This document shows positions 1-64,000 of a stretch of 64,000 nucleotides of DNA, one piece after another (within the stretch, counting starts at the first letter, position 1; every line of letters starts with the position of its first letter). The DNA comes from a virus. A program made the position numbers and the translations under genes. The notes below the pieces were generated by a model, which worked only from the letters and a program-made list of their open reading frames with translations, ran no database searches and had not been told where the DNA came from. Location: positions 1 to 64,000 of the IMG/VR virus record IMGVR_UViG_3300028416_000501; one strand, given 5' to 3'.

Positions 1-8
1 TCAATTCA

Positions 9-461
9 ATGGCAGACGCAGAAGCAGAGTACGACGAAGAATTAGAACACATGGATGTGTCTGTAGACAAGGGCGGCATAGTTCCTACTGATAAACTGAA
101 AAAAGAAACAAGACAAAATCGTATTGAATCAACAGGTGTGCTAGAATTTGTTCTACCTATATTTGCAGAACAGCAAGGACTTGATGGTGTTTGGTGGCAA
201 GACAAACTAGACGTAAACAGATATTCAGCACCACGTGGTGTTATTGTTCCTAGCAAGATTAAATCTTGGAAGTTTGCTGTTAACGAAAACTTCGCAGACG
301 GTAAAGTAAAAGGCAAAAGCAGACCAGGCAGAGTAAAGAAGTCAGGTGCTAGTTGTAACGGTAGCGTAACAGAACTAAGAGCAAAAGCAAAAAAAGCCAG
401 CGGTGAAAAAGCAAAAATGTATCACTGGTGTGCTAACATGAAAGGTGGCAAAAAGAAATGA
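9..461 (+). CDS. Probable 3' part of a virion internal polyprotein; C-terminal basic module (NFADGKVKGKSRPGR...HWCANMKGGKKK) follows a VNE site
   Basis: Frame is open to the window edge, so the true start may be upstream; acidic N-part and K/R-rich C-part joined at FAVNE. Confidence 0.6.
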   Translation: MADAEAEYDEELEHMDVSVDKGGIVPTDKLKKETRQNRIESTGVLEFVLPIFAEQQGLDGVWWQDKLDVNRYSAPRGVIVPSKIKSWKFAVNENFADGKVKGKSRPGRVKKSGASCNGSVTELRAKAKKASGEKAKMYHWCANMKGGKKK

Positions 462-619
462 GCAAACAAAATTTAACAAAAGAAGAACTTAAACATTATA
501 TTAAAAAACACAAAGAACACGAAGCAAACAAAACAAGTACAAACAAAAGAAATAAATACTGGAAAGAATACTTTATACCTACTAGAACAGAAACTAGTTT
601 TAATATGAATAACTTTTGA
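458..619 (+). CDS. Small hypothetical protein (53 aa, MSKQNLTKEELKHYIKKHKEHE...)
   Basis: Read by hand; ATGA overlap with the upstream stop; fills the gap between genes. Confidence 0.55.
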   Translation: MSKQNLTKEELKHYIKKHKEHEANKTSTNKRNKYWKEYFIPTRTETSFNMNNF

Positions 620-640
620 TATAAAATTAGGAAATAAAAA

Positions 641-1537
641 ATGAAAATAGATGATATCATAAATGAAAGAATAACAAGACCTGGCGATGATACAGATCCA
701 TCATTGTGGCAAAGAATTAAAGGATTATTTAAATCTAATCCACTAGGTACTGATGATAGAAAATCTAGACGAAATAAACTAGATGATATTGAAACACGTA
801 GAGCTCAAAAAATTCGAAAACGTAATAAACAAGATACAGATATTAGACAACAGAATAAAATTAAAGGCTTAGAAGTTGATCAATTACAACGTGATAGGTA
901 CAGAGAAAGAGATGCAATTGAAGACAATATCGCTGATATAATTGCACAAAAGAAATTTGGAAAAGATCATCATGAACTTGATGACCTGGATCGTAGAAAT
1001 GTTATTATGACTGCTAGATATCTAGCAAACGATCTAGAAGCATATCCTGATTTACTTGATGATCCAGATTATCAATCTGACTTTAAGAAAAAATATCCAC
1101 AAGGGTTAGTACCGCATTGGGGGAAAAATTTAGATGGAACAGATGCGAAAGATTATTACCATTCCAGAAATGGTGGTTCAGGACCTCGCCCAGAATACAA
1201 GCATCCAGCATTTAAGACAATGTATCAATATGACGAACCTGGATATGATGAAAACTTACAAAAAAGAACTATGCAAGATCAGTATTATACTCGATCACAA
1301 GTAGCAAAAGATAATAATATACAATTCCAACCAAGACAAGACATTTATAATCTTAACACATCACAAGCAAATAAAGAAAGAGATGAAAGAATTGCCACTG
1401 GAAAATCTAATATCAAAAATATAGAAATAAAAAGAAAACTTAATAAAGCAACAACAGATACTCCTACTGATAGCACTCAGAAGAAATTTGCAAGGGATAT
1501 CATGCAGAATAACACAGGTAATAATCAAAAGAAATGA
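641..1537 (+). CDS. Hypothetical virion internal protein with MKIDDIINE leader
   Basis: 298 aa ORF, AGGA SD, leader motif shared with neighbours. Confidence 0.65.
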   Translation: MKIDDIINERITRPGDDTDPSLWQRIKGLFKSNPLGTDDRKSRRNKLDDIETRRAQKIRKRNKQDTDIRQQNKIKGLEVDQLQRDRYRERDAIEDNIADIIAQKKFGKDHHELDDLDRRNVIMTARYLANDLEAYPDLLDDPDYQSDFKKKYPQGLVPHWGKNLDGTDAKDYYHSRNGGSGPRPEYKHPAFKTMYQYDEPGYDENLQKRTMQDQYYTRSQVAKDNNIQFQPRQDIYNLNTSQANKERDERIATGKSNIKNIEIKRKLNKATTDTPTDSTQKKFARDIMQNNTGNNQKK

Positions 1538-1797
1538 ATGTAAGCAAAGAAAACATTTGGCATTTTACTTGTGATTACTGTCAAGGTTTTTGGAGTATAG
1601 CGACTATGGATGAGTGGAACCCAAAAGAGTTATACTGTACACATTGTGGAAAACTAAATAAAAATGATAATGGAAAGTTTAGTGAGGCAAAGTTTAAAAA
1701 AGAGGAATGGTGTTCATGTGGACATAGAATTATAGATTGCGATTGCAAGCCAGGATGCGAATGTGGATGCAATAGTAAATTTTTAGGAGCATACTAA
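1534..1797 (+). CDS. Zn-ribbon plus Cys-rich (metallothionein-like) small protein
   Basis: CDYC...CTHC, then CSCGHRIIDCDCKPGCECGC. Confidence 0.65.
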   Translation: MNVSKENIWHFTCDYCQGFWSIATMDEWNPKELYCTHCGKLNKNDNGKFSEAKFKKEEWCSCGHRIIDCDCKPGCECGCNSKFLGAY

Positions 1798-2306
1798 TGA
1801 GAGCAAATGAATTTGTAAAATTATTAAAAGAAGAATATGATATAGGTCAAGATGAATTCCAGGATGCATATTATGATGAGATAGTTACAGTGGTAACCAA
1901 TGTCTGGAAAAGAAAATACCCAGATGTTGAATTACATAACCCAGAAGATGAGTTCGGGTCTGGCCATACATTTGAAACAAAAACACCGTCACCTGAAGAG
2001 GGAGGTTTTACATTAAATTTTGGTTCTCAATTATATCACACCAAAGATGAACAAGGATCGCCTGAGAACCTGTTTTATATAGTTGTCTCAAATGCGTATT
2101 CAGGCAACTTCAAAGGTGTTGTACTAGATATGTTAGCGAGTGTATATACACTTATGGAAAGCAAACTACAAGAGTATGCACCTGGATCTAATAGAGCTGA
2201 ATTTAAAAGAATGCTTGGCGTTCATCATAATAGAAACAATGAAGCATGGTCAAATATTGCAAGAAAACTAGGTGCAGTTGAAGAACCAAGGGGACGTGAC
2301 CAATGA
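1797..2306 (+). CDS. Hypothetical protein with MRANEF...LKE leader; possibly GNAT-like fold
   Basis: Leader motif; C-terminal N..AW..IA.KLG pattern weakly GNAT-like. Confidence 0.5.
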   Translation: MRANEFVKLLKEEYDIGQDEFQDAYYDEIVTVVTNVWKRKYPDVELHNPEDEFGSGHTFETKTPSPEEGGFTLNFGSQLYHTKDEQGSPENLFYIVVSNAYSGNFKGVVLDMLASVYTLMESKLQEYAPGSNRAEFKRMLGVHHNRNNEAWSNIARKLGAVEEPRGRDQ

Positions 2307-2524
2307 AAATGGACGACATATACAAATTAAAATATCTAGCAGGTATAACTGATAGAGATGGTAATAAAGTGAAAGAAGATAACGGCGGTAGTAATATAAG
2401 TATTACAGGCTCCGAAAAGGGACGCATTCAGCGTGAAAAGAACATACAGCCTGGAACAGATGAGTGGTTTAAACATTGGTTTTCAAAACCTCATCTAACT
2501 GGCGAAAAATCAACAGGAAAATAA
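2303..2524 (+). CDS. Small hypothetical virion-associated protein
   Basis: ATGA overlap; MKMDDI leader, LKYLAGI and PGTDEWFKHWF motifs. Confidence 0.6.
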   Translation: MKMDDIYKLKYLAGITDRDGNKVKEDNGGSNISITGSEKGRIQREKNIQPGTDEWFKHWFSKPHLTGEKSTGK

Positions 2525-2525
2525 C

Positions 2526-2888
2526 ATGGAATTAGAAACAATCATATTGTTTGCTTTAATGTGCAAACATGCAGTAGCCGATCTAGCTATACAATCATTT
2601 AGAGTACCATCTAAAAAGAGGCTTTGGTTAAACAGAGGATTACATTTACATGCAATGGATCACGCAGTACTAACATTTATAGTATTGTTATTCTGGGTTA
2701 ATCCTTGGTTAGCATTGGGATATGCATTAATTGACTATATTGCACACTGGCATATTGATTGGTTTAAATCAAACATATTATGGGTATTTGGAATATCCAG
2801 AGAAGGTAAGGGGTTTTGGCGTCTACAGACAGTAGACCAGATACTACATTATGCTACATATATGTTTATTGTGTGGTTAATGGTATAA
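2526..2888 (+). CDS. DUF3307-like membrane protein
   Basis: Hydrophobic helices with KH..AD, H..DH, HWHIDW.K and DQ.LH motifs. Confidence 0.7.
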   Translation: MELETIILFALMCKHAVADLAIQSFRVPSKKRLWLNRGLHLHAMDHAVLTFIVLLFWVNPWLALGYALIDYIAHWHIDWFKSNILWVFGISREGKGFWRLQTVDQILHYATYMFIVWLMV

Positions 2889-2892
2889 GAAG

Positions 2893-2900
2893 GATAAATA
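2893..2900 (+). promoter_or_regulatory. T4-type late promoter (GATAAATA)
   Basis: Intergenic, 5 nt before ATG 2906; same spacing as at 12097-12104. Confidence 0.6.
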
Positions 2901-2905
2901 GTTGT

Positions 2906-3367
2906 ATGAAGATAAATGAAATAGATTGTTGGGATGGTTACAAAAAAGATGGAACCAAGCCCGGCACAGGTAAAAACAAAGGTAAACGTGTAAACAATTG
3001 CGTCAAAGAAGACGAAGTTACACTAGATGAATCACAAGATTTCCATGAAGAGTTTGGATATCTAGGATACAGTATTGACGAAAGTGATCTTTTTGAAGCG
3101 GAATATCAAGGACGTACTGTTAAACTTAACAAGCCAACAAGAGGTGATGTTAAAAAGTTTAAAGTATATGTTAAGGACCCAAAAACTGGAAACGTTAAAA
3201 AAGTAAACTTTGGACATGGCGGAAGCAGTGCTAAATCAAAAGGTGAGAAGACTATGAAAATTCGTAAGTCTAATCCTAAAGCACGTAAGAGTTTCCGTGC
3301 AAGACATAACTGTGATAATCCTGGACCTAAAACAAAAGCTCGTTACTGGTCATGCAGGAAGTGGTGA
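2906..3367 (+). CDS. Basic modular virion protein (MKINEI leader; CWDGYKK...NCVKE and AEYQGR...RARHNC...YWSCRKW modules)
   Basis: Start moved from 2816 to in-frame ATG 2906 after the late promoter; modules separated by VKE/LDE/LFE. Confidence 0.7.
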   Translation: MKINEIDCWDGYKKDGTKPGTGKNKGKRVNNCVKEDEVTLDESQDFHEEFGYLGYSIDESDLFEAEYQGRTVKLNKPTRGDVKKFKVYVKDPKTGNVKKVNFGHGGSSAKSKGEKTMKIRKSNPKARKSFRARHNCDNPGPKTKARYWSCRKW

Positions 3368-3373
3368 TTCTAG

Positions 3374-6337
3374 ATGAGAATAACTGAAGTAGACAAAGGT
3401 TTAACACAAAGTGAACTGGATCAATTAGAAGTCTTTGCAGATAGATTATTTGCGAAGGTAGGCATTGATGTAGAGTTTACCCGTCACTTCTTAGATCGTG
3501 TAAATGACGAACGTAATGTAAAACAAATTACAGCAAGTGAACTTACAAGATTATTTAAACAAGAATATAAACGTTGGGGTAAACCTATTGCACAAATGGG
3601 CCCAGACTCAGAAGCAGTACTAAAAGATTTAGCAACAGACGTAAACATACCATTTGCTTTACGTTGGGACAAAGAAAACAACGAATTAGATCTCATTGCT
3701 AAAACAGTGATGCGTAAAAAGAATTTTAAAACATCTAACAAAGAGTTTGAAGTACAATCAGTTGATTACTCGTTAGATAATATACAACACAAAAAAGTAT
3801 TTGAATCAATACAACAACTCAACGAAGCAGGCCCGGCAGCATTAGCAGTACCAGTTGGTATTGCGGCATGGAATGCCTATGTATATTCCAGATATGCTCA
3901 AGCAGCTTGGTTTACTGCAAAATTTACTGCAACTACAGCCGCAGCATATATTGTTGCTAATGCAGATGACTTTGGCTGGCTTGAAAGAAAAATGGCTTCA
4001 TCGGCTATTCTTGCATATCAACTATGGGACAAAGTTAGAGGCGTACAAGATATGAGCAGTGTTCAGTGGAGAGACACTAATGCATCAGCAATGGCAGCCG
4101 GACAACAAGGAGCTGAAAATCCATTAGGTCCTAGGCCAACTGCAGATATTGACGGTGATCCATATGGTATTATAAATGCTAGGCAACAAGTAGCCGCAGG
4201 ACAGTTAGGCGCACAAGCACGTTTAGATTTAGCGTTAGCAGATTTGGCCGCTGATCAAAAAGCATGGGATATTGAATCTAATAGAAATAAAGACAAGGAT
4301 GCAAGTGCTGGCGCAATGGCATCAGGTCAAACAGGCGCTACTTTAACACAATTAACATTAGATGCTAGTCAACAATTAAATGGAGAACTAGCCGCAGGTG
4401 TAAGTGAATTAACTGCAAATGCAAATATAGAAACTGAAATAGATAACGAAGAATTAGATAAAATAGCAATAGCAACTGCTAATGCTCAAAATTTAGTAAG
4501 TGATAACAATCTTATAAAACTAGCAACTACAGTAACACAAGCAAGACAAAACGATGATAGTGATGCACAACTTATTTCATTAGCAACTAAAATTGCAACA
4601 GCTCAACAGGCAGCAGCCAAAGTAACTGCACAAAATACAGCCAGTGATGCTAAATTAATTGCACTTGGACAACAAGTAGCACAACAACAAGCAGATAAAT
4701 TAGCAACAGAATTAAGTGATAAAAAACTAATTGCACTTGGACAACAAGTAGCACAACAACAATCAGATGCTAAAGCAACAGAATTAAGTGATAAAAAACT
4801 AATTGCACTTGGACAACAAGTAGCACAACAAAAAGCAATTGCGGCTGCAAATGCTACCAGTGATGCTAACTTAATAGCACTTGGACAACAAGTAGCACAA
4901 CAACAAGCAACTGCACAAAATACAGCCAGTGATGCTAAATTAATTGCACTTGGACAACAAGTAGCACAACAAGAAATAGATACACAAAATGCAACAAGTG
5001 ATGCAAAACTTATTGGACTAGCACAACAACTAGCAGGACAACAAGCAAATGATGTATCTGATGCAAAACTAATTGCACTTGGTCAAGCATATAAGGATGC
5101 TAAAACAAATGCAGCCAGTGATGCAAAACTAATTGCATTAGCAAATGCAGTAAATGATGTTAACATTGAACTTGATCTTCCAATTGATGGTACTAAAGAT
5201 AATGATGTTAAAATTGATATTCCGGCTGAGATTCCATCCGATGTGACAACTACATATCCTGGAGATGCTGGTGCAATAGACGGAGTAGATAATCCAAAAA
5301 TTGCTTATCCAATTCCACACGCCACTGATATTGATATAGCTGGCCCAAGTGCAATTGCAACAACACTAATTACTCCAAACAATAATAACAATAAGAAAAA
5401 TAACAAAAAAACTAGAAAAAAATATAAAACAGGTGGAGATGATTCTGCATATTGGGATACAGATTTAAGAGGCTGGGTTAAAAAGTATGGAACATTTGAA
5501 AGCAAAGAATTTTTTAAAAAATATTTCACATTAAATGAAGGTGGAGCAATGCCAGGTGTTGGTGCTATTCATATTGATGAGATTACTCCAACACTACAAG
5601 CATTAGAAAAATCAATAGGTGTTGACTTAATGAACAACACATTAGGTAGTGTAGGTAAAAGACAATTCAGTGGAGACATTGATGTAGCACTACAAATACA
5701 ACCAGAAGAATTACCAGCATTCATAGAAGAACTTAAAAAGAATCCACTAGTACTAGACATTGCTAAGACTAGTGTTATTATGACAAAAGTTAAAATTATG
5801 GACTTTGATGAATCTAAGTCAGATGGCAGACCACGTACAGGATTTGTACAAGTAGACTTTATGCCAGGCGACCCAGGTTGGATGAAAACTTATTATCACT
5901 CACCAAGTGAAACAGAATCAAAATACAAAGGCGTATATCGTAACATTATGATTGCTACATTAGCCGCAGTACACAACAGAGATAAAAGTGATGCTAAATT
6001 AGATGACGGTAGAGCTATGGAAGAAAGACGCTTTATGTGGAGTCCAACTGAGGGATTGTTGCGTGTACAACGCACACCAGTTCCTAAGAAAAGTGGCGAT
6101 GGATATACTAAAAAGAATAAAAATGAAACAATAGACGGTCCTTGGAAACAACCAGATGAGATTGCAACACAACTAGGTTTAGACAGTGGAAAAGATTTAA
6201 ACAGTTTTGAATCATTACTAGCCGCAGTTAAAAAGAATTGGACCAAAGAAAAATTACAGTATGTTATAGATGGATTCAAGCAAAACAATGTTGTACAAGA
6301 CATTGGCGTGCCTGAGGAATTAGACGATGTTAATTAA
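3374..6337 (+). CDS. 987-aa polyprotein: RegB/RelE-like RNase module, Ala/Gln repeat module, Pol-beta-family nucleotidyltransferase module
   Basis: EFTRHFLDRVNDERN (cf. T4 RegB YSQHLLDR); LGSVGKRQFSGDIDV plus VQVDF (GS-x-DxD...D); LNE junctions at 3818-3826 and 5531-5539. Confidence 0.65.
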   Translation: MRITEVDKGLTQSELDQLEVFADRLFAKVGIDVEFTRHFLDRVNDERNVKQITASELTRLFKQEYKRWGKPIAQMGPDSEAVLKDLATDVNIPFALRWDKENNELDLIAKTVMRKKNFKTSNKEFEVQSVDYSLDNIQHKKVFESIQQLNEAGPAALAVPVGIAAWNAYVYSRYAQAAWFTAKFTATTAAAYIVANADDFGWLERKMASSAILAYQLWDKVRGVQDMSSVQWRDTNASAMAAGQQGAENPLGPRPTADIDGDPYGIINARQQVAAGQLGAQARLDLALADLAADQKAWDIESNRNKDKDASAGAMASGQTGATLTQLTLDASQQLNGELAAGVSELTANANIETEIDNEELDKIAIATANAQNLVSDNNLIKLATTVTQARQNDDSDAQLISLATKIATAQQAAAKVTAQNTASDAKLIALGQQVAQQQADKLATELSDKKLIALGQQVAQQQSDAKATELSDKKLIALGQQVAQQKAIAAANATSDANLIALGQQVAQQQATAQNTASDAKLIALGQQVAQQEIDTQNATSDAKLIGLAQQLAGQQANDVSDAKLIALGQAYKDAKTNAASDAKLIALANAVNDVNIELDLPIDGTKDNDVKIDIPAEIPSDVTTTYPGDAGAIDGVDNPKIAYPIPHATDIDIAGPSAIATTLITPNNNNNKKNNKKTRKKYKTGGDDSAYWDTDLRGWVKKYGTFESKEFFKKYFTLNEGGAMPGVGAIHIDEITPTLQALEKSIGVDLMNNTLGSVGKRQFSGDIDVALQIQPEELPAFIEELKKNPLVLDIAKTSVIMTKVKIMDFDESKSDGRPRTGFVQVDFMPGDPGWMKTYYHSPSETESKYKGVYRNIMIATLAAVHNRDKSDAKLDDGRAMEERRFMWSPTEGLLRVQRTPVPKKSGDGYTKKNKNETIDGPWKQPDEIATQLGLDSGKDLNSFESLLAAVKKNWTKEKLQYVIDGFKQNNVVQDIGVPEELDDVN
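4499..5143 (+). repeat. In-frame tandem repeat, 10 copies of SDxxLIxL(GQQVAQQ)
   Basis: Near-identical DNA units such as ...taattgcacttggacaacaagtagcacaacaa; unit length about 20-26 codons. Confidence 0.9.
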
Positions 6338-7055
6338 CGAAATAACAAAAGCGAATCTAAATGAAAGTAATGTTATTAGAGATGTTGCTAAAGAACTTAA
6401 TATACCATTTGCAATAGCTATGGAACTTTCTAATAAAGAAAGTTCTCAAGGTCAGTTTGATAAAGATGGTAATACTATTGTAGGTGATAAAAACTTAAAA
6501 AATAAAGCATATGGAATGTCTCAGGTTAGATTGCCTGCATTAAAAGATGTCAATAGGTTATATGGAACAAACTATTCATTAGATGATATAAAAAATGATG
6601 CAAATATAAATGCTAAGGTAGGATTATTGTATTTTAAAGCACAAGGTGATTTTTATGGTGCAACAGATTATATAGAACAACTTAGAGGATATAACGGCGG
6701 TCCTAACGCAATTAAAGGTGATGTAGCATCAGCAAATAGTTATGCAAATGATATTTTTGATAAAGCAGTGATGAATTACAATGGCGCAGATGCGTTAGAA
6801 AACTTTGGGCTAAACGAAGCTAGTCCTTGGGAATTACTTAAAAGAAAAGTAACACCAGTAGTACAAAAAGACAAATACCAACGTGTTGCAGAAAAACTAC
6901 ATGCAATGTTATTACGCAAACAAAAAGAAAACGGTGGTGTATTTAGACATGCATTAGGTTGGTACACATATAATATTGGTACTTCATACAAAGGCATTGA
7001 TCATAAAGTTCTTCATCAATATTACTTAGATAATTTTGATGTAGTTGTTGATTAA
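6327..7055 (+). CDS. Lytic transglycosylase (SLT-like) with MLINEI...LNE leader and extra C-terminal module
   Basis: KESSQG catalytic Glu motif, AYGMSQV, NAKVGLLY, YNGG. Confidence 0.75.
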   Translation: MLINEITKANLNESNVIRDVAKELNIPFAIAMELSNKESSQGQFDKDGNTIVGDKNLKNKAYGMSQVRLPALKDVNRLYGTNYSLDDIKNDANINAKVGLLYFKAQGDFYGATDYIEQLRGYNGGPNAIKGDVASANSYANDIFDKAVMNYNGADALENFGLNEASPWELLKRKVTPVVQKDKYQRVAEKLHAMLLRKQKENGGVFRHALGWYTYNIGTSYKGIDHKVLHQYYLDNFDVVVD

Positions 7056-7060
7056 TACAC

Positions 7061-7090
7061 TTGACAACTATATACATTATAATGTATAAT
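7061..7090 (+). promoter_or_regulatory. Sigma70-type promoter overlapped by an 18-bp perfect palindrome
   Basis: TTGACA-18nt-TATAAT; TATACATTATAATGTATA at 7071-7088. Confidence 0.7.
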
Positions 7091-7108
7091 GTAGGCTAAG
7101 AGGAACCT

Positions 7109-8287
7109 ATGACAGACAAATATTGCATATACACAAACAACTTTACATTCGTTGACAACGACGGCTATGTAGCGTTATGTTGTAAAAATCTAAAAAACAA
7201 ATTATCCAATTATCACATAAAAGATTATAAACTTAGTGAAATATGGAATAGTCCCGAAATGCACGCCGTCAGAGCAGAAATAGCCTCCGGTGGTGAACCT
7301 AATGGTTGTTTTAAATGTTACGATCCCGAAAGAGATGGAATACGTAGTTTTAGACAAAAAGCATTAGGAATGATTAATAGAGGAATTCCATTTGAAGATG
7401 AAAAAATACATGCACTTGATTTAAGATTAGGTAACGTATGTAACTTGTCATGTGTTATGTGTTTTGCTGGTAATAGTAATAAAATATTACATCAACACAA
7501 ATCAATGGCTGAACATTTTGATTGGAAAGAAGGCAGACTAGAAAAAGAAGCAGTTAAGTATCACAAAAGCAATTACGACTGGAGTGATGATCCGCAAGCA
7601 TGGGATAACATTATTAGCAGTGTAGATAAAAATCTAAAGCATGTTTATCTAGCAGGTGGTGAACCTTTTTATCTTAAAAACTTTCCAACAACAGTACAAC
7701 GTCTAGGCAGCTTGGCTCCTGGTGCTAGATTTGTTATTAATACAAATGGCACAAGACTGTTAAGAGAAAAAGATTTAAAACAACTAAAAACAGTGGAAAA
7801 TGTATTCCTAAGATTTAGTGTAGACGGTTGGGGCGCCGCAGATGAGTGGACTAGGCAAGATACAGTGTGGGAAGAAAAACTACAAGTAATGGATCAGTAC
7901 TATAATCACTTTAAATTAAAAGTGTGGGACATTACAGCTAATAGTTTAAGTGTAAGGCACATACCTACACTTATCAAACATTTATGGGAAAAATACCCAA
8001 ATGCAAAAGTACAAATTCGTCCAGTTGTTAATAAAACCGAAGTTCTTATGGAAAACATTCCAGATAGATTTAAAGCAGAATCATTGCGTTTCTTTGAAGA
8101 AAATAAACTAAGACTCGAAGGAGTTGATCATGTTATAAATGAAATGCGTAAACCATTTAATAATGATATGAAACGTAAACATACAGTAAGACATTTTGTA
8201 AACTATTACGATACACATGGAGTAGTTACTCTAGATAGTTTTGATCCTGAGTTAGCAGAATGGATCAATAGCGATGCAGAAGAATAG
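7109..8287 (+). CDS. Radical SAM protein with N-terminal twitch-type Fe-S domain
   Basis: C...CC...CFKC, then CNLSCVMC and AGGEP. Confidence 0.9.
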   Translation: MTDKYCIYTNNFTFVDNDGYVALCCKNLKNKLSNYHIKDYKLSEIWNSPEMHAVRAEIASGGEPNGCFKCYDPERDGIRSFRQKALGMINRGIPFEDEKIHALDLRLGNVCNLSCVMCFAGNSNKILHQHKSMAEHFDWKEGRLEKEAVKYHKSNYDWSDDPQAWDNIISSVDKNLKHVYLAGGEPFYLKNFPTTVQRLGSLAPGARFVINTNGTRLLREKDLKQLKTVENVFLRFSVDGWGAADEWTRQDTVWEEKLQVMDQYYNHFKLKVWDITANSLSVRHIPTLIKHLWEKYPNAKVQIRPVVNKTEVLMENIPDRFKAESLRFFEENKLRLEGVDHVINEMRKPFNNDMKRKHTVRHFVNYYDTHGVVTLDSFDPELAEWINSDAEE

Positions 8288-9500
8288 TTTTTGTTCCATT
8301 CCTTGGATACACGCCGCAACTAAGACAAACGGAACTAGTCGAGTTTGCTGTTTAATGAGTAATCACGATAGTGGCAACGGCGGGCTTACTGGACAAAGTT
8401 TTAAAACTCATACAATAGAAGAAATACATAACAGTGAATTTACACGTAAGATTCGTAAACAATTTTTAGCAGGTGAAAAGCCAGCAGAGTGTAATACATG
8501 TTGGGTTAAGGAAGATAATGGTGGTCAAAGCAGGCGTACATTTACTAATAGGATGTATAAAGAATTTGATTACGATAAAGCAGTACAAGTAACAGATGTA
8601 GACGGCACTACAACACAGATGCCCATATATTGGGATTTAAGGTTTGGTAACTTATGCAATTTAAAATGTGTAATGTGCGGACCTCAAAGCAGCAGTATGT
8701 GGTACAAAGACTGGGCAAAAGTTCACTCCACTGATCATTTTTACGACAGCGGTACAAAAATCAACATTTCGGACGTATCCAAACAAAACAGGAAAGATCG
8801 TGAATCGGATTATGATTGGTGGGAAAGTGAACACTTTTGGGAACAGTTAGATACACACAAGGAACAACTACAACACGTTTACTTAGTAGGTGGTGAGCCT
8901 ATGTTAGTAGAACCTCATTATAAATTTTTACAAAAGCTAATAGACAGTAATATAAGTAAAAATGTAGTACTGGAGTACGATACAAATATCACAAATGTAC
9001 ATCAACGTGCAATTGATCAATGGAAACATTTTAAAAAGTTAATGCTTAGGGTAAGCATAGATGATTTTGGTGAGCAGAATGATTATATACGTTTTCCTAG
9101 TAAATGGTATAAACTAAATGAAAATATACAACGTATCAAAGAGCTTATACCAAATACACAAATAGAAATAAGTGTTACTTGGCAAATGCTTAATGCATTC
9201 ACAATATTAAACTTATTAGATCATTTTAATAATTATCATATTAATATAAGAATACTATCACATCCTGCACATATGGATGTAAAGCACTTACCAAAACAAG
9301 CAAAATTAGATATTATAAATATGTATAATAGTTCTGTACATAAAGATAAACTAAAACATTTAATAAATTATCTGAATAATACATTAGACTACGATGGTAA
9401 TCCATATGATTGTATGATTTTCTTAGAAAAGTTAGATGAAATACGAGGCACAGATTGGAAAAAAACGTTTATTGAATTACATAAATCGATAAATACTTAA
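8274..9500 (+). CDS. Radical SAM protein with N-terminal twitch-type Fe-S domain
   Basis: CSIPW...CC...CNTCW, CNLKCVMC, VGGEP. Confidence 0.9.
   Translation: MQKNSFCSIPWIHAATKTNGTSRVCCLMSNHDSGNGGLTGQSFKTHTIEEIHNSEFTRKIRKQFLAGEKPAECNTCWVKEDNGGQSRRTFTNRMYKEFDYDKAVQVTDVDGTTTQMPIYWDLRFGNLCNLKCVMCGPQSSSMWYKDWAKVHSTDHFYDSGTKINISDVSKQNRKDRESDYDWWESEHFWEQLDTHKEQLQHVYLVGGEPMLVEPHYKFLQKLIDSNISKNVVLEYDTNITNVHQRAIDQWKHFKKLMLRVSIDDFGEQNDYIRFPSKWYKLNENIQRIKELIPNTQIEISVTWQMLNAFTILNLLDHFNNYHINIRILSHPAHMDVKHLPKQAKLDIINMYNSSVHKDKLKHLINYLNNTLDYDGNPYDCMIFLEKLDEIRGTDWKKTFIELHKSINT
9488..9495 (+). promoter_or_regulatory. T4-type late promoter (GATAAATA)
   Basis: 22 nt upstream of leader-bearing gene 9518. Confidence 0.5.
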
Positions 9501-9517
9501 AACAAAGGCATACTATT

Positions 9518-10177
9518 ATGAAAATACATGATATCATAACTGAAAATAACGGTGTTAAGAGAGTTAACACTGGTATTGACATGAAGGCAGCACTGGCTAA
9601 ACGAGCTGCACAGATATCATCACCAGGAACTAATCCAACCTTAAATACTAGAACAAACGTTACTAGAAATAGCAATTCAGCTACAGGTACTACACATAAA
9701 ACATTTAGCAAGTATATATCTAAAACAGGCGATCTGGGTGGAACATCATTAAGTAAAGTAAACAATATAAAAAAATCAGCAGATGGAGCCACAGGCACTA
9801 GCACAAAACGATTTGTTAGACCAGGTGGAGCAGGAACACAAAGCGTAACAGACGTTGGTACTGGGCAAACAACTAATACTAAGTTCCAATTAAAAGGTCC
9901 ACAAAGTTGGGCATACGATAAACCAAAAACAACTAATAAGGTAGCTAACCTAAATGCTTCTAAGAAAATAAAAGAAGATGGTGTAATTGTTCCAGGTGTT
10001 AACACTACAGTAGATGTTAAGCCAGGGCAAACTGAAAAAGAAGCGGCCAAGTTTTTTGGAAAAGGCAAACCAGCAGAATTACACAAAAAAGCACGTAAGA
10101 ATAGTAATGCCCATAATTTATATAATTTAGGTTTAACAGAAGATAAAGACATACCTAAAGAGGGAAAAAGAAAATAA
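9518..10177 (+). CDS. Basic virion internal protein (MKIHDIITE leader; IKE|DGVIVPGVNTTVDV module)
   Basis: Leader motif; T/G/K-rich. Confidence 0.65.
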   Translation: MKIHDIITENNGVKRVNTGIDMKAALAKRAAQISSPGTNPTLNTRTNVTRNSNSATGTTHKTFSKYISKTGDLGGTSLSKVNNIKKSADGATGTSTKRFVRPGGAGTQSVTDVGTGQTTNTKFQLKGPQSWAYDKPKTTNKVANLNASKKIKEDGVIVPGVNTTVDVKPGQTEKEAAKFFGKGKPAELHKKARKNSNAHNLYNLGLTEDKDIPKEGKRK

Positions 10178-10180
10178 GTC

Positions 10181-10489
10181 ATGATAGTTTATATTGTACA
10201 AATGGAAAAGTCAAAAACAGCAGGTTGTCATTCCGTTGATTACAGAGATGTAGATGAGCCTCACAGATATGTAGCAGGAGTATTCACTAATTATAAGCAA
10301 GCACACAAGGCAGGCGAAACAGAAGTTAAATGGCGCCATGGAAGATACAATTATCATATACATGATTGTGTCTTAGATCATATTAACAAGAGTAAAATAA
10401 AATATGAAATATGTGAAGAAAATACATATGGTGAGCTTGCACCAGCATACAAAATCATAGATGTAAGAAATAAACTAAATAAGAAATAA
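10181..10489 (+). CDS. Hypothetical protein
   Basis: 102 aa ORF in operon context. Confidence 0.55.
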   Translation: MIVYIVQMEKSKTAGCHSVDYRDVDEPHRYVAGVFTNYKQAHKAGETEVKWRHGRYNYHIHDCVLDHINKSKIKYEICEENTYGELAPAYKIIDVRNKLNKK

Positions 10490-10498
10490 ACTAAACAA

Positions 10499-10690
10499 AT
10501 GAAAATAAATGACATATTAAAATTACCTAATATAGAAATAGGCGACGAGATACTTGTGGGTAAATTTAAAAACCGTAAAGCAACTGTAACTGGTTTTGCA
10601 GTAGATGACAACAATCAACCTGTGTTAAAAACAACTAAAGGCGATCAAAAACTATTCAAACCTAGAATAGTTAAACTAATGGATAAGTAA
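10499..10690 (+). CDS. Small SH3-like beta protein with MKINDI leader
   Basis: IEIGDEILVGKFKNRKATV pattern; leader motif. Confidence 0.55.
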   Translation: MKINDILKLPNIEIGDEILVGKFKNRKATVTGFAVDDNNQPVLKTTKGDQKLFKPRIVKLMDK

Positions 10691-10691
10691 A

Positions 10692-11072
10692 ATGAATATA
10701 GAACTGAGACGTTTTCAGTCAACTCACCTTTTCCAATTAAGAAGTATACTAACAAAAGAAACTGCAGAACAATGTAACTTAGAGTGGCCATTCACAAAAG
10801 AGGTTGCAGAATCTTTCATTTCAAGTTATAATACATGGGGTATATGGATTAATAATGGAATACTAGCAGGTGCGGTAGAAGTCAAAGAAGACTTTGAAAC
10901 TGCATACTTTGTTAGCGAAAAGTATAGAAATGTAGGAATAGCAACAGAAGCCGTTAGGTTATGTAAAGAAGAATTTCCTGGCAAGCAACTTTGGTGTGTT
11001 ATTAATCCAAAAAACACATACAGTTTAAAAGTAGCCAATAATGCAAATTTAAGAATAAATTTTATTAGTTAG
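10692..11072 (+). CDS. GNAT (RimJ/RimL-like) acetyltransferase
   Basis: YRNVGIATEA acetyl-CoA motif; N..SLKV. Confidence 0.75.
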   Translation: MNIELRRFQSTHLFQLRSILTKETAEQCNLEWPFTKEVAESFISSYNTWGIWINNGILAGAVEVKEDFETAYFVSEKYRNVGIATEAVRLCKEEFPGKQLWCVINPKNTYSLKVANNANLRINFIS

Positions 11073-11079
11073 AAGAAAC

Positions 11080-11313
11080 ATGTCAAATAAAAAATTTAAT
11101 AAAGAAGAACTAAAGGACACACACGGTCCTATGAACAGTGTAGCAAAAGACGATGCATTAGTATGGGCTGGAGCACCAGACGTAAAGCATTTAAGTAAAC
11201 TAGAACCTCATAAACGTAGAGAGGTTATTGCTAAAAAACAAAAAGCAAAAAACAGTAGTAAAAAACATGATAGAAATTTAGGTAAGCAAATACTTAAAAA
11301 TATAGAGGAGTAA
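11080..11313 (+). CDS. Small basic hypothetical protein
   Basis: 77 aa ORF between GNAT and oxygenase genes. Confidence 0.55.
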   Translation: MSNKKFNKEELKDTHGPMNSVAKDDALVWAGAPDVKHLSKLEPHKRREVIAKKQKAKNSSKKHDRNLGKQILKNIEE

Positions 11314-11316
11314 CAT

Positions 11317-12078
11317 ATGGATTTTTCAACACATGATAAAGACGGAAACAAATTAAAATCAATAGTGCCGGCAGCTAACAGAAGTTTTCAGGCCAGTTGG
11401 TATGAGAATTGGAAAACCGATCCAGCATTAGTAGAACCAAGTGCAGAAGATATTAAATGTGAATTACAACTTCAAGCACTTAGTACAGTAGAACCATTGA
11501 AATGGGAAATTGACTTAGGCTGGTTCAAAAAAGAAATCAAAGCCTATGATGATAAGTGGGTTCCATATTTACGTAGAGAAGGTGTAGTAAACAACAGAGA
11601 AGGCCTATGTTTAGTAGGACTACCGGGCGATGATCCTTGGGATAGTTTAAGTATGCCTGAAGCCATAAGACGTGCAGGTAGGGAATTATCCGAATTAGAT
11701 TTTAATACTCCTACACAGTTATATCACGATTTAAAAAGTTTACAACCATTATTAGACTATTGGAGTCCTATTGGTAGAACTATAATTGTTAACAGTGGTG
11801 CAGGCGGATGGTTTCCACCACACAAAGACCAACCACTATTAAACAGAGAGTGTTTTAGAGTAGCGGCATTTGTATCAAATAATACAACACATGATGCATA
11901 TGAATGGCAAATGGATGGGCGTATTTGGCCTATTAAAGCAGGTGGTGTATACTACATAGACACACGCAAAACACATAGAACACACAGTTGGAAGCCAGAT
12001 AGCATGCATGTAATAATGAATATACCCAAAACATGGGAAAATGTTATGAAACTAATGAGTGCTACACTCAATTACTAA
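11317..12078 (+). CDS. 2OG-Fe(II) oxygenase, aspartyl/asparaginyl beta-hydroxylase-like
   Basis: GGWFPPHKD (HxD) and distal KTHRTH; cupin-type strand pattern. Confidence 0.7.
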   Translation: MDFSTHDKDGNKLKSIVPAANRSFQASWYENWKTDPALVEPSAEDIKCELQLQALSTVEPLKWEIDLGWFKKEIKAYDDKWVPYLRREGVVNNREGLCLVGLPGDDPWDSLSMPEAIRRAGRELSELDFNTPTQLYHDLKSLQPLLDYWSPIGRTIIVNSGAGGWFPPHKDQPLLNRECFRVAAFVSNNTTHDAYEWQMDGRIWPIKAGGVYYIDTRKTHRTHSWKPDSMHVIMNIPKTWENVMKLMSATLNY

Positions 12079-12096
12079 GGGTTTCTAATCGAATTA

Positions 12097-12104
12097 GATA
12101 AATA
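12097..12104 (+). promoter_or_regulatory. T4-type late promoter (GATAAATA)
   Basis: Intergenic, 5 nt before ATG 12110; preceded by TCTAAT-cga-ATTAGA hairpin. Confidence 0.6.
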
Positions 12105-12109
12105 CTTGT

Positions 12110-12316
12110 ATGAAGATTACGGACATAATAACCGAAGATGCTGACGCAGGAAGTACAATGGCAGGTAATATTGCTAGTGTTTCTTTTCCTATGACGCCCG
12201 GAACCAAGAAAAAAGACGCTCGTAAGGCAGTTGATCCTAACGGATACTTAGGTAATGGTAAACGTAAAAAGCAAAGCGTAGGTTATACCGAAGAAGTAAA
12301 GGTTATCAGACGATGA
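12110..12316 (+). CDS. Small virion protein with MKITDIITE leader
   Basis: Leader motif; late promoter. Confidence 0.65.
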   Translation: MKITDIITEDADAGSTMAGNIASVSFPMTPGTKKKDARKAVDPNGYLGNGKRKKQSVGYTEEVKVIRR

Positions 12317-12609
12317 GAGCAGACCAATTAGAAAGCATTTATGCAAAAAACAGAGACGAGCCTATGAATCCTGAAGTATTAATACAAGGATATGGTAGAC
12401 TTAATCTTAAACAAGTAGAGGCTAAAGTAGTATCTATGTTTAAAGAGATTGCACAAATGGGTGAAAACGGAGATTGGGAAAATGTTGAATACAATCTAAA
12501 CAAAGGTTTAGTACAAACATTTATAAAAGCCATCAATGAAACCTATGAAGAATTAGAAACAATTAGAAAACGCGGCGGTAAGAACAGTCGTGGCATTAAT
12601 AAGAGGTAA
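12313..12609 (+). CDS. Hypothetical protein (MRADQLE leader)
   Basis: ATGA overlap. Confidence 0.6.
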   Translation: MRADQLESIYAKNRDEPMNPEVLIQGYGRLNLKQVEAKVVSMFKEIAQMGENGDWENVEYNLNKGLVQTFIKAINETYEELETIRKRGGKNSRGINKR

Positions 12610-12613
12610 CGAC

Positions 12614-13660
12614 ATGGATAATAACCACCCAACATATAAGAAAATTGATAATACTTTCAATCGTGTTATGGACGAAATTAGCAAATTTGAAAAAGTATTT
12701 CAGCCAGGAGGCAAATTAGAACAAGCTATAATGGAAATTGAAGGTGACCCGTCATCTTTATCAAGTATAGTACTTGCATTATCAGAGGCGTTTGATGCCT
12801 TAAGAGAAGGTAGTCAAGGAGCATTAGATCACATAGACTATCCTAATGAACAATTAAGTAAGAAGAAAAAAATTACACCAGGCACACCAGTTGATATGGT
12901 AGCAGAAGGCGTATTAGACGGCGGAGACGAAGATGGATTTATGGCTCGTAGCCAATTATACTTCCTAGCCAGAGATGCAATTAAATTACACGGTATTGTA
13001 AAAGACCAAGATGATTTAGCACCATGGGTTTCGAGTAAGATTGCACAAGCTTCAAAGGATATGGATTCAGTTCGTCGTTACACTGAATACAATGCCATGA
13101 AAGCTGAAATCGAACCAGAAGCACATGCACACGAAATGCCACAAGAGATGCCACAAGAGATGAATGAAGGTACTATGATTGGCGGACTAATGAAATATGA
13201 TGGTCAACCAGAAGGCGAATATGCAGACGCAGTAGCAAGATATAAAGAATTTATGTCTCAACCTCGTCCACCAAGTGAAGCAACAACTGATATGGTACAA
13301 GGCTTTATATTTGACGATGAGTTATTAGATAGCCTAAGCGAAGCTGAAGATGGCGGAGATGTACTTGATGTTAGATATATTGTTCAAAGCAGACTAGAAG
13401 ATTTCTTTGGTCCAGACTTTGAACTAGGTGAAAGTGTTGTTTACGAAGCAAAACAAGATATGTGCCCAGAAGCATGTTGTGGAAAGCCTATAACAGAATG
13501 CAAATGTGGACCAGATTGCGAACACTGTGATTGCCATTCAAAGAACTCAGCAATGAACGAAGGCATGGATTTTGATGAAAAACGCAATGACGATTTACAA
13601 GTTATAGCAAAAGACATGTTTAAAAATGCATTAGCAAACGCTAAGAAGAAGGTGAAGTAA
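12614..13660 (+). CDS. Acidic modular protein with VAE/MNE/VYE junctions and a Cys-rich module
   Basis: Start moved to ATG 12614 after GAGGT SD; MARSQL...WVSSKIAQA module; CPEACCGKPITECKCGPDCEHCDC. Confidence 0.65.
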   Translation: MDNNHPTYKKIDNTFNRVMDEISKFEKVFQPGGKLEQAIMEIEGDPSSLSSIVLALSEAFDALREGSQGALDHIDYPNEQLSKKKKITPGTPVDMVAEGVLDGGDEDGFMARSQLYFLARDAIKLHGIVKDQDDLAPWVSSKIAQASKDMDSVRRYTEYNAMKAEIEPEAHAHEMPQEMPQEMNEGTMIGGLMKYDGQPEGEYADAVARYKEFMSQPRPPSEATTDMVQGFIFDDELLDSLSEAEDGGDVLDVRYIVQSRLEDFFGPDFELGESVVYEAKQDMCPEACCGKPITECKCGPDCEHCDCHSKNSAMNEGMDFDEKRNDDLQVIAKDMFKNALANAKKKVK

Positions 13661-13662
13661 TT

Positions 13663-14235
13663 ATGTTTACTATGGCCCAATTTGAAAAGAACGAAGATAA
13701 TAATTATCATACAGAAAATGGTATTGAAATGGCAAAACATTTTGGTACTGAAGATGAACAAAAGTTAATGTTACAAATTCAAAAAGATCATTATGCTCGT
13801 GGGCATATTAACCCAGATGAAATTGAAGCACGTAATGGTATCGTTAAAAAATATTGGCACATGCTAGAAAGCATTTGTGAAGGTGTTAGCGATGATGAAA
13901 TTGCAAAACATTACAGAATGTTAAAACTTCCAAGTATGAAGTCATGGGAAAAACTAGTTAAAATGGGCCTTCCTAAACAAAAGGCTAATGAAGACTCAGG
14001 ACATGATAGACAATATTATAGAGATCTAGACAAAGGCCAACTTAACCACACTAAATCAATGTTAATGAAAACTGCATCTCAATTAGAAGTAGCAATTAAT
14101 CAAAGATCAAAATTCAGTAGAGAATTAATGGGAAATGGCGATAAAGCCGGTACAGGCGATCTGTATAATATGTTAGACAAACTCAACAAATTAATTGAAG
14201 AGTGGGACAACGAAACAGAATTATACGGAATGTAA
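13663..14235 (+). CDS. Hypothetical modular phage protein
   Basis: 190 aa; ICE and ANE junctions. Confidence 0.6.
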   Translation: MFTMAQFEKNEDNNYHTENGIEMAKHFGTEDEQKLMLQIQKDHYARGHINPDEIEARNGIVKKYWHMLESICEGVSDDEIAKHYRMLKLPSMKSWEKLVKMGLPKQKANEDSGHDRQYYRDLDKGQLNHTKSMLMKTASQLEVAINQRSKFSRELMGNGDKAGTGDLYNMLDKLNKLIEEWDNETELYGM

Positions 14236-14246
14236 GGAGAGCTATT

Positions 14247-15608
14247 ATGAGATTAAGTAATTTAGAAGAAGGTAGTTATAATAACGCACCAGAGCCAAAG
14301 AAAATGCAAGTAACAGTTGCTGATAAAAAAAGTAACACTGAAGCATGGAAACGTTATCAAGCAGGCGACTCAAGATACGAATTTAAAAATCCAACAACTG
14401 AAGCAGAAAAACAATCAGACATTAGAGAAGATTCTAAAGGCAGAGCTGAAAGTATAAAAAACATTGACGAGATTCTAGTAAAGATGGGTGCTGATGCTCC
14501 AAGCGATATCATTGCTGATATTATGCATTGGATTGATGCACACCCAGGAGAAAACTTAGAAGACTTAATAAGACAAGCTAATGGTTATTACAACGATGAA
14601 TTAGAAGAATCAACAACAGTAACTGAAGCAGGCGGATATTACACACAACCAATATACGACATGATTAAACAACATGGTTATCCAAAAGTAATGCATGAAC
14701 TACTAACAAGTTTAGATGCAGATGTAATACAGGATTTTATAAACCGTGCAGAGTTAGATGAAAATACATATGATACTAAAGACTTTGAATTTAATCCAAG
14801 AGCTGGACATAGAGACCAAATGTCACATCCAGAAAATCGTGGATTAGATGCAAATCCAAATAAATCATATAGTCCACGTCCAAAAGCTCGTCCAAAGAAT
14901 CTTAAAGCACCTATGACAAGCCCACGTCCAAAAGCTCGTCCAAAAGATTTAGAAATGAAGTTCAATATTAATAAAGCAGTACAGCAGGCAGTAGCAAGTG
15001 AAGGCAAAAGCCCACACAAAAAAGGTACTGCAAAGTACAAAAAGCATATGGCGGCAATGCATGCAGAATCAAAGATTAATGAGTTTGGTCCTGATGAACG
15101 TTATATGAAGATTGGCAATAATACAATGATTGCAAATAAGAAAACAGGTAGTGTAAGCAGTACCTTAAATTTAGGTGGTGATAAATCAGCAACTGTTAAT
15201 AATCATCTTAACAAAGATGGTTCAGTTGGTAAAGTTAGTGCAAGAGGAACAGTAAATGGTGTAAAGTTTAAAGCCAGTAACAATGTAACCGGTACTGCAC
15301 CTAAGGCATCAGCAAGTATGCGAGGCATAACTATTAACGCATCTGAAGAACCAAAAGTTAGAGAAGCAGGTTCACCGTGGACTACTACAGGCAAGCATCC
15401 AGAAAAGATGACAACTGATGAGCTATGGAGCGAAATTGCAGTATTTGATCATATACAAGACAGAGGTGAACGTTTAACACCAAAAGATATGATGAGATTG
15501 GATTCATTGTTTAGTTACATGGATACCGCAGAAATGAACGAAGCTATAAAACGCAAAGCAGATTCTATGATGGAATCAGCTAAGTTGAAGAAAAATAAAA
15601 ACAAATAG
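14247..15608 (+). CDS. Modular virion protein (MRLSNLEE leader) with duplicated SPRPKARP motif
   Basis: Start moved to ATG 14247 after AGGAG; many xE junctions; 23-nt exact repeat at 14874 and 14922. Confidence 0.65.
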   Translation: MRLSNLEEGSYNNAPEPKKMQVTVADKKSNTEAWKRYQAGDSRYEFKNPTTEAEKQSDIREDSKGRAESIKNIDEILVKMGADAPSDIIADIMHWIDAHPGENLEDLIRQANGYYNDELEESTTVTEAGGYYTQPIYDMIKQHGYPKVMHELLTSLDADVIQDFINRAELDENTYDTKDFEFNPRAGHRDQMSHPENRGLDANPNKSYSPRPKARPKNLKAPMTSPRPKARPKDLEMKFNINKAVQQAVASEGKSPHKKGTAKYKKHMAAMHAESKINEFGPDERYMKIGNNTMIANKKTGSVSSTLNLGGDKSATVNNHLNKDGSVGKVSARGTVNGVKFKASNNVTGTAPKASASMRGITINASEEPKVREAGSPWTTTGKHPEKMTTDELWSEIAVFDHIQDRGERLTPKDMMRLDSLFSYMDTAEMNEAIKRKADSMMESAKLKKNKNK

Positions 15609-15617
15609 GAGTATATT

Positions 15618-15872
15618 ATGTTTAATTGGATAAAAAAGATGTTTGGCGCAGGCGCTAAAGAACAAGTATGGGTATCTAAGCCCAAAGTGGAAGTAAAGAA
15701 AACTGTTACTAAACCTATTGTTATTAAGCCAGCATTTAAAAACAAAAAAGAATTAGCAAAACTAACCAAAGGCAAGATGGAAGAAATCGGCAGAACGTAC
15801 GGTGTAGAACTTGATAAAAGAAAAAAGAAAGATGCACTAGTTAACGAACTTTGGAAAGCAATTAAGAAATAA
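15618..15872 (+). CDS. Small basic protein with Rho-N/HeH-like nucleic-acid-binding motif
   Basis: KGKMEEIGRTYGVELDKRKKKDALVNEL. Confidence 0.55.
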   Translation: MFNWIKKMFGAGAKEQVWVSKPKVEVKKTVTKPIVIKPAFKNKKELAKLTKGKMEEIGRTYGVELDKRKKKDALVNELWKAIKK

Positions 15873-15884
15873 GGAATTAATAAC

Positions 15885-17012
15885 ATGCGTTTAACAAAAC
15901 TATTTGAAGCAGGCGATATTGATAGAATAAAGAATTTATTAATTGACAAAATTACTTCGTCAGACGAAGAAGCATTATTAAAAAAACTACTAAATGCTAT
16001 GGAATCATCAGGAATAGATGAAAGACTTGTCCAAGCTCTTGCACAAGACCCAGATGCTAAAAGTTTTGGCGTTGACAAAATTGTTGCAGATGTAATGAAC
16101 GTTCCAGGAACAGTAGCGGAAAAGACTCACTTTGCTGATTCGTACTCAAAAGGTTTTATTAATATAAGTGAATTACTCAAAGGTAGTAAAACTACATTAG
16201 AAGCATTGTTACAAAACCAAGCAAAGATTGATCCTGCAAATGAGGAAGAACAAGCAGTTCCGTTTGTTAATAGAGTATTTAAAAGAATGCTATTAGCAGA
16301 CTACAAAGCTCAAGGCGAAGGCACAGGGGAAGTTGCTCTTGCAGTTCTTTCACCTATAATATTTAAAACAAGTGGCGGTAAAGCAGCTGTAGGTGATATA
16401 ATTGTTAAGGGTGACATAAACCATAGAGTTGAAGTTAAAGCACGAGTACCAAGTAAAGACGGTAAGGGTGCAGGTAGCCCAGGTAAATTTGCAGATGCAA
16501 AAATTTATGCAGGTTGGAGGCCAGGAAAAATGTCTGATGTAATTAAAAAATATTATCCAGAATTAGCAAATAGAGTAGCATTAGTTGAGAAGCCTAAAAT
16601 GGGAAAAACAACACACTGTATTACAGGTTCAGGACCAAACACTATTGTATCACTAATAGACCCAGAAAAGTTGCCACAATTTGCAGAAGATTTTGCTACC
16701 GTTGTGTCATTTTTAGGACCTTCATTTAAGCAAAATATAAAAAATGCTATAATAAGCAATAACTCACAAGCATTACAAGATAATGTTGTTAAAATGGTTC
16801 ACGATAAGTATTATGAAGTTAAATCTAAAAGCGAAGATGAGAAATTAGACGGTATTTTAATACTAGATATACCTAGTAACACAGTATTTTATTCACAAGG
16901 ATTTGACCAGATTCAAAAAGCAGGCGGTCAAGTACCTGGATTTTATGTAACAGATCCAAATGGCGGACCAATGGGTGAAGCCAGAGACTTTGCGCCAGGC
17001 ATTCGATTTTAA
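15885..17012 (+). CDS. PD-(D/E)XK restriction-like nuclease with MRLTKLFE leader
   Basis: GTGEVALA...GDIIV...VEVKA catalytic spacing. Confidence 0.6.
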   Translation: MRLTKLFEAGDIDRIKNLLIDKITSSDEEALLKKLLNAMESSGIDERLVQALAQDPDAKSFGVDKIVADVMNVPGTVAEKTHFADSYSKGFINISELLKGSKTTLEALLQNQAKIDPANEEEQAVPFVNRVFKRMLLADYKAQGEGTGEVALAVLSPIIFKTSGGKAAVGDIIVKGDINHRVEVKARVPSKDGKGAGSPGKFADAKIYAGWRPGKMSDVIKKYYPELANRVALVEKPKMGKTTHCITGSGPNTIVSLIDPEKLPQFAEDFATVVSFLGPSFKQNIKNAIISNNSQALQDNVVKMVHDKYYEVKSKSEDEKLDGILILDIPSNTVFYSQGFDQIQKAGGQVPGFYVTDPNGGPMGEARDFAPGIRF

Positions 17013-17016
17013 AAAT

Positions 17017-17313
17017 ATGTGGGAAATAATTGAAAGAATGGCAACAGACCGTCTATGGGTATACACTGCTCTAGTAGGAAGTATATTCGGTGCGTTGTTT
17101 GTAGCATATTTACGTGGAACTAGAATTAGTGCATGGGCTTTCAGCAAATGGTCAGCATTGCTAAACTTCTTTGTTACACGCTATGGTTGGACATGGTTCC
17201 AACAAGATCCAAATGCTTGGAAAAAATTACACCCAGAACTTACTAAACGCATAGAAGATTTAGAAAAGCGTTTAGCCTGGATAGAAAAAACTACCACACG
17301 AAAAGTAAAATAA
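17017..17313 (+). CDS. Small membrane protein
   Basis: Start moved to ATG 17017; one TM helix plus coiled-coil tail. Confidence 0.6.
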   Translation: MWEIIERMATDRLWVYTALVGSIFGALFVAYLRGTRISAWAFSKWSALLNFFVTRYGWTWFQQDPNAWKKLHPELTKRIEDLEKRLAWIEKTTTRKVK

Positions 17314-17332
17314 CAACGCTGTAAGTTGTTAT
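17310..17332 (+). terminator. Hairpin closing the late cluster
   Basis: ATAACAAC-7nt-GTTGTTAT inverted repeat at the stop codon. Confidence 0.45.
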
Positions 17333-17363
17333 ATCTCAACCTATCAAAAACCTCAAAAAACAA

Positions 17364-17392
17364 TTGACTTTATCATAATTATCGTATATAAT
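17364..17392 (+). promoter_or_regulatory. Sigma70-type promoter
   Basis: TTGACT-17nt-TATAAT, intergenic. Confidence 0.75.
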
Positions 17393-17419
17393 TATAACTA
17401 ATAAACCAGGAGAACATCT

Positions 17420-17677
17420 ATGAGCATCACATTTAATCAAGCAGATATTGAGAAACTAAAAACACTAATAAAAGAAGGTATCCAAGTAAGCCAAGAAGTG
17501 GAAACACTTAATGAAGGACTAAGAGATACTGTAAAGCATATTGCAGAAGAAATGGGTATCAAGCCTGCAATTATTAACAAAGCTATTAAGGTAGCATACA
17601 AAGGCGAACTACACAAGCATAGAGATGACTTTGATACACTTGAAACTATACTCGAAAGTGTTGGGCGTCCTGATTAA
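17420..17677 (+). CDS. T4 DsbA/GapR-like dsDNA-binding protein
   Basis: 85 aa helical protein, EGLRDTVKHIAEEMGIKPAIINKAIKVAYK pattern. Confidence 0.6.
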   Translation: MSITFNQADIEKLKTLIKEGIQVSQEVETLNEGLRDTVKHIAEEMGIKPAIINKAIKVAYKGELHKHRDDFDTLETILESVGRPD

Positions 17678-17985
17678 TGGAACAACGCAAAAAACTCAAT
17701 GACAAAATAAAAGAACTTGACAGTACTAGGGTATTTAAAAAGATAACACCCAAGGGTGATTTATCCTGGTATGTCAAGTGGGTATCAGTGATACTGATAC
17801 TAATAGCAACAACGGCTAGAGCTACAGGAACAATACCACAAGTTGACTTATGGTTTGGATTGTTTGGAACTATGGGTTGGCTATGGGTTGGTATGTTATG
17901 GCATGATAGAGCATTGGTATTTCTAAATGGTGTATTAGTTACAATCATAGTAATGGGCCTTATGAACTATTATTTTGGGGCATAG
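17677..17985 (+). CDS. Small three-TM membrane protein
   Basis: WYVKW...GWLWVGMLWHDRAL hydrophobic pattern. Confidence 0.6.
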   Translation: MEQRKKLNDKIKELDSTRVFKKITPKGDLSWYVKWVSVILILIATTARATGTIPQVDLWFGLFGTMGWLWVGMLWHDRALVFLNGVLVTIIVMGLMNYYFGA

Positions 17986-17987
17986 TT

Positions 17988-19109
17988 TTGATTGATAAGA
18001 TAAATGCAATATGGGGCATAGATAATAATACAAGTAACTTAGATAAGTTTACAGGTTACGAACATCTATACGATAAGTTTGACACTTATACAAAAGAAGT
18101 ATATTATGCAAACCCAGAACAAACCATACAAGAAGTGTATGATTTATATCGTAGTGTAAACCTTGTTCCAATTACATACTTTACAGAGCAAGGAATGATT
18201 GATGAACTCAAGCATTTCAAAAGCAGAGGCTATAATCACGTAACAGATAATGTTCAAGGACTAGGCAATAACGCAGGTTCCTCTATTGGAAGATTTTTGT
18301 TTCCTAATATGATGACTGCTGAACCAAAAGGCAGAGGCTCAAACAGTTTACGAGATAGGTTCTTAGATGAGAAAAAACTTAAAAGAGCAATACGCATTTG
18401 TTTTGAATTCAGAGACAGTAACAAACTTGTGTACCCAATGTCGTTGAGAACTGCATTAGAATTAGTTACTGGAGAGAATGTTACTAACTTTAAAGCCCAA
18501 CACGCCAGAAGTATTGTAGAACATTTGTGTCCTGTTATGTGGGGCAGAGTATATGACTACAGTATGGGTTTTGGTGGCAGACTGTTAGGAGTAAGTGCAA
18601 GTAATATGAACTACACTTATATTGGAACAGATCCTAACACAGAAACATTTGCTTATTTAGAATACTTAAATGAACTATTGGGTGGACCTGGAAAAGACAA
18701 TGAACTATATTGTAGTACAAGTCAAGATTATCAATGCGAAGATATTGATTTAGCATTTAGTAGCCCACCTTATTTTAACTTAGAAAAATACAGTGATGAA
18801 CCTACACAGTGTATGGTAGAGTTTGACAACCTTGATCAATGGTTTGAAGGATACGCAGTACCAACAATGCAAAACATATACAATGGATTAAACAGTGATG
18901 GTATCTTTGCAACAAACATTGCAGACTATAAAACATATGGACAAAAAGAACCTATCTTAGTTGTAGACCGTTGGATCGAAACTGCTGAAAAGATTGGATT
19001 CAAACATACTAACACAATTAAAATGTTACTAAGCACACGACCTGGTGTTGGTAACGATCGTAAAGAAGGTAGACAAAAGTGGGAAGGAGTATACGTTTTT
19101 GGAAAATAA
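17988..19109 (+). CDS. DNA amino-methyltransferase (N6-A/N4-C)
   Basis: YDYSMGFGGRLLG SAM-binding motif and SPPY catalytic motif. Confidence 0.8.
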   Translation: MIDKINAIWGIDNNTSNLDKFTGYEHLYDKFDTYTKEVYYANPEQTIQEVYDLYRSVNLVPITYFTEQGMIDELKHFKSRGYNHVTDNVQGLGNNAGSSIGRFLFPNMMTAEPKGRGSNSLRDRFLDEKKLKRAIRICFEFRDSNKLVYPMSLRTALELVTGENVTNFKAQHARSIVEHLCPVMWGRVYDYSMGFGGRLLGVSASNMNYTYIGTDPNTETFAYLEYLNELLGGPGKDNELYCSTSQDYQCEDIDLAFSSPPYFNLEKYSDEPTQCMVEFDNLDQWFEGYAVPTMQNIYNGLNSDGIFATNIADYKTYGQKEPILVVDRWIETAEKIGFKHTNTIKMLLSTRPGVGNDRKEGRQKWEGVYVFGK

Positions 19110-20343
19110 AGTACTAGTACAAAACAAACTGTTAAAACGTGCAACTCCTGAAAATACTTATTGCACAAGTCCATGGAACGAAATTCATATTCATGCTACA
19201 GGTAAAGTTAGAATGTGTTGCCAACATCATGGAATAGATAAAAATATCAATGATGTAACATTATCAGAAGCATTTAATAGCGACGAATATCGGACTGCAA
19301 GAAAAGAAGTTATGTCTAATATATGGCCTAAAGGATGCGGCCAATGTGTTAAAGCAGAATCACATTCCGGATTTAGTATGCGTTATATGAATACAGAATT
19401 AGTAAATGATGCTAAACGCTGGCACCAAACATTTGGTTTACCCAACACAATTCAAAAAATAGGAATAGATTTTAGTAATGCATGTAATTTAAGATGTACA
19501 ATTTGTGACCCTAACAAAAGCACAGGCTGGTACAAAGATGCCAAAATGCTACATAATGCATTAGGAGAAAAAGAATCCTGGAGAGCATATAATCATGCAT
19601 CAGACAAACCTTATGGGATATCGGTAGATTTTGTTGATAAGAATTTAACAACTTTATTAAATGCAAAACATATAGAGTGTGGCGGCGGCGAGCCTTTTTA
19701 TATGCCACAGTTTCTTTATCTAGTAGATAAGCTAATTGAACATGATTATAAAGGTCGTTTAAAAATTATAACAAACGCAACATTGCTCAAAGAAGAAATG
19801 TTAGAAAAACTAAAAAATATTAATGCTTCTTTTGTAGTAAGCATGGACGGAACAGGACATGTATATCCGTATATGAGACCAAGTACACCATTTGGGAAAT
19901 ACAGTTGGGAAGAAATTGAACAGAAATTGTTCAATATATTTGATAACTATCATTTAAATATATCTTATACTCCAAACATTCTTAATATTTATAATATACC
20001 AGATTATTTAGAATGGCTAAAACATAAACTTATACCAAGAAAAGTTAATAATGTTTATACTAAAGATAGATTTTTTAATGAATGTGTTACTTCACCAAAT
20101 TATTTGCGTATTGCAGTACACCCAGATGAAGATTACAAACATAGATTAGCAGACATGTTAGAAGCAAGAAGTGACGGGGATCACTTTAGTGATATCATAA
20201 TGCAATGTAGAAAAACAAGAACAGATAAAGAAATAGATGATTGGAAATTCTTTTGTAAGACTACTGATCTTCTTGACAAACATAGAAAAACAAGTATAAT
20301 TAAGTATGTACCCAAATTAGAGAAATATTGGATTAAAGAATGA
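19099..20343 (+). CDS. Radical SAM protein with N-terminal twitch-type Fe-S domain
   Basis: CTSPW...CC...CGQC, CNLRCTIC, GGGEP; TTG 19099 follows AAGGAG (ORF track starts at 19045). Confidence 0.88.
   Translation: MENKVLVQNKLLKRATPENTYCTSPWNEIHIHATGKVRMCCQHHGIDKNINDVTLSEAFNSDEYRTARKEVMSNIWPKGCGQCVKAESHSGFSMRYMNTELVNDAKRWHQTFGLPNTIQKIGIDFSNACNLRCTICDPNKSTGWYKDAKMLHNALGEKESWRAYNHASDKPYGISVDFVDKNLTTLLNAKHIECGGGEPFYMPQFLYLVDKLIEHDYKGRLKIITNATLLKEEMLEKLKNINASFVVSMDGTGHVYPYMRPSTPFGKYSWEEIEQKLFNIFDNYHLNISYTPNILNIYNIPDYLEWLKHKLIPRKVNNVYTKDRFFNECVTSPNYLRIAVHPDEDYKHRLADMLEARSDGDHFSDIIMQCRKTRTDKEIDDWKFFCKTTDLLDKHRKTSIIKYVPKLEKYWIKE
20273..20300 (+). promoter_or_regulatory. Sigma70-type promoter for PolB embedded in the 3' end of the radical SAM gene
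   Basis: TTGACA-16nt-TATAAT, 39 nt before the polymerase ATG. Confidence 0.55.
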
Positions 20344-23033
20344 GCTACGTAGACGCACACCACGATAAGAACAAAGACATTGTACAAGTTGTAGAACGAA
20401 TCAACGGCAAAAGAGAATTTAAAGAAATTCCTGCCAAGTACACATTTTATTACAAAGACCCCAAAGGTAAATTTACAAGTATCTTTGGTGAGAAGCTAGA
20501 ACGCATTGTGTGTAACACAAGCAAAAAGTTTAACACTGAGAAAAAGATACATGGACACAAAGGCTTGTATGAAAGTGATGTAAATGTTATTTTTAAAACA
20601 TTCGCAGAGAATTATGATCCACAATCAGTTCCAGAGCTAAATGTTTGTTTCTTTGATATTGAGACAGACTTTAATAAAGAAGTAGGGTTTGCTCCACCTG
20701 AAGATCCTTTTAATGCTGTAACGGCAATTAGTTTACACAACAGTTGGATGAATGCAACAATTTGTCTTGCTATTGGTCCTAAAACTATGACGTTTGAAGA
20801 AGCAGAAACTGTTACTAATAAGTTTGAGAATACTATTCTGTTTAACACAGAACGAGAAATGCTTGAAGCGTTTTTAGACTTAATTGACGATGCAGATATT
20901 TTAACAGGTTGGAACAGTGAAGGCTTTGATATTCCGTATCTTGTAAACAGAGTATCTAGGGTAATGAGTAAAAGTCACACACGCAAGTTCTGTTTATGGG
21001 ATATGCTTCCCAAAGAACGAAAGTTTGAACGTTTTGGTGCAGAGCAACAAACATATGATTTACATGGTCGTGTACACATGGATTATATGCAATTGTATAG
21101 AAAGTATACATATCACGAGATGCACAGTTATTCGCTAGATGCAATTGGTGAATATGAATTAGGTGATCGCAAAGTAGATTATGAAGGCACATTAGATCAA
21201 CTATATAACAATGACTTTGAAAAGTTTATTGCTTATTCAAGACAAGATGTTGACTTGCTTGTAAACTTAGACAAGAAGCTACAGTTTATTGACTTAGCAA
21301 ATGTGTTAGCACATTCTAACACAGTGTTGCTACAAACAACAATGGGTGCGGTTGCACAAACAGACCAAGCTATTATTAACGAAGCACATACTAAAGGCTT
21401 AATTGTTCCTGACAAGCGTTACGACAGAGATTCAACACAAGCCGCAGGTGCCTATGTTGCAACACCTAAAAAAGGTATGCATAAATGGGTTGGAAGTATT
21501 GACTTGAACTCACTGTATCCTAGTATTATTCGTAGTTGTAATATGAGTACTGAAACTATCATTGGGCAGGTGCGACATTCTTACACAAAAGAAATGATTC
21601 AAAAGGCTCGTACAGTTGCTGAAGCATGGGAAGGAAAGTTTGCTTGTCATGAGTATGAACTTGTAATGGATAAGAACATTGACGAATTGCTACACTTAGA
21701 CTTTGAAGATGGAACTAGTTTTGAAGCCACTGGCGCAGAGATATATGAAATTGTGTTTAACAGTGGACAACCTTGGATTATTAGTGCTAACGGAACTATC
21801 TTTACATACGAGAAAAAAGGTATTATTCCTGGATTACTAGAGCGTTGGTATGCAGAGCGTAAAGAACTACAAGCAAAGGCTCGTGATGCTAGAGCAGAAG
21901 GCGGAGACAAGTTTGCGTTTTGGGACAAGCGACAGTTGGTTAAAAAGATTAACTTGAACAGTTTGTACGGTGCGTTACTTAATCCTGGCAGTAGATTCTT
22001 TGATAGTAGGCTAGGACAATCAACTACATTAACAGGTCGTTGTATTGCAAAACATATGGCCGCAGAACTTAATAAGATTATTGCAGGCGAATATGATCAT
22101 CAAGGTAAAGCAATTGTATACGGTGATACGGATTCTACATACTTTAGTTCATATCCTATGCTCAAAGATCAAATTAAAAACAAAGAAATTAATTGGGATG
22201 TTGATACTATCATTAGTTATTATGATGCAATTTGCGAAGAAGTAAACAAAACATTTCCTGGATTTATGAGTAGGACATTTCATACTACACTAGACTTGGG
22301 TACAATTATTGCCGCTGGTAGAGAAATGGTAGGTAGTGCAGGTTTGTTTATTACAAAAAAGCGTTATGCAATGTTAGTAATTGATAACGAAGGTAAACGA
22401 GAAGATGTAGATGGTAAAGCAGGTTATATTAAAGCAATGGGACTGGACCTAAAGCGTAGTGATACACCACCCTGGATGCAAGACTTTTTAAAAGATGTAT
22501 TACTTGAAGTACTAACAGATGCTGAAGAACAAGCTATACTTGATAAGATTATTGAATTCCGTAAAGAATACAGAGAAAAGCCTAGTTGGCAAAAAGGTTC
22601 TCCAAAGCGTGTTAACAACCTTACTGCATACAAAGGTAAAATGAAGAAGTTTGAAAGAGAACGTAAAGTAGCACACAACAATAACAAAACAACAGGCGAG
22701 CTTAAAAAGCCAGCAATGCCAGGACATGTTACTGCCGCACTTAACTGGAATAAGCTAAGAGAGATTAACAGTGATAATTATGCTAATGAAATTGTTGACG
22801 GTATGAAAACTATTGTTTGCAGACTAAAAGACAATCCACTTGGAATGACAAGTGTGGGTTATCCTACAGATGAAACAAGACTTCCACAGTGGTTTTTAGA
22901 CTTGCCGTTTGATGATGATCATATGGAATACACAGTTGTAACTAAAAAACTAGAAAATCTTTTAGGTGTGTTAAAATGGGATTTAGATAAGGCGGCAGCT
23001 AAAAGTAATTTTAACAGTTTGTTTGAGTTTTGA
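20340..23033 (+). CDS. Family B DNA polymerase (T4 gp43-like)
   Basis: Exo FFDIETD, GWNSEGFDIPY; Pol SIDLNSLYPS, KINLNSLYG, YGDTDS, KKRYA. Confidence 0.97.
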   Translation: MSYVDAHHDKNKDIVQVVERINGKREFKEIPAKYTFYYKDPKGKFTSIFGEKLERIVCNTSKKFNTEKKIHGHKGLYESDVNVIFKTFAENYDPQSVPELNVCFFDIETDFNKEVGFAPPEDPFNAVTAISLHNSWMNATICLAIGPKTMTFEEAETVTNKFENTILFNTEREMLEAFLDLIDDADILTGWNSEGFDIPYLVNRVSRVMSKSHTRKFCLWDMLPKERKFERFGAEQQTYDLHGRVHMDYMQLYRKYTYHEMHSYSLDAIGEYELGDRKVDYEGTLDQLYNNDFEKFIAYSRQDVDLLVNLDKKLQFIDLANVLAHSNTVLLQTTMGAVAQTDQAIINEAHTKGLIVPDKRYDRDSTQAAGAYVATPKKGMHKWVGSIDLNSLYPSIIRSCNMSTETIIGQVRHSYTKEMIQKARTVAEAWEGKFACHEYELVMDKNIDELLHLDFEDGTSFEATGAEIYEIVFNSGQPWIISANGTIFTYEKKGIIPGLLERWYAERKELQAKARDARAEGGDKFAFWDKRQLVKKINLNSLYGALLNPGSRFFDSRLGQSTTLTGRCIAKHMAAELNKIIAGEYDHQGKAIVYGDTDSTYFSSYPMLKDQIKNKEINWDVDTIISYYDAICEEVNKTFPGFMSRTFHTTLDLGTIIAAGREMVGSAGLFITKKRYAMLVIDNEGKREDVDGKAGYIKAMGLDLKRSDTPPWMQDFLKDVLLEVLTDAEEQAILDKIIEFRKEYREKPSWQKGSPKRVNNLTAYKGKMKKFERERKVAHNNNKTTGELKKPAMPGHVTAALNWNKLREINSDNYANEIVDGMKTIVCRLKDNPLGMTSVGYPTDETRLPQWFLDLPFDDDHMEYTVVTKKLENLLGVLKWDLDKAAAKSNFNSLFEF

Positions 23034-23034
23034 T

Positions 23035-23289
23035 ATGGTAGCACTAGGACACGATATACAAACAAAGTTAGATAAACTAACTGAATGGAATAAGCGACAC
23101 GGTGGTCCTTATGACAGAGGTGGAGCTGACAGTTATTATGGGCGAGGTTGTAGACCTCATTATTATACAGGCGATACACACAATAGTAACAGAATTGAAG
23201 AATGTGATATGACAGATGAAGAGATTAGAGCATACAAAGCCGGTTATTTTGACAATGAAAACGACGGTGATTTCAAAGATTGGGGCTAA
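23035..23289 (+). CDS. Hypothetical phage protein (RHGGPYDRGGADSYYGR)
   Basis: In-frame ATG 23035 right after the PolB stop. Confidence 0.65.
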   Translation: MVALGHDIQTKLDKLTEWNKRHGGPYDRGGADSYYGRGCRPHYYTGDTHNSNRIEECDMTDEEIRAYKAGYFDNENDGDFKDWG

Positions 23290-23327
23290 AATAGCCTAAA
23301 AAAACCAAAATAAATTAAAATAAATTT

Positions 23328-23397
23328 AAGACCCTTGCTACATAAGGGTTTTCGTGCTGGCTAAAAGGTTGACAATACCAAGAACTCTTGTTATAAT
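23328..23397 (+). promoter_or_regulatory. Hairpin plus sigma70 promoter cassette with CAAGA-N2-TCTTG operator (copy 1)
   Basis: ACCCTT...AAGGGT hairpin; TTGACA 23369, TATAAT 23392; palindrome 23379-23390. Confidence 0.8.
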
Positions 23398-23426
23398 ATA
23401 TACATATTAAACAATAAAGGAAGGAT

Positions 23427-23714
23427 ATGAAAAACTCTAAAGCATTTTTAAACAGTTTTAAAACAAAATATATGGTTACAATACGTCCTATTGATGCAGA
23501 TTGTTCACATGTTGATAATGTTTATGTAAACGCATTTGGCTTACAAGACGCTATGAACAGAGTAGATGCGGCAGTTGATCATTTAGAGTATGCAGTACAA
23601 GATATTATACCAGCAGGACATGATTTGTTTGGAATTGAAGAAAAATGCTGTGATAGAGTATCAGTAAAAGATATTGGTATTGCTAATGAGTTTTTTGGTA
23701 TTACATTTAACTAA
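23427..23714 (+). CDS. Hypothetical early protein
   Basis: AAGGA SD, downstream of cassette. Confidence 0.6.
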   Translation: MKNSKAFLNSFKTKYMVTIRPIDADCSHVDNVYVNAFGLQDAMNRVDAAVDHLEYAVQDIIPAGHDLFGIEEKCCDRVSVKDIGIANEFFGITFN

Positions 23715-23715
23715 T

Positions 23716-23898
23716 ATGAAAAACATAATAATAGCAGTAGCGATAACATTTGCAATTATATTTGCATTCATTAGTAGTGTTGAAGCAAAGCGAGTAGGTG
23801 TACTACAAGAACAAATTGAAGCACATAAACTAGCAATGACATTTGCCAACGATGCAATACACACATTTTATAATCAAGTGAAAGTAGTAAGTAAATGA
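23716..23898 (+). CDS. Small protein with signal/TM N-terminus
   Basis: MKNIIIAVAITFAIIFAF; start moved to 23716. Confidence 0.55.
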   Translation: MKNIIIAVAITFAIIFAFISSVEAKRVGVLQEQIEAHKLAMTFANDAIHTFYNQVKVVSK

Positions 23899-23990
23899 TT
23901 GAATTTATCTTTGAAGTACTAGTAAAGTTTGTTAAATGGTATTTCATAATTTGGTTTATGTTTTGGGTTATTTCAAAAATAGCCGGGTAA
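23895..23990 (+). CDS. Tiny hydrophobic peptide (31 aa)
   Basis: MIEFIFEVLVKFVKWYFIIWFMFWVISKIAG; ATGA overlap. Confidence 0.4.
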   Translation: MIEFIFEVLVKFVKWYFIIWFMFWVISKIAG

Positions 23991-23995
23991 AAAGG

Positions 23996-24023
23996 TTGAC
24001 AACAGTATTGACTTATGTATAAT
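23996..24023 (+). promoter_or_regulatory. Sigma70-type promoter of the AAAGGTTGACAA family, without the palindrome
   Basis: TTGACA-16nt-TATAAT. Confidence 0.65.
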
Positions 24024-24044
24024 ATTAAATATACGGAGAGTAGA

Positions 24045-24236
24045 ATGGTAACAGATACAACAAAATTAGTTGCATATATTAACTGGCTTAATGCTAAAGG
24101 GCAAGCAATGATGGAAGACGATCCTCATTTGTGGGTTGGAATGTTAACTACTGATTTAGACCATTGGGCAAGTTATGGAATTACTACTCCAGATCAACTA
24201 GGTGAATACCTAGATGCACAGTCGGGAGACTTTTAG
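24045..24236 (+). CDS. Hypothetical early protein (HWASYGITT motif)
   Basis: Start moved to ATG 24045 after GGAG. Confidence 0.6.
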   Translation: MVTDTTKLVAYINWLNAKGQAMMEDDPHLWVGMLTTDLDHWASYGITTPDQLGEYLDAQSGDF

Positions 24237-24389
24237 ATAGAATTTTATTAACAGTAAACTTAACTGTTAAAAAGGGGAAAAAATCACTTAAATACACTAG
24301 TGGTTAAGAAATTAATTGCTCTGATGTGATCGCAGAAGCAATGACGAAGAATTGGTCGGTCACGTAAAAATAAAATATAGGAGAAAACT

Positions 24390-24611
24390 ATGTTAGATAA
24401 AATCAAAGGTGCCGTTTCAGGTGCTATGGATATTGGCGTAATGCTAATTGGCCTTGCTATCGTTCTACAAATCGTATTCGGTGGTTCTGTTCCTTTCTTA
24501 GGTGGCGATGTAATCGGTACTGTAATCGGAATAGTTGGTCAACTAGGTGCAGCTGGTCTTACTGGTCTAATCGCTGCAGCAGTGTTGTGGAAGTTATTTG
24601 ATCGTGACTAA
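24390..24611 (+). CDS. 73-aa Gly-rich membrane protein
   Basis: Strong AGGAG SD, biased codon use (GGT, GCT, ATC, TTC), two to three hydrophobic helices. Confidence 0.75.
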   Translation: MLDKIKGAVSGAMDIGVMLIGLAIVLQIVFGGSVPFLGGDVIGTVIGIVGQLGAAGLTGLIAAAVLWKLFDRD

Positions 24612-24638
24612 AAGTAAAGTTTTTTCAATTTACTAACT

Positions 24639-24717
24639 AAACCCTTGTATTACAACAGTTTTACAAGGGTTTTTTCTTAAATAAAAGGTTGACAAAAGCA
24701 AGAGTTCTTGCTATAAT
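24639..24717 (+). promoter_or_regulatory. Terminator hairpin plus sigma70 promoter cassette with AGCAAGA-N2-TCTTGCT operator (copy 2)
   Basis: AAACCCTTGTA...TACAAGGGTTTTTT; TTGACA 24689, TATAAT 24712. Confidence 0.85.
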
Positions 24718-24751
24718 ATAACTATATTAACAATAAAACGAAAGGTACTAA

Positions 24752-24964
24752 ATGTCAAAAACAATGCAGTGGGCGTGGGATAAAGCAGAAGAAAAATTAG
24801 AAACCACAATCGACAGAGTAAGACTTGGACAGTTAACTCAAAGTCAAGCAGTAAAAGAACTTGAAGATGCACATGAGGCCTGGGAATTAATGGGCTTTGA
24901 AACTATCACAGATGTTATCGACTATATGGTTGATGAAGTAAAAGTAGAAACTACAGGAGCTTAA
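24752..24964 (+). CDS. Small acidic early protein
   Basis: GAAAGGT SD, downstream of cassette. Confidence 0.6.
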   Translation: MSKTMQWAWDKAEEKLETTIDRVRLGQLTQSQAVKELEDAHEAWELMGFETITDVIDYMVDEVKVETTGA

Positions 24965-24965
24965 T

Positions 24966-25634
24966 ATGAACTCGATTAAATCAATTCTAAACTTTACAAT
25001 GAACGGCTTAACAATACTAGGCATTACACTTGTTGTATTTGCATCAACAATTTGGCCATCAACGCCAATAGCAGCAGATACTACCGGAGAGTTTCCAAAT
25101 ACAGAAGTAGTTAACTCGCAAACATTTTTACAACACGAACGAATTGATCTTGGACTTTTTTCACAAGACGATTTTGATTGTTTAGTTACTAATGCGTACT
25201 TTGAAGCACGAAGTGATGGGTATGCAGGCATGTATGCTACAAGCCTAGTTGTTATGAATCGTGTATTAGATTCACGTTATCCTAATACAGTTTGTGAAGT
25301 TGTTAAACAAGGACCAGTTCGCGAAAGTTGGAAAACACGAGACAATCCAAATGTTGCTACAGAAGATCGTATTTTTTATCCTGTACGAAACAAGTGTCAG
25401 TTTAGCTGGTACTGTGATGGGAAAGCAGACGATATGTATAACGAACAGTCGCTAAATACTGCTGAAGCAGTTGCAACGATTGTATTAACAGATTTTGCTA
25501 ACAACGGCACAGTTGATATCACAGAGGGATCAACTCATTATCATACTATTGCAATTAATCCTTATTGGGCAAATAGTCGTGGAATGATGAAAATAACACA
25601 AGTAGGAACACACGTATTTTATAAATGGAATTAA
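24966..25634 (+). CDS. Cell wall hydrolase, SleB/Hydrolase_2 family
   Basis: CLVTNAYFEARS, VVMNRV, CQFSWYCDGK, THYH, HVFY; N-terminal TM. Confidence 0.85.
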   Translation: MNSIKSILNFTMNGLTILGITLVVFASTIWPSTPIAADTTGEFPNTEVVNSQTFLQHERIDLGLFSQDDFDCLVTNAYFEARSDGYAGMYATSLVVMNRVLDSRYPNTVCEVVKQGPVRESWKTRDNPNVATEDRIFYPVRNKCQFSWYCDGKADDMYNEQSLNTAEAVATIVLTDFANNGTVDITEGSTHYHTIAINPYWANSRGMMKITQVGTHVFYKWN

Positions 25635-25635
25635 T

Positions 25636-26340
25636 ATGAACTCAGGGGATTTCAAAGAAGCAAGGTATACTGAATCAGATTGGTTCAGTACCTTCACATT
25701 GGGACATGATGACCCTGGTAAACGAAATTGGATAGACGAGGGCGAAGAAAAACTAGGTTGTGCAGGCGGCTATACCAAAGACAGTGTAGAATACTTTATT
25801 AACAATTGGAGATACAGAGGTCAGAGAGTCCCCCAAGAAGGCGCAGATGCAGCCTTTGGGTGTAGTTACACATTTGGATATGGTGTTAACTTTACTTGGC
25901 CGAGTATGTTAAGTGTTGTAAATCTTGGACAAAATGGTGCAAGTAACGATCAGATAGCAAGACTGGCAATTACATATTGTAAAACATTTAAGCCTGAACA
26001 AATATATGTGTTGTGGACTTTTAAGGAACGCAGAGAACATATTAACGCTGATGGTGGACTAGATAAATTTAGAAGTCTGTCCGAAACTGCTATCAAAGAA
26101 GAACTTAAAAACCCAACTTGGAATAGCAATTATGCAATGCTATCAAATAGCAGTGCAGACGAATATAATTTTAAAAAGAACAAGATGTTATTAACTTCGT
26201 ATTGCGTAGTTAATAACATTAAACTAAATCAATTAAGTATTTTTGATTTGCCAAAATCAGAATTTCCACCAGCAAGGGACAACGACCATCCTGGTGAAGA
26301 TTGGCATACTAATATAGCAGGTATCATATGCGAGGCATAA
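25636..26340 (+). CDS. SGNH/GDSL-like protein
   Basis: FGCSYTFG, NLGQNGASN, DNDHPG. Confidence 0.6.
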   Translation: MNSGDFKEARYTESDWFSTFTLGHDDPGKRNWIDEGEEKLGCAGGYTKDSVEYFINNWRYRGQRVPQEGADAAFGCSYTFGYGVNFTWPSMLSVVNLGQNGASNDQIARLAITYCKTFKPEQIYVLWTFKERREHINADGGLDKFRSLSETAIKEELKNPTWNSNYAMLSNSSADEYNFKKNKMLLTSYCVVNNIKLNQLSIFDLPKSEFPPARDNDHPGEDWHTNIAGIICEA

Positions 26341-26341
26341 G

Positions 26342-27163
26342 ATGTCCCCATACTTAAAACAATACGTAGGAGAATATATGTTTGACCACTGGCTAAAGAA
26401 TCACCAAAAATTGGGTGGTTTTCTTGCGTCTAGTTATGTCGATTGGAACATATTACATTCACCTTTGCATGATATAGTACATAAGCTAGAACAGTTTAGA
26501 CAAGTTCCATTTGACGCAGTGCTAGAATTTAGTGATGCAGGTATTACAGACAATTCAATGGAATACAGAGATATTGTAGAAGATGTAAGTAAAATATTTT
26601 ACTTGTGTGAAATGATCAACTACAATGAACTTATATTTCATCCACAAATACTACACGAGCCTTGGAAAAAACGATATAGAGTACACCCAGGCAGTGGCAG
26701 ACTTATGGCGTTATGGTTATGTGGATGTGAAAAGATAAAAACAATTTATATTCATTTTGATGAGCCAGGATTTCAGCCACCAGGTGATTGTTTTATTATC
26801 AAAGACAGAGCAACTGCTCAAAAAGAATTTCATGTTACACCATTAGCAAGAAAACTAGAAGTAGAAACATATGCGGCATTTCCTAAAACAGAAAACGATC
26901 GTATAAGAACACACGCACAAGATCACGAATGGGATTGGAGTCATATACACACTGATAAGTTCTGGCAGTTTATGAGATTTAGTGAAGGCAGTACATTCTT
27001 AGAACATAAAAATATGTGGAGATCATATGCCATTGATGCTTGGCAAGATTTACAACATGATCACATACAAATTGGTACTACTACTTTTGACTTTGACCAC
27101 ACTGGCAAAATTATAGAAGTTCATCGTAATACCGGAACAGGTACAACTGACATTTTACTCTAG
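26342..27163 (+). CDS. Hypothetical protein, weak ParB/Srx-like motif
   Basis: YRVHPGSGRLMAL. Confidence 0.5.
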   Translation: MSPYLKQYVGEYMFDHWLKNHQKLGGFLASSYVDWNILHSPLHDIVHKLEQFRQVPFDAVLEFSDAGITDNSMEYRDIVEDVSKIFYLCEMINYNELIFHPQILHEPWKKRYRVHPGSGRLMALWLCGCEKIKTIYIHFDEPGFQPPGDCFIIKDRATAQKEFHVTPLARKLEVETYAAFPKTENDRIRTHAQDHEWDWSHIHTDKFWQFMRFSEGSTFLEHKNMWRSYAIDAWQDLQHDHIQIGTTTFDFDHTGKIIEVHRNTGTGTTDILL

Positions 27164-27886
27164 TTCTAAACTATCTAACCAGTCTTTTATTTCTTTAGGC
27201 TTAAATCTTGACGTAGTGTTAAACACTCTTTGGTGCTTATAGGTTCTACGGAATATACTGTTAGAAAATACTTTAGCATATACTTCTTTTTGTAATTTAT
27301 CTTCCAGTTTAGGCTCGAAGAATTTCTTCTTTCTTTCAAATGCCCACACATCTGCTTTCGATAGTCCTTCTTTTCTATTATTTAAAATTTCTAAAAACTT
27401 TAAATATTCATTATCTGTTGGAATCATACTAGGCGCCGAATATGCAGGAGTATCTATCATTTCCTGTATGTAATTATTAGTAGTGTCATTTGGTTCGTGA
27501 ACAATATTAAAAATTACACTATTGGGAAAATATTCTAATATCTTAGCAGGCATACTATGAGTACAATATATTACTCGTTTACCGCTATTAATAATATCAG
27601 CACCGCCATTCTTTTCAAATAATTCATCAAACAATTTATAATATTGTTTTTCATTGGGCATATACTTTTCTACTTCGTCGTGTGTAGGAGGAAGTTCGCC
27701 ATGTGGAGTTATTCTACTAAATTTATGTTTGTTAACTGAATTAGTCACATTCCATGGAGCTTTACCGTTTTGTTCACAACTGTACCAATGCATGCAAGGT
27801 AACGATGCTAGAACTCTTCCTAGTTTGTATCCATTTGTTCCTGGTTCAAAGCTAACAAATATATGTTTATCTTTTAATTTACGCAT
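27155..27886 (-). CDS. Hypothetical protein, sulfotransferase-like N-terminal loop
   Basis: FVSFEPGTNGYKLGRVL, YCTH; own minus-strand late promoter. Confidence 0.55.
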   Translation of the reverse strand: MRKLKDKHIFVSFEPGTNGYKLGRVLASLPCMHWYSCEQNGKAPWNVTNSVNKHKFSRITPHGELPPTHDEVEKYMPNEKQYYKLFDELFEKNGGADIINSGKRVIYCTHSMPAKILEYFPNSVIFNIVHEPNDTTNNYIQEMIDTPAYSAPSMIPTDNEYLKFLEILNNRKEGLSKADVWAFERKKKFFEPKLEDKLQKEVYAKVFSNSIFRRTYKHQRVFNTTSRFKPKEIKDWLDSLELE

Positions 27887-27913
27887 TTTTATACCTTTAA
27901 TTAATTATAGTAG

Positions 27914-27945
27914 TATTTATCTATTAATTCTTTATTGGATAAATA
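27914..27945. promoter_or_regulatory. Divergent pair of late promoters
   Basis: TATTTATC at 27914-27921 (GATAAATA on minus) and GATAAATA at 27938-27945 (plus), between divergent genes. Confidence 0.65.
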
Positions 27946-27986
27946 ATAGAGTATAACAGAGTATATATACCTTAAGGAGAAATACA

Positions 27987-28262
27987 ATGGCTTATAGATC
28001 AACTATTGATTTAGTATCATCAAATGGTACTACATACGCATCAGCTGACGAGTTTGTTACAACTCACGGTCCATGTGGAACGGCAAACGAAGCATTTGTA
28101 ACTGACAGTTCAATTACATTGCTAGAAGACGGCAGTGGAGTACGTGTCGTAATGACTTACGAAGACGAAGCTACAGCAACTGCTCACAGAGCATCATCAG
28201 AAAATGCATATGATTCATTAGCAAACCTTACTAATACAGTAGTTTCAAACGAAACTGTATAA
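27987..28262 (+). CDS. 91-aa T/S/A-rich late protein
   Basis: AAGGAG SD; monocistronic between late promoter and hairpins. Confidence 0.7.
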   Translation: MAYRSTIDLVSSNGTTYASADEFVTTHGPCGTANEAFVTDSSITLLEDGSGVRVVMTYEDEATATAHRASSENAYDSLANLTNTVVSNETV

Positions 28263-28310
28263 GTTAATTTAGCATTGAAAAATGCACCCAACCGGTGGGA
28301 AAACAATATA

Positions 28311-28342
28311 GATACCACTTATTTTAACCAATAAGTGGTATC
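28311..28342. terminator. Perfect 13-bp inverted repeat (terminator or structured RNA)
   Basis: GATACCACTTATT-6nt-AATAAGTGGTATC. Confidence 0.65.
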
Positions 28343-28361
28343 AATTTACCAAATATTTATA

Positions 28362-28390
28362 TTGACAAAACATCAAATCTCATTTATAAT
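28362..28390 (+). promoter_or_regulatory. Consensus sigma70 promoter for the pepA/Fe-S operon
   Basis: TTGACA-17nt-TATAAT. Confidence 0.85.
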
Positions 28391-28421
28391 ATACAAAGTA
28401 ATTAAATAATAAGGAGATACT

Positions 28422-29771
28422 ATGGCTAAGGCACTTATAGTACTTGCAGGCAGTAAGCATGCAAACAAGCTAGGCAAAAATATTAAAGAAGCAACAAAGG
28501 ATATGACTGAAAAGTCTATTACTGTATCATTTGCACATGACGAATACGATTATATTACAGTAATCAAAGACGCACCAACAACACCACAAGAAGCACGTGA
28601 TTTGGGCGGAAATATGGTAAAGAAATACAAGTCAACAGTTGATGAAATTGTATTTGATGTTACTAGATTAAATGATGTTAAAGAAGGCGCAGCATTGGCG
28701 GCATACGAATTTAACAAATATAAAACAAAACCAAAAGAAAACAAACTACAAGTAGAACCTGCAGGCATTAGTACAAGTATTAATTTTGCTCGTGATTTAA
28801 TTACAGAGCCAGGTAACGCATTATATCCTGAGAAATATGCAGACCGTATTAATGAAACACTTACACCGCTTGGTGTTAAAGTGCGTGTAATTTATCAGCG
28901 TGAACTAGAACGCATCGGCATGGACATGTTGTTAAGCGTAGGACAAGGTAGTGAGAACAACAGTGCCGTTGTTATAATGGAACACTTGCATGGACCAGAA
29001 GGCGAACAACCAATTGCACTAGTAGGTAAAGGTGTTACATTTGACACAGGCGGTATTAGTTTAAAGCCAGGTCGTAACATGGGCGATATGAAATATGACA
29101 TGGGTGGCAGTGCCGCAGTTGTAGGAGCCATGCATGCTATTGCTGATAAAAAACTAAAGAAAAATGTTATTGGTATTGTAGGACTAGTAGAGAACATGCC
29201 AGACGGTAAAGCAATCAAGCCAGGCGATGTTGTTAGATCGCTAAGTGGACAATATGTTGAAAACTTAAACACAGATGCAGAAGGCAGACTTGTGCTAGGT
29301 GATATTTTAACATATGTACAAAGTGAATACAACCCAGGTGCTATTATTGATCTTGCTACACTAACAGGCGCCATTGTTGCAACACTAGGCAACGAAATGG
29401 CAGGACTGTTTACTAACAGTGATGGATTAGAAAAAGCAATTATTGAAAATGGTGAGCTAGGTGGAGAAGGTTTCTTCCGTATGCCAATGGGTAAGAACTG
29501 GGCTAAAATGATTGACAGTGAAATTGCAGACTTTCAAAACATTGGTGGACCATATGGCGGTTCAACTACTGCCGCAGAATTTCTATACAAATTTGTAAAT
29601 AAGAAAACAGCATGGGCACACTTAGACATCGCAGGTATGTGTTGGTCTAAAGGTGGGAATGCAACAACACCAAAAGGTGCAGTTGGATTTGGTGTTAAAA
29701 CACTGTTCAATATTGTAGACAACACAGATAGTTATCAGTGGTTTGCAGTTGAGGAAAAAATGTCTTACTAA
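28422..29771 (+). CDS. pepA: M17 leucyl aminopeptidase
   Basis: VGKGVTFDTGG, MKYDMGG, NTDAEGRL, WAHLDIAG. Confidence 0.95.
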   Translation: MAKALIVLAGSKHANKLGKNIKEATKDMTEKSITVSFAHDEYDYITVIKDAPTTPQEARDLGGNMVKKYKSTVDEIVFDVTRLNDVKEGAALAAYEFNKYKTKPKENKLQVEPAGISTSINFARDLITEPGNALYPEKYADRINETLTPLGVKVRVIYQRELERIGMDMLLSVGQGSENNSAVVIMEHLHGPEGEQPIALVGKGVTFDTGGISLKPGRNMGDMKYDMGGSAAVVGAMHAIADKKLKKNVIGIVGLVENMPDGKAIKPGDVVRSLSGQYVENLNTDAEGRLVLGDILTYVQSEYNPGAIIDLATLTGAIVATLGNEMAGLFTNSDGLEKAIIENGELGGEGFFRMPMGKNWAKMIDSEIADFQNIGGPYGGSTTAAEFLYKFVNKKTAWAHLDIAGMCWSKGGNATTPKGAVGFGVKTLFNIVDNTDSYQWFAVEEKMSY

Positions 29772-29772
29772 T

Positions 29773-30075
29773 ATGACAAAAGAAATTAAACAATCAATTA
29801 TTGATAATTTAAAAAACGTATATGATCCAGAAATCAGTATTAACGTATATGACTTAGGTTTAATATATGAAATAAATATAGTAAGTTCAAACGTTGTTAT
29901 TGTAATGACGTTAACAAGTGCGTTTTGCCCAATGGCAGACCAAATCAAACAAGACGTTCATGATGCAGTATGTAGTGTAAATGGAATAGATACATGTGAT
30001 ATTAATATTACATTTGAACCTCCATTTGGACCAGACATGATGAGCGAAGACGCAAAATTAATTTTAGGAGTATAA
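29773..30075 (+). CDS. DUF59/SufT Fe-S assembly protein
   Basis: [25 protein letters not shown]; start moved to 29773. Confidence 0.88.
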
Positions 30076-30076
30076 A

Positions 30077-30430
30077 GTGACATATTTAGTTAAAGACGAG
30101 TGTATCAAATGTAAACATATGGATTGCGTAGAAGTATGTCCTGTAGATTGTTTTTACGAAGGTGAAAATTTTCTAGTTATTAATCCAGACGAATGTATTG
30201 ACTGTGGCGTATGTGAACCAGAATGTCCAGTAGATGCTATTGTACCAGATAGTGCATTAGAGGGCGAGGAATACAATTTCTGGTATAAGTTTAATGCAGA
30301 CATGTCTGAGGAGTGGCCTAATATTACGCTCGCTCGGCCAGAAGATGTTCCGCCTGATGCGGAAGAATGGGCAAAAGTTAAAGATAAACGAGAACATTTA
30401 TCTTATAAGCCAGGAAAGGGCGATGAATAA
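30077..30430 (+). CDS. fdxA: 7Fe/8Fe ferredoxin
   Basis: [18 protein letters not shown] and [12 protein letters not shown]. Confidence 0.92.
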
Positions 30431-30599
30431 TATGTACGATATAATTTATACACCAAGAATCCACGATGAGTTTTCTGTTGCACGTTTCCATGCTGAAACA
30501 GACGCACAGGAATATTTAGAAAAAATCAAAGAGGTACGCCCGAAGGCATATCCATATCACCGTATTGAACTGGTGATAAACAAAGGAGAAACAGTATGA
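30423..30599 (+). CDS. Small hypothetical protein
   Basis: In-frame ATG 30423 overlapping the ferredoxin stop. Confidence 0.5.
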
Positions 30600-30748
30600 C
30601 ATTTTTAGTATGGCATTTACTAGCTATTGGAACAGTAATGGCATTGTCTTTTTTTGCTGGTTATAAGTTTGCTAAACGCAAAGAAGATAAAATTGAGCCT
30701 AGTATTCATATGATGGGTATTAAAAAAACGAGGTACAAATATGAGTAG
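30596..30748 (+). CDS. 50-aa single-TM protein
   Basis: [25 protein letters not shown]; AAGGAG SD; read by hand. Confidence 0.5.
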   Translation: MTFLVWHLLAIGTVMALSFFAGYKFAKRKEDKIEPSIHMMGIKKTRYKYE

Positions 30749-31058
30749 AACAAAAGAAGAAATACTTAAACAAGTAGATGAAGTAATGGAAGAATACATT
30801 GCACCTAACGTAGCAATGCATGGCGGACAAATAAACATTTTAAGCTTCGCCGAAGACACTGGTATACTACATACACAAATGAGTGGAAGTTGTAGCGGAT
30901 GTGCTAGTAGTACAGAAACACTTAAAATGGGTGTTGAAAGCACACTGATGCATTTTATTGAAGAAATTAAAGGTGTAACAAGTGAAGACGATCCAATGTT
31001 CAGCGATCCATATTATATGAGTGATCCAGGAATGATGGATTTTCCACCAGATGAGTGA
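30741..31058 (+). CDS. NifU C-terminal (Nfu) Fe-S carrier
   Basis: IAPNVAMHGG, GSCSGCASSTETLKMGVE. Confidence 0.9.
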   Translation: MSRTKEEILKQVDEVMEEYIAPNVAMHGGQINILSFAEDTGILHTQMSGSCSGCASSTETLKMGVESTLMHFIEEIKGVTSEDDPMFSDPYYMSDPGMMDFPPDE

Positions 31059-31965
31059 TAAACCTAGAATAGCAATATGTGTTAGTGGACAGACTAGACA
31101 CTTTAATGAAAACCCACAATACATAGATGATCTTAATTCTATATTAGAATTATTTGATGAGTTTGAGTATGACTTATATGGACATACTTGGGCAGATCAA
31201 GAAGATCCAAAACAAGAAGTGTTAGATAGATTTACTGCATATGAAAGCGAAGATCAGAGAATAATATGGGATGAAATTATAAATCTAATGTATGTTGATT
31301 CTAGTCAAACACCTGCAAAGTATCATCAGTTTTTTCAAATAGATGATGATTGGAAACATAAAAAAGAGTTTATGGATATGTTACATGGTAAATCAGATCA
31401 AAACTACTTAGAATTTTGCAAGGAAAGAATTAACGGAACAATCGGACAAGTATGGTCAGCACATAGATCTTTTCAACTTATGATTCCTCATATGAAGACA
31501 AAAAGTTACCAAGCAGTTGTGAGATTAAGATGGGATTTAATGATTAAAAATTATCATGGTGAAGAATTCATGTCAAAACAAAGACAACGTTTTAAAGATA
31601 TAATACACGATTGGTATAACAACCAACATGATTTTGAACATGCACATATAAAGCCTGATATTTTGTGTGCAGATGATTGTATCTTTGAATTGAGACAAGA
31701 TCCATATGCAAATGACCAAGTATTTGTTGTTAACTTTCTTTCTTTTTTAAATTCAAAAATACTTACAACTAAACCAATTAAGTATTTAGAAGACATGATA
31801 AAATATTATTCAGATGGAATGGCCGCATATTGTCTACCTTCTGCTCATACATTATGGATGCAATGGTGGTTAGAATCTGAGATGAAAATATCACCTAAAT
31901 TGCCAAACATGTTTCAAGCAAATGGAAGAGACGTATACAAAGTTAACAAGGATTGGAATATATGA
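31051..31965 (+). CDS. Glycosyltransferase-like hypothetical protein
   Basis: RIAICVSGQTR, YGHTW, VVRLRWDL, NDQVF. Confidence 0.5.
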   Translation: MSDKPRIAICVSGQTRHFNENPQYIDDLNSILELFDEFEYDLYGHTWADQEDPKQEVLDRFTAYESEDQRIIWDEIINLMYVDSSQTPAKYHQFFQIDDDWKHKKEFMDMLHGKSDQNYLEFCKERINGTIGQVWSAHRSFQLMIPHMKTKSYQAVVRLRWDLMIKNYHGEEFMSKQRQRFKDIIHDWYNNQHDFEHAHIKPDILCADDCIFELRQDPYANDQVFVVNFLSFLNSKILTTKPIKYLEDMIKYYSDGMAAYCLPSAHTLWMQWWLESEMKISPKLPNMFQANGRDVYKVNKDWNI

Positions 31966-32477
31966 ATATAAAAGAATATATTAGAACTGTACCAGATTAT
32001 CCTATAGAAGGTGTAAATTTCTATGACGTAAACAGTTTGTTTGCTAGTGACTTATGGACAAGCGAAGTAGAGGATATAGGAAAACGAATACAAGACAGTG
32101 TTGAGTTTATGCCAACACATATTGTTGGTATTGAAAGCAGAGGGTTTGTACTAGGTGCAGCACTATCACAAGAATTAGATATACCCTTTGTTATGATACG
32201 GAAAAAAGGGGCTAAATACCCAGGTAAGTTGTTAGAAGAAAGTTATGAACTAGAGTATGGAACAGATACACTCACACTACAAGAGGGTATATTAGGTCAT
32301 ACAAGCAGAGTTCTTATAGCAGACGACTTAGTAGCAACAGGTGGTAGTATGAACGCTAGTAAACGTTTATGTGAACAAGCTGGTGCGTTAGTATTGGGTG
32401 GTGTTACTATAGTAAACCTAAAATACTTGAACGATGGAGAGCTTGAGCTCTTATCCTCAGTGGAGATAGAAGAATGA
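31962..32477 (+). CDS. apt: Adenine phosphoribosyltransferase
   Basis: IRTVPDYP, GIESRGF, YELEYG, LIADDLVATGGS. Confidence 0.92.
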   Translation: MNIKEYIRTVPDYPIEGVNFYDVNSLFASDLWTSEVEDIGKRIQDSVEFMPTHIVGIESRGFVLGAALSQELDIPFVMIRKKGAKYPGKLLEESYELEYGTDTLTLQEGILGHTSRVLIADDLVATGGSMNASKRLCEQAGALVLGGVTIVNLKYLNDGELELLSSVEIEE

Positions 32478-32872
32478 TTAAAGTAACCGAAAAAGCGGCA
32501 AATCATTTAAAAGGAATTAGTGACTCTAACGATAACAAAATTCCTGTACTAGGATTGCGTGGCGGCGGCTGTGCAGGTTTTAGTTACGAATGGAAATTAA
32601 AAGAAGAATCAGAACTTGACAATAAGGCAGATCATGTTATACTTATGGATAACGGATGCAAAATGGCAGTAGACAGTTCAAGTATTATGTTCCTAGTAGG
32701 AACAACATTAGAGTTGAAACAAGATCTAATGGGAACAATGTTAGAAGTTGTTAATCCGTCAGCTGCAAGTAGTTGTGGATGTGGAGAAAGCATTAACTTC
32801 GACATGGAAAAAGTAGAAGCAAATCAAAACGCATTCAAGTTACCAGAAGTAACTGATGCAACTAAAAATTAA
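32474..32872 (+). CDS. A-type Fe-S carrier (IscA/ErpA/HesB)
   Basis: GGGCAGFSY, NP...SCGCGES. Confidence 0.92.
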   Translation: MIKVTEKAANHLKGISDSNDNKIPVLGLRGGGCAGFSYEWKLKEESELDNKADHVILMDNGCKMAVDSSSIMFLVGTTLELKQDLMGTMLEVVNPSAASSCGCGESINFDMEKVEANQNAFKLPEVTDATKN

Positions 32873-32885
32873 TTAAGGAAATAAA

Positions 32886-33308
32886 ATGACCAAGCAGATC
32901 GATCTAAACAAATACAAAGATTTCGTACGAGAAGTAACCAGTGGTGAATCATTATCAAGTATGCAGATGTATAATCGCATTGTTGACATTGAAACAACTG
33001 AAAGCAAAATGGGTGTAAATATGTCATTGCTAATGACTGGTGCTATTGGCATTAGTGCAGAAGGTGGCGAGTTTATGGAAATCGTAAAGAAGTGTGTATT
33101 CCAAGGTAAACCAATGGACGAAGCAACACAGTTTCATGCAATGCGTGAGCTTGGTGATATTATGTGGTACTGGATGAATAGTTGTACTGCATTGGGCATT
33201 GACCCTAACGATGTAATTGCAGAAAATGTAAACAAATTAGAAAAGCGTTATCCAGGTGGATCGTTTGATGCATTTTATAGTGAAAATAGGCAAGATGGCG
33301 ATTTATGA
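32886..33308 (+). CDS. MazG-like NTP pyrophosphohydrolase
   Basis: AEGGEFMEIVKK...ELGDIMWY...NVNKLEKRYP. Confidence 0.85.
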   Translation: MTKQIDLNKYKDFVREVTSGESLSSMQMYNRIVDIETTESKMGVNMSLLMTGAIGISAEGGEFMEIVKKCVFQGKPMDEATQFHAMRELGDIMWYWMNSCTALGIDPNDVIAENVNKLEKRYPGGSFDAFYSENRQDGDL

Positions 33309-33604
33309 TTGACTATCAAGGTAAGCCATTAGAAGAGTTAAACATGGGCGAAACAATTGAATTTGAAAAGCAAATGCTTAAAAAATTGTTAGCGGCAAGT
33401 AAAGCTCAAATGGGTGAGGGCCTTGTAGATCAAATTAACTTGTTTGTTGAATTAATAAGAGATCATAAGAGACAAATCTCACAAACAGCAATAGCCAAGC
33501 AAGGCGAAAAGGAAGATGGAACAGTACTAGAAATAGGAGAAATTCCACTTCCACCAAAAACAGAATCAATTGAAGAATTACTTGACTTTTACAAGAAAAA
33601 GTAA
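33305..33604 (+). CDS. Hypothetical protein
   Basis: ATGA overlap, 99 aa. Confidence 0.55.
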   Translation: MIDYQGKPLEELNMGETIEFEKQMLKKLLAASKAQMGEGLVDQINLFVELIRDHKRQISQTAIAKQGEKEDGTVLEIGEIPLPPKTESIEELLDFYKKK

Positions 33605-33610
33605 TATAAT
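33582..33610 (+). promoter_or_regulatory. Sigma70-type promoter
   Basis: TTGACT-17nt-TATAAT ending 6 nt before ATG 33617. Confidence 0.6.
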
Positions 33611-33616
33611 AGTGGG

Positions 33617-34123
33617 ATGTATATGAATAAAAATAAGCAATACGTTGTTTCTGAGCAAGATATCGTCAATGGTTGGTTAAGTGGTAATACATTTGATTCA
33701 GTAATCATGGACGATACAAAACCCATAAATATATATAACGAATGGTGTCAAACATTTGACTTAGATAAGTTTATTGATGCTAAAACGGAAAACACAACTG
33801 ATACATATGTAGAAGATTGTTTACGTAAATGGAATATGCCAGACGAGTATATGAATATAAATATACAAGAATGGTTAATGGAGCGTTGCACAAATGCACA
33901 ACAACGTGACAGAGTATATACTGAACTTCTCGAATACGAAAAGCGTGGTATGATAATTGTGCTTAAATTTTTACTACACTTGGTACACACATGTGAACAA
34001 CATGATATTGTGTTAGGGGTAGGCAGAGGCAGTAGTGTAGCTAGTTACTGTCTGTATTTACTGGGTATACATCATATAGACAGTATTAAATACGAACTTG
34101 ATATCAAGGAGTTTTTAAAATGA
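33617..34123 (+). CDS. Stand-alone fragment of DNA polymerase III alpha (DnaE-like)
   Basis: RVYTEL...GVGRGSSVASYCLYLLGIHHIDSIKYEL..EFL; ends before the PDID catalytic motif. Confidence 0.8.
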   Translation: MYMNKNKQYVVSEQDIVNGWLSGNTFDSVIMDDTKPINIYNEWCQTFDLDKFIDAKTENTTDTYVEDCLRKWNMPDEYMNINIQEWLMERCTNAQQRDRVYTELLEYEKRGMIIVLKFLLHLVHTCEQHDIVLGVGRGSSVASYCLYLLGIHHIDSIKYELDIKEFLK

Positions 34124-34509
34124 AAACAGTTAAAACAGCTAGAGGCCGCACAATAGACATGGGTGCTTTAGCGGAAAAAAATGAAAAGACTAGAGCCGTA
34201 AGTAATCTAAATATGAACGGTAGAGGTGACATCATTGACAATAGAGGAAATGTAGAAATTCCAAGAGAAGAAATACAGAAAAAATTCTATAAAAATAATG
34301 TACCTGGTGCAGATACTGAAACAGTTAGTATTAAAGCAGAAGAAACAAAAACAGAAGAGAAAACTGTTGTTGAAGAACCTAAAGCACCTACTAAAAAACA
34401 AAAAGATGAAGTAACAGAAGTAAACAAAACTGCTAGAACTAGAGACGATGGAACACAATATTTTGAAGTCGAGTATAGTGATGGTAGTATGCAAGATATA
34501 GATATCTAA
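34120..34509 (+). CDS. Hypothetical phage protein (KTARGRTIDMGAL...NMNGRGDII)
   Basis: ATGA overlap; precedes groES. Confidence 0.65.
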   Translation: MKTVKTARGRTIDMGALAEKNEKTRAVSNLNMNGRGDIIDNRGNVEIPREEIQKKFYKNNVPGADTETVSIKAEETKTEEKTVVEEPKAPTKKQKDEVTEVNKTARTRDDGTQYFEVEYSDGSMQDIDI

Positions 34510-34521
34510 CACGGAGGTAAC

Positions 34522-34902
34522 ATGGCTAGAAAAATAAAAGCAATGCGAGATAAAATCTTAGCAGAGATGATTGAAAAAATCGGCGAAGAAAAAACAACTG
34601 CTGGTGGAATTATTCTCACTGAAAAAGATGGAACAGAAGATGCAATTAAGCCACGCTGGTTTAAGGTGTATAGCATCGGAGAAGGCATTGAATGGATTGA
34701 GGAAGGCGCATATGTGCTAGTCGCACATGGACGTTGGAGCAGAGGTATGAAGGTTGACGAAGATCTTACAGTTCATTTGCTAGACAATAAAGATTGTTTA
34801 ATGGTTACTGATAAAGATCCAACAAACGATCCAAACTTTAGGGCATTACCTAAAGCAATACCAAAGCGTCCGTCTAACGATATGACTAGACACACATTAT
34901 AA
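34522..34902 (+). CDS. groES: GroES-like co-chaperonin
   Basis: IKAMRDKIL, EKTTAGGIIL mobile loop, VYSIGEG. Confidence 0.8.
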   Translation: MARKIKAMRDKILAEMIEKIGEEKTTAGGIILTEKDGTEDAIKPRWFKVYSIGEGIEWIEEGAYVLVAHGRWSRGMKVDEDLTVHLLDNKDCLMVTDKDPTNDPNFRALPKAIPKRPSNDMTRHTL

Positions 34903-34923
34903 TTTAAAAGGAAATTCAAAATA

Positions 34924-35562
34924 ATGAATATTGAGAAACTACAACAAGCCATTGGTGCAATGGGCCAGGCTTTAGAAGAAAAAGGTGCAGCAAGTCCACA
35001 ACCAACCGGACCATCCAAACCACCAGGACAAGTATTATATGAATCAGGTATTTATTATTTCGCTGATGGCTTTACATATGAATCAACAAAGCCAGTAGTA
35101 AACTGGATTATTGAGAAAAACTTACTGCCAGACAGTGAGCGTCCTAAGGAACTTACACTTATTATTAATAGCCCAGGTGGTAGCGTACACGCCGCATTTG
35201 GTCTTATTGATGTAATGAAAGGTTCTGCATTGCCTATTAAAACTGTAGGCTTAGGAATGATTGCATCATGTGGTGTACTTACATTTATGGCAGGTACTAA
35301 AGGCAAGCGTGTGTTAACAAACAATACAAGTATTTTGTCACATCAATATTCATGGGGTTCAGGCGGTAAAGAACACGAACTATTTGCTCGTGTTAAAGAG
35401 TTTGAATTATCATCAGCTCGTATGCTAGAACATTATAAAAAATGTACTGGATTATCTGAAAAGAAGATCCGTGAAATATTACTACCAGCAGAAGATGTTT
35501 GGCTAACTGCCGAAGAAGCCGTCAAGCACGGAATTGCGGATGCTATTGTAGACACTTACTAA
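34924..35562 (+). CDS. clpP: ClpP-like protease subunit
   Basis: IINSPGGSV, GMIASCG (catalytic Ser), SHQ (His), DVWLTAEEAVKHGIAD. Confidence 0.88.
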   Translation: MNIEKLQQAIGAMGQALEEKGAASPQPTGPSKPPGQVLYESGIYYFADGFTYESTKPVVNWIIEKNLLPDSERPKELTLIINSPGGSVHAAFGLIDVMKGSALPIKTVGLGMIASCGVLTFMAGTKGKRVLTNNTSILSHQYSWGSGGKEHELFARVKEFELSSARMLEHYKKCTGLSEKKIREILLPAEDVWLTAEEAVKHGIADAIVDTY

Positions 35563-35954
35563 TGTACGAAGGTCTAATACAGCAAATGCCTGTACAACTT
35601 TTAGACCAATGGAAAAATCCTACACCTAGTCCAAACAATGATTTGGAACTTATAGAAGATATAATGCAAAATGGCATACAAGATCCTATAATACTAGGTG
35701 TAGGAGTTTACAGTAGACAAGTAAGACTAGACACAGGCAACCACAGAATATACTTATTACCTAAATTAGGTATGACCCACTTACCCGTAGTAGCAAGAGT
35801 ATGGAACTATTGTACATTTAGCAATGGCAACGGTGATCATAGTTTTATCTGCCCAGATATTTCAGTCAAAAAACAATGGTTAGAAGAAGAATACTATGCT
35901 AAACCTAGTGATGTATTAGATATAATGTCATTGCTAATGAAGGTAAAACTATAG
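35562..35954 (+). CDS. ParB/Srx-like domain protein
   Basis: IMQNGIQDPII...LDTGNHRI; start moved to 35562. Confidence 0.6.
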   Translation: MYEGLIQQMPVQLLDQWKNPTPSPNNDLELIEDIMQNGIQDPIILGVGVYSRQVRLDTGNHRIYLLPKLGMTHLPVVARVWNYCTFSNGNGDHSFICPDISVKKQWLEEEYYAKPSDVLDIMSLLMKVKL

Positions 35955-35963
35955 ACATTTCTA

Positions 35964-35992
35964 TTGACAAATTAATCAAAATATAGTATTAT
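35964..35992 (+). promoter_or_regulatory. Sigma70-type promoter
   Basis: TTGACA-17nt-TATTAT, intergenic before prs. Confidence 0.7.
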
Positions 35993-36026
35993 ATAATAAT
36001 AAACTTTAACTGAGAATGGACTCTGA

Positions 36027-36992
36027 ATGCATATGAAAATTATAGCTGGAAATAGTAACACTGAAATGGCCGAGAAAATCGCCGCTCATTGTTTTGCTAC
36101 TCTAGTGCCTGCCGAGATTAAGACTTTTGCGGATGGTGAGAGTAGTGTAGAATTTTTAGAAAATATCCGTGGTGAAGATGTTTTTATTATACAAAGTACA
36201 AGTACACCAGTAAACGATAACCTAATGGAATTAATGATTATGATTGATGCGGCTAAGCGTAGCAGTGCCAAACGTATTACAGCAGTTATTCCTTATTTTG
36301 GTTATGCACGGCAAGATCGTAAAAGTGCAAGCCGTACACCAATTACTGCTAAATTAGTGGCAAACTTAATTACAGAAGCTGGTGCTGATAGAATCCTTAC
36401 AATGGATTTACATGCAGGACAAATACAGGGCTTCTTTGATATTCCGGTAGATGACTTAACAAGCAGAATTGCATTTGCAAAAGATATTAAAAAACAATTC
36501 TACAAAGAAGGACAAGATGTACATGATGTAGAAACTGTTTTTGTATCACCAGATGCAGGTGGTACTGTAAGAGCAAGGCGTTTTGCTGATATGTTTGGCG
36601 GAGACATTGCTATTGTAGACAAGCGTAGACCTAAAGCAGGTGTAAGTGAAGTAATGAATATAATTGGTGAAGTTAAAGGTTGTCATGCTATTTTAGTTGA
36701 CGATATTGTTGACAGTGGCGGAACATTGTGTAATGCCGCAAAAGCAATTATGGATGCTGGTGCATTAAGTGTTAGAGCATATATTACACATGGAGTATTA
36801 ACTGGCAAGGCATGTCAGAAAGTTGAAGACAGTGTATTAGAAGAACTAGTGATCACAGACAGTATTAAATTTAATTGTCCAGCAGGTCATAAAAAGACTC
36901 GTGCAGTAAGTGTATCAACTATGTTTGGTGAAGCTATTAGGCGTGTATCAAACGAAGAAAGTGTAAGCAGTTTGTTTGCACATAAGATTTAA
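36027..36992 (+). CDS. prs: Ribose-phosphate pyrophosphokinase (PRPP synthetase)
   Basis: [39 protein letters not shown]. Confidence 0.97.
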
Positions 36993-37003
36993 GGGGAAGT
37001 TAT

Positions 37004-37225
37004 ATGGAATTATTATTTAGCGTATTATGTATTTTAAGTATGATGCTATTATGGTTTATTATCGTAATGCTAGTTGCTAAAAAGACAGTAGGTAAGGATG
37101 CTAAAACATGGCAAATATTCTTATTTTTATTTATTGCAGGACCGATAGGTTGGTCAGTAGTTGTAATTATGGCTATGATGGAACTTATAGATAGAGTATT
37201 TCCAAATTTATTTAGAGGAAAATAA
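37004..37225 (+). CDS. Small two-TM membrane protein
   Basis: Hydrophobic 73 aa, GGGG SD. Confidence 0.55.
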   Translation: MELLFSVLCILSMMLLWFIIVMLVAKKTVGKDAKTWQIFLFLFIAGPIGWSVVVIMAMMELIDRVFPNLFRGK

Positions 37226-37226
37226 A

Positions 37227-37457
37227 ATGGCAACTGGACGTAAAGGTAAACAAGCTAACAAACTACAAGCAGTGTTTAACAAACAAGAAAAAGTAAGTTT
37301 TAAAAAAGAAAATCGTCGTAGTGAAATTGTAGAAGAAATTCACTACGTAGTTAAGATGTACATAGGCGACGAGCTGGCTGAGGAAAGACCGATGTATGGT
37401 AAAAGCAAACGCTATGCAGAAGATTGTGCTGAGAATTGGGATAGTGGCATTATTTAA
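37227..37457 (+). CDS. Small hypothetical phage protein (KSKRYAEDCAENW)
   Basis: GAGG SD; compact ORF. Confidence 0.6.
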   Translation: MATGRKGKQANKLQAVFNKQEKVSFKKENRRSEIVEEIHYVVKMYIGDELAEERPMYGKSKRYAEDCAENWDSGII

Positions 37458-38248
37458 TGTCTAACATTTTAGTAATCGGAACAAGTCACGCAACAGACAG
37501 ACATGCGTATCAAGAAGAAAATTTAGTAAAGCAATATTATTGTAAGTTTGAAGACGGTGAGCAAACATGGCCGGAATATCTCGCTAGTAAATTGAATATG
37601 AATCTAATTGATATTGCAATAGAAGGAATTGGAATAGAAACATATGCTTCTAGAATATTATCAATAAAGGATACATATTCAATTGCATTATTAGAAATGC
37701 CCGATCACTATAGACATGAGATGTATGTGGAACAACATACAGATTACAAAAGCAATTATTTGTTTAATTATAATTTTTGGAAAGAACAACACTTTAAAGA
37801 TGAAATAATCAGATATAATCCAAGCGATTATGATTGTGATAAAACTACTATGAAGAAGATCAATAGAGCAAACAAAAATGCTACACAACCATTGACTTTG
37901 AACGATTTTCAGGCAAGTATTAGAAACATAGTTAGGCACAATGAGCATTTACAAAATGATAAAATCTATGCTACAATGTCAATGATAAACGGTTATTTAA
38001 AAAGTCAAAAAGTATTGCCTGTATGGTTCTCATATAATTTTGAAATAAGTGATTATGAATTTAAAGACTTTACATCAATAAACGAACAAATAGGCAAAAG
38101 CATTAAAGACTATGTGCAGGAAGACCTTAACTATAATCTAAATGATAAAAACTATGCAGGCGATGGAATTCATCTAAATAGTAATTATTGGAGACAACTG
38201 GTAGACAACTTGTTTGTAGAGTTTATTAAAGAGAAGACTAATGCCTAA
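37457..38248 (+). CDS. SGNH-like protein
   Basis: VIGTSH, TWPEYLA, IAIEGIG, DGIHLN. Confidence 0.55.
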   Translation: MSNILVIGTSHATDRHAYQEENLVKQYYCKFEDGEQTWPEYLASKLNMNLIDIAIEGIGIETYASRILSIKDTYSIALLEMPDHYRHEMYVEQHTDYKSNYLFNYNFWKEQHFKDEIIRYNPSDYDCDKTTMKKINRANKNATQPLTLNDFQASIRNIVRHNEHLQNDKIYATMSMINGYLKSQKVLPVWFSYNFEISDYEFKDFTSINEQIGKSIKDYVQEDLNYNLNDKNYAGDGIHLNSNYWRQLVDNLFVEFIKEKTNA

Positions 38249-38786
38249 CGAATTAATTGATAAAATTAGATCTCATCATAACAACAATCCTATAGAAATT
38301 ATAAAAGTTATATTAGACAATGGGTTTGATGTATCTAAAGGACTAGTATACTTACTAGACAATAATACAGTACTAAAAAGAATACCTTTAACATGTAATC
38401 AAGTAGAAGCAGTAGAACGAGTTAACAGTGTTGTTCCTGGATTTATTAAAGATTATAAAGTAAATGATACAAACACACACATAGATCTTTATCTTAAAAA
38501 GTACGAAGGCATACATCCAAGACCAAACAGTGTAAAAGATAAAAAACAGGCTCTAAGAATATTAAATGCTTGTGTTGATTTTTTTAAAAAGTCTAGTCCA
38601 TATGCAATGTATGATTTTAGTTCAGGTAATATTTTACTTGATGGTGATAATATTCATATTATAGATCTAGATTCAATATTCAATAATGACGAATATAAAA
38701 CATCAGCAAAAGACTGTTATAGATCAATGAATTGGTTACACAACCATATAGAATTTACAGAATTTAAAAAAATATGGACAAGTTAA
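38241..38786 (+). CDS. Minimal protein-kinase-like (APH/choline kinase fold) protein
   Basis: YDFSSGNILL catalytic loop and IIDLD. Confidence 0.55.
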   Translation: MPNELIDKIRSHHNNNPIEIIKVILDNGFDVSKGLVYLLDNNTVLKRIPLTCNQVEAVERVNSVVPGFIKDYKVNDTNTHIDLYLKKYEGIHPRPNSVKDKKQALRILNACVDFFKKSSPYAMYDFSSGNILLDGDNIHIIDLDSIFNNDEYKTSAKDCYRSMNWLHNHIEFTEFKKIWTS

Positions 38787-39256
38787 TTTTAAAAGGAGAT
38801 ATGATATTTCGAAAAGATGATCTATCAATCTTTATGTCTGAAATAGTTAATGAACGTATACAAGAAACAATAGATGCAGTAACTAGTGCATATCCAGTAC
38901 TTGACTATGTTGTAAAAGGTAATTTTATTTATGTAGCAACTAAAAATGCACATGTTATTAACGAAGCGTTTGATTTATGTACTGCATATTCATCTTGTAT
39001 AAAGGTATTTAATGATAGCCAGCCGTATTTTGAAACTGAAATTAGTTATGAAAATACAATAGTTAATAAAGATACATTTACTATTTTACCAATGGGAACT
39101 GATGTTTTTGATTTACAACCAAAAACAAACAAAGAATTTAAAGAAAATGTACTTGACCATATAGAAGAATGGACAGGTAAACGAGATGAAAAATTGTTTG
39201 ACAAATTGTTCAAACAACTGTATAATACTAACAAAAGCGGAGAAAATAATGGCTAA
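38774..39256 (+). CDS. Degenerate paralog of the upstream kinase-like gene
   Basis: SCIKVFNDSQPYFETEISYENTIVNKD aligns with ACVDFFKKSSPYAMYDFSSGNILLDGD. Confidence 0.5.
   Translation: MDKLILKGDMIFRKDDLSIFMSEIVNERIQETIDAVTSAYPVLDYVVKGNFIYVATKNAHVINEAFDLCTAYSSCIKVFNDSQPYFETEISYENTIVNKDTFTILPMGTDVFDLQPKTNKEFKENVLDHIEEWTGKRDEKLFDKLFKQLYNTNKSGENNG
39198..39226 (+). promoter_or_regulatory. Consensus sigma70 promoter for the clamp loader, embedded in the upstream CDS
   Basis: TTGACA-17nt-TATAAT with TTGTTTGA/TCAAACAA inverted repeat. Confidence 0.7.
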
Positions 39257-40181
39257 AGATTTATGGGTAGAAAAGTACAGACCTACTAATGTAGGAGAGT
39301 ATGTATTTAGAGATGAAGCACAACGTAAGCAGGTGCAAAACTGGATAGACGATGGTGGTATTCCACACTTGTTATTCAGCGGTAGTCCTGGTACAGGTAA
39401 AACTACTCTTGCTAAAGTTCTCATTGAAGAACTAAGTGTAGAAAAAGCAGATGTACTATACATTAACGCTAGTAGAGATAACGGCGTTGAAATGATTCGT
39501 AAGAAAATTAGTGCATTTAGTGAAACTATGCCTTGGGGTGAATTTAAGGTAATTCTACTTGATGAGGCTGACCATATATCTCCAGAAGGGCAAGCGGCAT
39601 TGCGTGGAGTAATGGAACAGTATCATGCAAGCGTAAGATTTATTTTAACTTGTAATTATCCTAATATGATTATTCCTGCACTACACAGTAGATGTCAAGG
39701 CTTTCATATTGAACAACTAGACCAAACAGATTTTACAGTGCGTGTTGCAGAGATACTTGCAGAAAATAAAGTTGAATTTGATATCGATACACTAGATGCT
39801 ATGGTTCGTGCTAACTATCCTGACTTGCGTAAAACTATTAATACAGTGCAAATGACTATTGTAGACAACAAACTATTATTGCCAGAACAAGGCGGTAGTA
39901 CTGCTGAATGGCGTGTTAAAATGGTAGAGTTGTTTAAGGAAGGCAAGATACAAGATGCACGAAAACTTATTGTAGGCGCTGCAAGGGCAGATGAATACAA
40001 TGAGATCTTTACTTGGTTATATAGAAACTTGGACTTGTATACTAATGATGACTTTACATATGACAGTTGTGTACTAGCAATCAGAGAAGGCATGATCAAG
40101 CATACTCAGGTAGCAGACCCCGAAATCAATCTAAGTGCCACTATGGTAGAAATTGCGAGAACATTAAACACAAATTCTTAA
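39249..40181 (+). CDS. Clamp loader ATPase subunit (T4 gp44/RFC-like)
   Basis: LWVEKYRP, GSPGTGKTT, INASRDNG, LDEAD, ALHSRC; start moved to 39249 after GGAG. Confidence 0.93.
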   Translation: MAKDLWVEKYRPTNVGEYVFRDEAQRKQVQNWIDDGGIPHLLFSGSPGTGKTTLAKVLIEELSVEKADVLYINASRDNGVEMIRKKISAFSETMPWGEFKVILLDEADHISPEGQAALRGVMEQYHASVRFILTCNYPNMIIPALHSRCQGFHIEQLDQTDFTVRVAEILAENKVEFDIDTLDAMVRANYPDLRKTINTVQMTIVDNKLLLPEQGGSTAEWRVKMVELFKEGKIQDARKLIVGAARADEYNEIFTWLYRNLDLYTNDDFTYDSCVLAIREGMIKHTQVADPEINLSATMVEIARTLNTNS

Positions 40182-40359
40182 CCTACCAATTTCATAACAT
40201 TATCAGTAATTCATACTGAATATTTCTATAATATTCAATTAACTGACAATAGAAGTACCATCCAATAAATCCATAAATATAAGTGTAGCAGTAATATTGT
40301 TACAAACGATAGATTGAAAACAATTACTAGAAGCGATTTTTTAACGAATATATTGTGTA

Positions 40360-40614
40360 ATGAGACAGATACAAATTGATAAAAGTTTAGATTATTATGG
40401 GGAACAAATATCATATAAAGTCTCAGGAACTGTAGAAGGGGTTCAGCAATTAGTAAAAGAATATCAACCTAAAAAAGTAATATTTACTGAAACAAGTAGA
40501 TATAAAGACTTTGACTCTTGCCTTGATTTTGTTGCTGGCACATGGGTTCAGGTTTATTTTTTGTTCGATGAAGAACAAGCGATGCTTTTTCGTTTATCTA
40601 AAAAAATTAGATAA
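40360..40614 (+). CDS. Hypothetical protein
   Basis: 84 aa; C-terminal F.DEEQAMLFRL motif. Confidence 0.55.
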   Translation: MRQIQIDKSLDYYGEQISYKVSGTVEGVQQLVKEYQPKKVIFTETSRYKDFDSCLDFVAGTWVQVYFLFDEEQAMLFRLSKKIR

Positions 40615-40617
40615 ATA
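40610..40617 (+). promoter_or_regulatory. T4-type late promoter (GATAAATA)
   Basis: 30 nt before ATG of the MotA-like gene. Confidence 0.5.
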
Positions 40618-40647
40618 TTAATTAGTGATAAAAGGAAAGAGAACGTT

Positions 40648-41088
40648 ATGAATAAGAGATTTTTAGTATGGTGGTTGATTGTTGTTGTACAATTTATTGG
40701 ATTAGGGACAGCAGTATATTACAATGCTATTCCATTCTTGTTAGAAAATGACTCAACTAAATTGAGCTTTGCAATTATAACTATGTGGTTTGCTGCAACA
40801 GCAAGCATTGGTTATAGAAGTTTAAAAGAAAGAACAGATTTTGAGACACCGTGGTTTATAGGCGAGGCCTGTATGACAGTAGGTATGGTAGGAACCGTTA
40901 TTGGATTTATGCTTATGCTAGGAAGTAGCTTTGCAGAAATTGATCCATCAAACGTTGATAGCATGAAGCGTGTTATTACTGACATGGCTTCTGGTATGAG
41001 TACAGCATTACTTACAACACTATGTGGTTTGGTTGCTAGTTTGTTTGTTAAAGTGCAAGTAATTATACAAGAGCAAGAGTATGTCTAA
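40648..41088 (+). CDS. MotA/TolQ/ExbB proton-channel family protein
   Basis: GMVGTVIGFM and GMSTALLTTLCGL TM motifs. Confidence 0.8.
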   Translation: MNKRFLVWWLIVVVQFIGLGTAVYYNAIPFLLENDSTKLSFAIITMWFAATASIGYRSLKERTDFETPWFIGEACMTVGMVGTVIGFMLMLGSSFAEIDPSNVDSMKRVITDMASGMSTALLTTLCGLVASLFVKVQVIIQEQEYV

Positions 41089-41686
41089 TAGACGTCAAGG
41101 TTCAAATTTAGCATTTAACGATTTATTATTTAATGTCCTTATTGGATTTGTTATGCTGTTTGTTATTGCATTTCTTCTCATAAATCCTATTGCCAAAAAA
41201 GCAGATATTCCAGTTAAAGCAGAATTTATAATTGTTCTAGAATGGGACGAAGATGCCAGTGACGACTTAGATTTATGGATGCAGTTAGATAAAAATAAAC
41301 CTGTTGGATTTACTAACAGAGAAGATACTCCATTACATTTAGATAGAGACGATTTAGGTACAACTAATGATCGTATTGTTGTTGATGGGAAAGTTATCTT
41401 TATAAAAACAAACAGAGAAACAATAACAATACGAGGTATTGTTCCAGGAGAGTATTTTGTTACGGTACATGCTTATTCTAAAAAAGCAGCAAATGTTCCA
41501 TATACTGTTACTGTTATGAAAGTTAACCCATTTAGACAACTTTACAGTTTAACAGGAGAGTTTTTAGTGAACAGAGAAATACAAAGATTGCCAGCATTTA
41601 CAGTAGATGCTAACGGCAGAGTAACAAGTGTATTCCAACACTTTAAAGATATAGTACCATCAAGAAGCGGAGTAGCACCACAATGA
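41081..41686 (+). CDS. MotB/TolR/ExbD-like partner with single TM and periplasmic beta domain
   Basis: AFNDLLFNVLIGFVMLF (TM Asp); DDLDLW, LDRDDLG. Confidence 0.6.
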   Translation: MSNRRQGSNLAFNDLLFNVLIGFVMLFVIAFLLINPIAKKADIPVKAEFIIVLEWDEDASDDLDLWMQLDKNKPVGFTNREDTPLHLDRDDLGTTNDRIVVDGKVIFIKTNRETITIRGIVPGEYFVTVHAYSKKAANVPYTVTVMKVNPFRQLYSLTGEFLVNREIQRLPAFTVDANGRVTSVFQHFKDIVPSRSGVAPQ

Positions 41687-42300
41687 TAATTTATATTTCA
41701 ATAGGACTAATTTTTGCACTATCAGTACTTACAGTGTATTCACTAATACAACTAGGTAAAAACAACATATTAACTTTTTTCTTAATTCCGTTGGCCCTTG
41801 TTGCAAGTATATTCACAGGTTATACACTTTTTGCATTACAAGGAACACCAATTGACGACATGCCAGAAGGTCAAGTAGAAGTTATTTGGGTAGAGATACA
41901 GAAGCCTAATATATACTTTTTAGTTAGACCAGCAGGTGAAACACAACCAGTTTATCACCGTATTCCATACACTAACAAAAATGCAGATAAAATGGCAGAA
42001 CTTCAGAAAAAAGCAGATGGCGGCAGACCAGTAACTGGTGAGTTTAAAGAAATGGAAACCGGCAAAACTGATTTAAGTAGAAACGAAGATATACGCTTTG
42101 ATGAAATAGAAAGAAGTCCATTGCCTACAAAGAAACCAGTACTCAGAGATATGGGAGTTGATGAGAACTTAATTAACGAAATACACAATCAAGATGTAGG
42201 TGATAATACTGCTAGAGATTACAGTCCAATAGGCAGTAATATTATTGATCCCGAAGAAAGTATGAAATCTTGTGATACACATTTTGGTTGCGGACCATAA
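41683..42300 (+). CDS. Membrane-anchored protein, third member of the MotA-like operon
   Basis: Two N-terminal TMs; ATGA overlap. Confidence 0.6.
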   Translation: MIIYISIGLIFALSVLTVYSLIQLGKNNILTFFLIPLALVASIFTGYTLFALQGTPIDDMPEGQVEVIWVEIQKPNIYFLVRPAGETQPVYHRIPYTNKNADKMAELQKKADGGRPVTGEFKEMETGKTDLSRNEDIRFDEIERSPLPTKKPVLRDMGVDENLINEIHNQDVGDNTARDYSPIGSNIIDPEESMKSCDTHFGCGP

Positions 42301-42415
42301 TAATTAATGGAATACTGGCGTATATATAGAAATATGCGTAGAAATGGATATACAAAAGAAGCGGCTAGGGCCTGGATTTATGTATTAAAAGAACAATTAA
42401 TTTAAATTATTTTAC

Positions 42416-42484
42416 AAACCCTTGTTTTGCAAGGGTTTTTTCTTGAACAAAAAGGTTGACAACCAAGACATCTTGTCGTATAGT
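42416..42484 (+). promoter_or_regulatory. Terminator hairpin plus sigma70 promoter cassette with CAAGA-N2-TCTTG operator (copy 3)
   Basis: AAACCCTTG-ttttg-CAAGGGTTTTTT; TTGACA 42456, TATAGT 42479; palindrome 42464-42475. Confidence 0.8.
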
Positions 42485-42518
42485 ATTAGTATAAGTTAGT
42501 TAAACAGAAAGATACAAT

Positions 42519-42761
42519 ATGTCAAATTATGCAACATTACAAGAATCAATTAACACTGCAACTTTTAACTCAGAAAACTGGAATGCTGATGGTAGCATTA
42601 ACTGGAGTTTTGTTGACGCAGATGCGTTTGATGAGTGTAATAAATTGTTTGACGGAACAGCATTGTTTTACGAAGCATTTGATGAAATCGTAACAAATAT
42701 GCGTAATGAAATGCGTGAAGAAGCGGTATCAGAAGCACGTTTTGAAATGGCAATATCTTAA
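42519..42761 (+). CDS. Small acidic early protein (NWxFVDAD family, copy A)
   Basis: NSENWNADGSINWSFVDAD. Confidence 0.7.
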   Translation: MSNYATLQESINTATFNSENWNADGSINWSFVDADAFDECNKLFDGTALFYEAFDEIVTNMRNEMREEAVSEARFEMAIS

Positions 42762-42769
42762 TAAAAAGG

Positions 42770-42798
42770 TTGACAACAGCAAGAAGTCTTGCTATAAT
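42770..42798 (+). promoter_or_regulatory. Sigma70 promoter with AGCAAGA-N2-TCTTGCT operator (copy 4)
   Basis: TTGACA-17nt-TATAAT; palindrome 42778-42793. Confidence 0.85.
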
Positions 42799-42828
42799 AG
42801 TAGTATAAATTAACAAGGAGAACCAAAT

Positions 42829-43065
42829 ATGTTAGACACAAAATTTATCCAAGCATTTGAAAAAGCTGCAACAAACCCAGAAAACATTGATGAGAACAAT
42901 GAAGTTAATTGGAACTACGTTGATGCAGATATGCACTTAGATGGTTTTGCTGATAAGATTGGTGAAAACTACTTGAGCTGGTTTAATGACATGGCTGATC
43001 AGTTTGAATTAAATCAAGCTGCAGATCGTTTGGAAGTTTTGAAAACAGATTATTTGGGACAATAA
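42829..43065 (+). CDS. Small acidic early protein (NWxYVDAD family, copy B)
   Basis: NPENIDENNEVNWNYVDAD; AAGGAG SD. Confidence 0.7.
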   Translation: MLDTKFIQAFEKAATNPENIDENNEVNWNYVDADMHLDGFADKIGENYLSWFNDMADQFELNQAADRLEVLKTDYLGQ

Positions 43066-43068
43066 TTG

Positions 43069-43518
43069 ATGAACTATATTGAGATAACAGGCGGCAAAAA
43101 AAGCCAACAAGACAAGATACGCACAATGGTAGAGTTTTGTATTAAAAAACTTATGCCTCGTATGAAAACTCTTAATATTGAAGTTAAAGTTACTCGCATC
43201 AAAGGTGATGCTGAAGGCTATTGTTTGCGTGAGTCAGACAGAGATTTTGAAATTGAAGTAGATAGCAGATTACCATTGCGTAAGATGTTAGAAACAGTTG
43301 CACACGAAATGGTACATGTCAAACAGTATGCTAGGCGTGAAATGAATGACTGGCAGTACAAAGAAGTGTACTATAAATGGAAAGGAACATATGTTCCTGA
43401 TTCAACCGACTATTGGGATTTGCCTTGGGAGATTGAAGCTAACGGTAGAGAAGTTGGATTGTTTATTCGTTGGGCTCAACAGTATGGATGGGCAGGCAAA
43501 GAGTGGACACAAATTTAA
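43069..43518 (+). CDS. Zincin-like metallopeptidase
   Basis: VAHEMVHVKQ (HExxH) and PWEIEA. Confidence 0.75.
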   Translation: MNYIEITGGKKSQQDKIRTMVEFCIKKLMPRMKTLNIEVKVTRIKGDAEGYCLRESDRDFEIEVDSRLPLRKMLETVAHEMVHVKQYARREMNDWQYKEVYYKWKGTYVPDSTDYWDLPWEIEANGREVGLFIRWAQQYGWAGKEWTQI

Positions 43519-43733
43519 TTTAGTGTAACTTCTTTAACACCTTGTAGTTTTAATAAGAAATACTCCTTCTGGGAGTATTTTTTTTGAATCCAAATTGCAT
43601 GTCTTGGATCAGCACCATATTTAAATATAGTCATTTCGTAGTAATATCCAACAATTAGATTACCACTAGTCATACGTTTTGGCCACCAAGCAAACACTCT
43701 GTTAACTGTATCGGGTCTTCGTATTATTCCCAT
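43515..43733 (-). CDS. Small hypothetical protein, last gene of the minus-strand block
   Basis: FAWWPKRMTSG; its stop overlaps the stop of the convergent gene (TTAA). Confidence 0.55.
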   Translation of the reverse strand: MGIIRRPDTVNRVFAWWPKRMTSGNLIVGYYYEMTIFKYGADPRHAIWIQKKYSQKEYFLLKLQGVKEVTLN

Positions 43734-44899
43734 TATTTAAAAGTTTCGTCGCCTGGAAATAGAGGCATTTTTGTTCCTGCTCTACGCTTAGGAATTTTAC
43801 TATCAGCACTACTTACACATGCACCTGTTGTACATAATGCAGGACCATCAAACAACTTAAATCCTGTTTCAATGTTGCCCAAAGGTTGATCCATACAACT
43901 GTAAGAACGCTTAACACTACCATCAGGTTCACGTATAATTATGCTACGGTATCCGCTACTACATTCCCATCCTTTAAACTTATTAAAGTCAAATGCGTTG
44001 AATCGTTCTGCTTGGTCCATGTACCACGGCTCGCCATCTTCATCTCTGAATTCTACTTGCATGTGCCAAGGAACTTTTGCAGTTTGCTTTCTATATTCAT
44101 CTTCTTGATCAATTTTAAATGTAGGCTTAGGTCTTGTTACTAATTGTTTTTGTTTAGCCTTAGCTTCTGTATATCCACGTTGCGGCATTCCATTATGCAA
44201 TTTAGCTCGCATCTCATCTGTATAACCGTCTACTACTCTACTTGCAGTTGGATCACTTTGAGGCTTTAGTGTTACATTGATTCCTTGATTGTGAAAGAAC
44301 AATGCGTTTTCATAATATTCATCAAATAATTCTGGAACCATAACCATATTAATAGTTACCTGCACATCATGTTCTTGACATAGTATAAGTTTGTCTGCAA
44401 GATCTTGCATCTTCTCAACTGTGTCAACATGCTCAACATGTAAACTACATGTGATACTAGCACGGTGAAAATGGCTTGCATAATCTACATAGGTTTTAAA
44501 CCATTTCATATTACGACTACAGTTACTTGTCATGTGTACACTTGTATAGTTTGTGTTATGCACATCATCGCTTAGATGTTTCAGCATATCCAAGTACCCA
44601 GGATGAAACGTTGGTTCGCCTCCACTTAAACTAAAATGGAAACTGTTAAATCCACGTTCACGTGCTTGACGTTTAATCTCATCAATAGTTTTTAAATTTA
44701 GCTCTGTAGGTCTATGGTCTTTTCTACTGCTTCTAGCATAAGGCCAACAGTAACTACAGTTGTAGTTACAAAAGCGGCCTAGTAGCCAACTCACAGTGAA
44801 CATGTCTCTGTACAACATATTGCGTTGTCCTACACGAACTAGTTTATCGTACGGTGTTTTAGTGAAGTCGTACTCGCTCCATTTTAAATCATTTGTCAT
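43733..44899 (-). CDS. Radical SAM protein with C-terminal twitch/SPASM-like domain
   Basis: CNYNCSYC, SGGEP, C-terminal GWECSSG...C...C...C. Confidence 0.9.
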   Translation of the reverse strand: MTNDLKWSEYDFTKTPYDKLVRVGQRNMLYRDMFTVSWLLGRFCNYNCSYCWPYARSSRKDHRPTELNLKTIDEIKRQARERGFNSFHFSLSGGEPTFHPGYLDMLKHLSDDVHNTNYTSVHMTSNCSRNMKWFKTYVDYASHFHRASITCSLHVEHVDTVEKMQDLADKLILCQEHDVQVTINMVMVPELFDEYYENALFFHNQGINVTLKPQSDPTASRVVDGYTDEMRAKLHNGMPQRGYTEAKAKQKQLVTRPKPTFKIDQEDEYRKQTAKVPWHMQVEFRDEDGEPWYMDQAERFNAFDFNKFKGWECSSGYRSIIIREPDGSVKRSYSCMDQPLGNIETGFKLFDGPALCTTGACVSSADSKIPKRRAGTKMPLFPGDETFK

Positions 44900-45752
44900 T
44901 ATTGTAATTCTTCGTTATATAGTTTACCCATGTATTTATACCTTGCTTAGTGCTGTACATTTTCTCGTCAGGCTTAATGTTTTTAAAATCTTCTAAATTA
45001 AAATAAAAGAATGTTGTTTTTGTTTCTAACCATTTCTCAATTAAACCTGCTAATATGGAGTGTGTTTCATTTGTAAAATGTGCAGGCCTAACATCGTAAG
45101 ATGGGAACAGATCTTTATCCCATCCTAATATTGTATTTTCAAATTTAACAAGATCAAGCAATGAATGTACTTCTGGTCTTAGTATATTTTCATTTGTATT
45201 AGGATCATACCAATGAAATCCTTTTATAATCTTAGCGTCTGGTCTTAGTCTTGTAACCTTATCCAATATTAGTTTGGCAAATGTATTTTCTCTTTCTGTA
45301 AATCCATTATGCACATGAAGTTCATGCCAGTTTGCTATTTTTGAATACATATGATGTTTGTACATTGAATTGTCATCTTTGAGTTTTGCATATTTATTAG
45401 CCTCATTATTTGCCATTTCTATACTAGTCGAATGAGCATTATCATCATTTGGCCCACGATTATCTTCTTCCCAATAATCATGCATAAAGGTTAATCTATT
45501 GTTTGAATTTGTTAATACAAAGATAACTTGCTCATACTGTTGATGATACTTTTCAAACTGCATAAAACTGTAATATAAATCAGTTCCACCAAGTCCATAC
45601 GAATCCGCATCTAGTAGATCTATCCATGTTTTAAAAATACTATTATTAAATAAATTAATTTGCCTCTGAGTTTCCATGATTGATTGGTGCGGTACTATGA
45701 CTTTGCTTTCTGCAAAACTATCTCCAAATACACCTATTTTTTTACTGAACAT
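44889..45752 (-). CDS. SGNH-like protein
   Basis: GVFGDSF, YGLGGT, RPAHF. Confidence 0.55.
   Translation of the reverse strand: MFSKKIGVFGDSFAESKVIVPHQSIMETQRQINLFNNSIFKTWIDLLDADSYGLGGTDLYYSFMQFEKYHQQYEQVIFVLTNSNNRLTFMHDYWEEDNRGPNDDNAHSTSIEMANNEANKYAKLKDDNSMYKHHMYSKIANWHELHVHNGFTERENTFAKLILDKVTRLRPDAKIIKGFHWYDPNTNENILRPEVHSLLDLVKFENTILGWDKDLFPSYDVRPAHFTNETHSILAGLIEKWLETKTTFFYFNLEDFKNIKPDEKMYSTKQGINTWVNYITKNYNNDK
44933..44940 (-). promoter_or_regulatory. Possible late promoter TATAAATA
   Basis: Exact T4 late consensus 33 nt upstream of ATG 44899, inside the upstream CDS. Confidence 0.4.
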
Positions 45753-47053
45753 TATTTTTTCTTATCCATATCTGTTATAGTTTCATTAAATTTAGTAAAT
45801 GCCTCATATTTTTTATCATGCTTGTTATTATCAATACAAGACTGTAACCAACTAATTGCACCATTGATATGTGTTTCAAACATAAACCTTCGTTTAGTTT
45901 CACGTCTTTCGGGGGTCTTTAAGCTATCAAATACCCGTTTTAAGCCGTCTATTCCAGTTTGTAGTTGTTCAGGGCTTAGTACATTAGCATGCAAGAAATC
46001 AGGCCATTGTACGCGGCTTGTATGCCAATTTACCCCTAATTCATATACAATAGCTTCAGCTGTAGCACCTAATTCCATAGCATTCATGCCACTTATACAG
46101 GTAGTTCCTTTAATAACATCTAAGTTATCAAGCTCTCGTTTAACTAATTCAATATTGCTTTTTAATAAATCCCAATCAGATCCTCTACGAATCATATGAT
46201 TAAGATCTTTGTGTCCATCAATACTAATAGTTAATTTAATACTTTTAAATTTTTTCCATAAGTCTATTACATTAGTTTTACCTAGTTTCATAATACTTAA
46301 ATTTGTACTATATTTTAATGTAACATTTTCTGGATGTTTAACACTTTCCAATACACGATAATGTATTGGATCCATTAATGGCTCACCGCCAGCAAATTCT
46401 AATTCATCAACATGTTCCATGAGTTCAACTAGGTGCCCAACAAATTTCTCATCTTTTTCATACAAGTTCATTACTCGAGACGTACGAAGGTTGTTACTAT
46501 CTACAATCTGATCAATATATTTTTGATCTCCTGCACTATAAAATTTAGAAACATTATCCCAATCTGTTACCCACTTTGAACTGTCTTTTGGCCAACACAT
46601 TCTACATTTAAAATTACATACATTACTAAGTTTTAATTCTAGTAAAGGTATTTTAAATTCTACTTCTCTGTTAATTAAATAATGCTTTACATTTTCTCTG
46701 TAAATTTCTTTATCCATTAAATCAGTAAGTCTGTTTAAACGTAAACTAACGATTTCATTATCTTCCATCTTCCAACAATTATTACATTGTGTTGGTTTTT
46801 CTCCAACAATAAGAGCATCACGTATTTCGTTCATGTATTCACTATGCCAGTAATCTTTTAAATCAAAGTCTGTATTCTTTACATTAGGATTTCCATCTTC
46901 GGGTGGTTGTGCTCTACAACAAAGTTTTATCTCACCATGTGGCATTGTACTAATATGTGAAAATGGTAATGGACAAAATGTATCCTTTGTTACAGGTAAT
47001 CCTGCTAATTTAGATTCAGCTCTATCTTTAAATGTATTGTAATTATTCTTCAT
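45752..47053 (-). CDS. Radical SAM protein with N-terminal twitch-type domain
   Basis: CPLPF...CC...CNNCW, CNFKCRMC, AGGEP. Confidence 0.9.
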   Translation of the reverse strand: MKNNYNTFKDRAESKLAGLPVTKDTFCPLPFSHISTMPHGEIKLCCRAQPPEDGNPNVKNTDFDLKDYWHSEYMNEIRDALIVGEKPTQCNNCWKMEDNEIVSLRLNRLTDLMDKEIYRENVKHYLINREVEFKIPLLELKLSNVCNFKCRMCWPKDSSKWVTDWDNVSKFYSAGDQKYIDQIVDSNNLRTSRVMNLYEKDEKFVGHLVELMEHVDELEFAGGEPLMDPIHYRVLESVKHPENVTLKYSTNLSIMKLGKTNVIDLWKKFKSIKLTISIDGHKDLNHMIRRGSDWDLLKSNIELVKRELDNLDVIKGTTCISGMNAMELGATAEAIVYELGVNWHTSRVQWPDFLHANVLSPEQLQTGIDGLKRVFDSLKTPERRETKRRFMFETHINGAISWLQSCIDNNKHDKKYEAFTKFNETITDMDKKK

Positions 47054-47375
47054 CTTTGCCTATCCGTAATCTGTGTACGTGTTCTGGTAATGCCTTTGAT
47101 AATTGTACATCTGCAGAACAAATACATCTGGGCTTATTACATATAATAGTTTCTTTAGGCATTTCAAATCCATCATAAATATTTCCCAACTTACCGCCTA
47201 CTTTACATATAGCTCTATATACATCACCTGTATTGCTTATAGTAATATTTTGCACGCCTGCCCAACATTCCCAACCACGGAAATCATTCTCATCGCGAGC
47301 CATAACACTATTTGCATTATCTTCTTCGCTTGTACCATCCTTGTAGTGTACAATAATATTTTTAAAATTGCTCAT
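47043..47375 (-). CDS. Stand-alone twitch/SPASM-like Fe-S domain
   Basis: FRGWECWAG...C...LGNI...C...CICSAD, homologous to the C-terminus of 43733-44899. Confidence 0.75.
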   Translation of the reverse strand: MSNFKNIIVHYKDGTSEEDNANSVMARDENDFRGWECWAGVQNITISNTGDVYRAICKVGGKLGNIYDGFEMPKETIICNKPRCICSADVQLSKALPEHVHRLRIGKDEE

Positions 47376-48597
47376 AAAATTCCTTAAATGTCTGATGGAA
47401 TTTTTCTTTTCTTATTGAATCTAATTCAAAATTTTGTTGTGTAAAATTATTCCATTCTTTTGGATCTGGTCGTCGACTATACATGTACTCCACTGCATTA
47501 GCAATCCATTTAGATTTAGTATCTCTATACTTTGTGCTGATAATATTTTTTATATGTTGAGGCATTATGTGTATAGCATGCTGGCCTACATTTACATAAT
47601 GATTGGGCGGTATGTTAGTGTTTCCTTCTATAAAATCTGCAAATTCTAAATTAGAAAATTCTTTATAAATTTCTTCTAAATAGAATATATTAAATACGCT
47701 TATAGCAGGGTCTAAAGTAGAAAAATATTTCTCAACATTGTTTAATTTTTGAAATTTAACTAGATTATTTCTTACTTCTTCCCAATTAGCTAATTTACGC
47801 TGGTAGTTAAATCTCTCATCAATATCATCTATACTTAATGCAAAGTTTACTTTCTTAAAATTATTATATAGGTCAAAGTTTTCTTCAGTAGGAAAGTATG
47901 TTCCGTTTGTATTGTATCCTATTGTTATTTTACTTGTATCTATGTTTGGATGATCAACTAATGCCTGTATTAGTTGAAAATGCTCGGGAACCATAAAAGG
48001 TTCGCCTCCCATAAAATGTAAAAACTCTATCGATTCCATTTCATTAATGTCGTTCCAAATTTTAGGATCATCTATCCAATTACAAGATTGTGTATATTTA
48101 AATGCATTTGAATCTTTAAATTTTACTCCAGGCTGATCTAATTCTGCCGTGTCTTTTGTCCAACTACTACTACCATGCACACCGCATATTCTACATTTTA
48201 AGTTACATCTATTTCCTGGTTTTATTTCTAACCATTTTAATTTCATATCTGGATATTTTCCAGTTTGCATAAATTCTTCAGTTGTGCCTCTGCTCCATGC
48301 ACTCGTTGAGAATTTTGCTCTAATTTCTGGATCTTCCCAACATTGGTGACATGCAGGGTGCTTTTCGTTACGTTTAAAACTCTCCATAAATTCAAATCTT
48401 ACTGGATCGTTGTATACTTCTTGTATTGTTTTATTACTAATATTTAAATCAAAAGGATCTCCCATGCAGCAAGGTCTTATTGATCCATTAGTTTCAACTG
48501 CCATATGCATAAATGGCAAAGCACAAAAGTTATTACCTGGTTTCTTCAGCCATGTTTTTAAATTATCTGCCACTGTCAAATCCTTTGCTAGTTTCAT
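47362..48597 (-). CDS. Radical SAM protein with N-terminal twitch-type domain
   Basis: CALPF...CC...CHQCW, CNLKCRIC, MGGEP. Confidence 0.9.
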   Translation of the reverse strand: MKLAKDLTVADNLKTWLKKPGNNFCALPFMHMAVETNGSIRPCCMGDPFDLNISNKTIQEVYNDPVRFEFMESFKRNEKHPACHQCWEDPEIRAKFSTSAWSRGTTEEFMQTGKYPDMKLKWLEIKPGNRCNLKCRICGVHGSSSWTKDTAELDQPGVKFKDSNAFKYTQSCNWIDDPKIWNDINEMESIEFLHFMGGEPFMVPEHFQLIQALVDHPNIDTSKITIGYNTNGTYFPTEENFDLYNNFKKVNFALSIDDIDERFNYQRKLANWEEVRNNLVKFQKLNNVEKYFSTLDPAISVFNIFYLEEIYKEFSNLEFADFIEGNTNIPPNHYVNVGQHAIHIMPQHIKNIISTKYRDTKSKWIANAVEYMYSRRPDPKEWNNFTQQNFELDSIRKEKFHQTFKEFYEQF

Positions 48598-48919
48598 TAT
48601 AACCTATACCTGGATGATCTTGATTTTTCTTTAGACATAATCGTAAACATGGTTCTGGCAAATCTAATGTTTCATGTCCCTTTAGTATTGCGTTGAATAC
48701 ATCTGATTCATATATTTCTGCCATTGTACTAGTTCTTATATTTAACTTTGACATATCTAAATTATTTTCTTCAGCCCATGCTTCTAAATATTTCCAGTTG
48801 CAACGGGATCCATACAAATTGCAAGGCCTAACATTACCTGAGGATCCTAATTGAATAGGAAATTTCCCACTGTCATCCTTTCTGCATTTAGGGTCTATTA
48901 ATGGGTTAATTTTATACAT
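48563..48919 (-). CDS. Stand-alone SPASM/twitch-like domain
   Basis: PKC...GNVRPC...PEPCLRLC; start moved to ATG 48919 overlapping the upstream stop. Confidence 0.6.
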   Translation of the reverse strand: MYKINPLIDPKCRKDDSGKFPIQLGSSGNVRPCNLYGSRCNWKYLEAWAEENNLDMSKLNIRTSTMAEIYESDVFNAILKGHETLDLPEPCLRLCLKKNQDHPGIGYNETSKGFDSGR

Positions 48920-49535
48920 ATGGATTATTCTCCCCTGGTAGCATTCCATAATTATCTTCACCACGCAAACTTACTACAGGATTAAATTTATCAAATCCCA
49001 AATCCATTGCCATTTTCCTAGCAGTATCAACTTGATGTTCGTTGTATTTAAAAATTAAGAATTTCCATTCTAGTTTGGGTCTTCTTTCTTTTGGTATACT
49101 AGTCATCCATTTTACTCCAGTCATTATTTGTTTCCATTTTGAATTTATTCTGTATATATGATTAGTATCTTCTAGACCATCTATACTAAAAGTAAACATA
49201 GAACCTTTCCAATCTTGCTCTGCAGCCGCTTGCCAAAACTTTTCTGGCTTTGCACTGCCATTTGTATGGACTTCTAAGTATTTTCCTGCTTTAATAAAAT
49301 AGTCACAAATTTCTAAAAAATCTGGGTGGTATATTGCATCACCGTAACAACCAACTATCATATACTTGCGGAAGGCTGTAGTATCTGCTATCTTAAATAA
49401 TAACTCTTTATCTAAGTGTCCTGCATCCCATATTTGCTTGCCTTCTGGGTCATGCATTCTCGAACAAGCTGGACATTGTAACACACATTTACTAGTTATT
49501 TCGATTTCTAATTCATCTTTATGTTGATTAAGCAT
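48912..49535 (-). CDS. Short radical SAM core protein
   Basis: CVLQCPAC, GCYGDA, HTNGS, FSIDG. Confidence 0.85.
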   Translation of the reverse strand: MLNQHKDELEIEITSKCVLQCPACSRMHDPEGKQIWDAGHLDKELLFKIADTTAFRKYMIVGCYGDAIYHPDFLEICDYFIKAGKYLEVHTNGSAKPEKFWQAAAEQDWKGSMFTFSIDGLEDTNHIYRINSKWKQIMTGVKWMTSIPKERRPKLEWKFLIFKYNEHQVDTARKMAMDLGFDKFNPVVSLRGEDNYGMLPGENNPYV

Positions 49536-50244
49536 TTTCTCTCAGCCAACTTTCTTCTTCTACACTATAGTATTGTCCTGCAAACTTTTCAGTTTCACTA
49601 TGTGTGGGATGAATTCCTAACATGCCGTCGGCATATGGTTTATTCCAACCTGTACGATCCATGTTAACACGTGGTCGAATTTTTCTTATAGTGTATTCAA
49701 CACCACATTCTTTTAGTTCGTCTATGATTTCTTTCCACTGTACTAAGTGTCCTGGCAATGCCATAATATGAACATGCATACCTTTATATTCATCTTTAGC
49801 TCTATATTCTTGTATTTCTTTCCACATACCTGTGATGTTATTAATAACTTTCTCATGATATGCAAATTCAAAGTGATAACTTATAATAACATAATGTAAG
49901 TATGGCAATGCTTTTTTATATATCTTAGGCGGTGGACTTCCATTAGTTGTTACACTACATCTGTATACGCCATTTTCTTTGGCATATTTTAACATGTCAA
50001 TAAACTGTGGATGTACAAACGGCTCTCCGCCTGTAAAACTAATTTTAATCTTTTTGCCATTTGATGCTTCTACTATTTTATCTATTGTATTTGTATACAC
50101 TTCCCAACTCATATGTTCGCTAGTTTTATTGTGTAGTTCATTACCACAATAACTACAGTTGTAATTGCAACGTTTGCCTAAGTTCCATTCAACTCTAAGC
50201 AGTTCGTCTTTTGGTGCGTGATTATCTTCTAAGGCTACTAGCAT
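49528..50244 (-). CDS. Radical SAM core protein lacking its auxiliary domain
   Basis: VEWNLGKRCNYNCSYC, TGGEP; paralog of the 43733-44899 N-terminus. Confidence 0.88.
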   Translation of the reverse strand: MLVALEDNHAPKDELLRVEWNLGKRCNYNCSYCGNELHNKTSEHMSWEVYTNTIDKIVEASNGKKIKISFTGGEPFVHPQFIDMLKYAKENGVYRCSVTTNGSPPPKIYKKALPYLHYVIISYHFEFAYHEKVINNITGMWKEIQEYRAKDEYKGMHVHIMALPGHLVQWKEIIDELKECGVEYTIRKIRPRVNMDRTGWNKPYADGMLGIHPTHSETEKFAGQYYSVEEESWLRENA

Positions 50245-51416
50245 TAAAAATATTCCTTTAGTTGAGGCACTGCGTTTAATACACTGTCTCCTCGCATTTT
50301 ATCTAAGTCGTTTGTAAAGTTGATAAATGTTTCCCATAGCTCTGGGTTAAATGTTCTGGTCTTCATACTCTCTACTAGCTTGTCAAAATCATCAAATAGA
50401 GATAAGTTTTTAATTGCTTGATCTCGTAAATCATCTGGTAAGTTCATTGGACTTAAATATGCTGGTTTATTACAAATAGTGGTGAAACTACTGTTTGCAC
50501 TTACTTTACTATATTTATCTTCCATTTCGTGAAGGAAAAAATGTAAGTCTGGTAAGTTAAAAACATTATAATTCTGTAGTGTTACATTAAACATAATCTG
50601 TACATTGTCTAATTCGTTATACATTGCTAATGTTTTCTCAAAATCTTCTAATTGATATTTGCCACCTCTGATGTATCTATATAGCTCTCCTGTGCCTTCT
50701 ATACTAAAACATATACTAACACGTTTAAACTGTTTTAGCAAGTTTAATATTTTAGGATTAACTACTGTACCATTTGTTGTATAAAATAATTCTACATCAG
50801 TCATATCTTCTTCAATAAGCCATTGTAGGAATTGATTGTGATGTTTTGCCATCATGGGCTCACCACCTTTAAAGTCTATGCGTTTTACATCTTTTAGATG
50901 CGGTAGCATATTGCGTAAATCTTCTAATCCATATTGTTGTAATGGAACTGGATTACTATTTTTCTCATATCGTTTGTCTATTTTAGCAAGTGCTAGTTCT
51001 TCTTCAAACCAACTGTTACTTGCCCAACTTCCACACATACGACATTTTAAGTTACACACATTTGATAAGTTAATGTCTGCTTGATAGAACTTAGGGTTAG
51101 GAACTTTATATGTGTCTGGTGTATTGCCATTTATAAAGTCTGCATCAGATTTCATAAACTTCTTATTAAACCATAAGCGTCTACTTTGACCTACCAAATC
51201 TTCTCTTTCCCAACAACTATTACAAGCACTAGGTTGTATACCTTTTAAAAAATCTTTACGTAATTCTCGCATACGCTCACTGTCAAAGTTTTCCATGATA
51301 GTATCATGTTCAGTGTTTGGCCTGCGTCCTTTGTTGCTGAACTGACAACAAGGTTTTATATCACCATTTGCACTTAGTGTAATTGCATGCCAGGGCATGT
51401 AACAAAATTTATTCAT
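50244..51416 (-). CDS. Radical SAM protein with N-terminal twitch-type domain
   Basis: CYMPW...CC...CNSCW, CNLKCRMC, KGGEP; start moved to 51416. Confidence 0.9.
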   Translation of the reverse strand: MNKFCYMPWHAITLSANGDIKPCCQFSNKGRRPNTEHDTIMENFDSERMRELRKDFLKGIQPSACNSCWEREDLVGQSRRLWFNKKFMKSDADFINGNTPDTYKVPNPKFYQADINLSNVCNLKCRMCGSWASNSWFEEELALAKIDKRYEKNSNPVPLQQYGLEDLRNMLPHLKDVKRIDFKGGEPMMAKHHNQFLQWLIEEDMTDVELFYTTNGTVVNPKILNLLKQFKRVSICFSIEGTGELYRYIRGGKYQLEDFEKTLAMYNELDNVQIMFNVTLQNYNVFNLPDLHFFLHEMEDKYSKVSANSSFTTICNKPAYLSPMNLPDDLRDQAIKNLSLFDDFDKLVESMKTRTFNPELWETFINFTNDLDKMRGDSVLNAVPQLKEYF

Positions 51417-51972
51417 TTGGCCAATCCGTTTGTATGGGGTCAATGCTAAGTTCATTTACATTTAAATGATATGGCATATTAATTACATATTCAATCATAT
51501 CAACTGCATCATTAAGTTGCATTACTGCTCTACCTGGATGCTTGTGTGCATTGTTCTCTAATGTGCCAAATGTAACATAACTTACTTTAGGTCCACCTGC
51601 CCAAATGCTTTTTAACCCTAATGCGTTGCTTGTGCTACGCAAAGCCTTCTTTTCTTGTTGATAATGCCAATCGCTACCTTTCGTAGCTCTGTCTGTTGTA
51701 CTGCCTAACGACACTATATGCAGTCGTTTAAGGTTCTTTAAGGCGTTCTTATAGACTACATCTAGTAGCAAAGTTTGATGGTACTGCCATAATGCACTAC
51801 AGTTAATAAAGACGTCATAATTAAGAGCCTTATTTGCTAACTTGTCTTTGTACCCGTTTTGCGTTAAATCATAGTTCCAGTCAGTTCTACTAACAAATTG
51901 CGTATCTGGCCAGCGTTCTGCTATAGCACTTGCTACACCAAACTCTGGGTTTCCTGTACATAAAATCTTCAT
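51409..51972 (-). CDS. Short-chain dehydrogenase/reductase-like protein
   Basis: ILCTGNPEFGVA Rossmann loop, VFINCS, LGS, YQQEK (YxxxK). Confidence 0.75.
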   Translation of the reverse strand: MKILCTGNPEFGVASAIAERWPDTQFVSRTDWNYDLTQNGYKDKLANKALNYDVFINCSALWQYHQTLLLDVVYKNALKNLKRLHIVSLGSTTDRATKGSDWHYQQEKKALRSTSNALGLKSIWAGGPKVSYVTFGTLENNAHKHPGRAVMQLNDAVDMIEYVINMPYHLNVNELSIDPIQTDWPNE

Positions 51973-53123
51973 TTAATTCTCCATGGTAGATAACTTTGGT
52001 AATCTAATTTCTTAGCAGGTCCAAATATGTCTACAAATTTTTTAAAATTCTCTTCGTCTTCTTTTGATTTATTATTCATACTATGCACTAAATGGTCTAT
52101 AATGTTATTAACATTTGTTATTTCACGATTTGTAAAATTGTAATCATCAAGCATAAGCATATACTTTAGTTCTACTATTGCGTGTTCTATTATATCGTTG
52201 GGTGCAACATGTGTACTTAAATATGGTCTTGTTACAATTGTTGTAAAGTGAAACCTTGCATCTGAATTAGAATTATTTTCAATAAAATACTTAATCATTT
52301 CAGGCAATTGGTGTACATTAAAACAATGCACTACTGCAAGATAAGTATGAGTTAAGTTAGTTTGTTCCTTCATTAGGTTATGTTGTTTTTCCCACCAAGA
52401 CCAATCATGTGGGCTTCTTACTAAACTATATAATTCTTTTATTCCATCAATGCTTATACCAAAGTCCACGTGTTTAAATTGTTTTAATAATTTATAGTGT
52501 TCTTTGTTTGCACTTCCGTTAGTTGAGAACTTTATCTTTTTATCAGTGGATCCTTTTTTAATAAGAGTTTCTAATATAGTTGTACATTGCTTTGTAAAGA
52601 ATGGCTCACCACCGTCTAAATTTATTTCATGTGCTGAATCTAATGCATCTATATAATTTTCCCAATTGTCTAAATATATACCACTGAATGCTTTTTGTGA
52701 TATTTCAGGATCTTTGTCTATGGAATATATCTCATGGTTACTGCCTAATTTTTTATATTCTTTTGCTATTATGCTACTTCTGGCAGGCCTACATATGTTA
52801 CAATTTTTATTACATATGTTTCCAAAACTTAACCAAACTCTTTTTATATCTGTTTCAGTTAACATGCCATCTTTTCTATTTTGTTGTAAACGCTGACTGT
52901 CTTCACCTTTGTCTTCTTTAATCCAACAGTTATGGCAACCTTTATCTCTTTCGCCATTGAGCATTTTACGTTTTAGTTCTTTTAACCAATCACTGTCTAA
53001 ATAATCTTGTACGCTTTCTAAACCTTTATCTCTTTTACCTCTATATGTACAACAAGGGCCCAAGTCACCAACATTATCATAGTGAATTGTTTTCCATGGT
53101 TCGTTACAATAGGTACTAGACAT
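51969..53123 (-). CDS. Radical SAM protein with N-terminal twitch-type domain
   Basis: CNEPW...CC...CHNCW, CNKNCNIC, DGGEP; start moved to 53123. Confidence 0.9.
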   Translation of the reverse strand: MSSTYCNEPWKTIHYDNVGDLGPCCTYRGKRDKGLESVQDYLDSDWLKELKRKMLNGERDKGCHNCWIKEDKGEDSQRLQQNRKDGMLTETDIKRVWLSFGNICNKNCNICRPARSSIIAKEYKKLGSNHEIYSIDKDPEISQKAFSGIYLDNWENYIDALDSAHEINLDGGEPFFTKQCTTILETLIKKGSTDKKIKFSTNGSANKEHYKLLKQFKHVDFGISIDGIKELYSLVRSPHDWSWWEKQHNLMKEQTNLTHTYLAVVHCFNVHQLPEMIKYFIENNSNSDARFHFTTIVTRPYLSTHVAPNDIIEHAIVELKYMLMLDDYNFTNREITNVNNIIDHLVHSMNNKSKEDEENFKKFVDIFGPAKKLDYQSYLPWRIK

Positions 53124-54333
53124 ATGGCTTGAACTCCGGTGCAACATCTAACAAGTTACCTTTTTGTAAATCATCTGTTTTTGTATTAAAGTCTACAAAC
53201 TCTTTCCAACGCTTTTCATACCAATCTTCAGACCACATATACTTGATACAGTCTGCTACTTTTGGTATGTCTAAATAAGGTTGTAAGTTTTGCTCGGCGA
53301 GCTGTTTTAGTTCTTTTGGTAGAGAACGTATGTTATACATTTCTGGGTGATTAAGAATATTTAAATATATGTCTTTGTCAGGAATACCTTTGCTTCGTGT
53401 CCAGTCAAACAGTTCACTCATAGCACACATGTTTAGTACTTGTACTGTACAATGCACTTGAATGTACACATTTGGTAGTGCTAATAGTTTATCAAATGTT
53501 TCTACTATTTTACCCCAACTGCTTGGATACCTAACATATCTATCTCTATCGCCAGTTGCATCAATACTACAATTAAGTTGCACACCTTTAAAATGACTCC
53601 AATAGTCAATCATTTTTTGTGGAATGTTTGTAAGGTTAGTGTTGTACTTTAGTTTAATATTACTTGCCAGATCGTTTTCAATACAATAATCAAATAATGC
53701 ATATTGACTAGTTGCAAGTGTAGGCTCACCGCCTGTTAAATAAATTTCTTCAATTGTATGTGCTATCTCTACAAAGTTTAATCCTGTTTGTTTACGGTCT
53801 GGCCATACTTTCATAACTTCCATGTAGTCTAGTTCGTCACTGTTTAGTGGCTCATTGGGTGTAAGCTCTGCAAGTCCAGTTACTTTATTCCAGTCTTTAA
53901 CCCACATGCTACTACTCCATGGGTTACACATTCTACATTTTAAGTTACACAGGTTACCTAAACGCAAGTCTACATAACGAATGTCTAATGGTATTTCTTC
54001 TGCTACTTTTACATTGTCTTTGTACCACTTCTCATTGTAACCTATGCGTGGACTACGTATACCTGCATCTTCTTCACGGAAACATCTTTGACATGTTTCT
54101 GGACGCTCTCCGTCTATAAACTCTTTGCGAATGTTTTTATACCATTCACTGTTCCATACATCATTAATATCATCTTTGAATATTCTATATGCTTTGCCAC
54201 TGCCATCGTCTTTTAATACTTTGTTGTTAGCAGGGTTACTGTTACAACAAACACGAAAGCCACCGCCAGGGTTAACTGCGGCGTGCATAAATGGTAATAC
54301 ACAAAATGTATCGCTTGGTAATTTTTTACTCAT
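53116..54333 (-). CDS. Radical SAM protein with N-terminal twitch-type domain
   Basis: CVLPF...CC...CQRC, CNLKCRMC, TGGEP. Confidence 0.9.
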   Translation of the reverse strand: MSKKLPSDTFCVLPFMHAAVNPGGGFRVCCNSNPANNKVLKDDGSGKAYRIFKDDINDVWNSEWYKNIRKEFIDGERPETCQRCFREEDAGIRSPRIGYNEKWYKDNVKVAEEIPLDIRYVDLRLGNLCNLKCRMCNPWSSSMWVKDWNKVTGLAELTPNEPLNSDELDYMEVMKVWPDRKQTGLNFVEIAHTIEEIYLTGGEPTLATSQYALFDYCIENDLASNIKLKYNTNLTNIPQKMIDYWSHFKGVQLNCSIDATGDRDRYVRYPSSWGKIVETFDKLLALPNVYIQVHCTVQVLNMCAMSELFDWTRSKGIPDKDIYLNILNHPEMYNIRSLPKELKQLAEQNLQPYLDIPKVADCIKYMWSEDWYEKRWKEFVDFNTKTDDLQKGNLLDVAPEFKPYV

Positions 54334-55381
54334 CTTCAAAAAACTCCGGACAAACTTTTCTAAAATTTGTACCCATTAATCTATCTTTTATTTCCATATG
54401 TTTAAGCAACTCCTTAAATGCATTCTCATCATATTTGTATTGAGAAGTTATATTATATCTTTTTCTTAATTTGTCATTTAGACTTGCATAAGTTAAATAT
54501 GCTGGTCTATATATTTCTACACTTTTACTAAACGATATTTTTAAATCTTTTGCCCACTGTGCCGCTGATTCATTTTGTGATGCATTAACCGACATAGGCA
54601 GATAATTTATATTTAAATGAAACTTATCTGGATAATGATTTTCTATTTGCTTAAACTTTATTAAATTAGCCTCTACTTCTTTCCAATTAGCTCCTGCTCT
54701 AATATATTCAAACTTATCTTCTATTCCATCTATACTTACTAAGAATACAACATCCTTAAATGTTAGTAACATTTCTAATAGCTCTGAATCAAGTGGTATA
54801 GTACCGTTTGTAATAATGCTTAGTCTAACAGAAGGAGATACTTCATCATCTACTAAACGTTTAATAATCTTTCTTACATGTGGAATCATTAAAGGCTCGC
54901 CACCTGTAAATTTTAAATACTTTGTATCATATAATGATGATAATATATCTGGTAAGATATCCTTATGCCAGCCTGTTTTCATCTTTGCTTCGACTTTGAC
55001 TAACCTATGCCAATCTTCGTCTGGATTTGCATTTACCATTGTATGCCATTTACTACTACTTAATGGGTTACACATTACGCAAGTCAAGTTGCATGTATTA
55101 TGTAATTTTAAATCCCAATACTGTATTCCTTGTGCTTCATTAAACCACTCGTTTGATTCCTGTCTTAAACTTTTCTTGCCTCTGTCTTCTTCTGCTTTAC
55201 ATTCATAACAGTTAGGTAGCCATTTTGTTAAACTTTCTTCATATAGTTCGTTAAACTTTTCTCTCCAACCTGGCTCATTATATCGCTGTTCGATATCAGA
55301 ATTCATATACATACAACAAGGTCTGACTTGTCCGCCAGGTCCTATTGTAACTCCATTTTTAAACATCAAACATTTTGGCAT
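54326..55381 (-). CDS. Radical SAM protein with N-terminal twitch-type domain
   Basis: C...RPCC...CYEC, CNLTCVMC, TGGEP. Confidence 0.9.
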   Translation of the reverse strand: MPKCLMFKNGVTIGPGGQVRPCCMYMNSDIEQRYNEPGWREKFNELYEESLTKWLPNCYECKAEEDRGKKSLRQESNEWFNEAQGIQYWDLKLHNTCNLTCVMCNPLSSSKWHTMVNANPDEDWHRLVKVEAKMKTGWHKDILPDILSSLYDTKYLKFTGGEPLMIPHVRKIIKRLVDDEVSPSVRLSIITNGTIPLDSELLEMLLTFKDVVFLVSIDGIEDKFEYIRAGANWKEVEANLIKFKQIENHYPDKFHLNINYLPMSVNASQNESAAQWAKDLKISFSKSVEIYRPAYLTYASLNDKLRKRYNITSQYKYDENAFKELLKHMEIKDRLMGTNFRKVCPEFFEDE

Positions 55382-56114
55382 AATTCTCGTTCACTTTATT
55401 TTTAAATTGATCACTTGGACCACCATCGAATATCATATGTATTCGAGGCTCATCGCTGCGGTTCCATACTGCATGATTGTGTCCTGTATTAATCTTTACT
55501 ACAAGACCGTTTTCATATGGCAATTTACCATATTCTTCTATTACTAAGTTGCAGTCTGTTGGATTGTTAATAGCAACATTAGTTGCGCCAAGTCCTGCTA
55601 ATTTATCTGTATCCTTGTGTGGCATAATCCAACCACCTGGCAATACTGCCATAAATCTAACACGGGTAAATTTATTATACAGCATTTCGTCTTGCATCCA
55701 TTGTTTCGTTTTAGGACAAAACTTTGCAATATCTGTCCAATCTGATAACTCATCTTCGGCACTATCTGGCAATCCATAATCTTCTGGGCAATTAGTATGT
55801 ACACTGCTCATACCATGAATACATGCACTTAACCAGCCGCCACTTCCTACTGCTCTATGAACTGTAAAACATTCTGCTTCTAATAGTGCAATTGCTTCTT
55901 TATGTATATCTTGCCACGGTACTGATATGTCTGGAACAGTAACCCACGGAACACATGTATTGTCCATTATATTATTAATGTCATTACATGTAAGTTGCAC
56001 GTTATCTGCAAGAGCAGGGTTTGTGTTAAAATTCTCCCATACTTCAAAGTATTCCTTTGTTTCGTTGTTAGCTTCTTCCCACCATGCTAAATTATTATAA
56101 TGTATCATATCCAT
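55359..56114 (-). CDS. 2OG-Fe(II) oxygenase, aspartyl/asparaginyl beta-hydroxylase-like
   Basis: RVRFMAVLPGGWIMPHKD, HNHAVWN, PRIHMI. Confidence 0.78.
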   Translation of the reverse strand: MDMIHYNNLAWWEEANNETKEYFEVWENFNTNPALADNVQLTCNDINNIMDNTCVPWVTVPDISVPWQDIHKEAIALLEAECFTVHRAVGSGGWLSACIHGMSSVHTNCPEDYGLPDSAEDELSDWTDIAKFCPKTKQWMQDEMLYNKFTRVRFMAVLPGGWIMPHKDTDKLAGLGATNVAINNPTDCNLVIEEYGKLPYENGLVVKINTGHNHAVWNRSDEPRIHMIFDGGPSDQFKNKVNENYAKMFDV

Positions 56115-57475
56115 TTTAGCCTTCCAATATTAGTCATATCGTAGTAGCTTCCATTCATGTTGCCATTTAGATAAACTTTATCTGAGATACTTTGTACCTT
56201 TGTTATGTATTTAATACCGTTAACTGTAGTACTAAGTCCTTTACTAAAATAGTTTGATTCATAGTTCCAAATGTTAGTACACTGTAGTAAAACTGTTTTA
56301 TTATGTGGTAACATGTTTACAATGGAATCATAATCTTCTACAATATTAACTACTTCAAACTGATGTTCTAAATTTTGTATCTTGCGCCAAAGTGTTAACC
56401 ATTGCTCTTTGCTATCAAAACTGTCTAAAAACTTTTCCCATGTTCCATATCCATTTATAAATTGTCCATTAAAGTTTAACCTATGTTTATTTGTTTCAAA
56501 GAAGGTAGGAAAGTCTATTCCATCCCATTCGCTTACTAGTATCTCTAACCATTGCACTGCATGTGGATTGTAATCAGTCCATATAACCATTTCCATGTTA
56601 TCAATACTATTTTCTATATACTTAAATTGATGAAGTCCACTACATGGACATACGGCTACTTGCAAATCTGATACATCAGTATGCGGTACAGTTTCCGTGT
56701 TTGTTACATATAGATTAGTAAATTCTTGTATTTTAAATTCTAACAATGCTCTCTTATCTGGATAATTTTCTCTTATATCGTATACAACTTCAGGATCGGT
56801 ATATTTTTTAAATAATTCATTTTCAGTAAATTCAATATCATCTTCGGGATACGAACATTCTTTGTTGCTTCTTATATTATAATCTAAATTAAAAATTGTT
56901 AAGCCTTGATCGATGGATGTTCTTAGGAACTGATCAAATATAGATCTCTCTGGTTGAACATTTATAAGACTGCCATCTAACAATGGCTTTATCCACTTGG
57001 GTGTATAATCATCGTGCATATGTTCTGTACTAGTAGTATACTCATACAACTTAATTTTAGATAAAAACTTGTATGTGTCTAAATTAACTATGACGCACTG
57101 TGTATGAAAATGTGGATCACTTCTGCTAGGGCGATCTATTATATGTCCTGCACAGCCCCATTTTTCTTTATTCCATTCAGTTACTGATTTTAAAATTTCA
57201 TTATCAATTTCTGGGTCACTTGGCCAACTGCCTTCTGCCCATATTACTGCTACTTTGAAGTTTAACTGTTTTAAATCATTAAGTAAAAAGTCTAGATTAT
57301 CATTACTGCAATCTATAACAAAAGAACCATCAGTGTTTAAGTCTACATTAATATTTGTTATTGATTTTAACACTGATACATAATCATCTGAAGCATTTTC
57401 AAGTTCGCTCACAATTGAACGTTCCATAGTTATATGGCATATCTCTTTACCTCTAATTGTAAGTTTTGGTAACAT
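56105..57475 (-). CDS. Unknown two-domain enzyme (paralog A)
   Basis: YVTNTE, CSGL, IWTDYN, EWDGIDFPTF, CTNIWNY shared with the next gene. Confidence 0.6.
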   Translation of the reverse strand: MLPKLTIRGKEICHITMERSIVSELENASDDYVSVLKSITNINVDLNTDGSFVIDCSNDNLDFLLNDLKQLNFKVAVIWAEGSWPSDPEIDNEILKSVTEWNKEKWGCAGHIIDRPSRSDPHFHTQCVIVNLDTYKFLSKIKLYEYTTSTEHMHDDYTPKWIKPLLDGSLINVQPERSIFDQFLRTSIDQGLTIFNLDYNIRSNKECSYPEDDIEFTENELFKKYTDPEVVYDIRENYPDKRALLEFKIQEFTNLYVTNTETVPHTDVSDLQVAVCPCSGLHQFKYIENSIDNMEMVIWTDYNPHAVQWLEILVSEWDGIDFPTFFETNKHRLNFNGQFINGYGTWEKFLDSFDSKEQWLTLWRKIQNLEHQFEVVNIVEDYDSIVNMLPHNKTVLLQCTNIWNYESNYFSKGLSTTVNGIKYITKVQSISDKVYLNGNMNGSYYDMTNIGRLKWI

Positions 57476-58761
57476 TAAATTCCTTGACCTATACTATCAT
57501 TTGTGCTGTATCCTAGTACCCATTTAACATCGCAAGTTAAATCATTATCATTCGGGTCTGTTCCTGAAAACCAGCACTTATCTATTTGTTGTAGTCTTAC
57601 CATTAATTCAGCAAAACTGCGTTCTAGTGTAAACGGTTCAACTATTACTTTGAGTAGCACATAACTGTATATGTTGCTTGCCCAAAAGAATGTACTTGAA
57701 TTGTTGTCTAGTTTGTCTGTAATTTCTTTATGATTGTTTACAAGGTCTACTTCTAAGAACTCGTGTTTACATAACTTTACTTGCATCCAAAAGTCTAGCC
57801 AATTGTCCATTCCACCGAACTGTTCTACTATATTTAACCAATCTTTATCTACCTGTTTTAGCAGTAACGAATTAGCGTCTGGATTGTCTTCGCACCATTG
57901 TTTAACAAACGCTGGATAGTCAAATCCGTCCCATTCTTCCACCATTAGACGCTTAAATTTAACGCTGTAAGCGTCAAAATCATACCATACGAACTTTGTA
58001 CTGTCTATATCAATACCGTACGTATATGCGTAGTATAGAAGCTTAAAACCAGCCGTTACACCCACATATTGCTCAAATACAGTGTGTTTTATAGCATCTG
58101 CTACTGTTGGACTACTAGGCTCTGTATTAACAAAATACACCGGGCTACTGGGTATATTCTTGCGTTTAATAATAACTCTAGCACCTCTGGCAATTGTGTG
58201 ATCTGTATACTTCTTATTCATTAACCCATTTAAAAAGTTAACTGGGTCTGTTTTTGGAGCACCTACTACAATGTTTCTTTCTATAGTTTTGCTTAATTCT
58301 ACTGTTGACTCACCTAGCCAATTTTCTGCCCAGAAATCGTAATCTCCAAAGTTTGGTGCTTTTGCAGGCCAGGCAATAAATTCGTCTATGTTTAGTAACA
58401 TTAAACTATCTACATATTTTGGGTGTACTGCTGTAATCCAATCTTTCTTTTCTAAACGATTTATATAAGTCAATATCTTCTTTTCAATTCCATCTGTTTT
58501 AGGCCAGCATCCATCAAACCAGAATGCAACATACTTGTGTCCCATCTTTCTAACATGTTCAATCCATTCGATGCTACTAGTATTATACAGGTTAACTATA
58601 CTAGATGTCAAGTGATTATCGCACTCTACTTGTTGCAATAACAGTAGCTTTTGTTTGAGTGTTTGATGTGATGCTAAATGTGTGTTTTTTGGTATAAACA
58701 CATTTACTATTTCACAGTCGCTTACAAACTGATAATCCCAATCTTTTTGCCCTTTAATCAT
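57475..58761 (-). CDS. Unknown two-domain enzyme (paralog B)
   Basis: YFVNTE, TAGF, VWYDFD, EWDGFDYPAF, ASNIYSY. Confidence 0.6.
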   Translation of the reverse strand: MIKGQKDWDYQFVSDCEIVNVFIPKNTHLASHQTLKQKLLLLQQVECDNHLTSSIVNLYNTSSIEWIEHVRKMGHKYVAFWFDGCWPKTDGIEKKILTYINRLEKKDWITAVHPKYVDSLMLLNIDEFIAWPAKAPNFGDYDFWAENWLGESTVELSKTIERNIVVGAPKTDPVNFLNGLMNKKYTDHTIARGARVIIKRKNIPSSPVYFVNTEPSSPTVADAIKHTVFEQYVGVTAGFKLLYYAYTYGIDIDSTKFVWYDFDAYSVKFKRLMVEEWDGFDYPAFVKQWCEDNPDANSLLLKQVDKDWLNIVEQFGGMDNWLDFWMQVKLCKHEFLEVDLVNNHKEITDKLDNNSSTFFWASNIYSYVLLKVIVEPFTLERSFAELMVRLQQIDKCWFSGTDPNDNDLTCDVKWVLGYSTNDSIGQGI

Positions 58762-58897
58762 CGGATAACCTTTGTATTAATTCTGATAGTTTATCTCTTA
58801 GTCTATCTAATGCCTTAGGGCTTAGTTTTTCAGCTTCACAAATGTATATTGTTTCTTTCATTTTTTCTATTTGATAAATTAAGTCATTTTGTTTCAT
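58754..58897 (-). CDS. 47-aa coiled-coil hypothetical protein
   Basis: Read by hand; overlaps both neighbours. Confidence 0.5.
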   Translation of the reverse strand: MKQNDLIYQIEKMKETIYICEAEKLSPKALDRLRDKLSELIQRLSDD

Positions 58898-59073
58898 TGT
58901 AATTTTTTCCAGTGATGTGTATCATCTTCAGTAGGTAATTGACCAATATATTCTTCGCCAGTTTCCATGTCAACTAGTTTCCATTTGCCTGGGCACTTAG
59001 TCTTTACTTTTAATGTTATTGCTACATCATAAGCAGGCACTTCTGCGCCACTAATTCTTAACTTTCTATTCAT
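58894..59073 (-). CDS. 59-aa protein (TKCPGKWKLVDMETG)
   Basis: Read by hand; GAAGGT SD; ATGA overlap. Confidence 0.6.
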   Translation of the reverse strand: MNRKLRISGAEVPAYDVAITLKVKTKCPGKWKLVDMETGEEYIGQLPTEDDTHHWKKLQ

Positions 59074-59086
59074 TTACCTTCTTCTT

Positions 59087-59845
59087 TCATTTGTATTTGT
59101 ATTCATCAGCAATGGCGATAATAGTATCCCATGATAATTCAACTATGCTTTTAATCATAGGGTGTGCTATTTGATTAAGATGATTATATTGATCAATTAT
59201 AGGATCAAATAATAATTTATGATTTACTGTTACATGGTAGTCAAAAAATTGTAGTGATGTATAATTCTTTTGTAGTAGTTCGCCAGCATTAACCCATATT
59301 AAGTTATTATGTGTTTTCATATACTCTTGTTCCATGAGTGTTTTGACCCTTATACGATGACACATTCTTTCGAGACTAATTTTTGTGTTATAATCAACAT
59401 CTTCCGCAGCTTCGTCACTAAATTCCATCATTAAGAAATGAAACCTATTAGTAGGCTGATTTTTCATATCAAGATATGTACTATAAAAATTACCACTAAC
59501 ATCACAAATTACATTACTAATAACATCCGCTATGCAATTAACATAAAATCCAGAGCTTTTATAATCAATTACCATACTATTATCAGTACTGTATCTAATA
59601 TGCTCATTGTAGTATTTCAGTTCTTTGGTATTGTCAAAATGCTTATATGTGTCTCCGTGATGTGTGTAATAGTCATCACTGTGTCGTACATATAATCCAA
59701 AAATGCCTGGATAAAATTCCCAAAGATCCTTGCCATGATTCTCTGCTCTAAGTACTGTGAGTAATCTATTTGTAAGTTCATTCAAACTATGTCCTGGGCC
59801 AACTACAATATCTCTATCAGCTAGATTTTTGTTCCAAATAGTCAT
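59087..59845 (-). CDS. Hypothetical protein, weak sulfotransferase-like loop
   Basis: IVVGPGHSLNELTNRL. Confidence 0.5.
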   Translation of the reverse strand: MTIWNKNLADRDIVVGPGHSLNELTNRLLTVLRAENHGKDLWEFYPGIFGLYVRHSDDYYTHHGDTYKHFDNTKELKYYNEHIRYSTDNSMVIDYKSSGFYVNCIADVISNVICDVSGNFYSTYLDMKNQPTNRFHFLMMEFSDEAAEDVDYNTKISLERMCHRIRVKTLMEQEYMKTHNNLIWVNAGELLQKNYTSLQFFDYHVTVNHKLLFDPIIDQYNHLNQIAHPMIKSIVELSWDTIIAIADEYKYK

Positions 59846-61080
59846 TTATTTTCTGCCTTCATTAATCTGTTGTGTACTGATTCCATATTTTCAATTTCCA
59901 GTCCTAGATGCTCTCTAACTAAAGATTTTAGAGAAATTGACATTGGGTATCTCATTTCTATATCTCTGTTATATTTTCTCATTTTTGCATAGTCTCGAAT
60001 ATTTGGTTGATTGCTTTCTATATAATTAATAAATCTCTGCATCTCAGGGTGCCTATCTAACGCACCTTTTAACTTATTAATAATTGCTTCTCTGTATTCT
60101 TCGGGCCAAACACTAGGTGTTAAGTATCTGGGTGTTTGTAGTACGTTTGCAGTAATAAATCTTAAATCTACTTCACTGTCTTTCCAAAAGTCATAAAACT
60201 CGGGCATATGAAATACGTTATGTGATTGTACTGTAATGCCTGCTGCAACATCAATAGTAGGATAACTATTTAATGCTAACATGTTTGCGTATACATTGTC
60301 CCAATCTCCATCCCTACGTATAAAATTATATACATCACCTACGCCGTCCATACTTATTTTAATATTAACACTTTTAAATTCATTCCAAATTTTAATTAAA
60401 TCATATTGTTTAAATTTTATATAACTTAGATTACTAGCATACCGTAGTTTTATTTTACTTTTTAGATGCAGTGGAATTGACTCTAACAAGTCATAATGTT
60501 CTTTATTAATAATTGGTTCACCACCAGTGAACTGTAATGTATGCACTGACTCCCATAATTCCGGCCATTCGTTTAAACTATTAAATAACGTTGTTGGCCT
60601 TAGTAGCTTAGTTTCGTGTCCATCTTTTTGATATTTTGTTATAATATCTAAATCTTTTACACGTTTATAACTACTGTGAGTACTACACATTATACATTTT
60701 AGATTACAAAAGTTACTGACTTTAAGTTCAATCCATTTAGGACTATTACTAACACTATAGTCATCATTAACTTCAATGACTTCTGAAAATTCATTCCAGT
60801 TGTCCTTTTCCCATTGTTGACGGTTGCTTACAATGCCACTATCTTCGTTATGCCAACACACTTCACAGCGTTCTGGTCTTTCGTCCTCTGCCAAAGCACG
60901 TCTTAGCTCTTTATAGTTTTCGTTGTTCCAGCTTTCAAGAGCAGTCTCACCTGGATTATTCAATGGGGTTTCTTGCGCCTCACAACAAGGCACCATGTCT
61001 CCACCGGCACTTCCGTAAATGTGCATAAATGGTAACATACAAAATGTTTTACTCTTTTTTAGTTTATCTTTATCTATCAT
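59842..61080 (-). CDS. Radical SAM protein with N-terminal twitch-type domain
   Basis: CMLPF...CC...CEVCW, CNLKCIMC, TGGEP. Confidence 0.9.
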   Translation of the reverse strand: MIDKDKLKKSKTFCMLPFMHIYGSAGGDMVPCCEAQETPLNNPGETALESWNNENYKELRRALAEDERPERCEVCWHNEDSGIVSNRQQWEKDNWNEFSEVIEVNDDYSVSNSPKWIELKVSNFCNLKCIMCSTHSSYKRVKDLDIITKYQKDGHETKLLRPTTLFNSLNEWPELWESVHTLQFTGGEPIINKEHYDLLESIPLHLKSKIKLRYASNLSYIKFKQYDLIKIWNEFKSVNIKISMDGVGDVYNFIRRDGDWDNVYANMLALNSYPTIDVAAGITVQSHNVFHMPEFYDFWKDSEVDLRFITANVLQTPRYLTPSVWPEEYREAIINKLKGALDRHPEMQRFINYIESNQPNIRDYAKMRKYNRDIEMRYPMSISLKSLVREHLGLEIENMESVHNRLMKAENK

Positions 61081-62206
61081 TGTATTTTAGTATATTCTCA
61101 AACTTAGGTGCAAGATTTATATCTTGTCCTCTATGTGTTAAAATTCTATTTAACTCTTTTATATACTGCTCACTATTATCTTGTTGATTATCTGTAGTTG
61201 CACACATATTTTTTAATAACTTATAGCTAGGTGTAAACTTACCAGCATTCTTATTAAATCCCATGTACTGTTGATCTATTGTTAATTCTAATGTACGCTT
61301 AAACCAATTTGGCCAATGCTCTACACTCATATAATGAGGCTCATATACTGTTTGTAGCATTACTCCAATGCCTTTATGCACTCTTGCCCAATGTATAAAC
61401 TCATGTAGCTGTGGAGCGTTAATAACGCTTACAGTGGTGGCTGTAGCTATTTTTAAGCGTCCTGTAGCGTCTTTTACTTCTATCCACTTGTCAAGTGTAG
61501 CCTCTATTGTTTCCCACTTACTAGGGTAACGTAGAAGGTCGTTTGTAGTGCCCACACCATCAATACTAGGACTTAGTTGTATACGCTTAAACTTTAATAA
61601 TGCATCAAGTTCTAATTTCTTTGGAAACCATGTACAGTTTGTAAATATCTCTAAGTCGATCTGTCCTGCTATTCCACTGTCCGCTAATCTAACGACTAGG
61701 TTTAAAAACTGCCTATGTAAGAACGGCTCGCCACCTGTTACTTTAATAAACTTAACATGCTTTAATTTGTCTAAATCTAAATTATCTAAATCATATTCTT
61801 GTACTTCTTTTAATTTTTTAATCTTCTCTGGAGAACTAATGCCTAATGCAAGTTCATCTTTGTCCCACGTATGACTAAACTCTGCTCCACAACTTAAACA
61901 TGCTAAGTTGCAAAGTCTACCTACTGTTATTTCTAAATACTCTAAACGTACTGTATCTGTAAAGTCATCAAAGAATTCATCAGCTTCAGTTCTCATACTG
62001 CTACCTTTCATTTCTTCGTCAGACTTACATTTATAACATCCAGGGTGCCATTCATTACGCATCATAGTTTTGCGTATCTCGTTAAAGCTATTATCTTCTG
62101 GTAAAAATCTTGTATGAAATCTACAACATGGTGTTGCAGGTTGTCCGTGCATAAGCATTTCTGCTTTGAACGGGTAAGCACATGCGTTAGCAGGTAACTT
62201 ATTCAT
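61070..62206 (-). CDS. Radical SAM protein with N-terminal twitch-type domain
   Basis: CAYPF...PCC...CYKC, CNLACLSC, TGGEP. Confidence 0.9.
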   Translation of the reverse strand: MNKLPANACAYPFKAEMLMHGQPATPCCRFHTRFLPEDNSFNEIRKTMMRNEWHPGCYKCKSDEEMKGSSMRTEADEFFDDFTDTVRLEYLEITVGRLCNLACLSCGAEFSHTWDKDELALGISSPEKIKKLKEVQEYDLDNLDLDKLKHVKFIKVTGGEPFLHRQFLNLVVRLADSGIAGQIDLEIFTNCTWFPKKLELDALLKFKRIQLSPSIDGVGTTNDLLRYPSKWETIEATLDKWIEVKDATGRLKIATATTVSVINAPQLHEFIHWARVHKGIGVMLQTVYEPHYMSVEHWPNWFKRTLELTIDQQYMGFNKNAGKFTPSYKLLKNMCATTDNQQDNSEQYIKELNRILTHRGQDINLAPKFENILKYNDR

Positions 62207-63104
62207 AAAAATTTCCTTTGTTTTTGTAACGCTTTAGTGCTTTTGCAATATTAATTCTGTTGTATATTCCATCTCTATGAAACTCATCATACTGTGGACC
62301 TTTAGGTGCTAATGCAATATGTATGGTGTTTGTCATTTCAAATCCATAATGATCGCATACTGCTACATGCGAGTCCATATACTTTTTAGGAATAGTATCT
62401 GGTCCAAACTTTTCCATAAGCCTATTAGCAATTGCAGTGTTGAGATGGTTTCCATGATTCCAATCTGTTTGTACTTCTAAACTACCTTCGTTGATGCGTG
62501 AGAATGTAATACCTGCACGCCAGTTACCACAACTTAATCCTTTAGTAGTACTAAATGCTACCATCTTAATACAAGGTTCATCTAAGTTTATATCTATGTC
62601 AAAGCAAGTACCAAACCATGCACAATCAACTAACACTGGAATGTCTAATTGATTACATATTTTAATCATATCGTCAAACCGCTCTGGAACTCTACCAGTG
62701 CCACTAAATGGTACACTTACTAATACTGCATCACCTTGTGTTAAGCCCTTGTCATCAATACTGTCACTCCATTCTAAATTTGTGTGTATCAATGCATCTC
62801 TGTTATATGGATACTCACCTCTAAATGTTTTGAGGTTGAGGTTGTTCACTGAACAATAGTAGTGCCACCAATCTAGTGTCTGTGTAGTGCCTACACTTGC
62901 AAACCTATAAGGAAATGCATCAAGTCCAGTAAAGTTGTTTAGTTTACTGCTTTCAATCCAGCCTTGATATCTATCTAACATAATGTTAGACTCGTCTGCC
63001 AGTGTTGATATATCTATGTTAGGAAAGAATGTTTCATTGAGGTGATCCATGTATGGTTGGTTCCATACACTGTTTCCTGTCTTTCCAAAATCTGGGTTAC
63101 TCAT
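62199..63104 (-). CDS. PLP-dependent fold-type-I enzyme (aminotransferase/decarboxylase-like)
   Basis: VLVDCAW (DxA), FSTTKG Schiff-base Lys, WRAG. Confidence 0.75.
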   Translation of the reverse strand: MSNPDFGKTGNSVWNQPYMDHLNETFFPNIDISTLADESNIMLDRYQGWIESSKLNNFTGLDAFPYRFASVGTTQTLDWWHYYCSVNNLNLKTFRGEYPYNRDALIHTNLEWSDSIDDKGLTQGDAVLVSVPFSGTGRVPERFDDMIKICNQLDIPVLVDCAWFGTCFDIDINLDEPCIKMVAFSTTKGLSCGNWRAGITFSRINEGSLEVQTDWNHGNHLNTAIANRLMEKFGPDTIPKKYMDSHVAVCDHYGFEMTNTIHIALAPKGPQYDEFHRDGIYNRINIAKALKRYKNKGNFYE

Positions 63105-63999
63105 TGTATAATTTTAACTCCTTTATTAGTGCAAAGGTATCTGTGCCACGTAATCTGTCTAAGTCTTTTGTATACTTAACAAACCACTTCCATTGCTTTT
63201 CTTGTTCTGCTTCATCTACTTCAACTTGCAATCCATCTCTGATAGCATGAATACCTGTTTGATAATGTATCTCGTCTGCATGATAGCTTCCCTTAGGCCA
63301 AATACTTTGATCTGGTATCTGTAGTAATTTATCATACATAATGTACTTTAACACCTCCGGCATGTATGCAATATTGAGGTATGTAGGATTTACTACTACG
63401 TTGCTCATGCTTATACTTGCTCTGTGCATATGTTTCTCTTTAAACCAATTCCACACTTTGTCTAAGCCAAATACATTTGTTAGCATAACTGTTACTGCAA
63501 ACACAACTTCAATGTTAGGATATGTGTAAAACTTTTCTATGTTTTCTTCTAACTGTTCAAATGTATACGAACCGCCTCGTACTACACTGTATAATTCATC
63601 TACTGCTTCAATACTAATAAGCAATTCAATATGTTTAAAGTGTTTAAATATCTCTTGGAAGTCATCATCAAACACTGTAGCATTTGTACTAATATCTAGC
63701 ATAATGTTTGATGCTAGTCCTTGGTCAATAAACCATTGTAATATTGCTTTACAACTTTCGTCATATAAGGGCTCTCCGCCTCTTAGTGCTACCCACTGTA
63801 GGTTGCGAAAGTATTCTGGATCAGCAAACAAGTTATCAAGGAATGACATGTCTTCAACTCCATGATATCCTATTTGTGCATTTTTCCAATAGTCCGGTTT
63901 TTCTTTGTTTAGTTTCTTTCCATCCTTCGTCCAACCGGTACTAACAAATGGATTACAATGAATACATGCTAGGTTACACTTGTTGCTGATTGTAAAGTC
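63097..63999 (-). CDS. Radical SAM protein, 5'-truncated by the window edge
   Basis: Frame of ORF 63097-63849 stays open to 63999 and reads DFTISNKCNLACIHCNP; RGGEP. Confidence 0.88.
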   Translation of the reverse strand, partial: DFTISNKCNLACIHCNPFVSTGWTKDGKKLNKEKPDYWKNAQIGYHGVEDMSFLDNLFADPEYFRNLQWVALRGGEPLYDESCKAILQWFIDQGLASNIMLDISTNATVFDDDFQEIFKHFKHIELLISIEAVDELYSVVRGGSYTFEQLEENIEKFYTYPNIEVVFAVTVMLTNVFGLDKVWNWFKEKHMHRASISMSNVVVNPTYLNIAYMPEVLKYIMYDKLLQIPDQSIWPKGSYHADEIHYQTGIHAIRDGLQVEVDEAEQEKQWKWFVKYTKDLDRLRGTDTFALIKELKLYNE

Positions 64000-64000
64000 C

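What the first reader, a model, noticed from the sequence alone, without database searches (positions are those of the whole stretch)
641..17012. Family of about 12 genes sharing a capsid-targeting-like N-terminal leader: a zip-code for a large injected cargo set
Seen: otherwise unrelated proteins begin MKIDDIINE (641), MRANEF..LLKE (1797), MKMDDI (2303), MKINEI (2906), MRITEV (3374), MLINEI..NLNE (6327), MKIHDIITE (9518), MKINDI (10499), MKITDIITE (12110), MRADQLE (12313), MRLSNLEE (14247) and MRLTKLFE (15885). Three of them sit directly behind GATAAATA late promoters. I saw no clear match among the metabolic and replication genes. Established: T4 internal proteins carry a roughly 10-aa capsid-targeting sequence (IPIII MKTYQEFIAE) that prohead protease gp21 removes after Glu, and they are ejected with the DNA. 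Inference: this phage uses an equivalent tag to load many enzymes and peptides into the head for delivery at infection, on a larger scale than T4.
Basis: partly seen in the sequence, partly recalled or inferred. Interest (0 to 1): 0.82.

Follow-up and report, generated by a model that had tools for sequence, protein, structure and literature searches.

The report
Capsid-cargo leader on jumbo-phage proteins
Twelve otherwise unrelated genes of an uncultured giant marine phage start with the same short tag, which closely resembles the tags phage T4 uses to load proteins into its head and then cuts off; the proteins are therefore probably packed into the capsid and delivered with the DNA, but nobody has measured this.

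Summary
Twelve of 24 plus-strand genes in 641-17012 start M-[KRL]-[ILMA]-x-[DENQK]-[ILVF]; none of the other 83 genes on the 79-kb contig does (Fisher 8e-9).

The signal is in the protein, not the DNA. The exact leader MKIxDIITE heads at least 32 unrelated protein families in IMG/VR, with varied synonymous codons. About half of all occurrences of KIxDIITE directly follow ATG.

The contig is about 23% of a roughly 340-kb phage. Complete relatives carry a PA5oct/RaK2-type T4-like head module, including a gp21-family prohead protease.

The leader looks like T4 propeptides: gp24 MAKINELLRE and IPII/III MKTYQEFIAE. In cultured PA5oct, 5 of 6 proteins with the motif are in the virion proteome, including the small protein just after the portal (MKINDIITE).

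The nucleotidyltransferase-like module of the 987-aa gene is preceded by [LI]-x-E in 118 of 118 homologs, whatever lies upstream.

Best reading (about 0.7): a T4-type capsid-targeting and cleavage leader on a large, swappable cargo set. Packaging, cleavage and injection are untested. A radical-SAM recognition tag is disfavoured.

This scan has already found the same system on sister genomes. I found no paper describing it.

The parts
641..1537 (+). Tagged gene T1, 298 aa, MKIDDIINE|R (leader 641-667), basic (pI 9.3), no known family
1797..2306 (+). Tagged gene T2, 169 aa, MRANEFVKLLKE|E; closest in form to T4 IPII/III MKTYQEFIAE
2303..2524 (+). Tagged gene T3, 73 aa, MKMDDIYKL; its C-terminal module recurs behind MKIRDIITE in IMG/VR locus L019
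2893..2900 (+). GATAAATA, 5 nt before the ATG of T4; T4-type late-promoter-like element, probably driving T4-T5-T6
2906..3367 (+). Tagged gene T4, 153 aa, MKINE|I; Cys/Lys-rich N-module plus a C-terminal phrog_7595 module found in many marine phages
3374..6337 (+). Tagged gene T5, 987 aa, MRITE|V. N-domain (aa 6-151, phrog_23027) ends in LNE151|A. Then an Ala-rich and repeat middle part. Then LNE722|GGAMPGVG starts a Pol-beta-type nucleotidyltransferase-like module (nt 5540-6334).
6327..7055 (+). Tagged gene T6, 242 aa, MLINE|ITKANLNE|S. The SLT-like module (nt 6366-6818) is flanked by LNE on both sides and is missing from relatives, which read MLVNEVTTNE|ASPWELL.
9488..9495 (+). GATAAATA, 22 nt before the ATG of T7
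9518..10177 (+). Tagged gene T7, 219 aa, MKIHDIITE|N, very basic (pI 10.2). In relative L004 a different protein starting MQINEI sits at the same place.
10499..10690 (+). Tagged gene T8, 63 aa, MKINDILKLPNIE; the same domain follows MKIKDIITE in a 724-aa protein of locus L031
12097..12104 (+). GATAAATA, 5 nt before the ATG of T9; probably heads the array T9-T12
12110..12316 (+). Tagged gene T9, 68 aa, MKITDIITE|D, basic. It is the second most common cargo family among the IMG/VR leader hits (18 of 118).
12313..12609 (+). Tagged gene T10, 98 aa, MRADQLE|S; weaker leader with no [LI]-x-E in the first 13 residues
14247..15608 (+). Tagged gene T11, 453 aa, MRLSNLEE|G; contains a module (EGKSPHKKGT.KYKKHMAAMHA) that follows MKISDIITE in locus L130
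15885..17012 (+). Tagged gene T12, 375 aa, MRLTKLFE|A. More distant orthologues start MRYKEIQLLLE|Q or MRWQEIHKLFE|Q. D...EVK motif and a weak atlas lead to a restriction-endonuclease family.

Best explanation
The shared N-terminus is a T4-type capsid-targeting and processing leader. The consensus is M-[KR]-[IAL]-x-[DE]-[IF]-[IL]-x-E, shortened in some genes to M-x-[IL]-x-E.

Proposed mechanism, by analogy with T4 IPI-III, gp24, gp67 and gp68:
1. The genes are transcribed late.
2. The leader binds the scaffolding core of the assembling prohead, so the attached protein is enclosed.
3. The gp21-family prohead protease then cuts after the Glu of [LI]-x-E. This removes the leader and, in multi-module proteins such as T5 and T6, separates the modules.
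4. The mature proteins stay in the DNA-filled head and leave with the DNA at infection.

Shown here:
- The motif, its restriction to this island and its N-terminal specificity.
- Its presence on at least 32 unrelated families.
- Its likeness to T4 propeptides.
- The gp21-type protease and PA5oct-like head module in complete relatives.
- Virion mass-spectrometry detection of motif-bearing proteins in PA5oct.
- An invariant [LI]-x-E in front of the nucleotidyltransferase-like module.

Inferred, not shown: binding to the core, cleavage, residence inside the head rather than elsewhere in the virion, ejection, and any function in the host.
For: - Clustering: 12 of 24 island genes against 0 of 83 others.
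- Unrelated bodies and unrelated upstream DNA.
In 109 of 118 hits an in-frame stop lies no more than 30 codons upstream. The hits fall into 32 cargo families, and synonymous codons vary at every position.
- In a control scan without the ATG, 59 of 119 hits are preceded by ATG; about 2% is expected.
- T4 propeptides read from NC_000866: gp24 MAKINELLRE, IPII/III MKTYQEFIAE, gp67 MEGLIE, gp22 MLKEQLIAE. The published rules are that residues 4 and 7 target and residues 8 and 10 govern processing (PMC9026906).
- Relatives G005-G008 (328-365 kb, 55-61% identical in the 897-aa polymerase) all have Peptidase_S77.
- G006 head module compared with PA5oct: portal 49%, protease 54%, scaffold 43%, major capsid protein 66%.
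- PA5oct: 5 of 6 motif proteins are mass-spectrometry-positive against 89 of 356 overall, p = 0.004. gp150, MKINDIITE, sits between the portal and the protease. Its homologues in RaK2, Atu_ph07, Serratia BF and G006 start with the same kind of leader.
- The homologue of the T5 C-terminal module is PA5oct virion protein gp231.
- 118 of 118 homologues of that module have E at P1, and 117 of the 117 with a P3 residue have L, I or V there, just before GG[AS][ML]PGVG, whether a 4-7-aa leader or a long foreign module precedes it.
- [LI]-x-E ending at residues 7-13: 7 of 12 tagged against 5 of 95 others (p = 2e-5). In G006, 9 of 15 against 40 of 426.
- Cargo is replaced or deleted exactly at leader or LNE joints in relatives.
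- The island is syntenic with a leader-rich island upstream of the polymerase in G006.
- NATAAATA precedes head and tail genes and also cargo genes in G006.
Against: - There are no proteomic, N-terminal or expression data for this phage.
- The contig holds no head genes and no protease, so the protease link rests on relatives.
- The PA5oct virion set is leaky: it also lists ribonucleotide reductase, ClpP and ligase. The test has only 6 motif proteins, and one of them (gp309, an adhesin-like protein) is probably not a true leader.
- Three of the 12 leaders (T3, T8, T10) have no [LI]-x-E in the first 13 residues.
- [LI]-x-E is not depleted inside tagged proteins (ratio 1.05 against 1.18 elsewhere, not significant).
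- The invariant [LI]-x-E before the nucleotidyltransferase-like module could in principle be part of its fold.
- Presence in the virion does not prove a location in the head or ejection.
Confidence: 0.7

Rival explanations
1. The leader does load the proteins into the head, but they are internal structural or DNA-condensing and scaffold-like components. They would be basic peptides comparable to T4 internal peptides, not effectors that act in the next host.
For: Many tagged proteins are small and very basic: T1, T3, T4, T7, T8 and T9 have pI 9.3-10.2. IMG/VR cargo includes Lys-rich peptides of 45-70 aa. The best-anchored example, PA5oct gp150, is a conserved head-module protein in the position of T4 gp67.
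Against: Other cargo looks enzymatic: SLT-like, GH19 with a HAD-like N-terminal motif (DIDDTL, read by eye), DUF6267 and GP88, the nucleotidyltransferase-like module, and an NMNAT-like protein in G006. Cargo turns over quickly between close relatives, as expected for arms-race genes and not for structural parts.
Confidence: 0.1
2. The leader is a tag read inside the infected cell. It could be a degron or adaptor signal for a Clp or FtsH-type protease, or a signal for another assembly site. In that case presence in the virion would be incidental.
For: PA5oct encodes ClpX, ClpA, ClpS, ClpP and FtsH homologues. Its virion list contains obvious non-structural contaminants. No localisation data exist.
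Against: The motif is shared with a conserved head-module protein and resembles known gp21-cleaved propeptides. It co-occurs with [LI]-x-E. No Clp genes are on this contig. A Met-Lys/Arg start does not fit ClpS N-degron rules (my own knowledge, not tested).
Confidence: 0.07
3. The leader is a recognition sequence for the radical-SAM enzymes that abound in this phage, so the tagged proteins are substrates, as in RiPP systems. Earlier scan finding e1-127136 proposed this for a different shared phage leader.
For: Two radical-SAM genes (7109-9500) sit inside the island, and the contig has 15 ORFs with CxxxCxxC plus GGEP.
Against: Only 11 of 118 leader loci (about 8.6 kb each) contain such an ORF. 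In G006 the five radical-SAM genes lie at 266-272 kb, at least 48 kb from the leader islands. The only radical-SAM gene I noticed in the PA5oct annotation (first 250 kb) is a QueE-type one, yet PA5oct has the leader. The radical-SAM pair in the window has its own perfect sigma-70 promoter at 7061-7090.
Confidence: 0.04
4. There is no protein-level function. The N-terminal bias would reflect translation initiation (A/T-rich early codons), or a conserved DNA cassette used for recombination.
For: The codons are A/T-rich (AAA, ATA, GAT). Two tagged genes start 5 nt after GATAAATA and may be leaderless.
Against: The amino acids are conserved while synonymous codons vary: AAA 77 and AAG 41; ATT, ATA and ATC; GAT 70 and GAC 48. 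The motif is absent from 83 other genes on the contig, and in G006 from the highly expressed structural genes. Upstream sequences differ.
Confidence: 0.04

Closest known systems
Phage T4 internal proteins IPI, IPII, IPIII (and Alt): capsid targeting sequence removed by gp21
   Same: A short N-terminal leader on otherwise unrelated, fast-evolving proteins. The leader ends in [LI]-x-E. A gp21-family protease is present in the lineage. The T2 leader MRANEFVKLLKE, and G006 MRAREFIIE, are close to MKTYQEFIAE.
   Different: The leader is one residue shorter, with Ile/Leu where T4 has Tyr/Phe. There are 12 tagged genes in 16 kb, and at least 15 per complete relative, against 4 cargo proteins in T4. 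Several are multi-module proteins with internal [LI]-x-E joints. Nothing has been shown experimentally.
T4 head-protein propeptides: gp24 (MAKINELLRE), gp67, gp68, gp22, gp21
   Same: KINELLxE in gp24 is almost the window's KIN[DE]I[IL]xE. In PA5oct the same leader sits on the small protein directly after the portal, the position of T4 gene 67.
   Different: Those are conserved structural or core proteins. Here the leader is spread over a variable gene island next to the DNA polymerase, away from the head module.
Ejection and inner-body proteins of phiKZ-like phages and SPN3US, processed by their prohead protease
   Same: Jumbo phages that pack many proteins into the head and cleave them after Glu (PMC5694885).
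   Different: Their cleavage motif is A/S/G-x-E. Their propeptides are mostly longer than 100 residues. No common short leader has been described, and they form a different phage lineage with a virion RNA polymerase.
Phage P1 Dar anti-restriction proteins loaded into the head
   Same: Defence-countering proteins packed into the capsid and injected with the DNA (titles and abstracts: PMC9024508, PMC12810830).
   Different: As I recall, loading there depends on an ordered protein-protein hierarchy (Hdf, DarA), not on a common short cleavable leader. I did not test this here.

Membership tests
T4-type capsid-targeting / gp21-processed propeptide system | Short N-terminal leader (about 10-20 aa or less) shared by otherwise unrelated proteins | tested here: met
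   12 genes share 6-9 residues and nothing else. At least 32 families in IMG/VR carry the exact leader.
T4-type capsid-targeting / gp21-processed propeptide system | Leader ends in the protease motif [LI]-x-E | tested here: met
   9 of 12 have [LIVM]-x-E within the first 13 residues. Sites ending at residues 7-13 are enriched (7 of 12 against 5 of 95). T3, T8 and T10 lack a clear site.
T4-type capsid-targeting / gp21-processed propeptide system | This genome encodes a gp21-family prohead protease (Peptidase_S77) | tested here: inconclusive
   None on the 79-kb contig or on four short relatives, but the contig is only about 23% of the genome and carries no head genes.
T4-type capsid-targeting / gp21-processed propeptide system | The lineage encodes a gp21-family protease within a T4-like head module | tested here: met
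   4 of 4 relatives that are at least 90% complete, and 2 of 5 half-complete ones, have Peptidase_S77. The G006 module matches PA5oct portal, protease, scaffold and capsid protein at 43-66%.
T4-type capsid-targeting / gp21-processed propeptide system | Leader-bearing proteins are found in purified virions | tested here: inconclusive
   By proxy only. PA5oct: 5 of 6 motif proteins are mass-spectrometry-positive against 25% background, and the T5 module homologue gp231 is positive. There are no data for this phage.
T4-type capsid-targeting / gp21-processed propeptide system | Leader is removed in mature particles (cleavage after Glu) | not testable with these tools
   Indirect only: [LI]-x-E is invariant in front of the nucleotidyltransferase-like module in 118 of 118 homologues.
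T4-type capsid-targeting / gp21-processed propeptide system | Leader alone is sufficient to package a foreign protein | not testable with these tools
   Needs a leader-GFP experiment in a cultured relative.
T4-type capsid-targeting / gp21-processed propeptide system | Cargo is hypervariable while the leader is conserved | tested here: met
   Relatives at 82% identity replace T7 with another protein that starts MQINEI, and drop the SLT module of T6 at the LNE joints.
T4-type capsid-targeting / gp21-processed propeptide system | Late expression together with head genes | tested here: inconclusive
   NATAAATA lies before 3 tagged genes and before the portal, post-portal and sheath genes of G006. 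No transcript data.
Radical-SAM / RiPP-type recognition leader | Conserved gene linkage between tagged substrates and the modifying enzyme | tested here: not met
   11 of 118 leader loci hold a radical-SAM-like ORF. In G006 the enzymes lie at least 48 kb from the leader islands.
Sec/Tat signal peptide | Hydrophobic core of about 10-15 residues after a basic N-region | tested here: not met
   The leaders are acidic and amphipathic, 6-12 residues long, and are followed by polar sequence.

The most novel reading that the evidence does not exclude
This clade of roughly 330-365-kb marine phages runs a plug-and-play delivery system. Any module placed behind the 9-residue leader, or between [LI]-x-E joints, is packed into the head, cut free by the head protease and injected. 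Each virion would then carry a kit of 15-30 ready-made proteins that act before any phage gene is expressed: a nucleotidyltransferase, a nuclease-like protein, wall hydrolases, NMNAT-like and ligase-like enzymes, and basic peptides. That would be a far larger and more modular pre-made arsenal than is known for T4.
Probability: 0.35. Interest if true: 0.8.

Novelty: new variant of a known kind. Interest (0 to 1): 0.55.

Why it matters
If the leader works as in T4, it gives a simple sequence rule for reading out the injected protein payload of a whole clade of abundant, uncultured marine jumbo phages.

It would point to dozens of candidate first-strike or anti-defence proteins that are otherwise unannotatable. 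One is a very abundant nucleotidyltransferase-like family, with more than 1,200 clusters in the protein database.

It would also offer a compact tag and protease-joint design for loading foreign proteins into large capsids.

The cultured phage PA5oct carries the same leader on virion proteins, so the idea can be tested directly at the bench.

Tried and rejected
- Megablast of the island against cultured phages: no match.
- Pfam and PHROGs on the tagged proteins: almost nothing. There is a weak SLT match below the Pfam cut-off and three PHROGs of unknown function.
- Peptidase_S77 on the window's own contig and four short relatives: none, uninformative because these are fragments.
- AlphaFold2 of T12 with 10 homologues: pLDDT 46, unusable. 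The protein atlas gave only a weak lead (0.82) to RE_Eco47II.
- AlphaFold2 of the nucleotidyltransferase-like module: pLDDT 68, with the catalytic half poorly modelled. Foldseek against the PDB gave no hit at E <= 0.001. PDB sequence searches of both T5 end modules were empty. The nucleotidyltransferase call therefore rests only on the hG[GS]...DxD motif.
- Depletion of [LI]-x-E inside tagged proteins, expected if they are exposed to the protease: no signal.
- GATAAATA enrichment in the window: none overall. Only its position relative to genes is informative.
- Paralogy of the 12 proteins: rejected.
- A DNA-level cassette: rejected.
- Radical-SAM linkage: rejected.
- The PA5oct paper mentions no propeptides or targeting leader. 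Literature searches found no description of this leader in RaK2/PA5oct-like or marine jumbo phages.


Full report
**What the window is.** The window is the first 64 kb of a 79,053-bp IMG/VR virus contig that CheckV rates 23% complete, which implies a genome of about 340 kb. Nothing similar at the DNA level exists among cultured phages. The 897-aa polymerase-like protein at 20340-23033 is 55-61% identical to proteins in five IMG/VR contigs of 225-365 kb. Four of these are at least 91% complete and two have terminal repeats. It is 47% identical to the DNA polymerase of Pseudomonas jumbo phage PA5oct.

I fetched one complete relative, G006 (329,321 bp), in full. Its head module matches PA5oct: portal 49%, gp21-type protease 54%, scaffold 43% and major capsid protein 66% identity; the sheath is 38% identical. 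The window therefore comes from an uncultured marine sister group of the PA5oct/RaK2-like jumbo phages, which have T4-type head genes.

**The observation.** Relatives at about 82% identity use the same starts. The pattern ^M[KR][ILMVA].[DENQK][ILVF] matches 11 of 24 plus-strand genes between 641 and 17012, and MLINEI at 6327 is a twelfth. It matches none of the 83 other genes on the contig (Fisher 8e-9). Composition predicts 0.3 hits, and only 1 of 658 internal Met positions fits.

The twelve proteins are otherwise unrelated and their upstream DNA differs. Several overlap the stop codon of the preceding gene. The shared element therefore lies in the protein and is not a DNA cassette.

**How widespread and how specific the leader is.** I scanned IMG/VR for ATG-AAR-ATH-NNN-GAY-ATH-ATH-ACN-GAR, which encodes MKIxDIITE.
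- In 109 of 118 hits an in-frame stop lies within 30 codons upstream, so these are true N-termini.
- The downstream sequences fall into 32 unrelated families.
- Every degenerate codon position shows mixed synonymous usage.

A control scan for the same peptide without the ATG returned 119 loci. Of these, 59 were the ATG-preceded ones, against about 2% expected. The peptide is therefore specific to N-termini and selected at the amino-acid level.

The contigs that carry it are nearly all fragments rated 19-65% complete at 70-225 kb, consistent with one clade of genomes of about 330-365 kb.

Several window modules recur elsewhere behind the canonical leader: T3 in L019, T4 in L054, T8 in L031, part of T11 in L130, and the Cys-rich end of the untagged gene at 12614 in L014.

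**Likeness to T4.** I read the T4 sequences from NC_000866 rather than from memory.
- IPII and IPIII start MKTYQEFIAE; IPI starts MKTFKEFTSTTTPVSTITE.
- gp24 starts MAKINELLRE.
- gp67 starts MEGLIE, gp68 MLLIPE, gp22 MLKEQLIAE and gp21 MNEPQLLIE.

The review PMC9026906 states three relevant points. The first 10 residues of IPIII suffice for packaging. Residues 4 and 7 carry targeting, and residues 8 and 10 carry processing. The gp21 cleavage logo includes forms such as L-I-E.

The window's KIN[DE]I[IL]xE is almost gp24's KINELLRE. MRANEFVKLLKE (T2), and MRAREFIIE in G006, are close to MKTYQEFIAE. Earlier scan note e1-5804047 pointed me to gp24, and I verified that sequence myself.

**The protease link.** The contig itself has no Peptidase_S77, but it also has no head genes at all. 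All four near-complete relatives have one copy, and two of five half-complete relatives do. In G006 it sits in the order portal, 74-aa protein, acidic protein, protease, scaffold, capsid protein.

The small post-portal protein occupies the position of T4 gene 67 and is conserved across RaK2-like phages. It starts MKINDIITE in PA5oct, MLFKDIFE in RaK2, MKLTELFNPLTE in Atu_ph07, MLDEIFE in Serratia BF and MNLLEMFNDDIE in G006. The cargo leader is thus the same kind of N-terminus that a core head protein of this lineage carries.

**Virion evidence by proxy.** PA5oct has a published virion proteome (PMC7318152), which its GenBank record marks as ESI-MS/MS. Over the first 250 kb I counted 89 flagged CDS out of 356. 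Six annotated CDS start with the strict motif:
- gp75, not flagged
- gp150, flagged
- gp205, flagged
- gp230, flagged
- gp238, flagged
- gp309, flagged

That is 5 of 6, p = 0.004. gp237, which starts MFLKDVKITE, is also flagged.

There are caveats. The sample is small. The list also contains obvious non-structural proteins. gp309 is probably a fibre protein, not a leader protein. The paper itself mentions no propeptide or targeting leader.

The C-terminal module of T5 is homologous to PA5oct gp231, a flagged virion protein that directly follows the leader-bearing gp230.

**Evidence for processing sites.** The T5 C-terminal module begins at GGAMPGVG and carries the Pol-beta-type signature LGSVGKRQFSGDIDVAL. 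More than 1,200 database clusters match it.

In 118 of the 120 listed homologues the domain start could be located. In all 118, P1 is Glu. P3 is Leu (82), Ile (34) or Val (1) in all 117 that have a P3 residue. P2 is free.

This holds whether the domain is preceded by 4-7 residues (MILNE, MLNE, MINE, MKRLSE, MTNKLFE) or by long unrelated N-terminal modules, which themselves begin MRINEV, MKIKQITE or MKINDIIHE. That is what a conserved gp21-type cleavage site at the start of the mature domain would look like. I cannot exclude that these residues belong to the fold.

Within T5, only five [LI]-x-E sites occur in 987 residues. Three of them sit at aa 5, at aa 151 (end of the N-domain) and at aa 722 (start of the C-terminal module).

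In T6, the SLT-like module is bracketed by LNE on both sides and is cleanly absent from two relatives, which read MLVNEVTTNE|ASPWELL.

Independently of the six residues that define the motif, a further [LI]-x-E ending at residues 7-13 is enriched in tagged proteins. The counts are 7 of 12 against 5 of 95 on the contig, and 9 of 15 against 40 of 426 in G006. A test for depletion of [LI]-x-E inside tagged proteins gave no signal.

**Gene organisation and timing.** GATAAATA lies 5, 22 and 5 nt before the ATGs at 2906, 9518 and 12110. Tight gene arrays follow each copy: T4-T5-T6; T7 to 11317; and T9 to 16960.

The octamer is not enriched in the window as a whole. In G006, however, 71 genes (against 125 ATAAATA copies genome-wide on both strands) have one within 60 nt upstream of the start, in the correct orientation. 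Among them are the portal, the post-portal protein, the sheath and several leader-bearing genes. This fits a T4-type late promoter of the form NATAAATA; that consensus is from my own knowledge of T4-like phages.

The two radical-SAM genes in the middle of the island have their own perfect sigma-70 promoter at 7061-7090, so they look like a separately regulated insert.

The island is syntenic with a leader-rich island at 197-218 kb in G006, just upstream of the polymerase. There about 15 of 21 genes start with this leader or a close variant, such as MRAREFIIE, MRFKEILNE, MFLSQLFE or MNIFEMFDE.

**Rivals.**
- Radical-SAM recognition tag. An earlier scan result (e1-127136) proposed this for a different shared phage leader, and this contig is full of such enzymes. 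I tested the linkage. Only 11 of 118 leader loci hold a radical-SAM-like ORF, and in G006 the five enzymes lie at least 48 kb from the leader islands. The only radical-SAM gene I noticed in the PA5oct annotation (first 250 kb) is a QueE-type one, yet it has the leader.
- Translation or DNA-level bias. This is contradicted by the synonymous codon variation and by the motif's absence from other genes.
- A degron or other intracellular tag. This cannot be excluded, but it does not explain the head-module homologue or the [LI]-x-E pattern.
- Purely structural internal proteins. This remains possible for the small basic members.

**What the cargo may be.** Little can be said firmly.
- T6 has a weak SLT match.
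- The T4 C-terminus is a module of unknown function shared with many marine phages.
- T5 joins a phrog_23027 N-domain, an Ala-rich and repeat spacer, and the nucleotidyltransferase-like module.
- T12 has a D...EVK motif and a weak lead to a restriction-endonuclease family.

Elsewhere in the clade the same leader heads a GH19 hydrolase with a HAD-like N-terminal motif (DIDDTL, read by eye), DUF6267 and GP88 proteins, and an NMNAT-like enzyme. Structure prediction did not help.

**Novelty and verdict.** The mechanism proposed is the known T4 one, in a lineage with T4-type head genes, so this is not a new kind of system. Several things appear to be new:
- The leader itself.
- Its spread over dozens of families.
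- The size of the tagged set: 12 in this 16-kb island, and at least 15 strict matches in a complete relative.
- The module joints.

I found no paper describing it. This scan has already reported the same leader system on sister genomes, in notes e1-6040290, e1-5804047, e1-5804066 and e1-6100307. This window is therefore another instance of it.

I rate the capsid-targeting reading at about 0.7. All steps after 'the motif exists and looks like a gp21 propeptide' are inference.

Noticed in passing
window 2893-2908 and 12097-12112; G006 (L136-L152), for example 319263, 33077, 198492, 206495: A class of genes has NATAAATA only 5-6 nt before the ATG (GATAAATAGTTGT-ATG, GATAAATACTTGT-ATG). If this is a T4-type late promoter, these mRNAs would be leaderless or nearly so. 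The G006 post-portal head protein belongs to this class.
   Followed up: partly
window 7061-7090 and 7109-9500: A perfect sigma-70 consensus promoter (TTGACA, 18 nt, TATAAT) precedes the two radical-SAM/SPASM-like genes that interrupt the tagged island. They seem to be regulated separately from the cargo genes.
   Followed up: partly
window 5540-6334 (C-terminal module of the gene at 3374): The nucleotidyltransferase-like module belongs to a very abundant, highly conserved family: 1,264 database clusters, many about 68% identical, mostly stand-alone proteins of about 280 aa. It has no Pfam model, no PDB relative and no name.
   Followed up: partly
G006 197007 (386 aa) and Melnitz MZ577097 14914-16866 (650 aa): Proteins with the cytidylyltransferase/NMNAT-like motif F(T)FGR(F/M)NPP(T)xGH carry a cleavable-looking leader (MFLSQLFE, MKKFSEIIE). 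That would mean an NAD-related enzyme is packed into virions. Other Melnitz genes in the same row start MKKFSELTSE, MQGFKTFLSE and MKNFKNHIAE.
   Followed up: no
window 4640-5140 (within the gene at 3374): About ten tandem helical repeats of the type SDAKLIALGQQVAQQ form the spacer between the N-domain and the C-terminal module. A hydrophobic Ala-rich stretch (aa 152-200) follows the LNE151 site.
   Followed up: no
window 17420-17677: This 85-aa protein sits behind an 11-of-12 sigma-70 promoter (17364-17392). It is conserved upstream of the DNA polymerase in G006 (46% identity) and in PA5oct (gp310, 43%), where it is listed as a virion protein. It has a weak Cro-like Pfam hit.
   Followed up: no
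window 3-461: An ORF open at the 5' end continues beyond the window edge. Its basic, Cys-containing C-terminus resembles the C-terminal module of the tagged gene at 2906. It may be the tail of another cargo protein.
   Followed up: no
PA5oct MK797984 152875-153833: The leader-bearing 81-aa gp230 (MRLDEIQ) abuts gp231, which holds the nucleotidyltransferase-like module. Together they resemble a split version of the fused leader-plus-module proteins of the marine phages. Both are in the virion proteome.
   Followed up: no
locus L024 (IMG/VR 3300028797_000139, 91 kb, 95% complete): One MKIKDIITE hit lies in a much smaller, nearly complete phage with no Peptidase_S77. It sits on a Cys-rich protein. 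This is either a chance match or use of the leader outside the jumbo clade.
   Followed up: no

Follow-up and report, generated by a model that had tools for sequence, protein, structure and literature searches.

Why would a virus carry a contiguous array of radical SAM (rSAM) genes, and on what substrate could the encoded enzymes act? The stretch of DNA analyzed here (the window; positions 1 to 64,000 of IMG/VR record IMGVR_UViG_3300028416_000501) contains 15 rSAM genes, 12 of which lie from position 43733 onward, and each of them corresponds to an open reading frame. The original prediction for this locus proposed a biosynthetic-cluster-scale pathway for the modification of virion proteins or glycans, of DNA, or of a small molecule. 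Our analyses support a pathway of that scale and narrow the substrate options toward a sugar-like or other small molecule.

Extent, origin, and maintenance of the block

The record derives from an uncultured marine giant phage, a jumbo myovirus, the DNA polymerase of which shares 44-48% identity with the enzymes of Atu_ph07 and 121Q/Rak2-like phages. We found the contig to be viral and non-chimeric, which removes the concern that it might be cellular or chimeric. As predicted, the block is co-directional on the minus strand with tightly overlapping genes (1-50 nt) and a single gap (58762-59086), which holds two small ORFs of 47 and 59 aa (58754..59073, minus strand) and a promoter-like site (58973-58945). 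It was also expected to run past the window edge, and it extends over 27 kb (43733-70737, minus strand) with 15 rSAM genes. In total, the 79-kb record has 18 rSAM genes, including the 15 in the window, of which 12 are in the block. The Pfam profile PF04055 (Radical_SAM) scored above its cut-off for the genes at 43733, 45752, 47362, 48912, 49528, 50244, 51969, 53116, 54326, 59842, and 61070. All 15 rSAM enzymes of the block are intact, and they fall into three architectures (N_Twi, rSAM-B, and rSAM-C). The evidence supports that it is a phage-borne, biosynthetic-cluster-scale pathway organized as one large operon-like unit.

Alternatively, the array could be an accumulation of duplicates that are redundant or in decay and serve no common function. 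In line with this possibility, the genes at 44889, 47362, 48563/48912, 51969, and 59087 come and go between related phages, one strain lacks 51969-53144 (skipped by the contig of run X16), and two rSAM enzymes exist as separate pieces. Decay is, however, at odds with the dN/dS values of 0.05-0.45 for every gene with orthologs, indicative of purifying selection, with the strong constraint on the split pieces (0.05-0.06), with the intact catalytic cysteines and GGE motifs, and with paralogs that are only 22-32% identical and belong to different old subfamilies common to phage and bacteria. Moreover, contigs from four metatranscriptome libraries cover block genes, with the reservation that these libraries are strandless and may contain contaminating DNA. 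Based on the selection, the RNA-library contigs, and the distinct subfamilies, the genes do not appear to be unexpressed, redundant, or under relaxed selection, and we consider decay highly improbable and largely refuted.

N_Twi_rSAM paralogs and their bacterial counterparts

Most of the rSAM genes belong to the NCBIfam family N_Twi_rSAM (NF033640; cut-off 170 bits), for which we know of no described reaction. In its members, CxxxCxxC and GGE come after an N-terminal twitch motif, C...G-x4-C...CxxC. Fourteen genes in the record passed the cut-off (195-412 bits), and 11 of these are complete genes in the window, matching the eleven enzymes for which an N-terminal auxiliary domain had been predicted. 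In the block, the minus-strand paralogs are (NF033640 scores in parentheses) 45752..47053 (298 bits), 47362..48597 (272 bits), 50244..51455 (316 bits), 51969..53147 (231 bits), 53116..54339 (383 bits), the short, 351-aa paralog 54326..55381 (199.5 bits), 59842..61080 (314 bits), 61070..62206 (223 bits; PF04055 30.6 bits), and 63097..64000, truncated at the edge of the window (complete gene 63097-64347; 253 bits; dN/dS 0.05). Outside the window, the same operon contains an N_Twi gene (67525-68778) and a core-type N_Twi gene (69313-70737). The three plus-strand rSAM genes outside the block also proved to be N_Twi_rSAM paralogs (199-365 bits): two adjoin each other (7109-8287 and 8274-9500; 199 and 365 bits), and the third (19045..20343, originally placed at 19099; 240 bits) is immediately upstream of the DNA polymerase gene. 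Conservation varies among the paralogs. 53116..54339 is kept in all related viral loci (62-98% identity across 15 loci; dN/dS 0.07), the variable 47362..48597 has orthologs in some loci only (51-67% identity), and 51969..53147, the presence of which differs between strains, has orthologs restricted to loci L005, L006, and L010.

In an alignment of all 14 paralogs, pairwise identity was 22-32%, while C13, C83, and C86 (twitch), C131/C135/C138 (CxxxCxxC), and GGE were invariant, as expected for diverged paralogs with intact motifs; the exception is 63097-64347, which lacks the CC pair (second twitch cysteine). No solved structure belongs to the family. The N_Twi twitch domain aligns to that of the twitch rSAM enzyme BtrN, a 2-deoxy-scyllo-inosamine dehydrogenase (E 7.5e-6), and the two are homologous, although the domain is N-terminal in the phage enzymes and C-terminal in BtrN. 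The 14 genes share the twitch-CxxxCxxC-GGE layout of the NF033640 family; the phage differs in that its diverged paralogs are clustered with rSAM-B, rSAM-C, and tailoring enzymes.

On a phylogenetic tree, 13 label changes are needed for the 14 phage rows, i.e., phage and bacterial rows are interleaved, and 59842..61080 is sister to a Bdellovibrionales gene with 99% support. This interleaving supports old, distinct subfamilies, and the tree places each phage N_Twi paralog in a different one that bacteria also have. We rejected the idea that the array is peculiar to phages or arose in them by a recent burst, because phages and bacteria share the old subfamilies.

All three rSAM types (N_Twi, rSAM-B, and rSAM-C) are present in about 32 of 79 bacterial loci, some of which add homologs of the PLP-like, SDR-like, amidinotransferase, AspH, and u428 genes described below. 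The core trio shared with Bdellovibrionota consists of one N_Twi type, rSAM-B, and rSAM-C; in these chromosomes, the core genes are 55-65% identical to those of the phage and lie among genes for GT2 glycosyltransferases. Among 99 bacterial neighbor genes, 21 encode rSAM enzymes and 8 encode GT2 enzymes, and GT2 is the most frequent non-rSAM neighbor in islands with the core trio. In the isolate Bdellovibrio sp. HCB2-146, which has a 37-kb island (~1.858-1.895 Mb), five glycosyltransferase genes are interleaved with four rSAM genes. Bdellovibrionota islands share the core-type N_Twi (56-62% identity), rSAM-B (55-65% identity), and rSAM-C with the phage, and each bacterial genome has 7-9 N_Twi genes; the phage record has no recognizable counterpart of the GT2 genes interleaved in the bacteria. 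To our knowledge, these islands have no published description. Genes for PLP-like, N_Twi, and amidinotransferase proteins are recurrent close neighbors in the phage and in loci L038 and L027, with varying order and other genes intervening. Finally, an N_Twi clade in two Alphaproteobacteria, Sphingomonas and Poseidonocella, adjoins a 2,300-aa type I PKS, which argues against a restriction of the family to sugars. On the tree, this clade is separate from every phage paralog.

Split rSAM enzymes and interleaved genes

The final gene of the block (43733..44899, minus strand; PF04055 53 bits) encodes rSAM-B, which has a CNYNCSYC motif and a C-terminal Cys-rich twitch/SPASM-like domain and is 55-65% identical to the products of Bdellovibrionota genes adjoining N_Twi genes (dN/dS 0.07). 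A 110-aa Cys-rich protein (47043..47375, minus strand) matches residues 282-371 in that C-terminal domain (BLASTP E 4e-13; dN/dS 0.05) and, as judged from this match, corresponds to the half that became detached in a split enzyme of rSAM-B type. A 238-aa protein of rSAM-B type comprises only the rSAM core (49528..50244, minus strand; PF04055 64 bits) and is 36% identical to the rSAM-B N-terminus (dN/dS 0.06). Similarly, rSAM-C is encoded in the same operon outside the window (64347-65459), and a 207-aa core-only protein of this type (48912..49535, minus strand; PF04055 35 bits) is 29% identical to its N-terminal half (E 2e-22). This core is probably paired with a 133-aa SPASM-like piece (48563..48964, minus strand; weak Pfam SPASM match, E 0.005), which had no significant BLAST match to the rSAM-C C-terminus.

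The other enzymes of the block are handlers of amine, guanidino, hydroxyl, and methyl groups. The predicted PLP enzyme (62199..63104, minus strand; 301 aa) was corroborated at the fold level: it is a fold-type-I enzyme with a class I/II aminotransferase fold, and its model (pLDDT 90.7) matched aminotransferases and C-S lyases in Foldseek (E 4.5e-10). D160, S185, and K188 are invariant, and homologs occur in 7 bacterial loci. It resembles amino-acid class I/II aminotransferases/C-S lyases and not DegT-type sugar aminotransferases. In the same operon outside the window, 65459-66544 encodes a StrB1/HsvA-type amidinotransferase (HsvA E 6e-26; SxtG and StrB1 about E 1e-17, with StrB1 at 2e-17), in which GGIHC aligns with the catalytic GSFHC. 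Its closest solved relative is HsvA, a polyamine amidinotransferase.

The AspH-like oxygenase was likewise verified as an AspH-family 2OG/Fe(II) oxygenase (55359..56114, minus strand; PF05118 47.5 bits versus a cut-off of 22.6 bits). In bacterial locus L027, AspH is fused to a u456/u428-type domain in one protein, and u456 (56105..57475, minus strand) aligns to residues 351-721 of this fusion. Its paralog u428 (57475..58761, minus strand; BLASTP E 2e-17) has two domains, with a class I SAM-methyltransferase fold at residues 205-416 (AF2 pLDDT 62 overall and 75-94 in this domain; VIA Z 8-12.4, methyltransferases only; dN/dS 0.10). Based on the paralogy, the C-terminal domain of u456 is predicted to have a methyltransferase fold. 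For the N-terminal domain of u428, weak GT-A-like Atlas leads had chance-level scores (0.81-0.83).

A compact, 187-aa SDR-like protein without a Pfam match (51409..51972, minus strand) has invariant TGNPxxG, S91, and Y104xxxK108 and homologs in 7 bacterial loci; the SDR assignment holds for the motifs (TGxxxGxG, YxxxK), beyond which there is a weak match to an SDR in the PDB (E 0.03). The 287-aa protein at 44889..45752 (minus strand), which is variable among relatives (30-35% identity in 4 viral loci), had been called SGNH-like; this call found no support beyond a GDS motif, as Pfam, NCBIfam, and PDB searches gave no match. A 252-aa protein (59087..59845, minus strand) is specific to this genome, with no Pfam or NCBIfam match and no homolog in any locus compared.

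The operon also contains, outside the window, a gene for an MTA/SAH-type nucleosidase (68780-69316), a kind of enzyme that clears 5'-deoxyadenosine. A plus-strand operon for Fe-S supply and salvage (29743..32872) encodes a DUF59/SufT-like protein (PF01883), a 7Fe ferredoxin (PF00037 with PF11953), Nfu (PF01106), a PRTase (PF00156), and an A-type carrier (PF01521). The contig also encodes an M17 aminopeptidase and ClpP. The T4-like marine viral genome TARA_ERS488813_N000010 has 12 rSAM genes together with A-type carrier, cas4, grx, and paaD genes (Nishimura et al. 2017, PMC5332604). That study counted the rSAM genes while discussing Fe-S metabolism and gave no family assignment, cluster anatomy, or bacterial counterpart. 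Compared by description, both are marine T4-like phages with a dozen rSAM genes and their own Fe-S assembly, here a DUF59/PaaD-like gene, Nfu, A-type carrier, ferredoxin, and ClpP.

Substrate and proposed chemistry

Because predatory Bdellovibrio-type bacteria have the same gene set beside sugar-transferases, a sugar-like molecule is the most likely substrate of the block. Together, the bacterial GT2/PKS context, the StrB1/HsvA/SxtG-type amidinotransferase, and the lack of an RRE or precursor favor a sugar-like or other small molecule over ribosomal peptide and DNA substrates. Our preferred but tentative reading, to which we assign slightly less than an even chance, is that a non-peptide, carbohydrate-like substrate (sugar, cyclitol, or glycan) is tailored in a series of steps. 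Neither this record nor any of four related ones (110-205 kb) has a recognizable GT2, and the sugar link therefore rests on the bacterial neighbors, on GT1 and NDP-sugar epimerase/dehydratase genes, which in related phages are separated by 8 kb from a second rSAM mini-array, and on the weak u428 leads. Compared with the aminocyclitol order of dehydrogenase, aminotransferase, and StrB1, the phage operon has a StrB1 homolog (E 2e-17) and a PLP aminotransferase fold; however, the PLP enzyme is outside the sugar (DegT/BtrS) class, and inositol and 2-deoxy-scyllo-inosose synthases are lacking.

The non-DegT PLP enzyme, the polyamine substrate of HsvA, the lack of GT2 in this phage lineage, and the PKS-linked clade count against a carbohydrate. 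They would fit a non-carbohydrate small molecule made as a free effector during infection, e.g., a tailored polyamine, a lipid/polyketide-like compound, or an amino-acid-derived metabolite. We regard this as rather unlikely, given that GT2 tops the non-rSAM neighbors in the bacterial islands, that the PKS-linked clade is apart from all phage paralogs, and that the block has no PKS, NRPS, or fatty-acid genes.

Peptide maturation is the best-known role of SPASM/twitch rSAM enzymes, and certain AspH members hydroxylate protein residues. Modification of virion or other proteins or of a ribosomal peptide would agree with these roles, with weak NCBIfam matches to PapB, YhhB, XyeB, and SkfB, and with the M17 aminopeptidase and ClpP genes. 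The phage enzymes share an rSAM core and an auxiliary Fe-S domain with maturases such as PqqE, AlbA, SkfB, and PapB, but the auxiliary domain is N-terminal, and the matches are far below the family cut-offs and cover the generic rSAM core only. In agreement with the original prediction, profile searches detected no RRE/PqqD domain in any block protein and no conserved precursor peptide or small ORF was found in the block, the small ORFs being kept only in the nearest relative and absent from the bacterial islands. In addition, relatives of the amidinotransferase use small amines, and the bacterial neighbors are GT2 genes and not proteases or transporters. Protein or peptide modification is thus improbable.

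Known pathways for hypermodification of phage DNA employ rSAM and PLP enzymes. A thymidine- or 7-deazaguanine-like pathway that protects against host restriction would accommodate the N_Twi gene next to the DNA polymerase gene and a GTP cyclohydrolase I gene near the second rSAM mini-array of a related phage. We nevertheless consider it quite improbable, because bacterial chromosomes hold the same gene set among glycosyltransferases, searches of five related fragment records (79-205 kb) gave neither TGT/DpdA nor a thymidylate-synthase-type hydroxymethylase, and the block proteins showed no domain for DNA binding or base flipping.

For a carbohydrate-like substrate, the rSAM enzymes would abstract hydrogen from unactivated C-H bonds of the scaffold, each at its own position, and the twitch cluster, as in BtrN, would accept a second electron, giving ketones, epimers, and deoxy or cross-linked positions. 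A ketone formed by a twitch rSAM or the SDR-like enzyme could be transaminated by the PLP enzyme, and the amidinotransferase could then turn the resulting amine into a guanidine, following the alcohol-ketone-amine-guanidine logic of streptidine/2-deoxystreptamine biosynthesis. The AspH-like oxygenase and methyltransferase-fold proteins, the domains of which are fused in one bacterial protein, would share one substrate, possibly for hydroxylation and then O-methylation. The product of this phage-borne pathway would be bound to the phage or cell surface or be a free metabolite.

Extent and composition of the radical SAM array

The record comprises 79,053 bases, with a completeness of 23% as estimated by CheckV. 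GC content is even across the window (0.32 to 0.36), and GC skew flips together with the coding strand at ~43.7 kb. From 43733 on, all long ORFs are on the minus strand and overlap by 1 to 50 nt, with a single gap at 58762-59086. This block ends beyond the window at 70737 and spans 27 kb. To count radical SAM (rSAM) genes, we used the PF04055 gathering cut-off of 29.5 bits and also required a visible CxxxCxxC motif. Eleven block genes within the window as well as those at 64347-65459, 67525-68778, and 69313-70737 scored 30.6 to 64 bits, while the gene at 63097 is truncated by the window edge and in full extends from 63097 to 64347. Including the plus-strand genes at 7109, 8274, and 19045, there are 15 rSAM genes in the window and 18 in the record. 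ORF calls, Pfam, and NCBIfam thus bear out the 15 genes and their coordinates in the original prediction.

Fourteen of these genes encode members of the N_Twi_rSAM family (NF033640), in which a twitch domain precedes the rSAM core, with whole-protein scores of 195 to 412 bits against a curated cut-off of 170 bits. They include 11 complete genes in the window, matching the eleven N-terminal-twitch enzymes predicted there. The genes at 43733, 48912, 49528, and 64347 scored 28 to 46 bits and are nonmembers. The 14 paralogs share only 22 to 32% pairwise identity; in their alignment, twitch residues C13, C83, and C86, the CxxxCxxC triad, and a GGE motif are invariant, and C31/C32 nearly so. The twitch-type four-cysteine motif lies N-terminal to the rSAM core with one exception, the protein encoded at 63097-64347, which alone lacks the CC pair (C31/C32) although its gene is among the most conserved (dN/dS 0.05). 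In a profile of the 14 paralogs, the N-terminal 70 residues align to the C-terminal twitch domain of BtrN (E 7.5e-6). The likeness to BtrN-like sugar/cyclitol dehydrogenases in this alignment is one of domain homology; a two-electron oxidation of a secondary alcohol, with the twitch cluster accepting the electrons, would be a putative activity. Otherwise, the profile matched the PDB only at generic rSAM cores, so that there is no structure for the family. N_Twi_rSAM is an already named family with no function attached, and a literature search on the function of N-terminal-twitch rSAM proteins returned no paper.

The four remaining block rSAM genes represent two further types, rSAM-B (43733-44899, minus strand), which has a C-terminal Cys-rich domain, and rSAM-C (64347-65459, minus strand). 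Each is also present as a split copy. The core at 49528-50244 and the piece at 47043-47375 mirror rSAM-B, and the N-terminal half of rSAM-C has its counterpart in the core at 48912-49535; the presumed partner of this core, at 48563-48964, has only a weak SPASM match. The split pairs are nested (47043-50244), with the core at 49528 lying 2.1 kb from the piece at 47043 and the N_Twi gene at 47362 and the 48912/48563 pair in between. In the related locus L002, the outer split pair is separated by the N_Twi gene only.

Viral origin, selection, and expression

The contig encodes a clamp loader and a family B DNA polymerase (PHROG 262, E 3e-195), the latter sharing 44 to 48% identity with its counterparts in the jumbo myoviruses Atu_ph07, Phosso, and 121Q/Rak2-like phages (348 to 490 kb), in agreement with the CheckV completeness. 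The block recurs, with conserved gene order and the same flanking genes, on 15 IMG/VR contigs (up to 205 kb), which shows that the contig is not chimeric. From 7 to 25 rSAM matches were found per related record; one paralog has 1,949 relatives (E ≤1e-10), and the families are abundant in marine viromes. The Pfam Gp23 profile matched none of the records and no control either, and so carries no weight. Comparison of block genes with their orthologs gave dN/dS values of 0.05 to 0.45, mostly <0.2, which are rough because dS is near saturation (about 1 to 1.8).

Contigs of four metatranscriptomic libraries from different studies cover 22 to 30 of 30 block bins at ≥99% identity, which is consistent with expression of the block, though such contigs may also stem from DNA carry-over. 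A contig from one metatranscriptome run, X16, joins 51969 to 53144 via 26 other bases and thus points to a co-occurring strain without the N_Twi paralog at 51969-53144, in agreement with the scattered occurrence of that paralog in relatives. The original prediction would have failed had the contig been cellular or chimeric, or the paralogs unexpressed or under relaxed selection. The phage polymerase, the clamp loader, and the 15 syntenic viral contigs speak against the first, the dN/dS values against relaxed selection, and the four libraries, within the limit of possible DNA carry-over, against absence of expression.

As an expression signal, the T4 late-promoter motif TATAAATA was rejected, being found 5 times versus 13 expected and hence not enriched; sigma-70-like sites were likewise not enriched over shuffles. 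A perfect TTGACA-17-TATAAT with an extended −10 TG is located upstream of the amidinotransferase gene (4709-4681 of L001, the remainder of the record; record about 66708-66680), and an 11/12 sigma-70-like site is located in the only gap of the block (58973-58945). Based on their sequences, both are candidates for host-sigma-70 (early-type) promoters.

Outside the block, a plus-strand run at 28422-35562 encodes an M17 aminopeptidase, a DUF59/SufT-like protein, a 7Fe ferredoxin, Nfu, a PRTase, an A-type carrier, MazG, a Cpn10-like protein, and ClpP. The run resembles a set of genes for Fe-S supply and salvage that would serve the many rSAM enzymes, and its Fe-S, ferredoxin, and related genes are in keeping with the demand of a large number of Fe-S enzymes. 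We also observed a 168-aa ORF (33617-34123) that matches only the start, the NTPase domain, of bacterial DNA polymerase III alpha (PF07733, E 4.5e-10), a fragment-sized gene that is odd in a phage with its own family B polymerase. The replication-side module contains a MotA/TolQ/ExbB-family proton-channel-like gene (40648-41088; PF01618, E 7e-8). Just past the block, a gene for a DUF2201 metallopeptidase/vWA protein adjoins one for a MoxR-like AAA ATPase (L001 10479-13216; record 72478-75215), and this pair is 86 to 91% conserved in the related phage record G002.

Relatives in bacteria and other phages

Among 185,579 species genomes scanned, we identified 79 loci, most of them in Bdellovibrionota, at ~30% identity to the paralog used as query. 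When all their ORFs were set against the phage block, the core N_Twi protein (69313-70737) proved to be 56 to 62% and rSAM-B 55 to 65% identical to bacterial counterparts, and core N_Twi, rSAM-B, and rSAM-C were found together in about 32 of the 79 loci. Homologs of the PLP-like and SDR-like proteins were each found in 7 loci, and those of the amidinotransferase, the AspH-like protein, and the protein encoded at 57475-58761 (u428) in 2 each. The loci L017 and L075, assigned to metagenome-assembled genomes, look like mis-binned phage contigs, as perhaps do L027 and L018, while the chromosomal loci L022, L026, L030, and L053 do not have this look. rSAM-B is present in 16 of 301 sampled Bdellovibrionota genomes and is thus part of an accessory island.

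Neighbors of bacterial N_Twi genes (n = 99) include 21 rSAM genes and 8 genes for GT2 glycosyltransferases. The isolate Bdellovibrio sp. HCB2-146 has seven N_Twi genes, six of them within 37 kb, and four rSAM genes interleaved with five glycosyltransferase genes. A separate N_Twi clade of Sphingomonas and Poseidonocella adjoins type I PKS genes, with a lone N_Twi gene beside that for a ~2,300-aa PKS in Sphingomonas sp. 37zxx (L091 12703-19734) and Poseidonocella sedimentorum (L095 13221-20174). A Candidatus Parcubacteria contig of 1.27 Mb (L078) carries seven N_Twi genes along with rSAM-B and rSAM-C, all in a single co-directional run; for a reduced CPR genome (about 1.7 Mb), this is a substantial investment.

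In a FastTree phylogeny of 172 N_Twi proteins, the 14 phage paralogs are spread over different clades alongside bacterial ones; the phage label changes 13 times, at least 8 of which are forced by well-supported branches, while deep joins are unsure owing to long branches. This intermixing argues that the paralogs represent old, functionally distinct subfamilies rather than a recent burst in phages.

No deposited phage matched the block by megablast; rSAM-B gave no match by tblastn, and core N_Twi gave only two distant ones. Deposited phages include only distant relatives, namely KVP40-like Vibrio phages, Ralstonia phage RsoM2USA, and, with four N_Twi-like genes in 7 kb, Vibrio phages K566/K567. 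In the cultured Vibrio phage K566, these four distant N_Twi-like rSAM genes lie at L096 5881-12617; this phage might serve as a laboratory model. Nishimura et al. (2017; PMC5332604) mentioned, without analysis, 12 rSAM genes along with Fe-S assembly genes in a marine T4-like genome. In the related phage G002 (18.3-31.9 kb; L098), four rSAM genes form a second mini-array (L098 1340-6344), and ~5 kb past it (L098 11520-14883) are genes for a GT1 glycosyltransferase, an NDP-sugar epimerase/dehydratase, GTP cyclohydrolase I, and a PRTase.

Interleaved enzymes and the proposed pathway

Among the minus-strand genes accompanying the rSAM genes, that at 55359-56114 encodes an AspH-family oxygenase (PF05118, 47.5 bits over residues 67 to 230; cut-off 22.6), for which a PDB sequence search returned nothing credible. 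The gene at 62199-63104 encodes a protein predicted by structural modeling (pLDDT 90.7; Foldseek E 4.5e-10, probability 1.0) to be a fold-type-I PLP enzyme; its Pfam match is weak (E 0.007), the nearest Foldseek relatives are class I/II aminotransferases and C-S lyases, and the Schiff-base lysine K188 and the pyridine-binding aspartate D160 are invariant in 15 sequences. Outside the window, the amidinotransferase (65459-66544) matches HsvA (E 6e-26 over residues 19 to 355) as well as SxtG and StrB1 (~1e-17), with a GGIHC motif near the C terminus aligned with the catalytic GSFHC. The protein encoded at 68780-69316 is a relative of MTA/SAH nucleosidases (PF01048, 54 bits) below equivalog cut-offs (NF004168, 91 bits versus 129). 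Nucleosidases of this type clear 5'-deoxyadenosine, an inhibitory by-product of rSAM enzymes.

The proteins encoded at 57475-58761 (u428) and 56105-57475 (u456) are paralogs. Residues 205 to 416 of u428 have a predicted class I methyltransferase fold (VIA Z 8 to 12.4; Foldseek E 4e-3), and the top 50 VIA matches of this domain are all methyltransferases or uncharacterized. A GT-A-type assignment of the N-terminal domain of u428 was rejected, as the Atlas leads (0.81 to 0.83) have chance-level scores, and hhalign revealed no relation of u428/u456 to the GT2-like bacterial neighbors. In the bacterial locus L027, an 808-aa protein consists of an AspH domain fused to a u456/u428-type domain, which argues that the neighboring phage genes act together.

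Two more activities were originally predicted. The putative SDR (51409-51972) has invariant TGxxxGxG and S...YxxxK motifs, but no Pfam or NCBIfam match and only a weak match to a PDB SDR profile (E 0.03), confined to the C-terminal part. The "SGNH-like" protein (44889-45752) shows only the N-terminal GDS of the four SGNH blocks (GDS, G, GxND, and DxxH) and has no match in Pfam, NCBIfam, or the PDB. The gene at 59087-59845 (minus strand) had no Pfam or NCBIfam match, and a PDB sequence search with the product of the plus-strand gene at 66581-67489 (u302) returned nothing credible.

The block is a real and strongly conserved tailoring or biosynthetic gene cluster with an exceptional rSAM density for a virus. 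Maturation of a peptide, as by SPASM/twitch RiPP maturases, is disfavored: among 26 block proteins, none had a PqqD/RRE Pfam match at E ≤0.01, and there is no conserved precursor gene. Of the small ORFs, those at 58754-58897 and 58894-59073 are shared with the nearest relative alone and that at 43515-43733 with only some phages, and none is found in the bacterial loci. Hypermodification of DNA is also disfavored, both by the bacterial context of the gene set and by the lack of TGT or ThyA-like genes in the related records, which are fragments, although a FolE gene in a related phage leaves it some room.

Having established the enzyme inventory, the conservation of the set across phages and bacteria, and the supply genes, we infer that the block specifies a multistep tailoring pathway acting on a nonpeptide substrate. 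Each rSAM paralog would carry out a different radical C-H functionalization. In one branch, a twitch rSAM or the SDR-like enzyme would convert an alcohol to a ketone, which the PLP enzyme would convert to an amine and the amidinotransferase to a guanidine, a putative sequence that would parallel aminocyclitol biosynthesis. In a second branch, AspH and the methyltransferase-fold proteins may provide hydroxylation and methylation. A carbohydrate-like substrate is suggested by the GT2-rich bacterial islands, by the GT1 and NDP-sugar epimerase genes near the mini-array of relatives, and by the BtrN and StrB1 analogies; this reading is weakened by the lack of a recognizable GT2 in the records of this phage lineage, the amino-acid-type PLP fold, and the PKS-linked clade.

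A bolder reading, which we consider rather unlikely, is that N_Twi, rSAM-B, and rSAM-C form a toolkit for at least a dozen distinct radical C-H functionalizations, all undescribed, with which predatory Bdellovibrionota, some CPR bacteria, and jumbo phages build a single carbohydrate-like product that is richly substituted with amino, guanidino, hydroxy, and methyl groups and might serve as an aminoglycoside-like diffusible effector during attack on prey or host, or as a surface cloak. If so, a virus would encode a complete natural-product pathway with unprecedented rSAM density. 

The link to predatory bacteria offers a culturable route to function in Bdellovibrio sp. HCB2-146. Solving the pathway would be expected to yield many new radical enzyme chemistries and either a phage-made product of a new class or a novel modification of virion or host, and it would explain why jumbo phages carry genes for Fe-S assembly, ferredoxin, and 5'-deoxyadenosine salvage.
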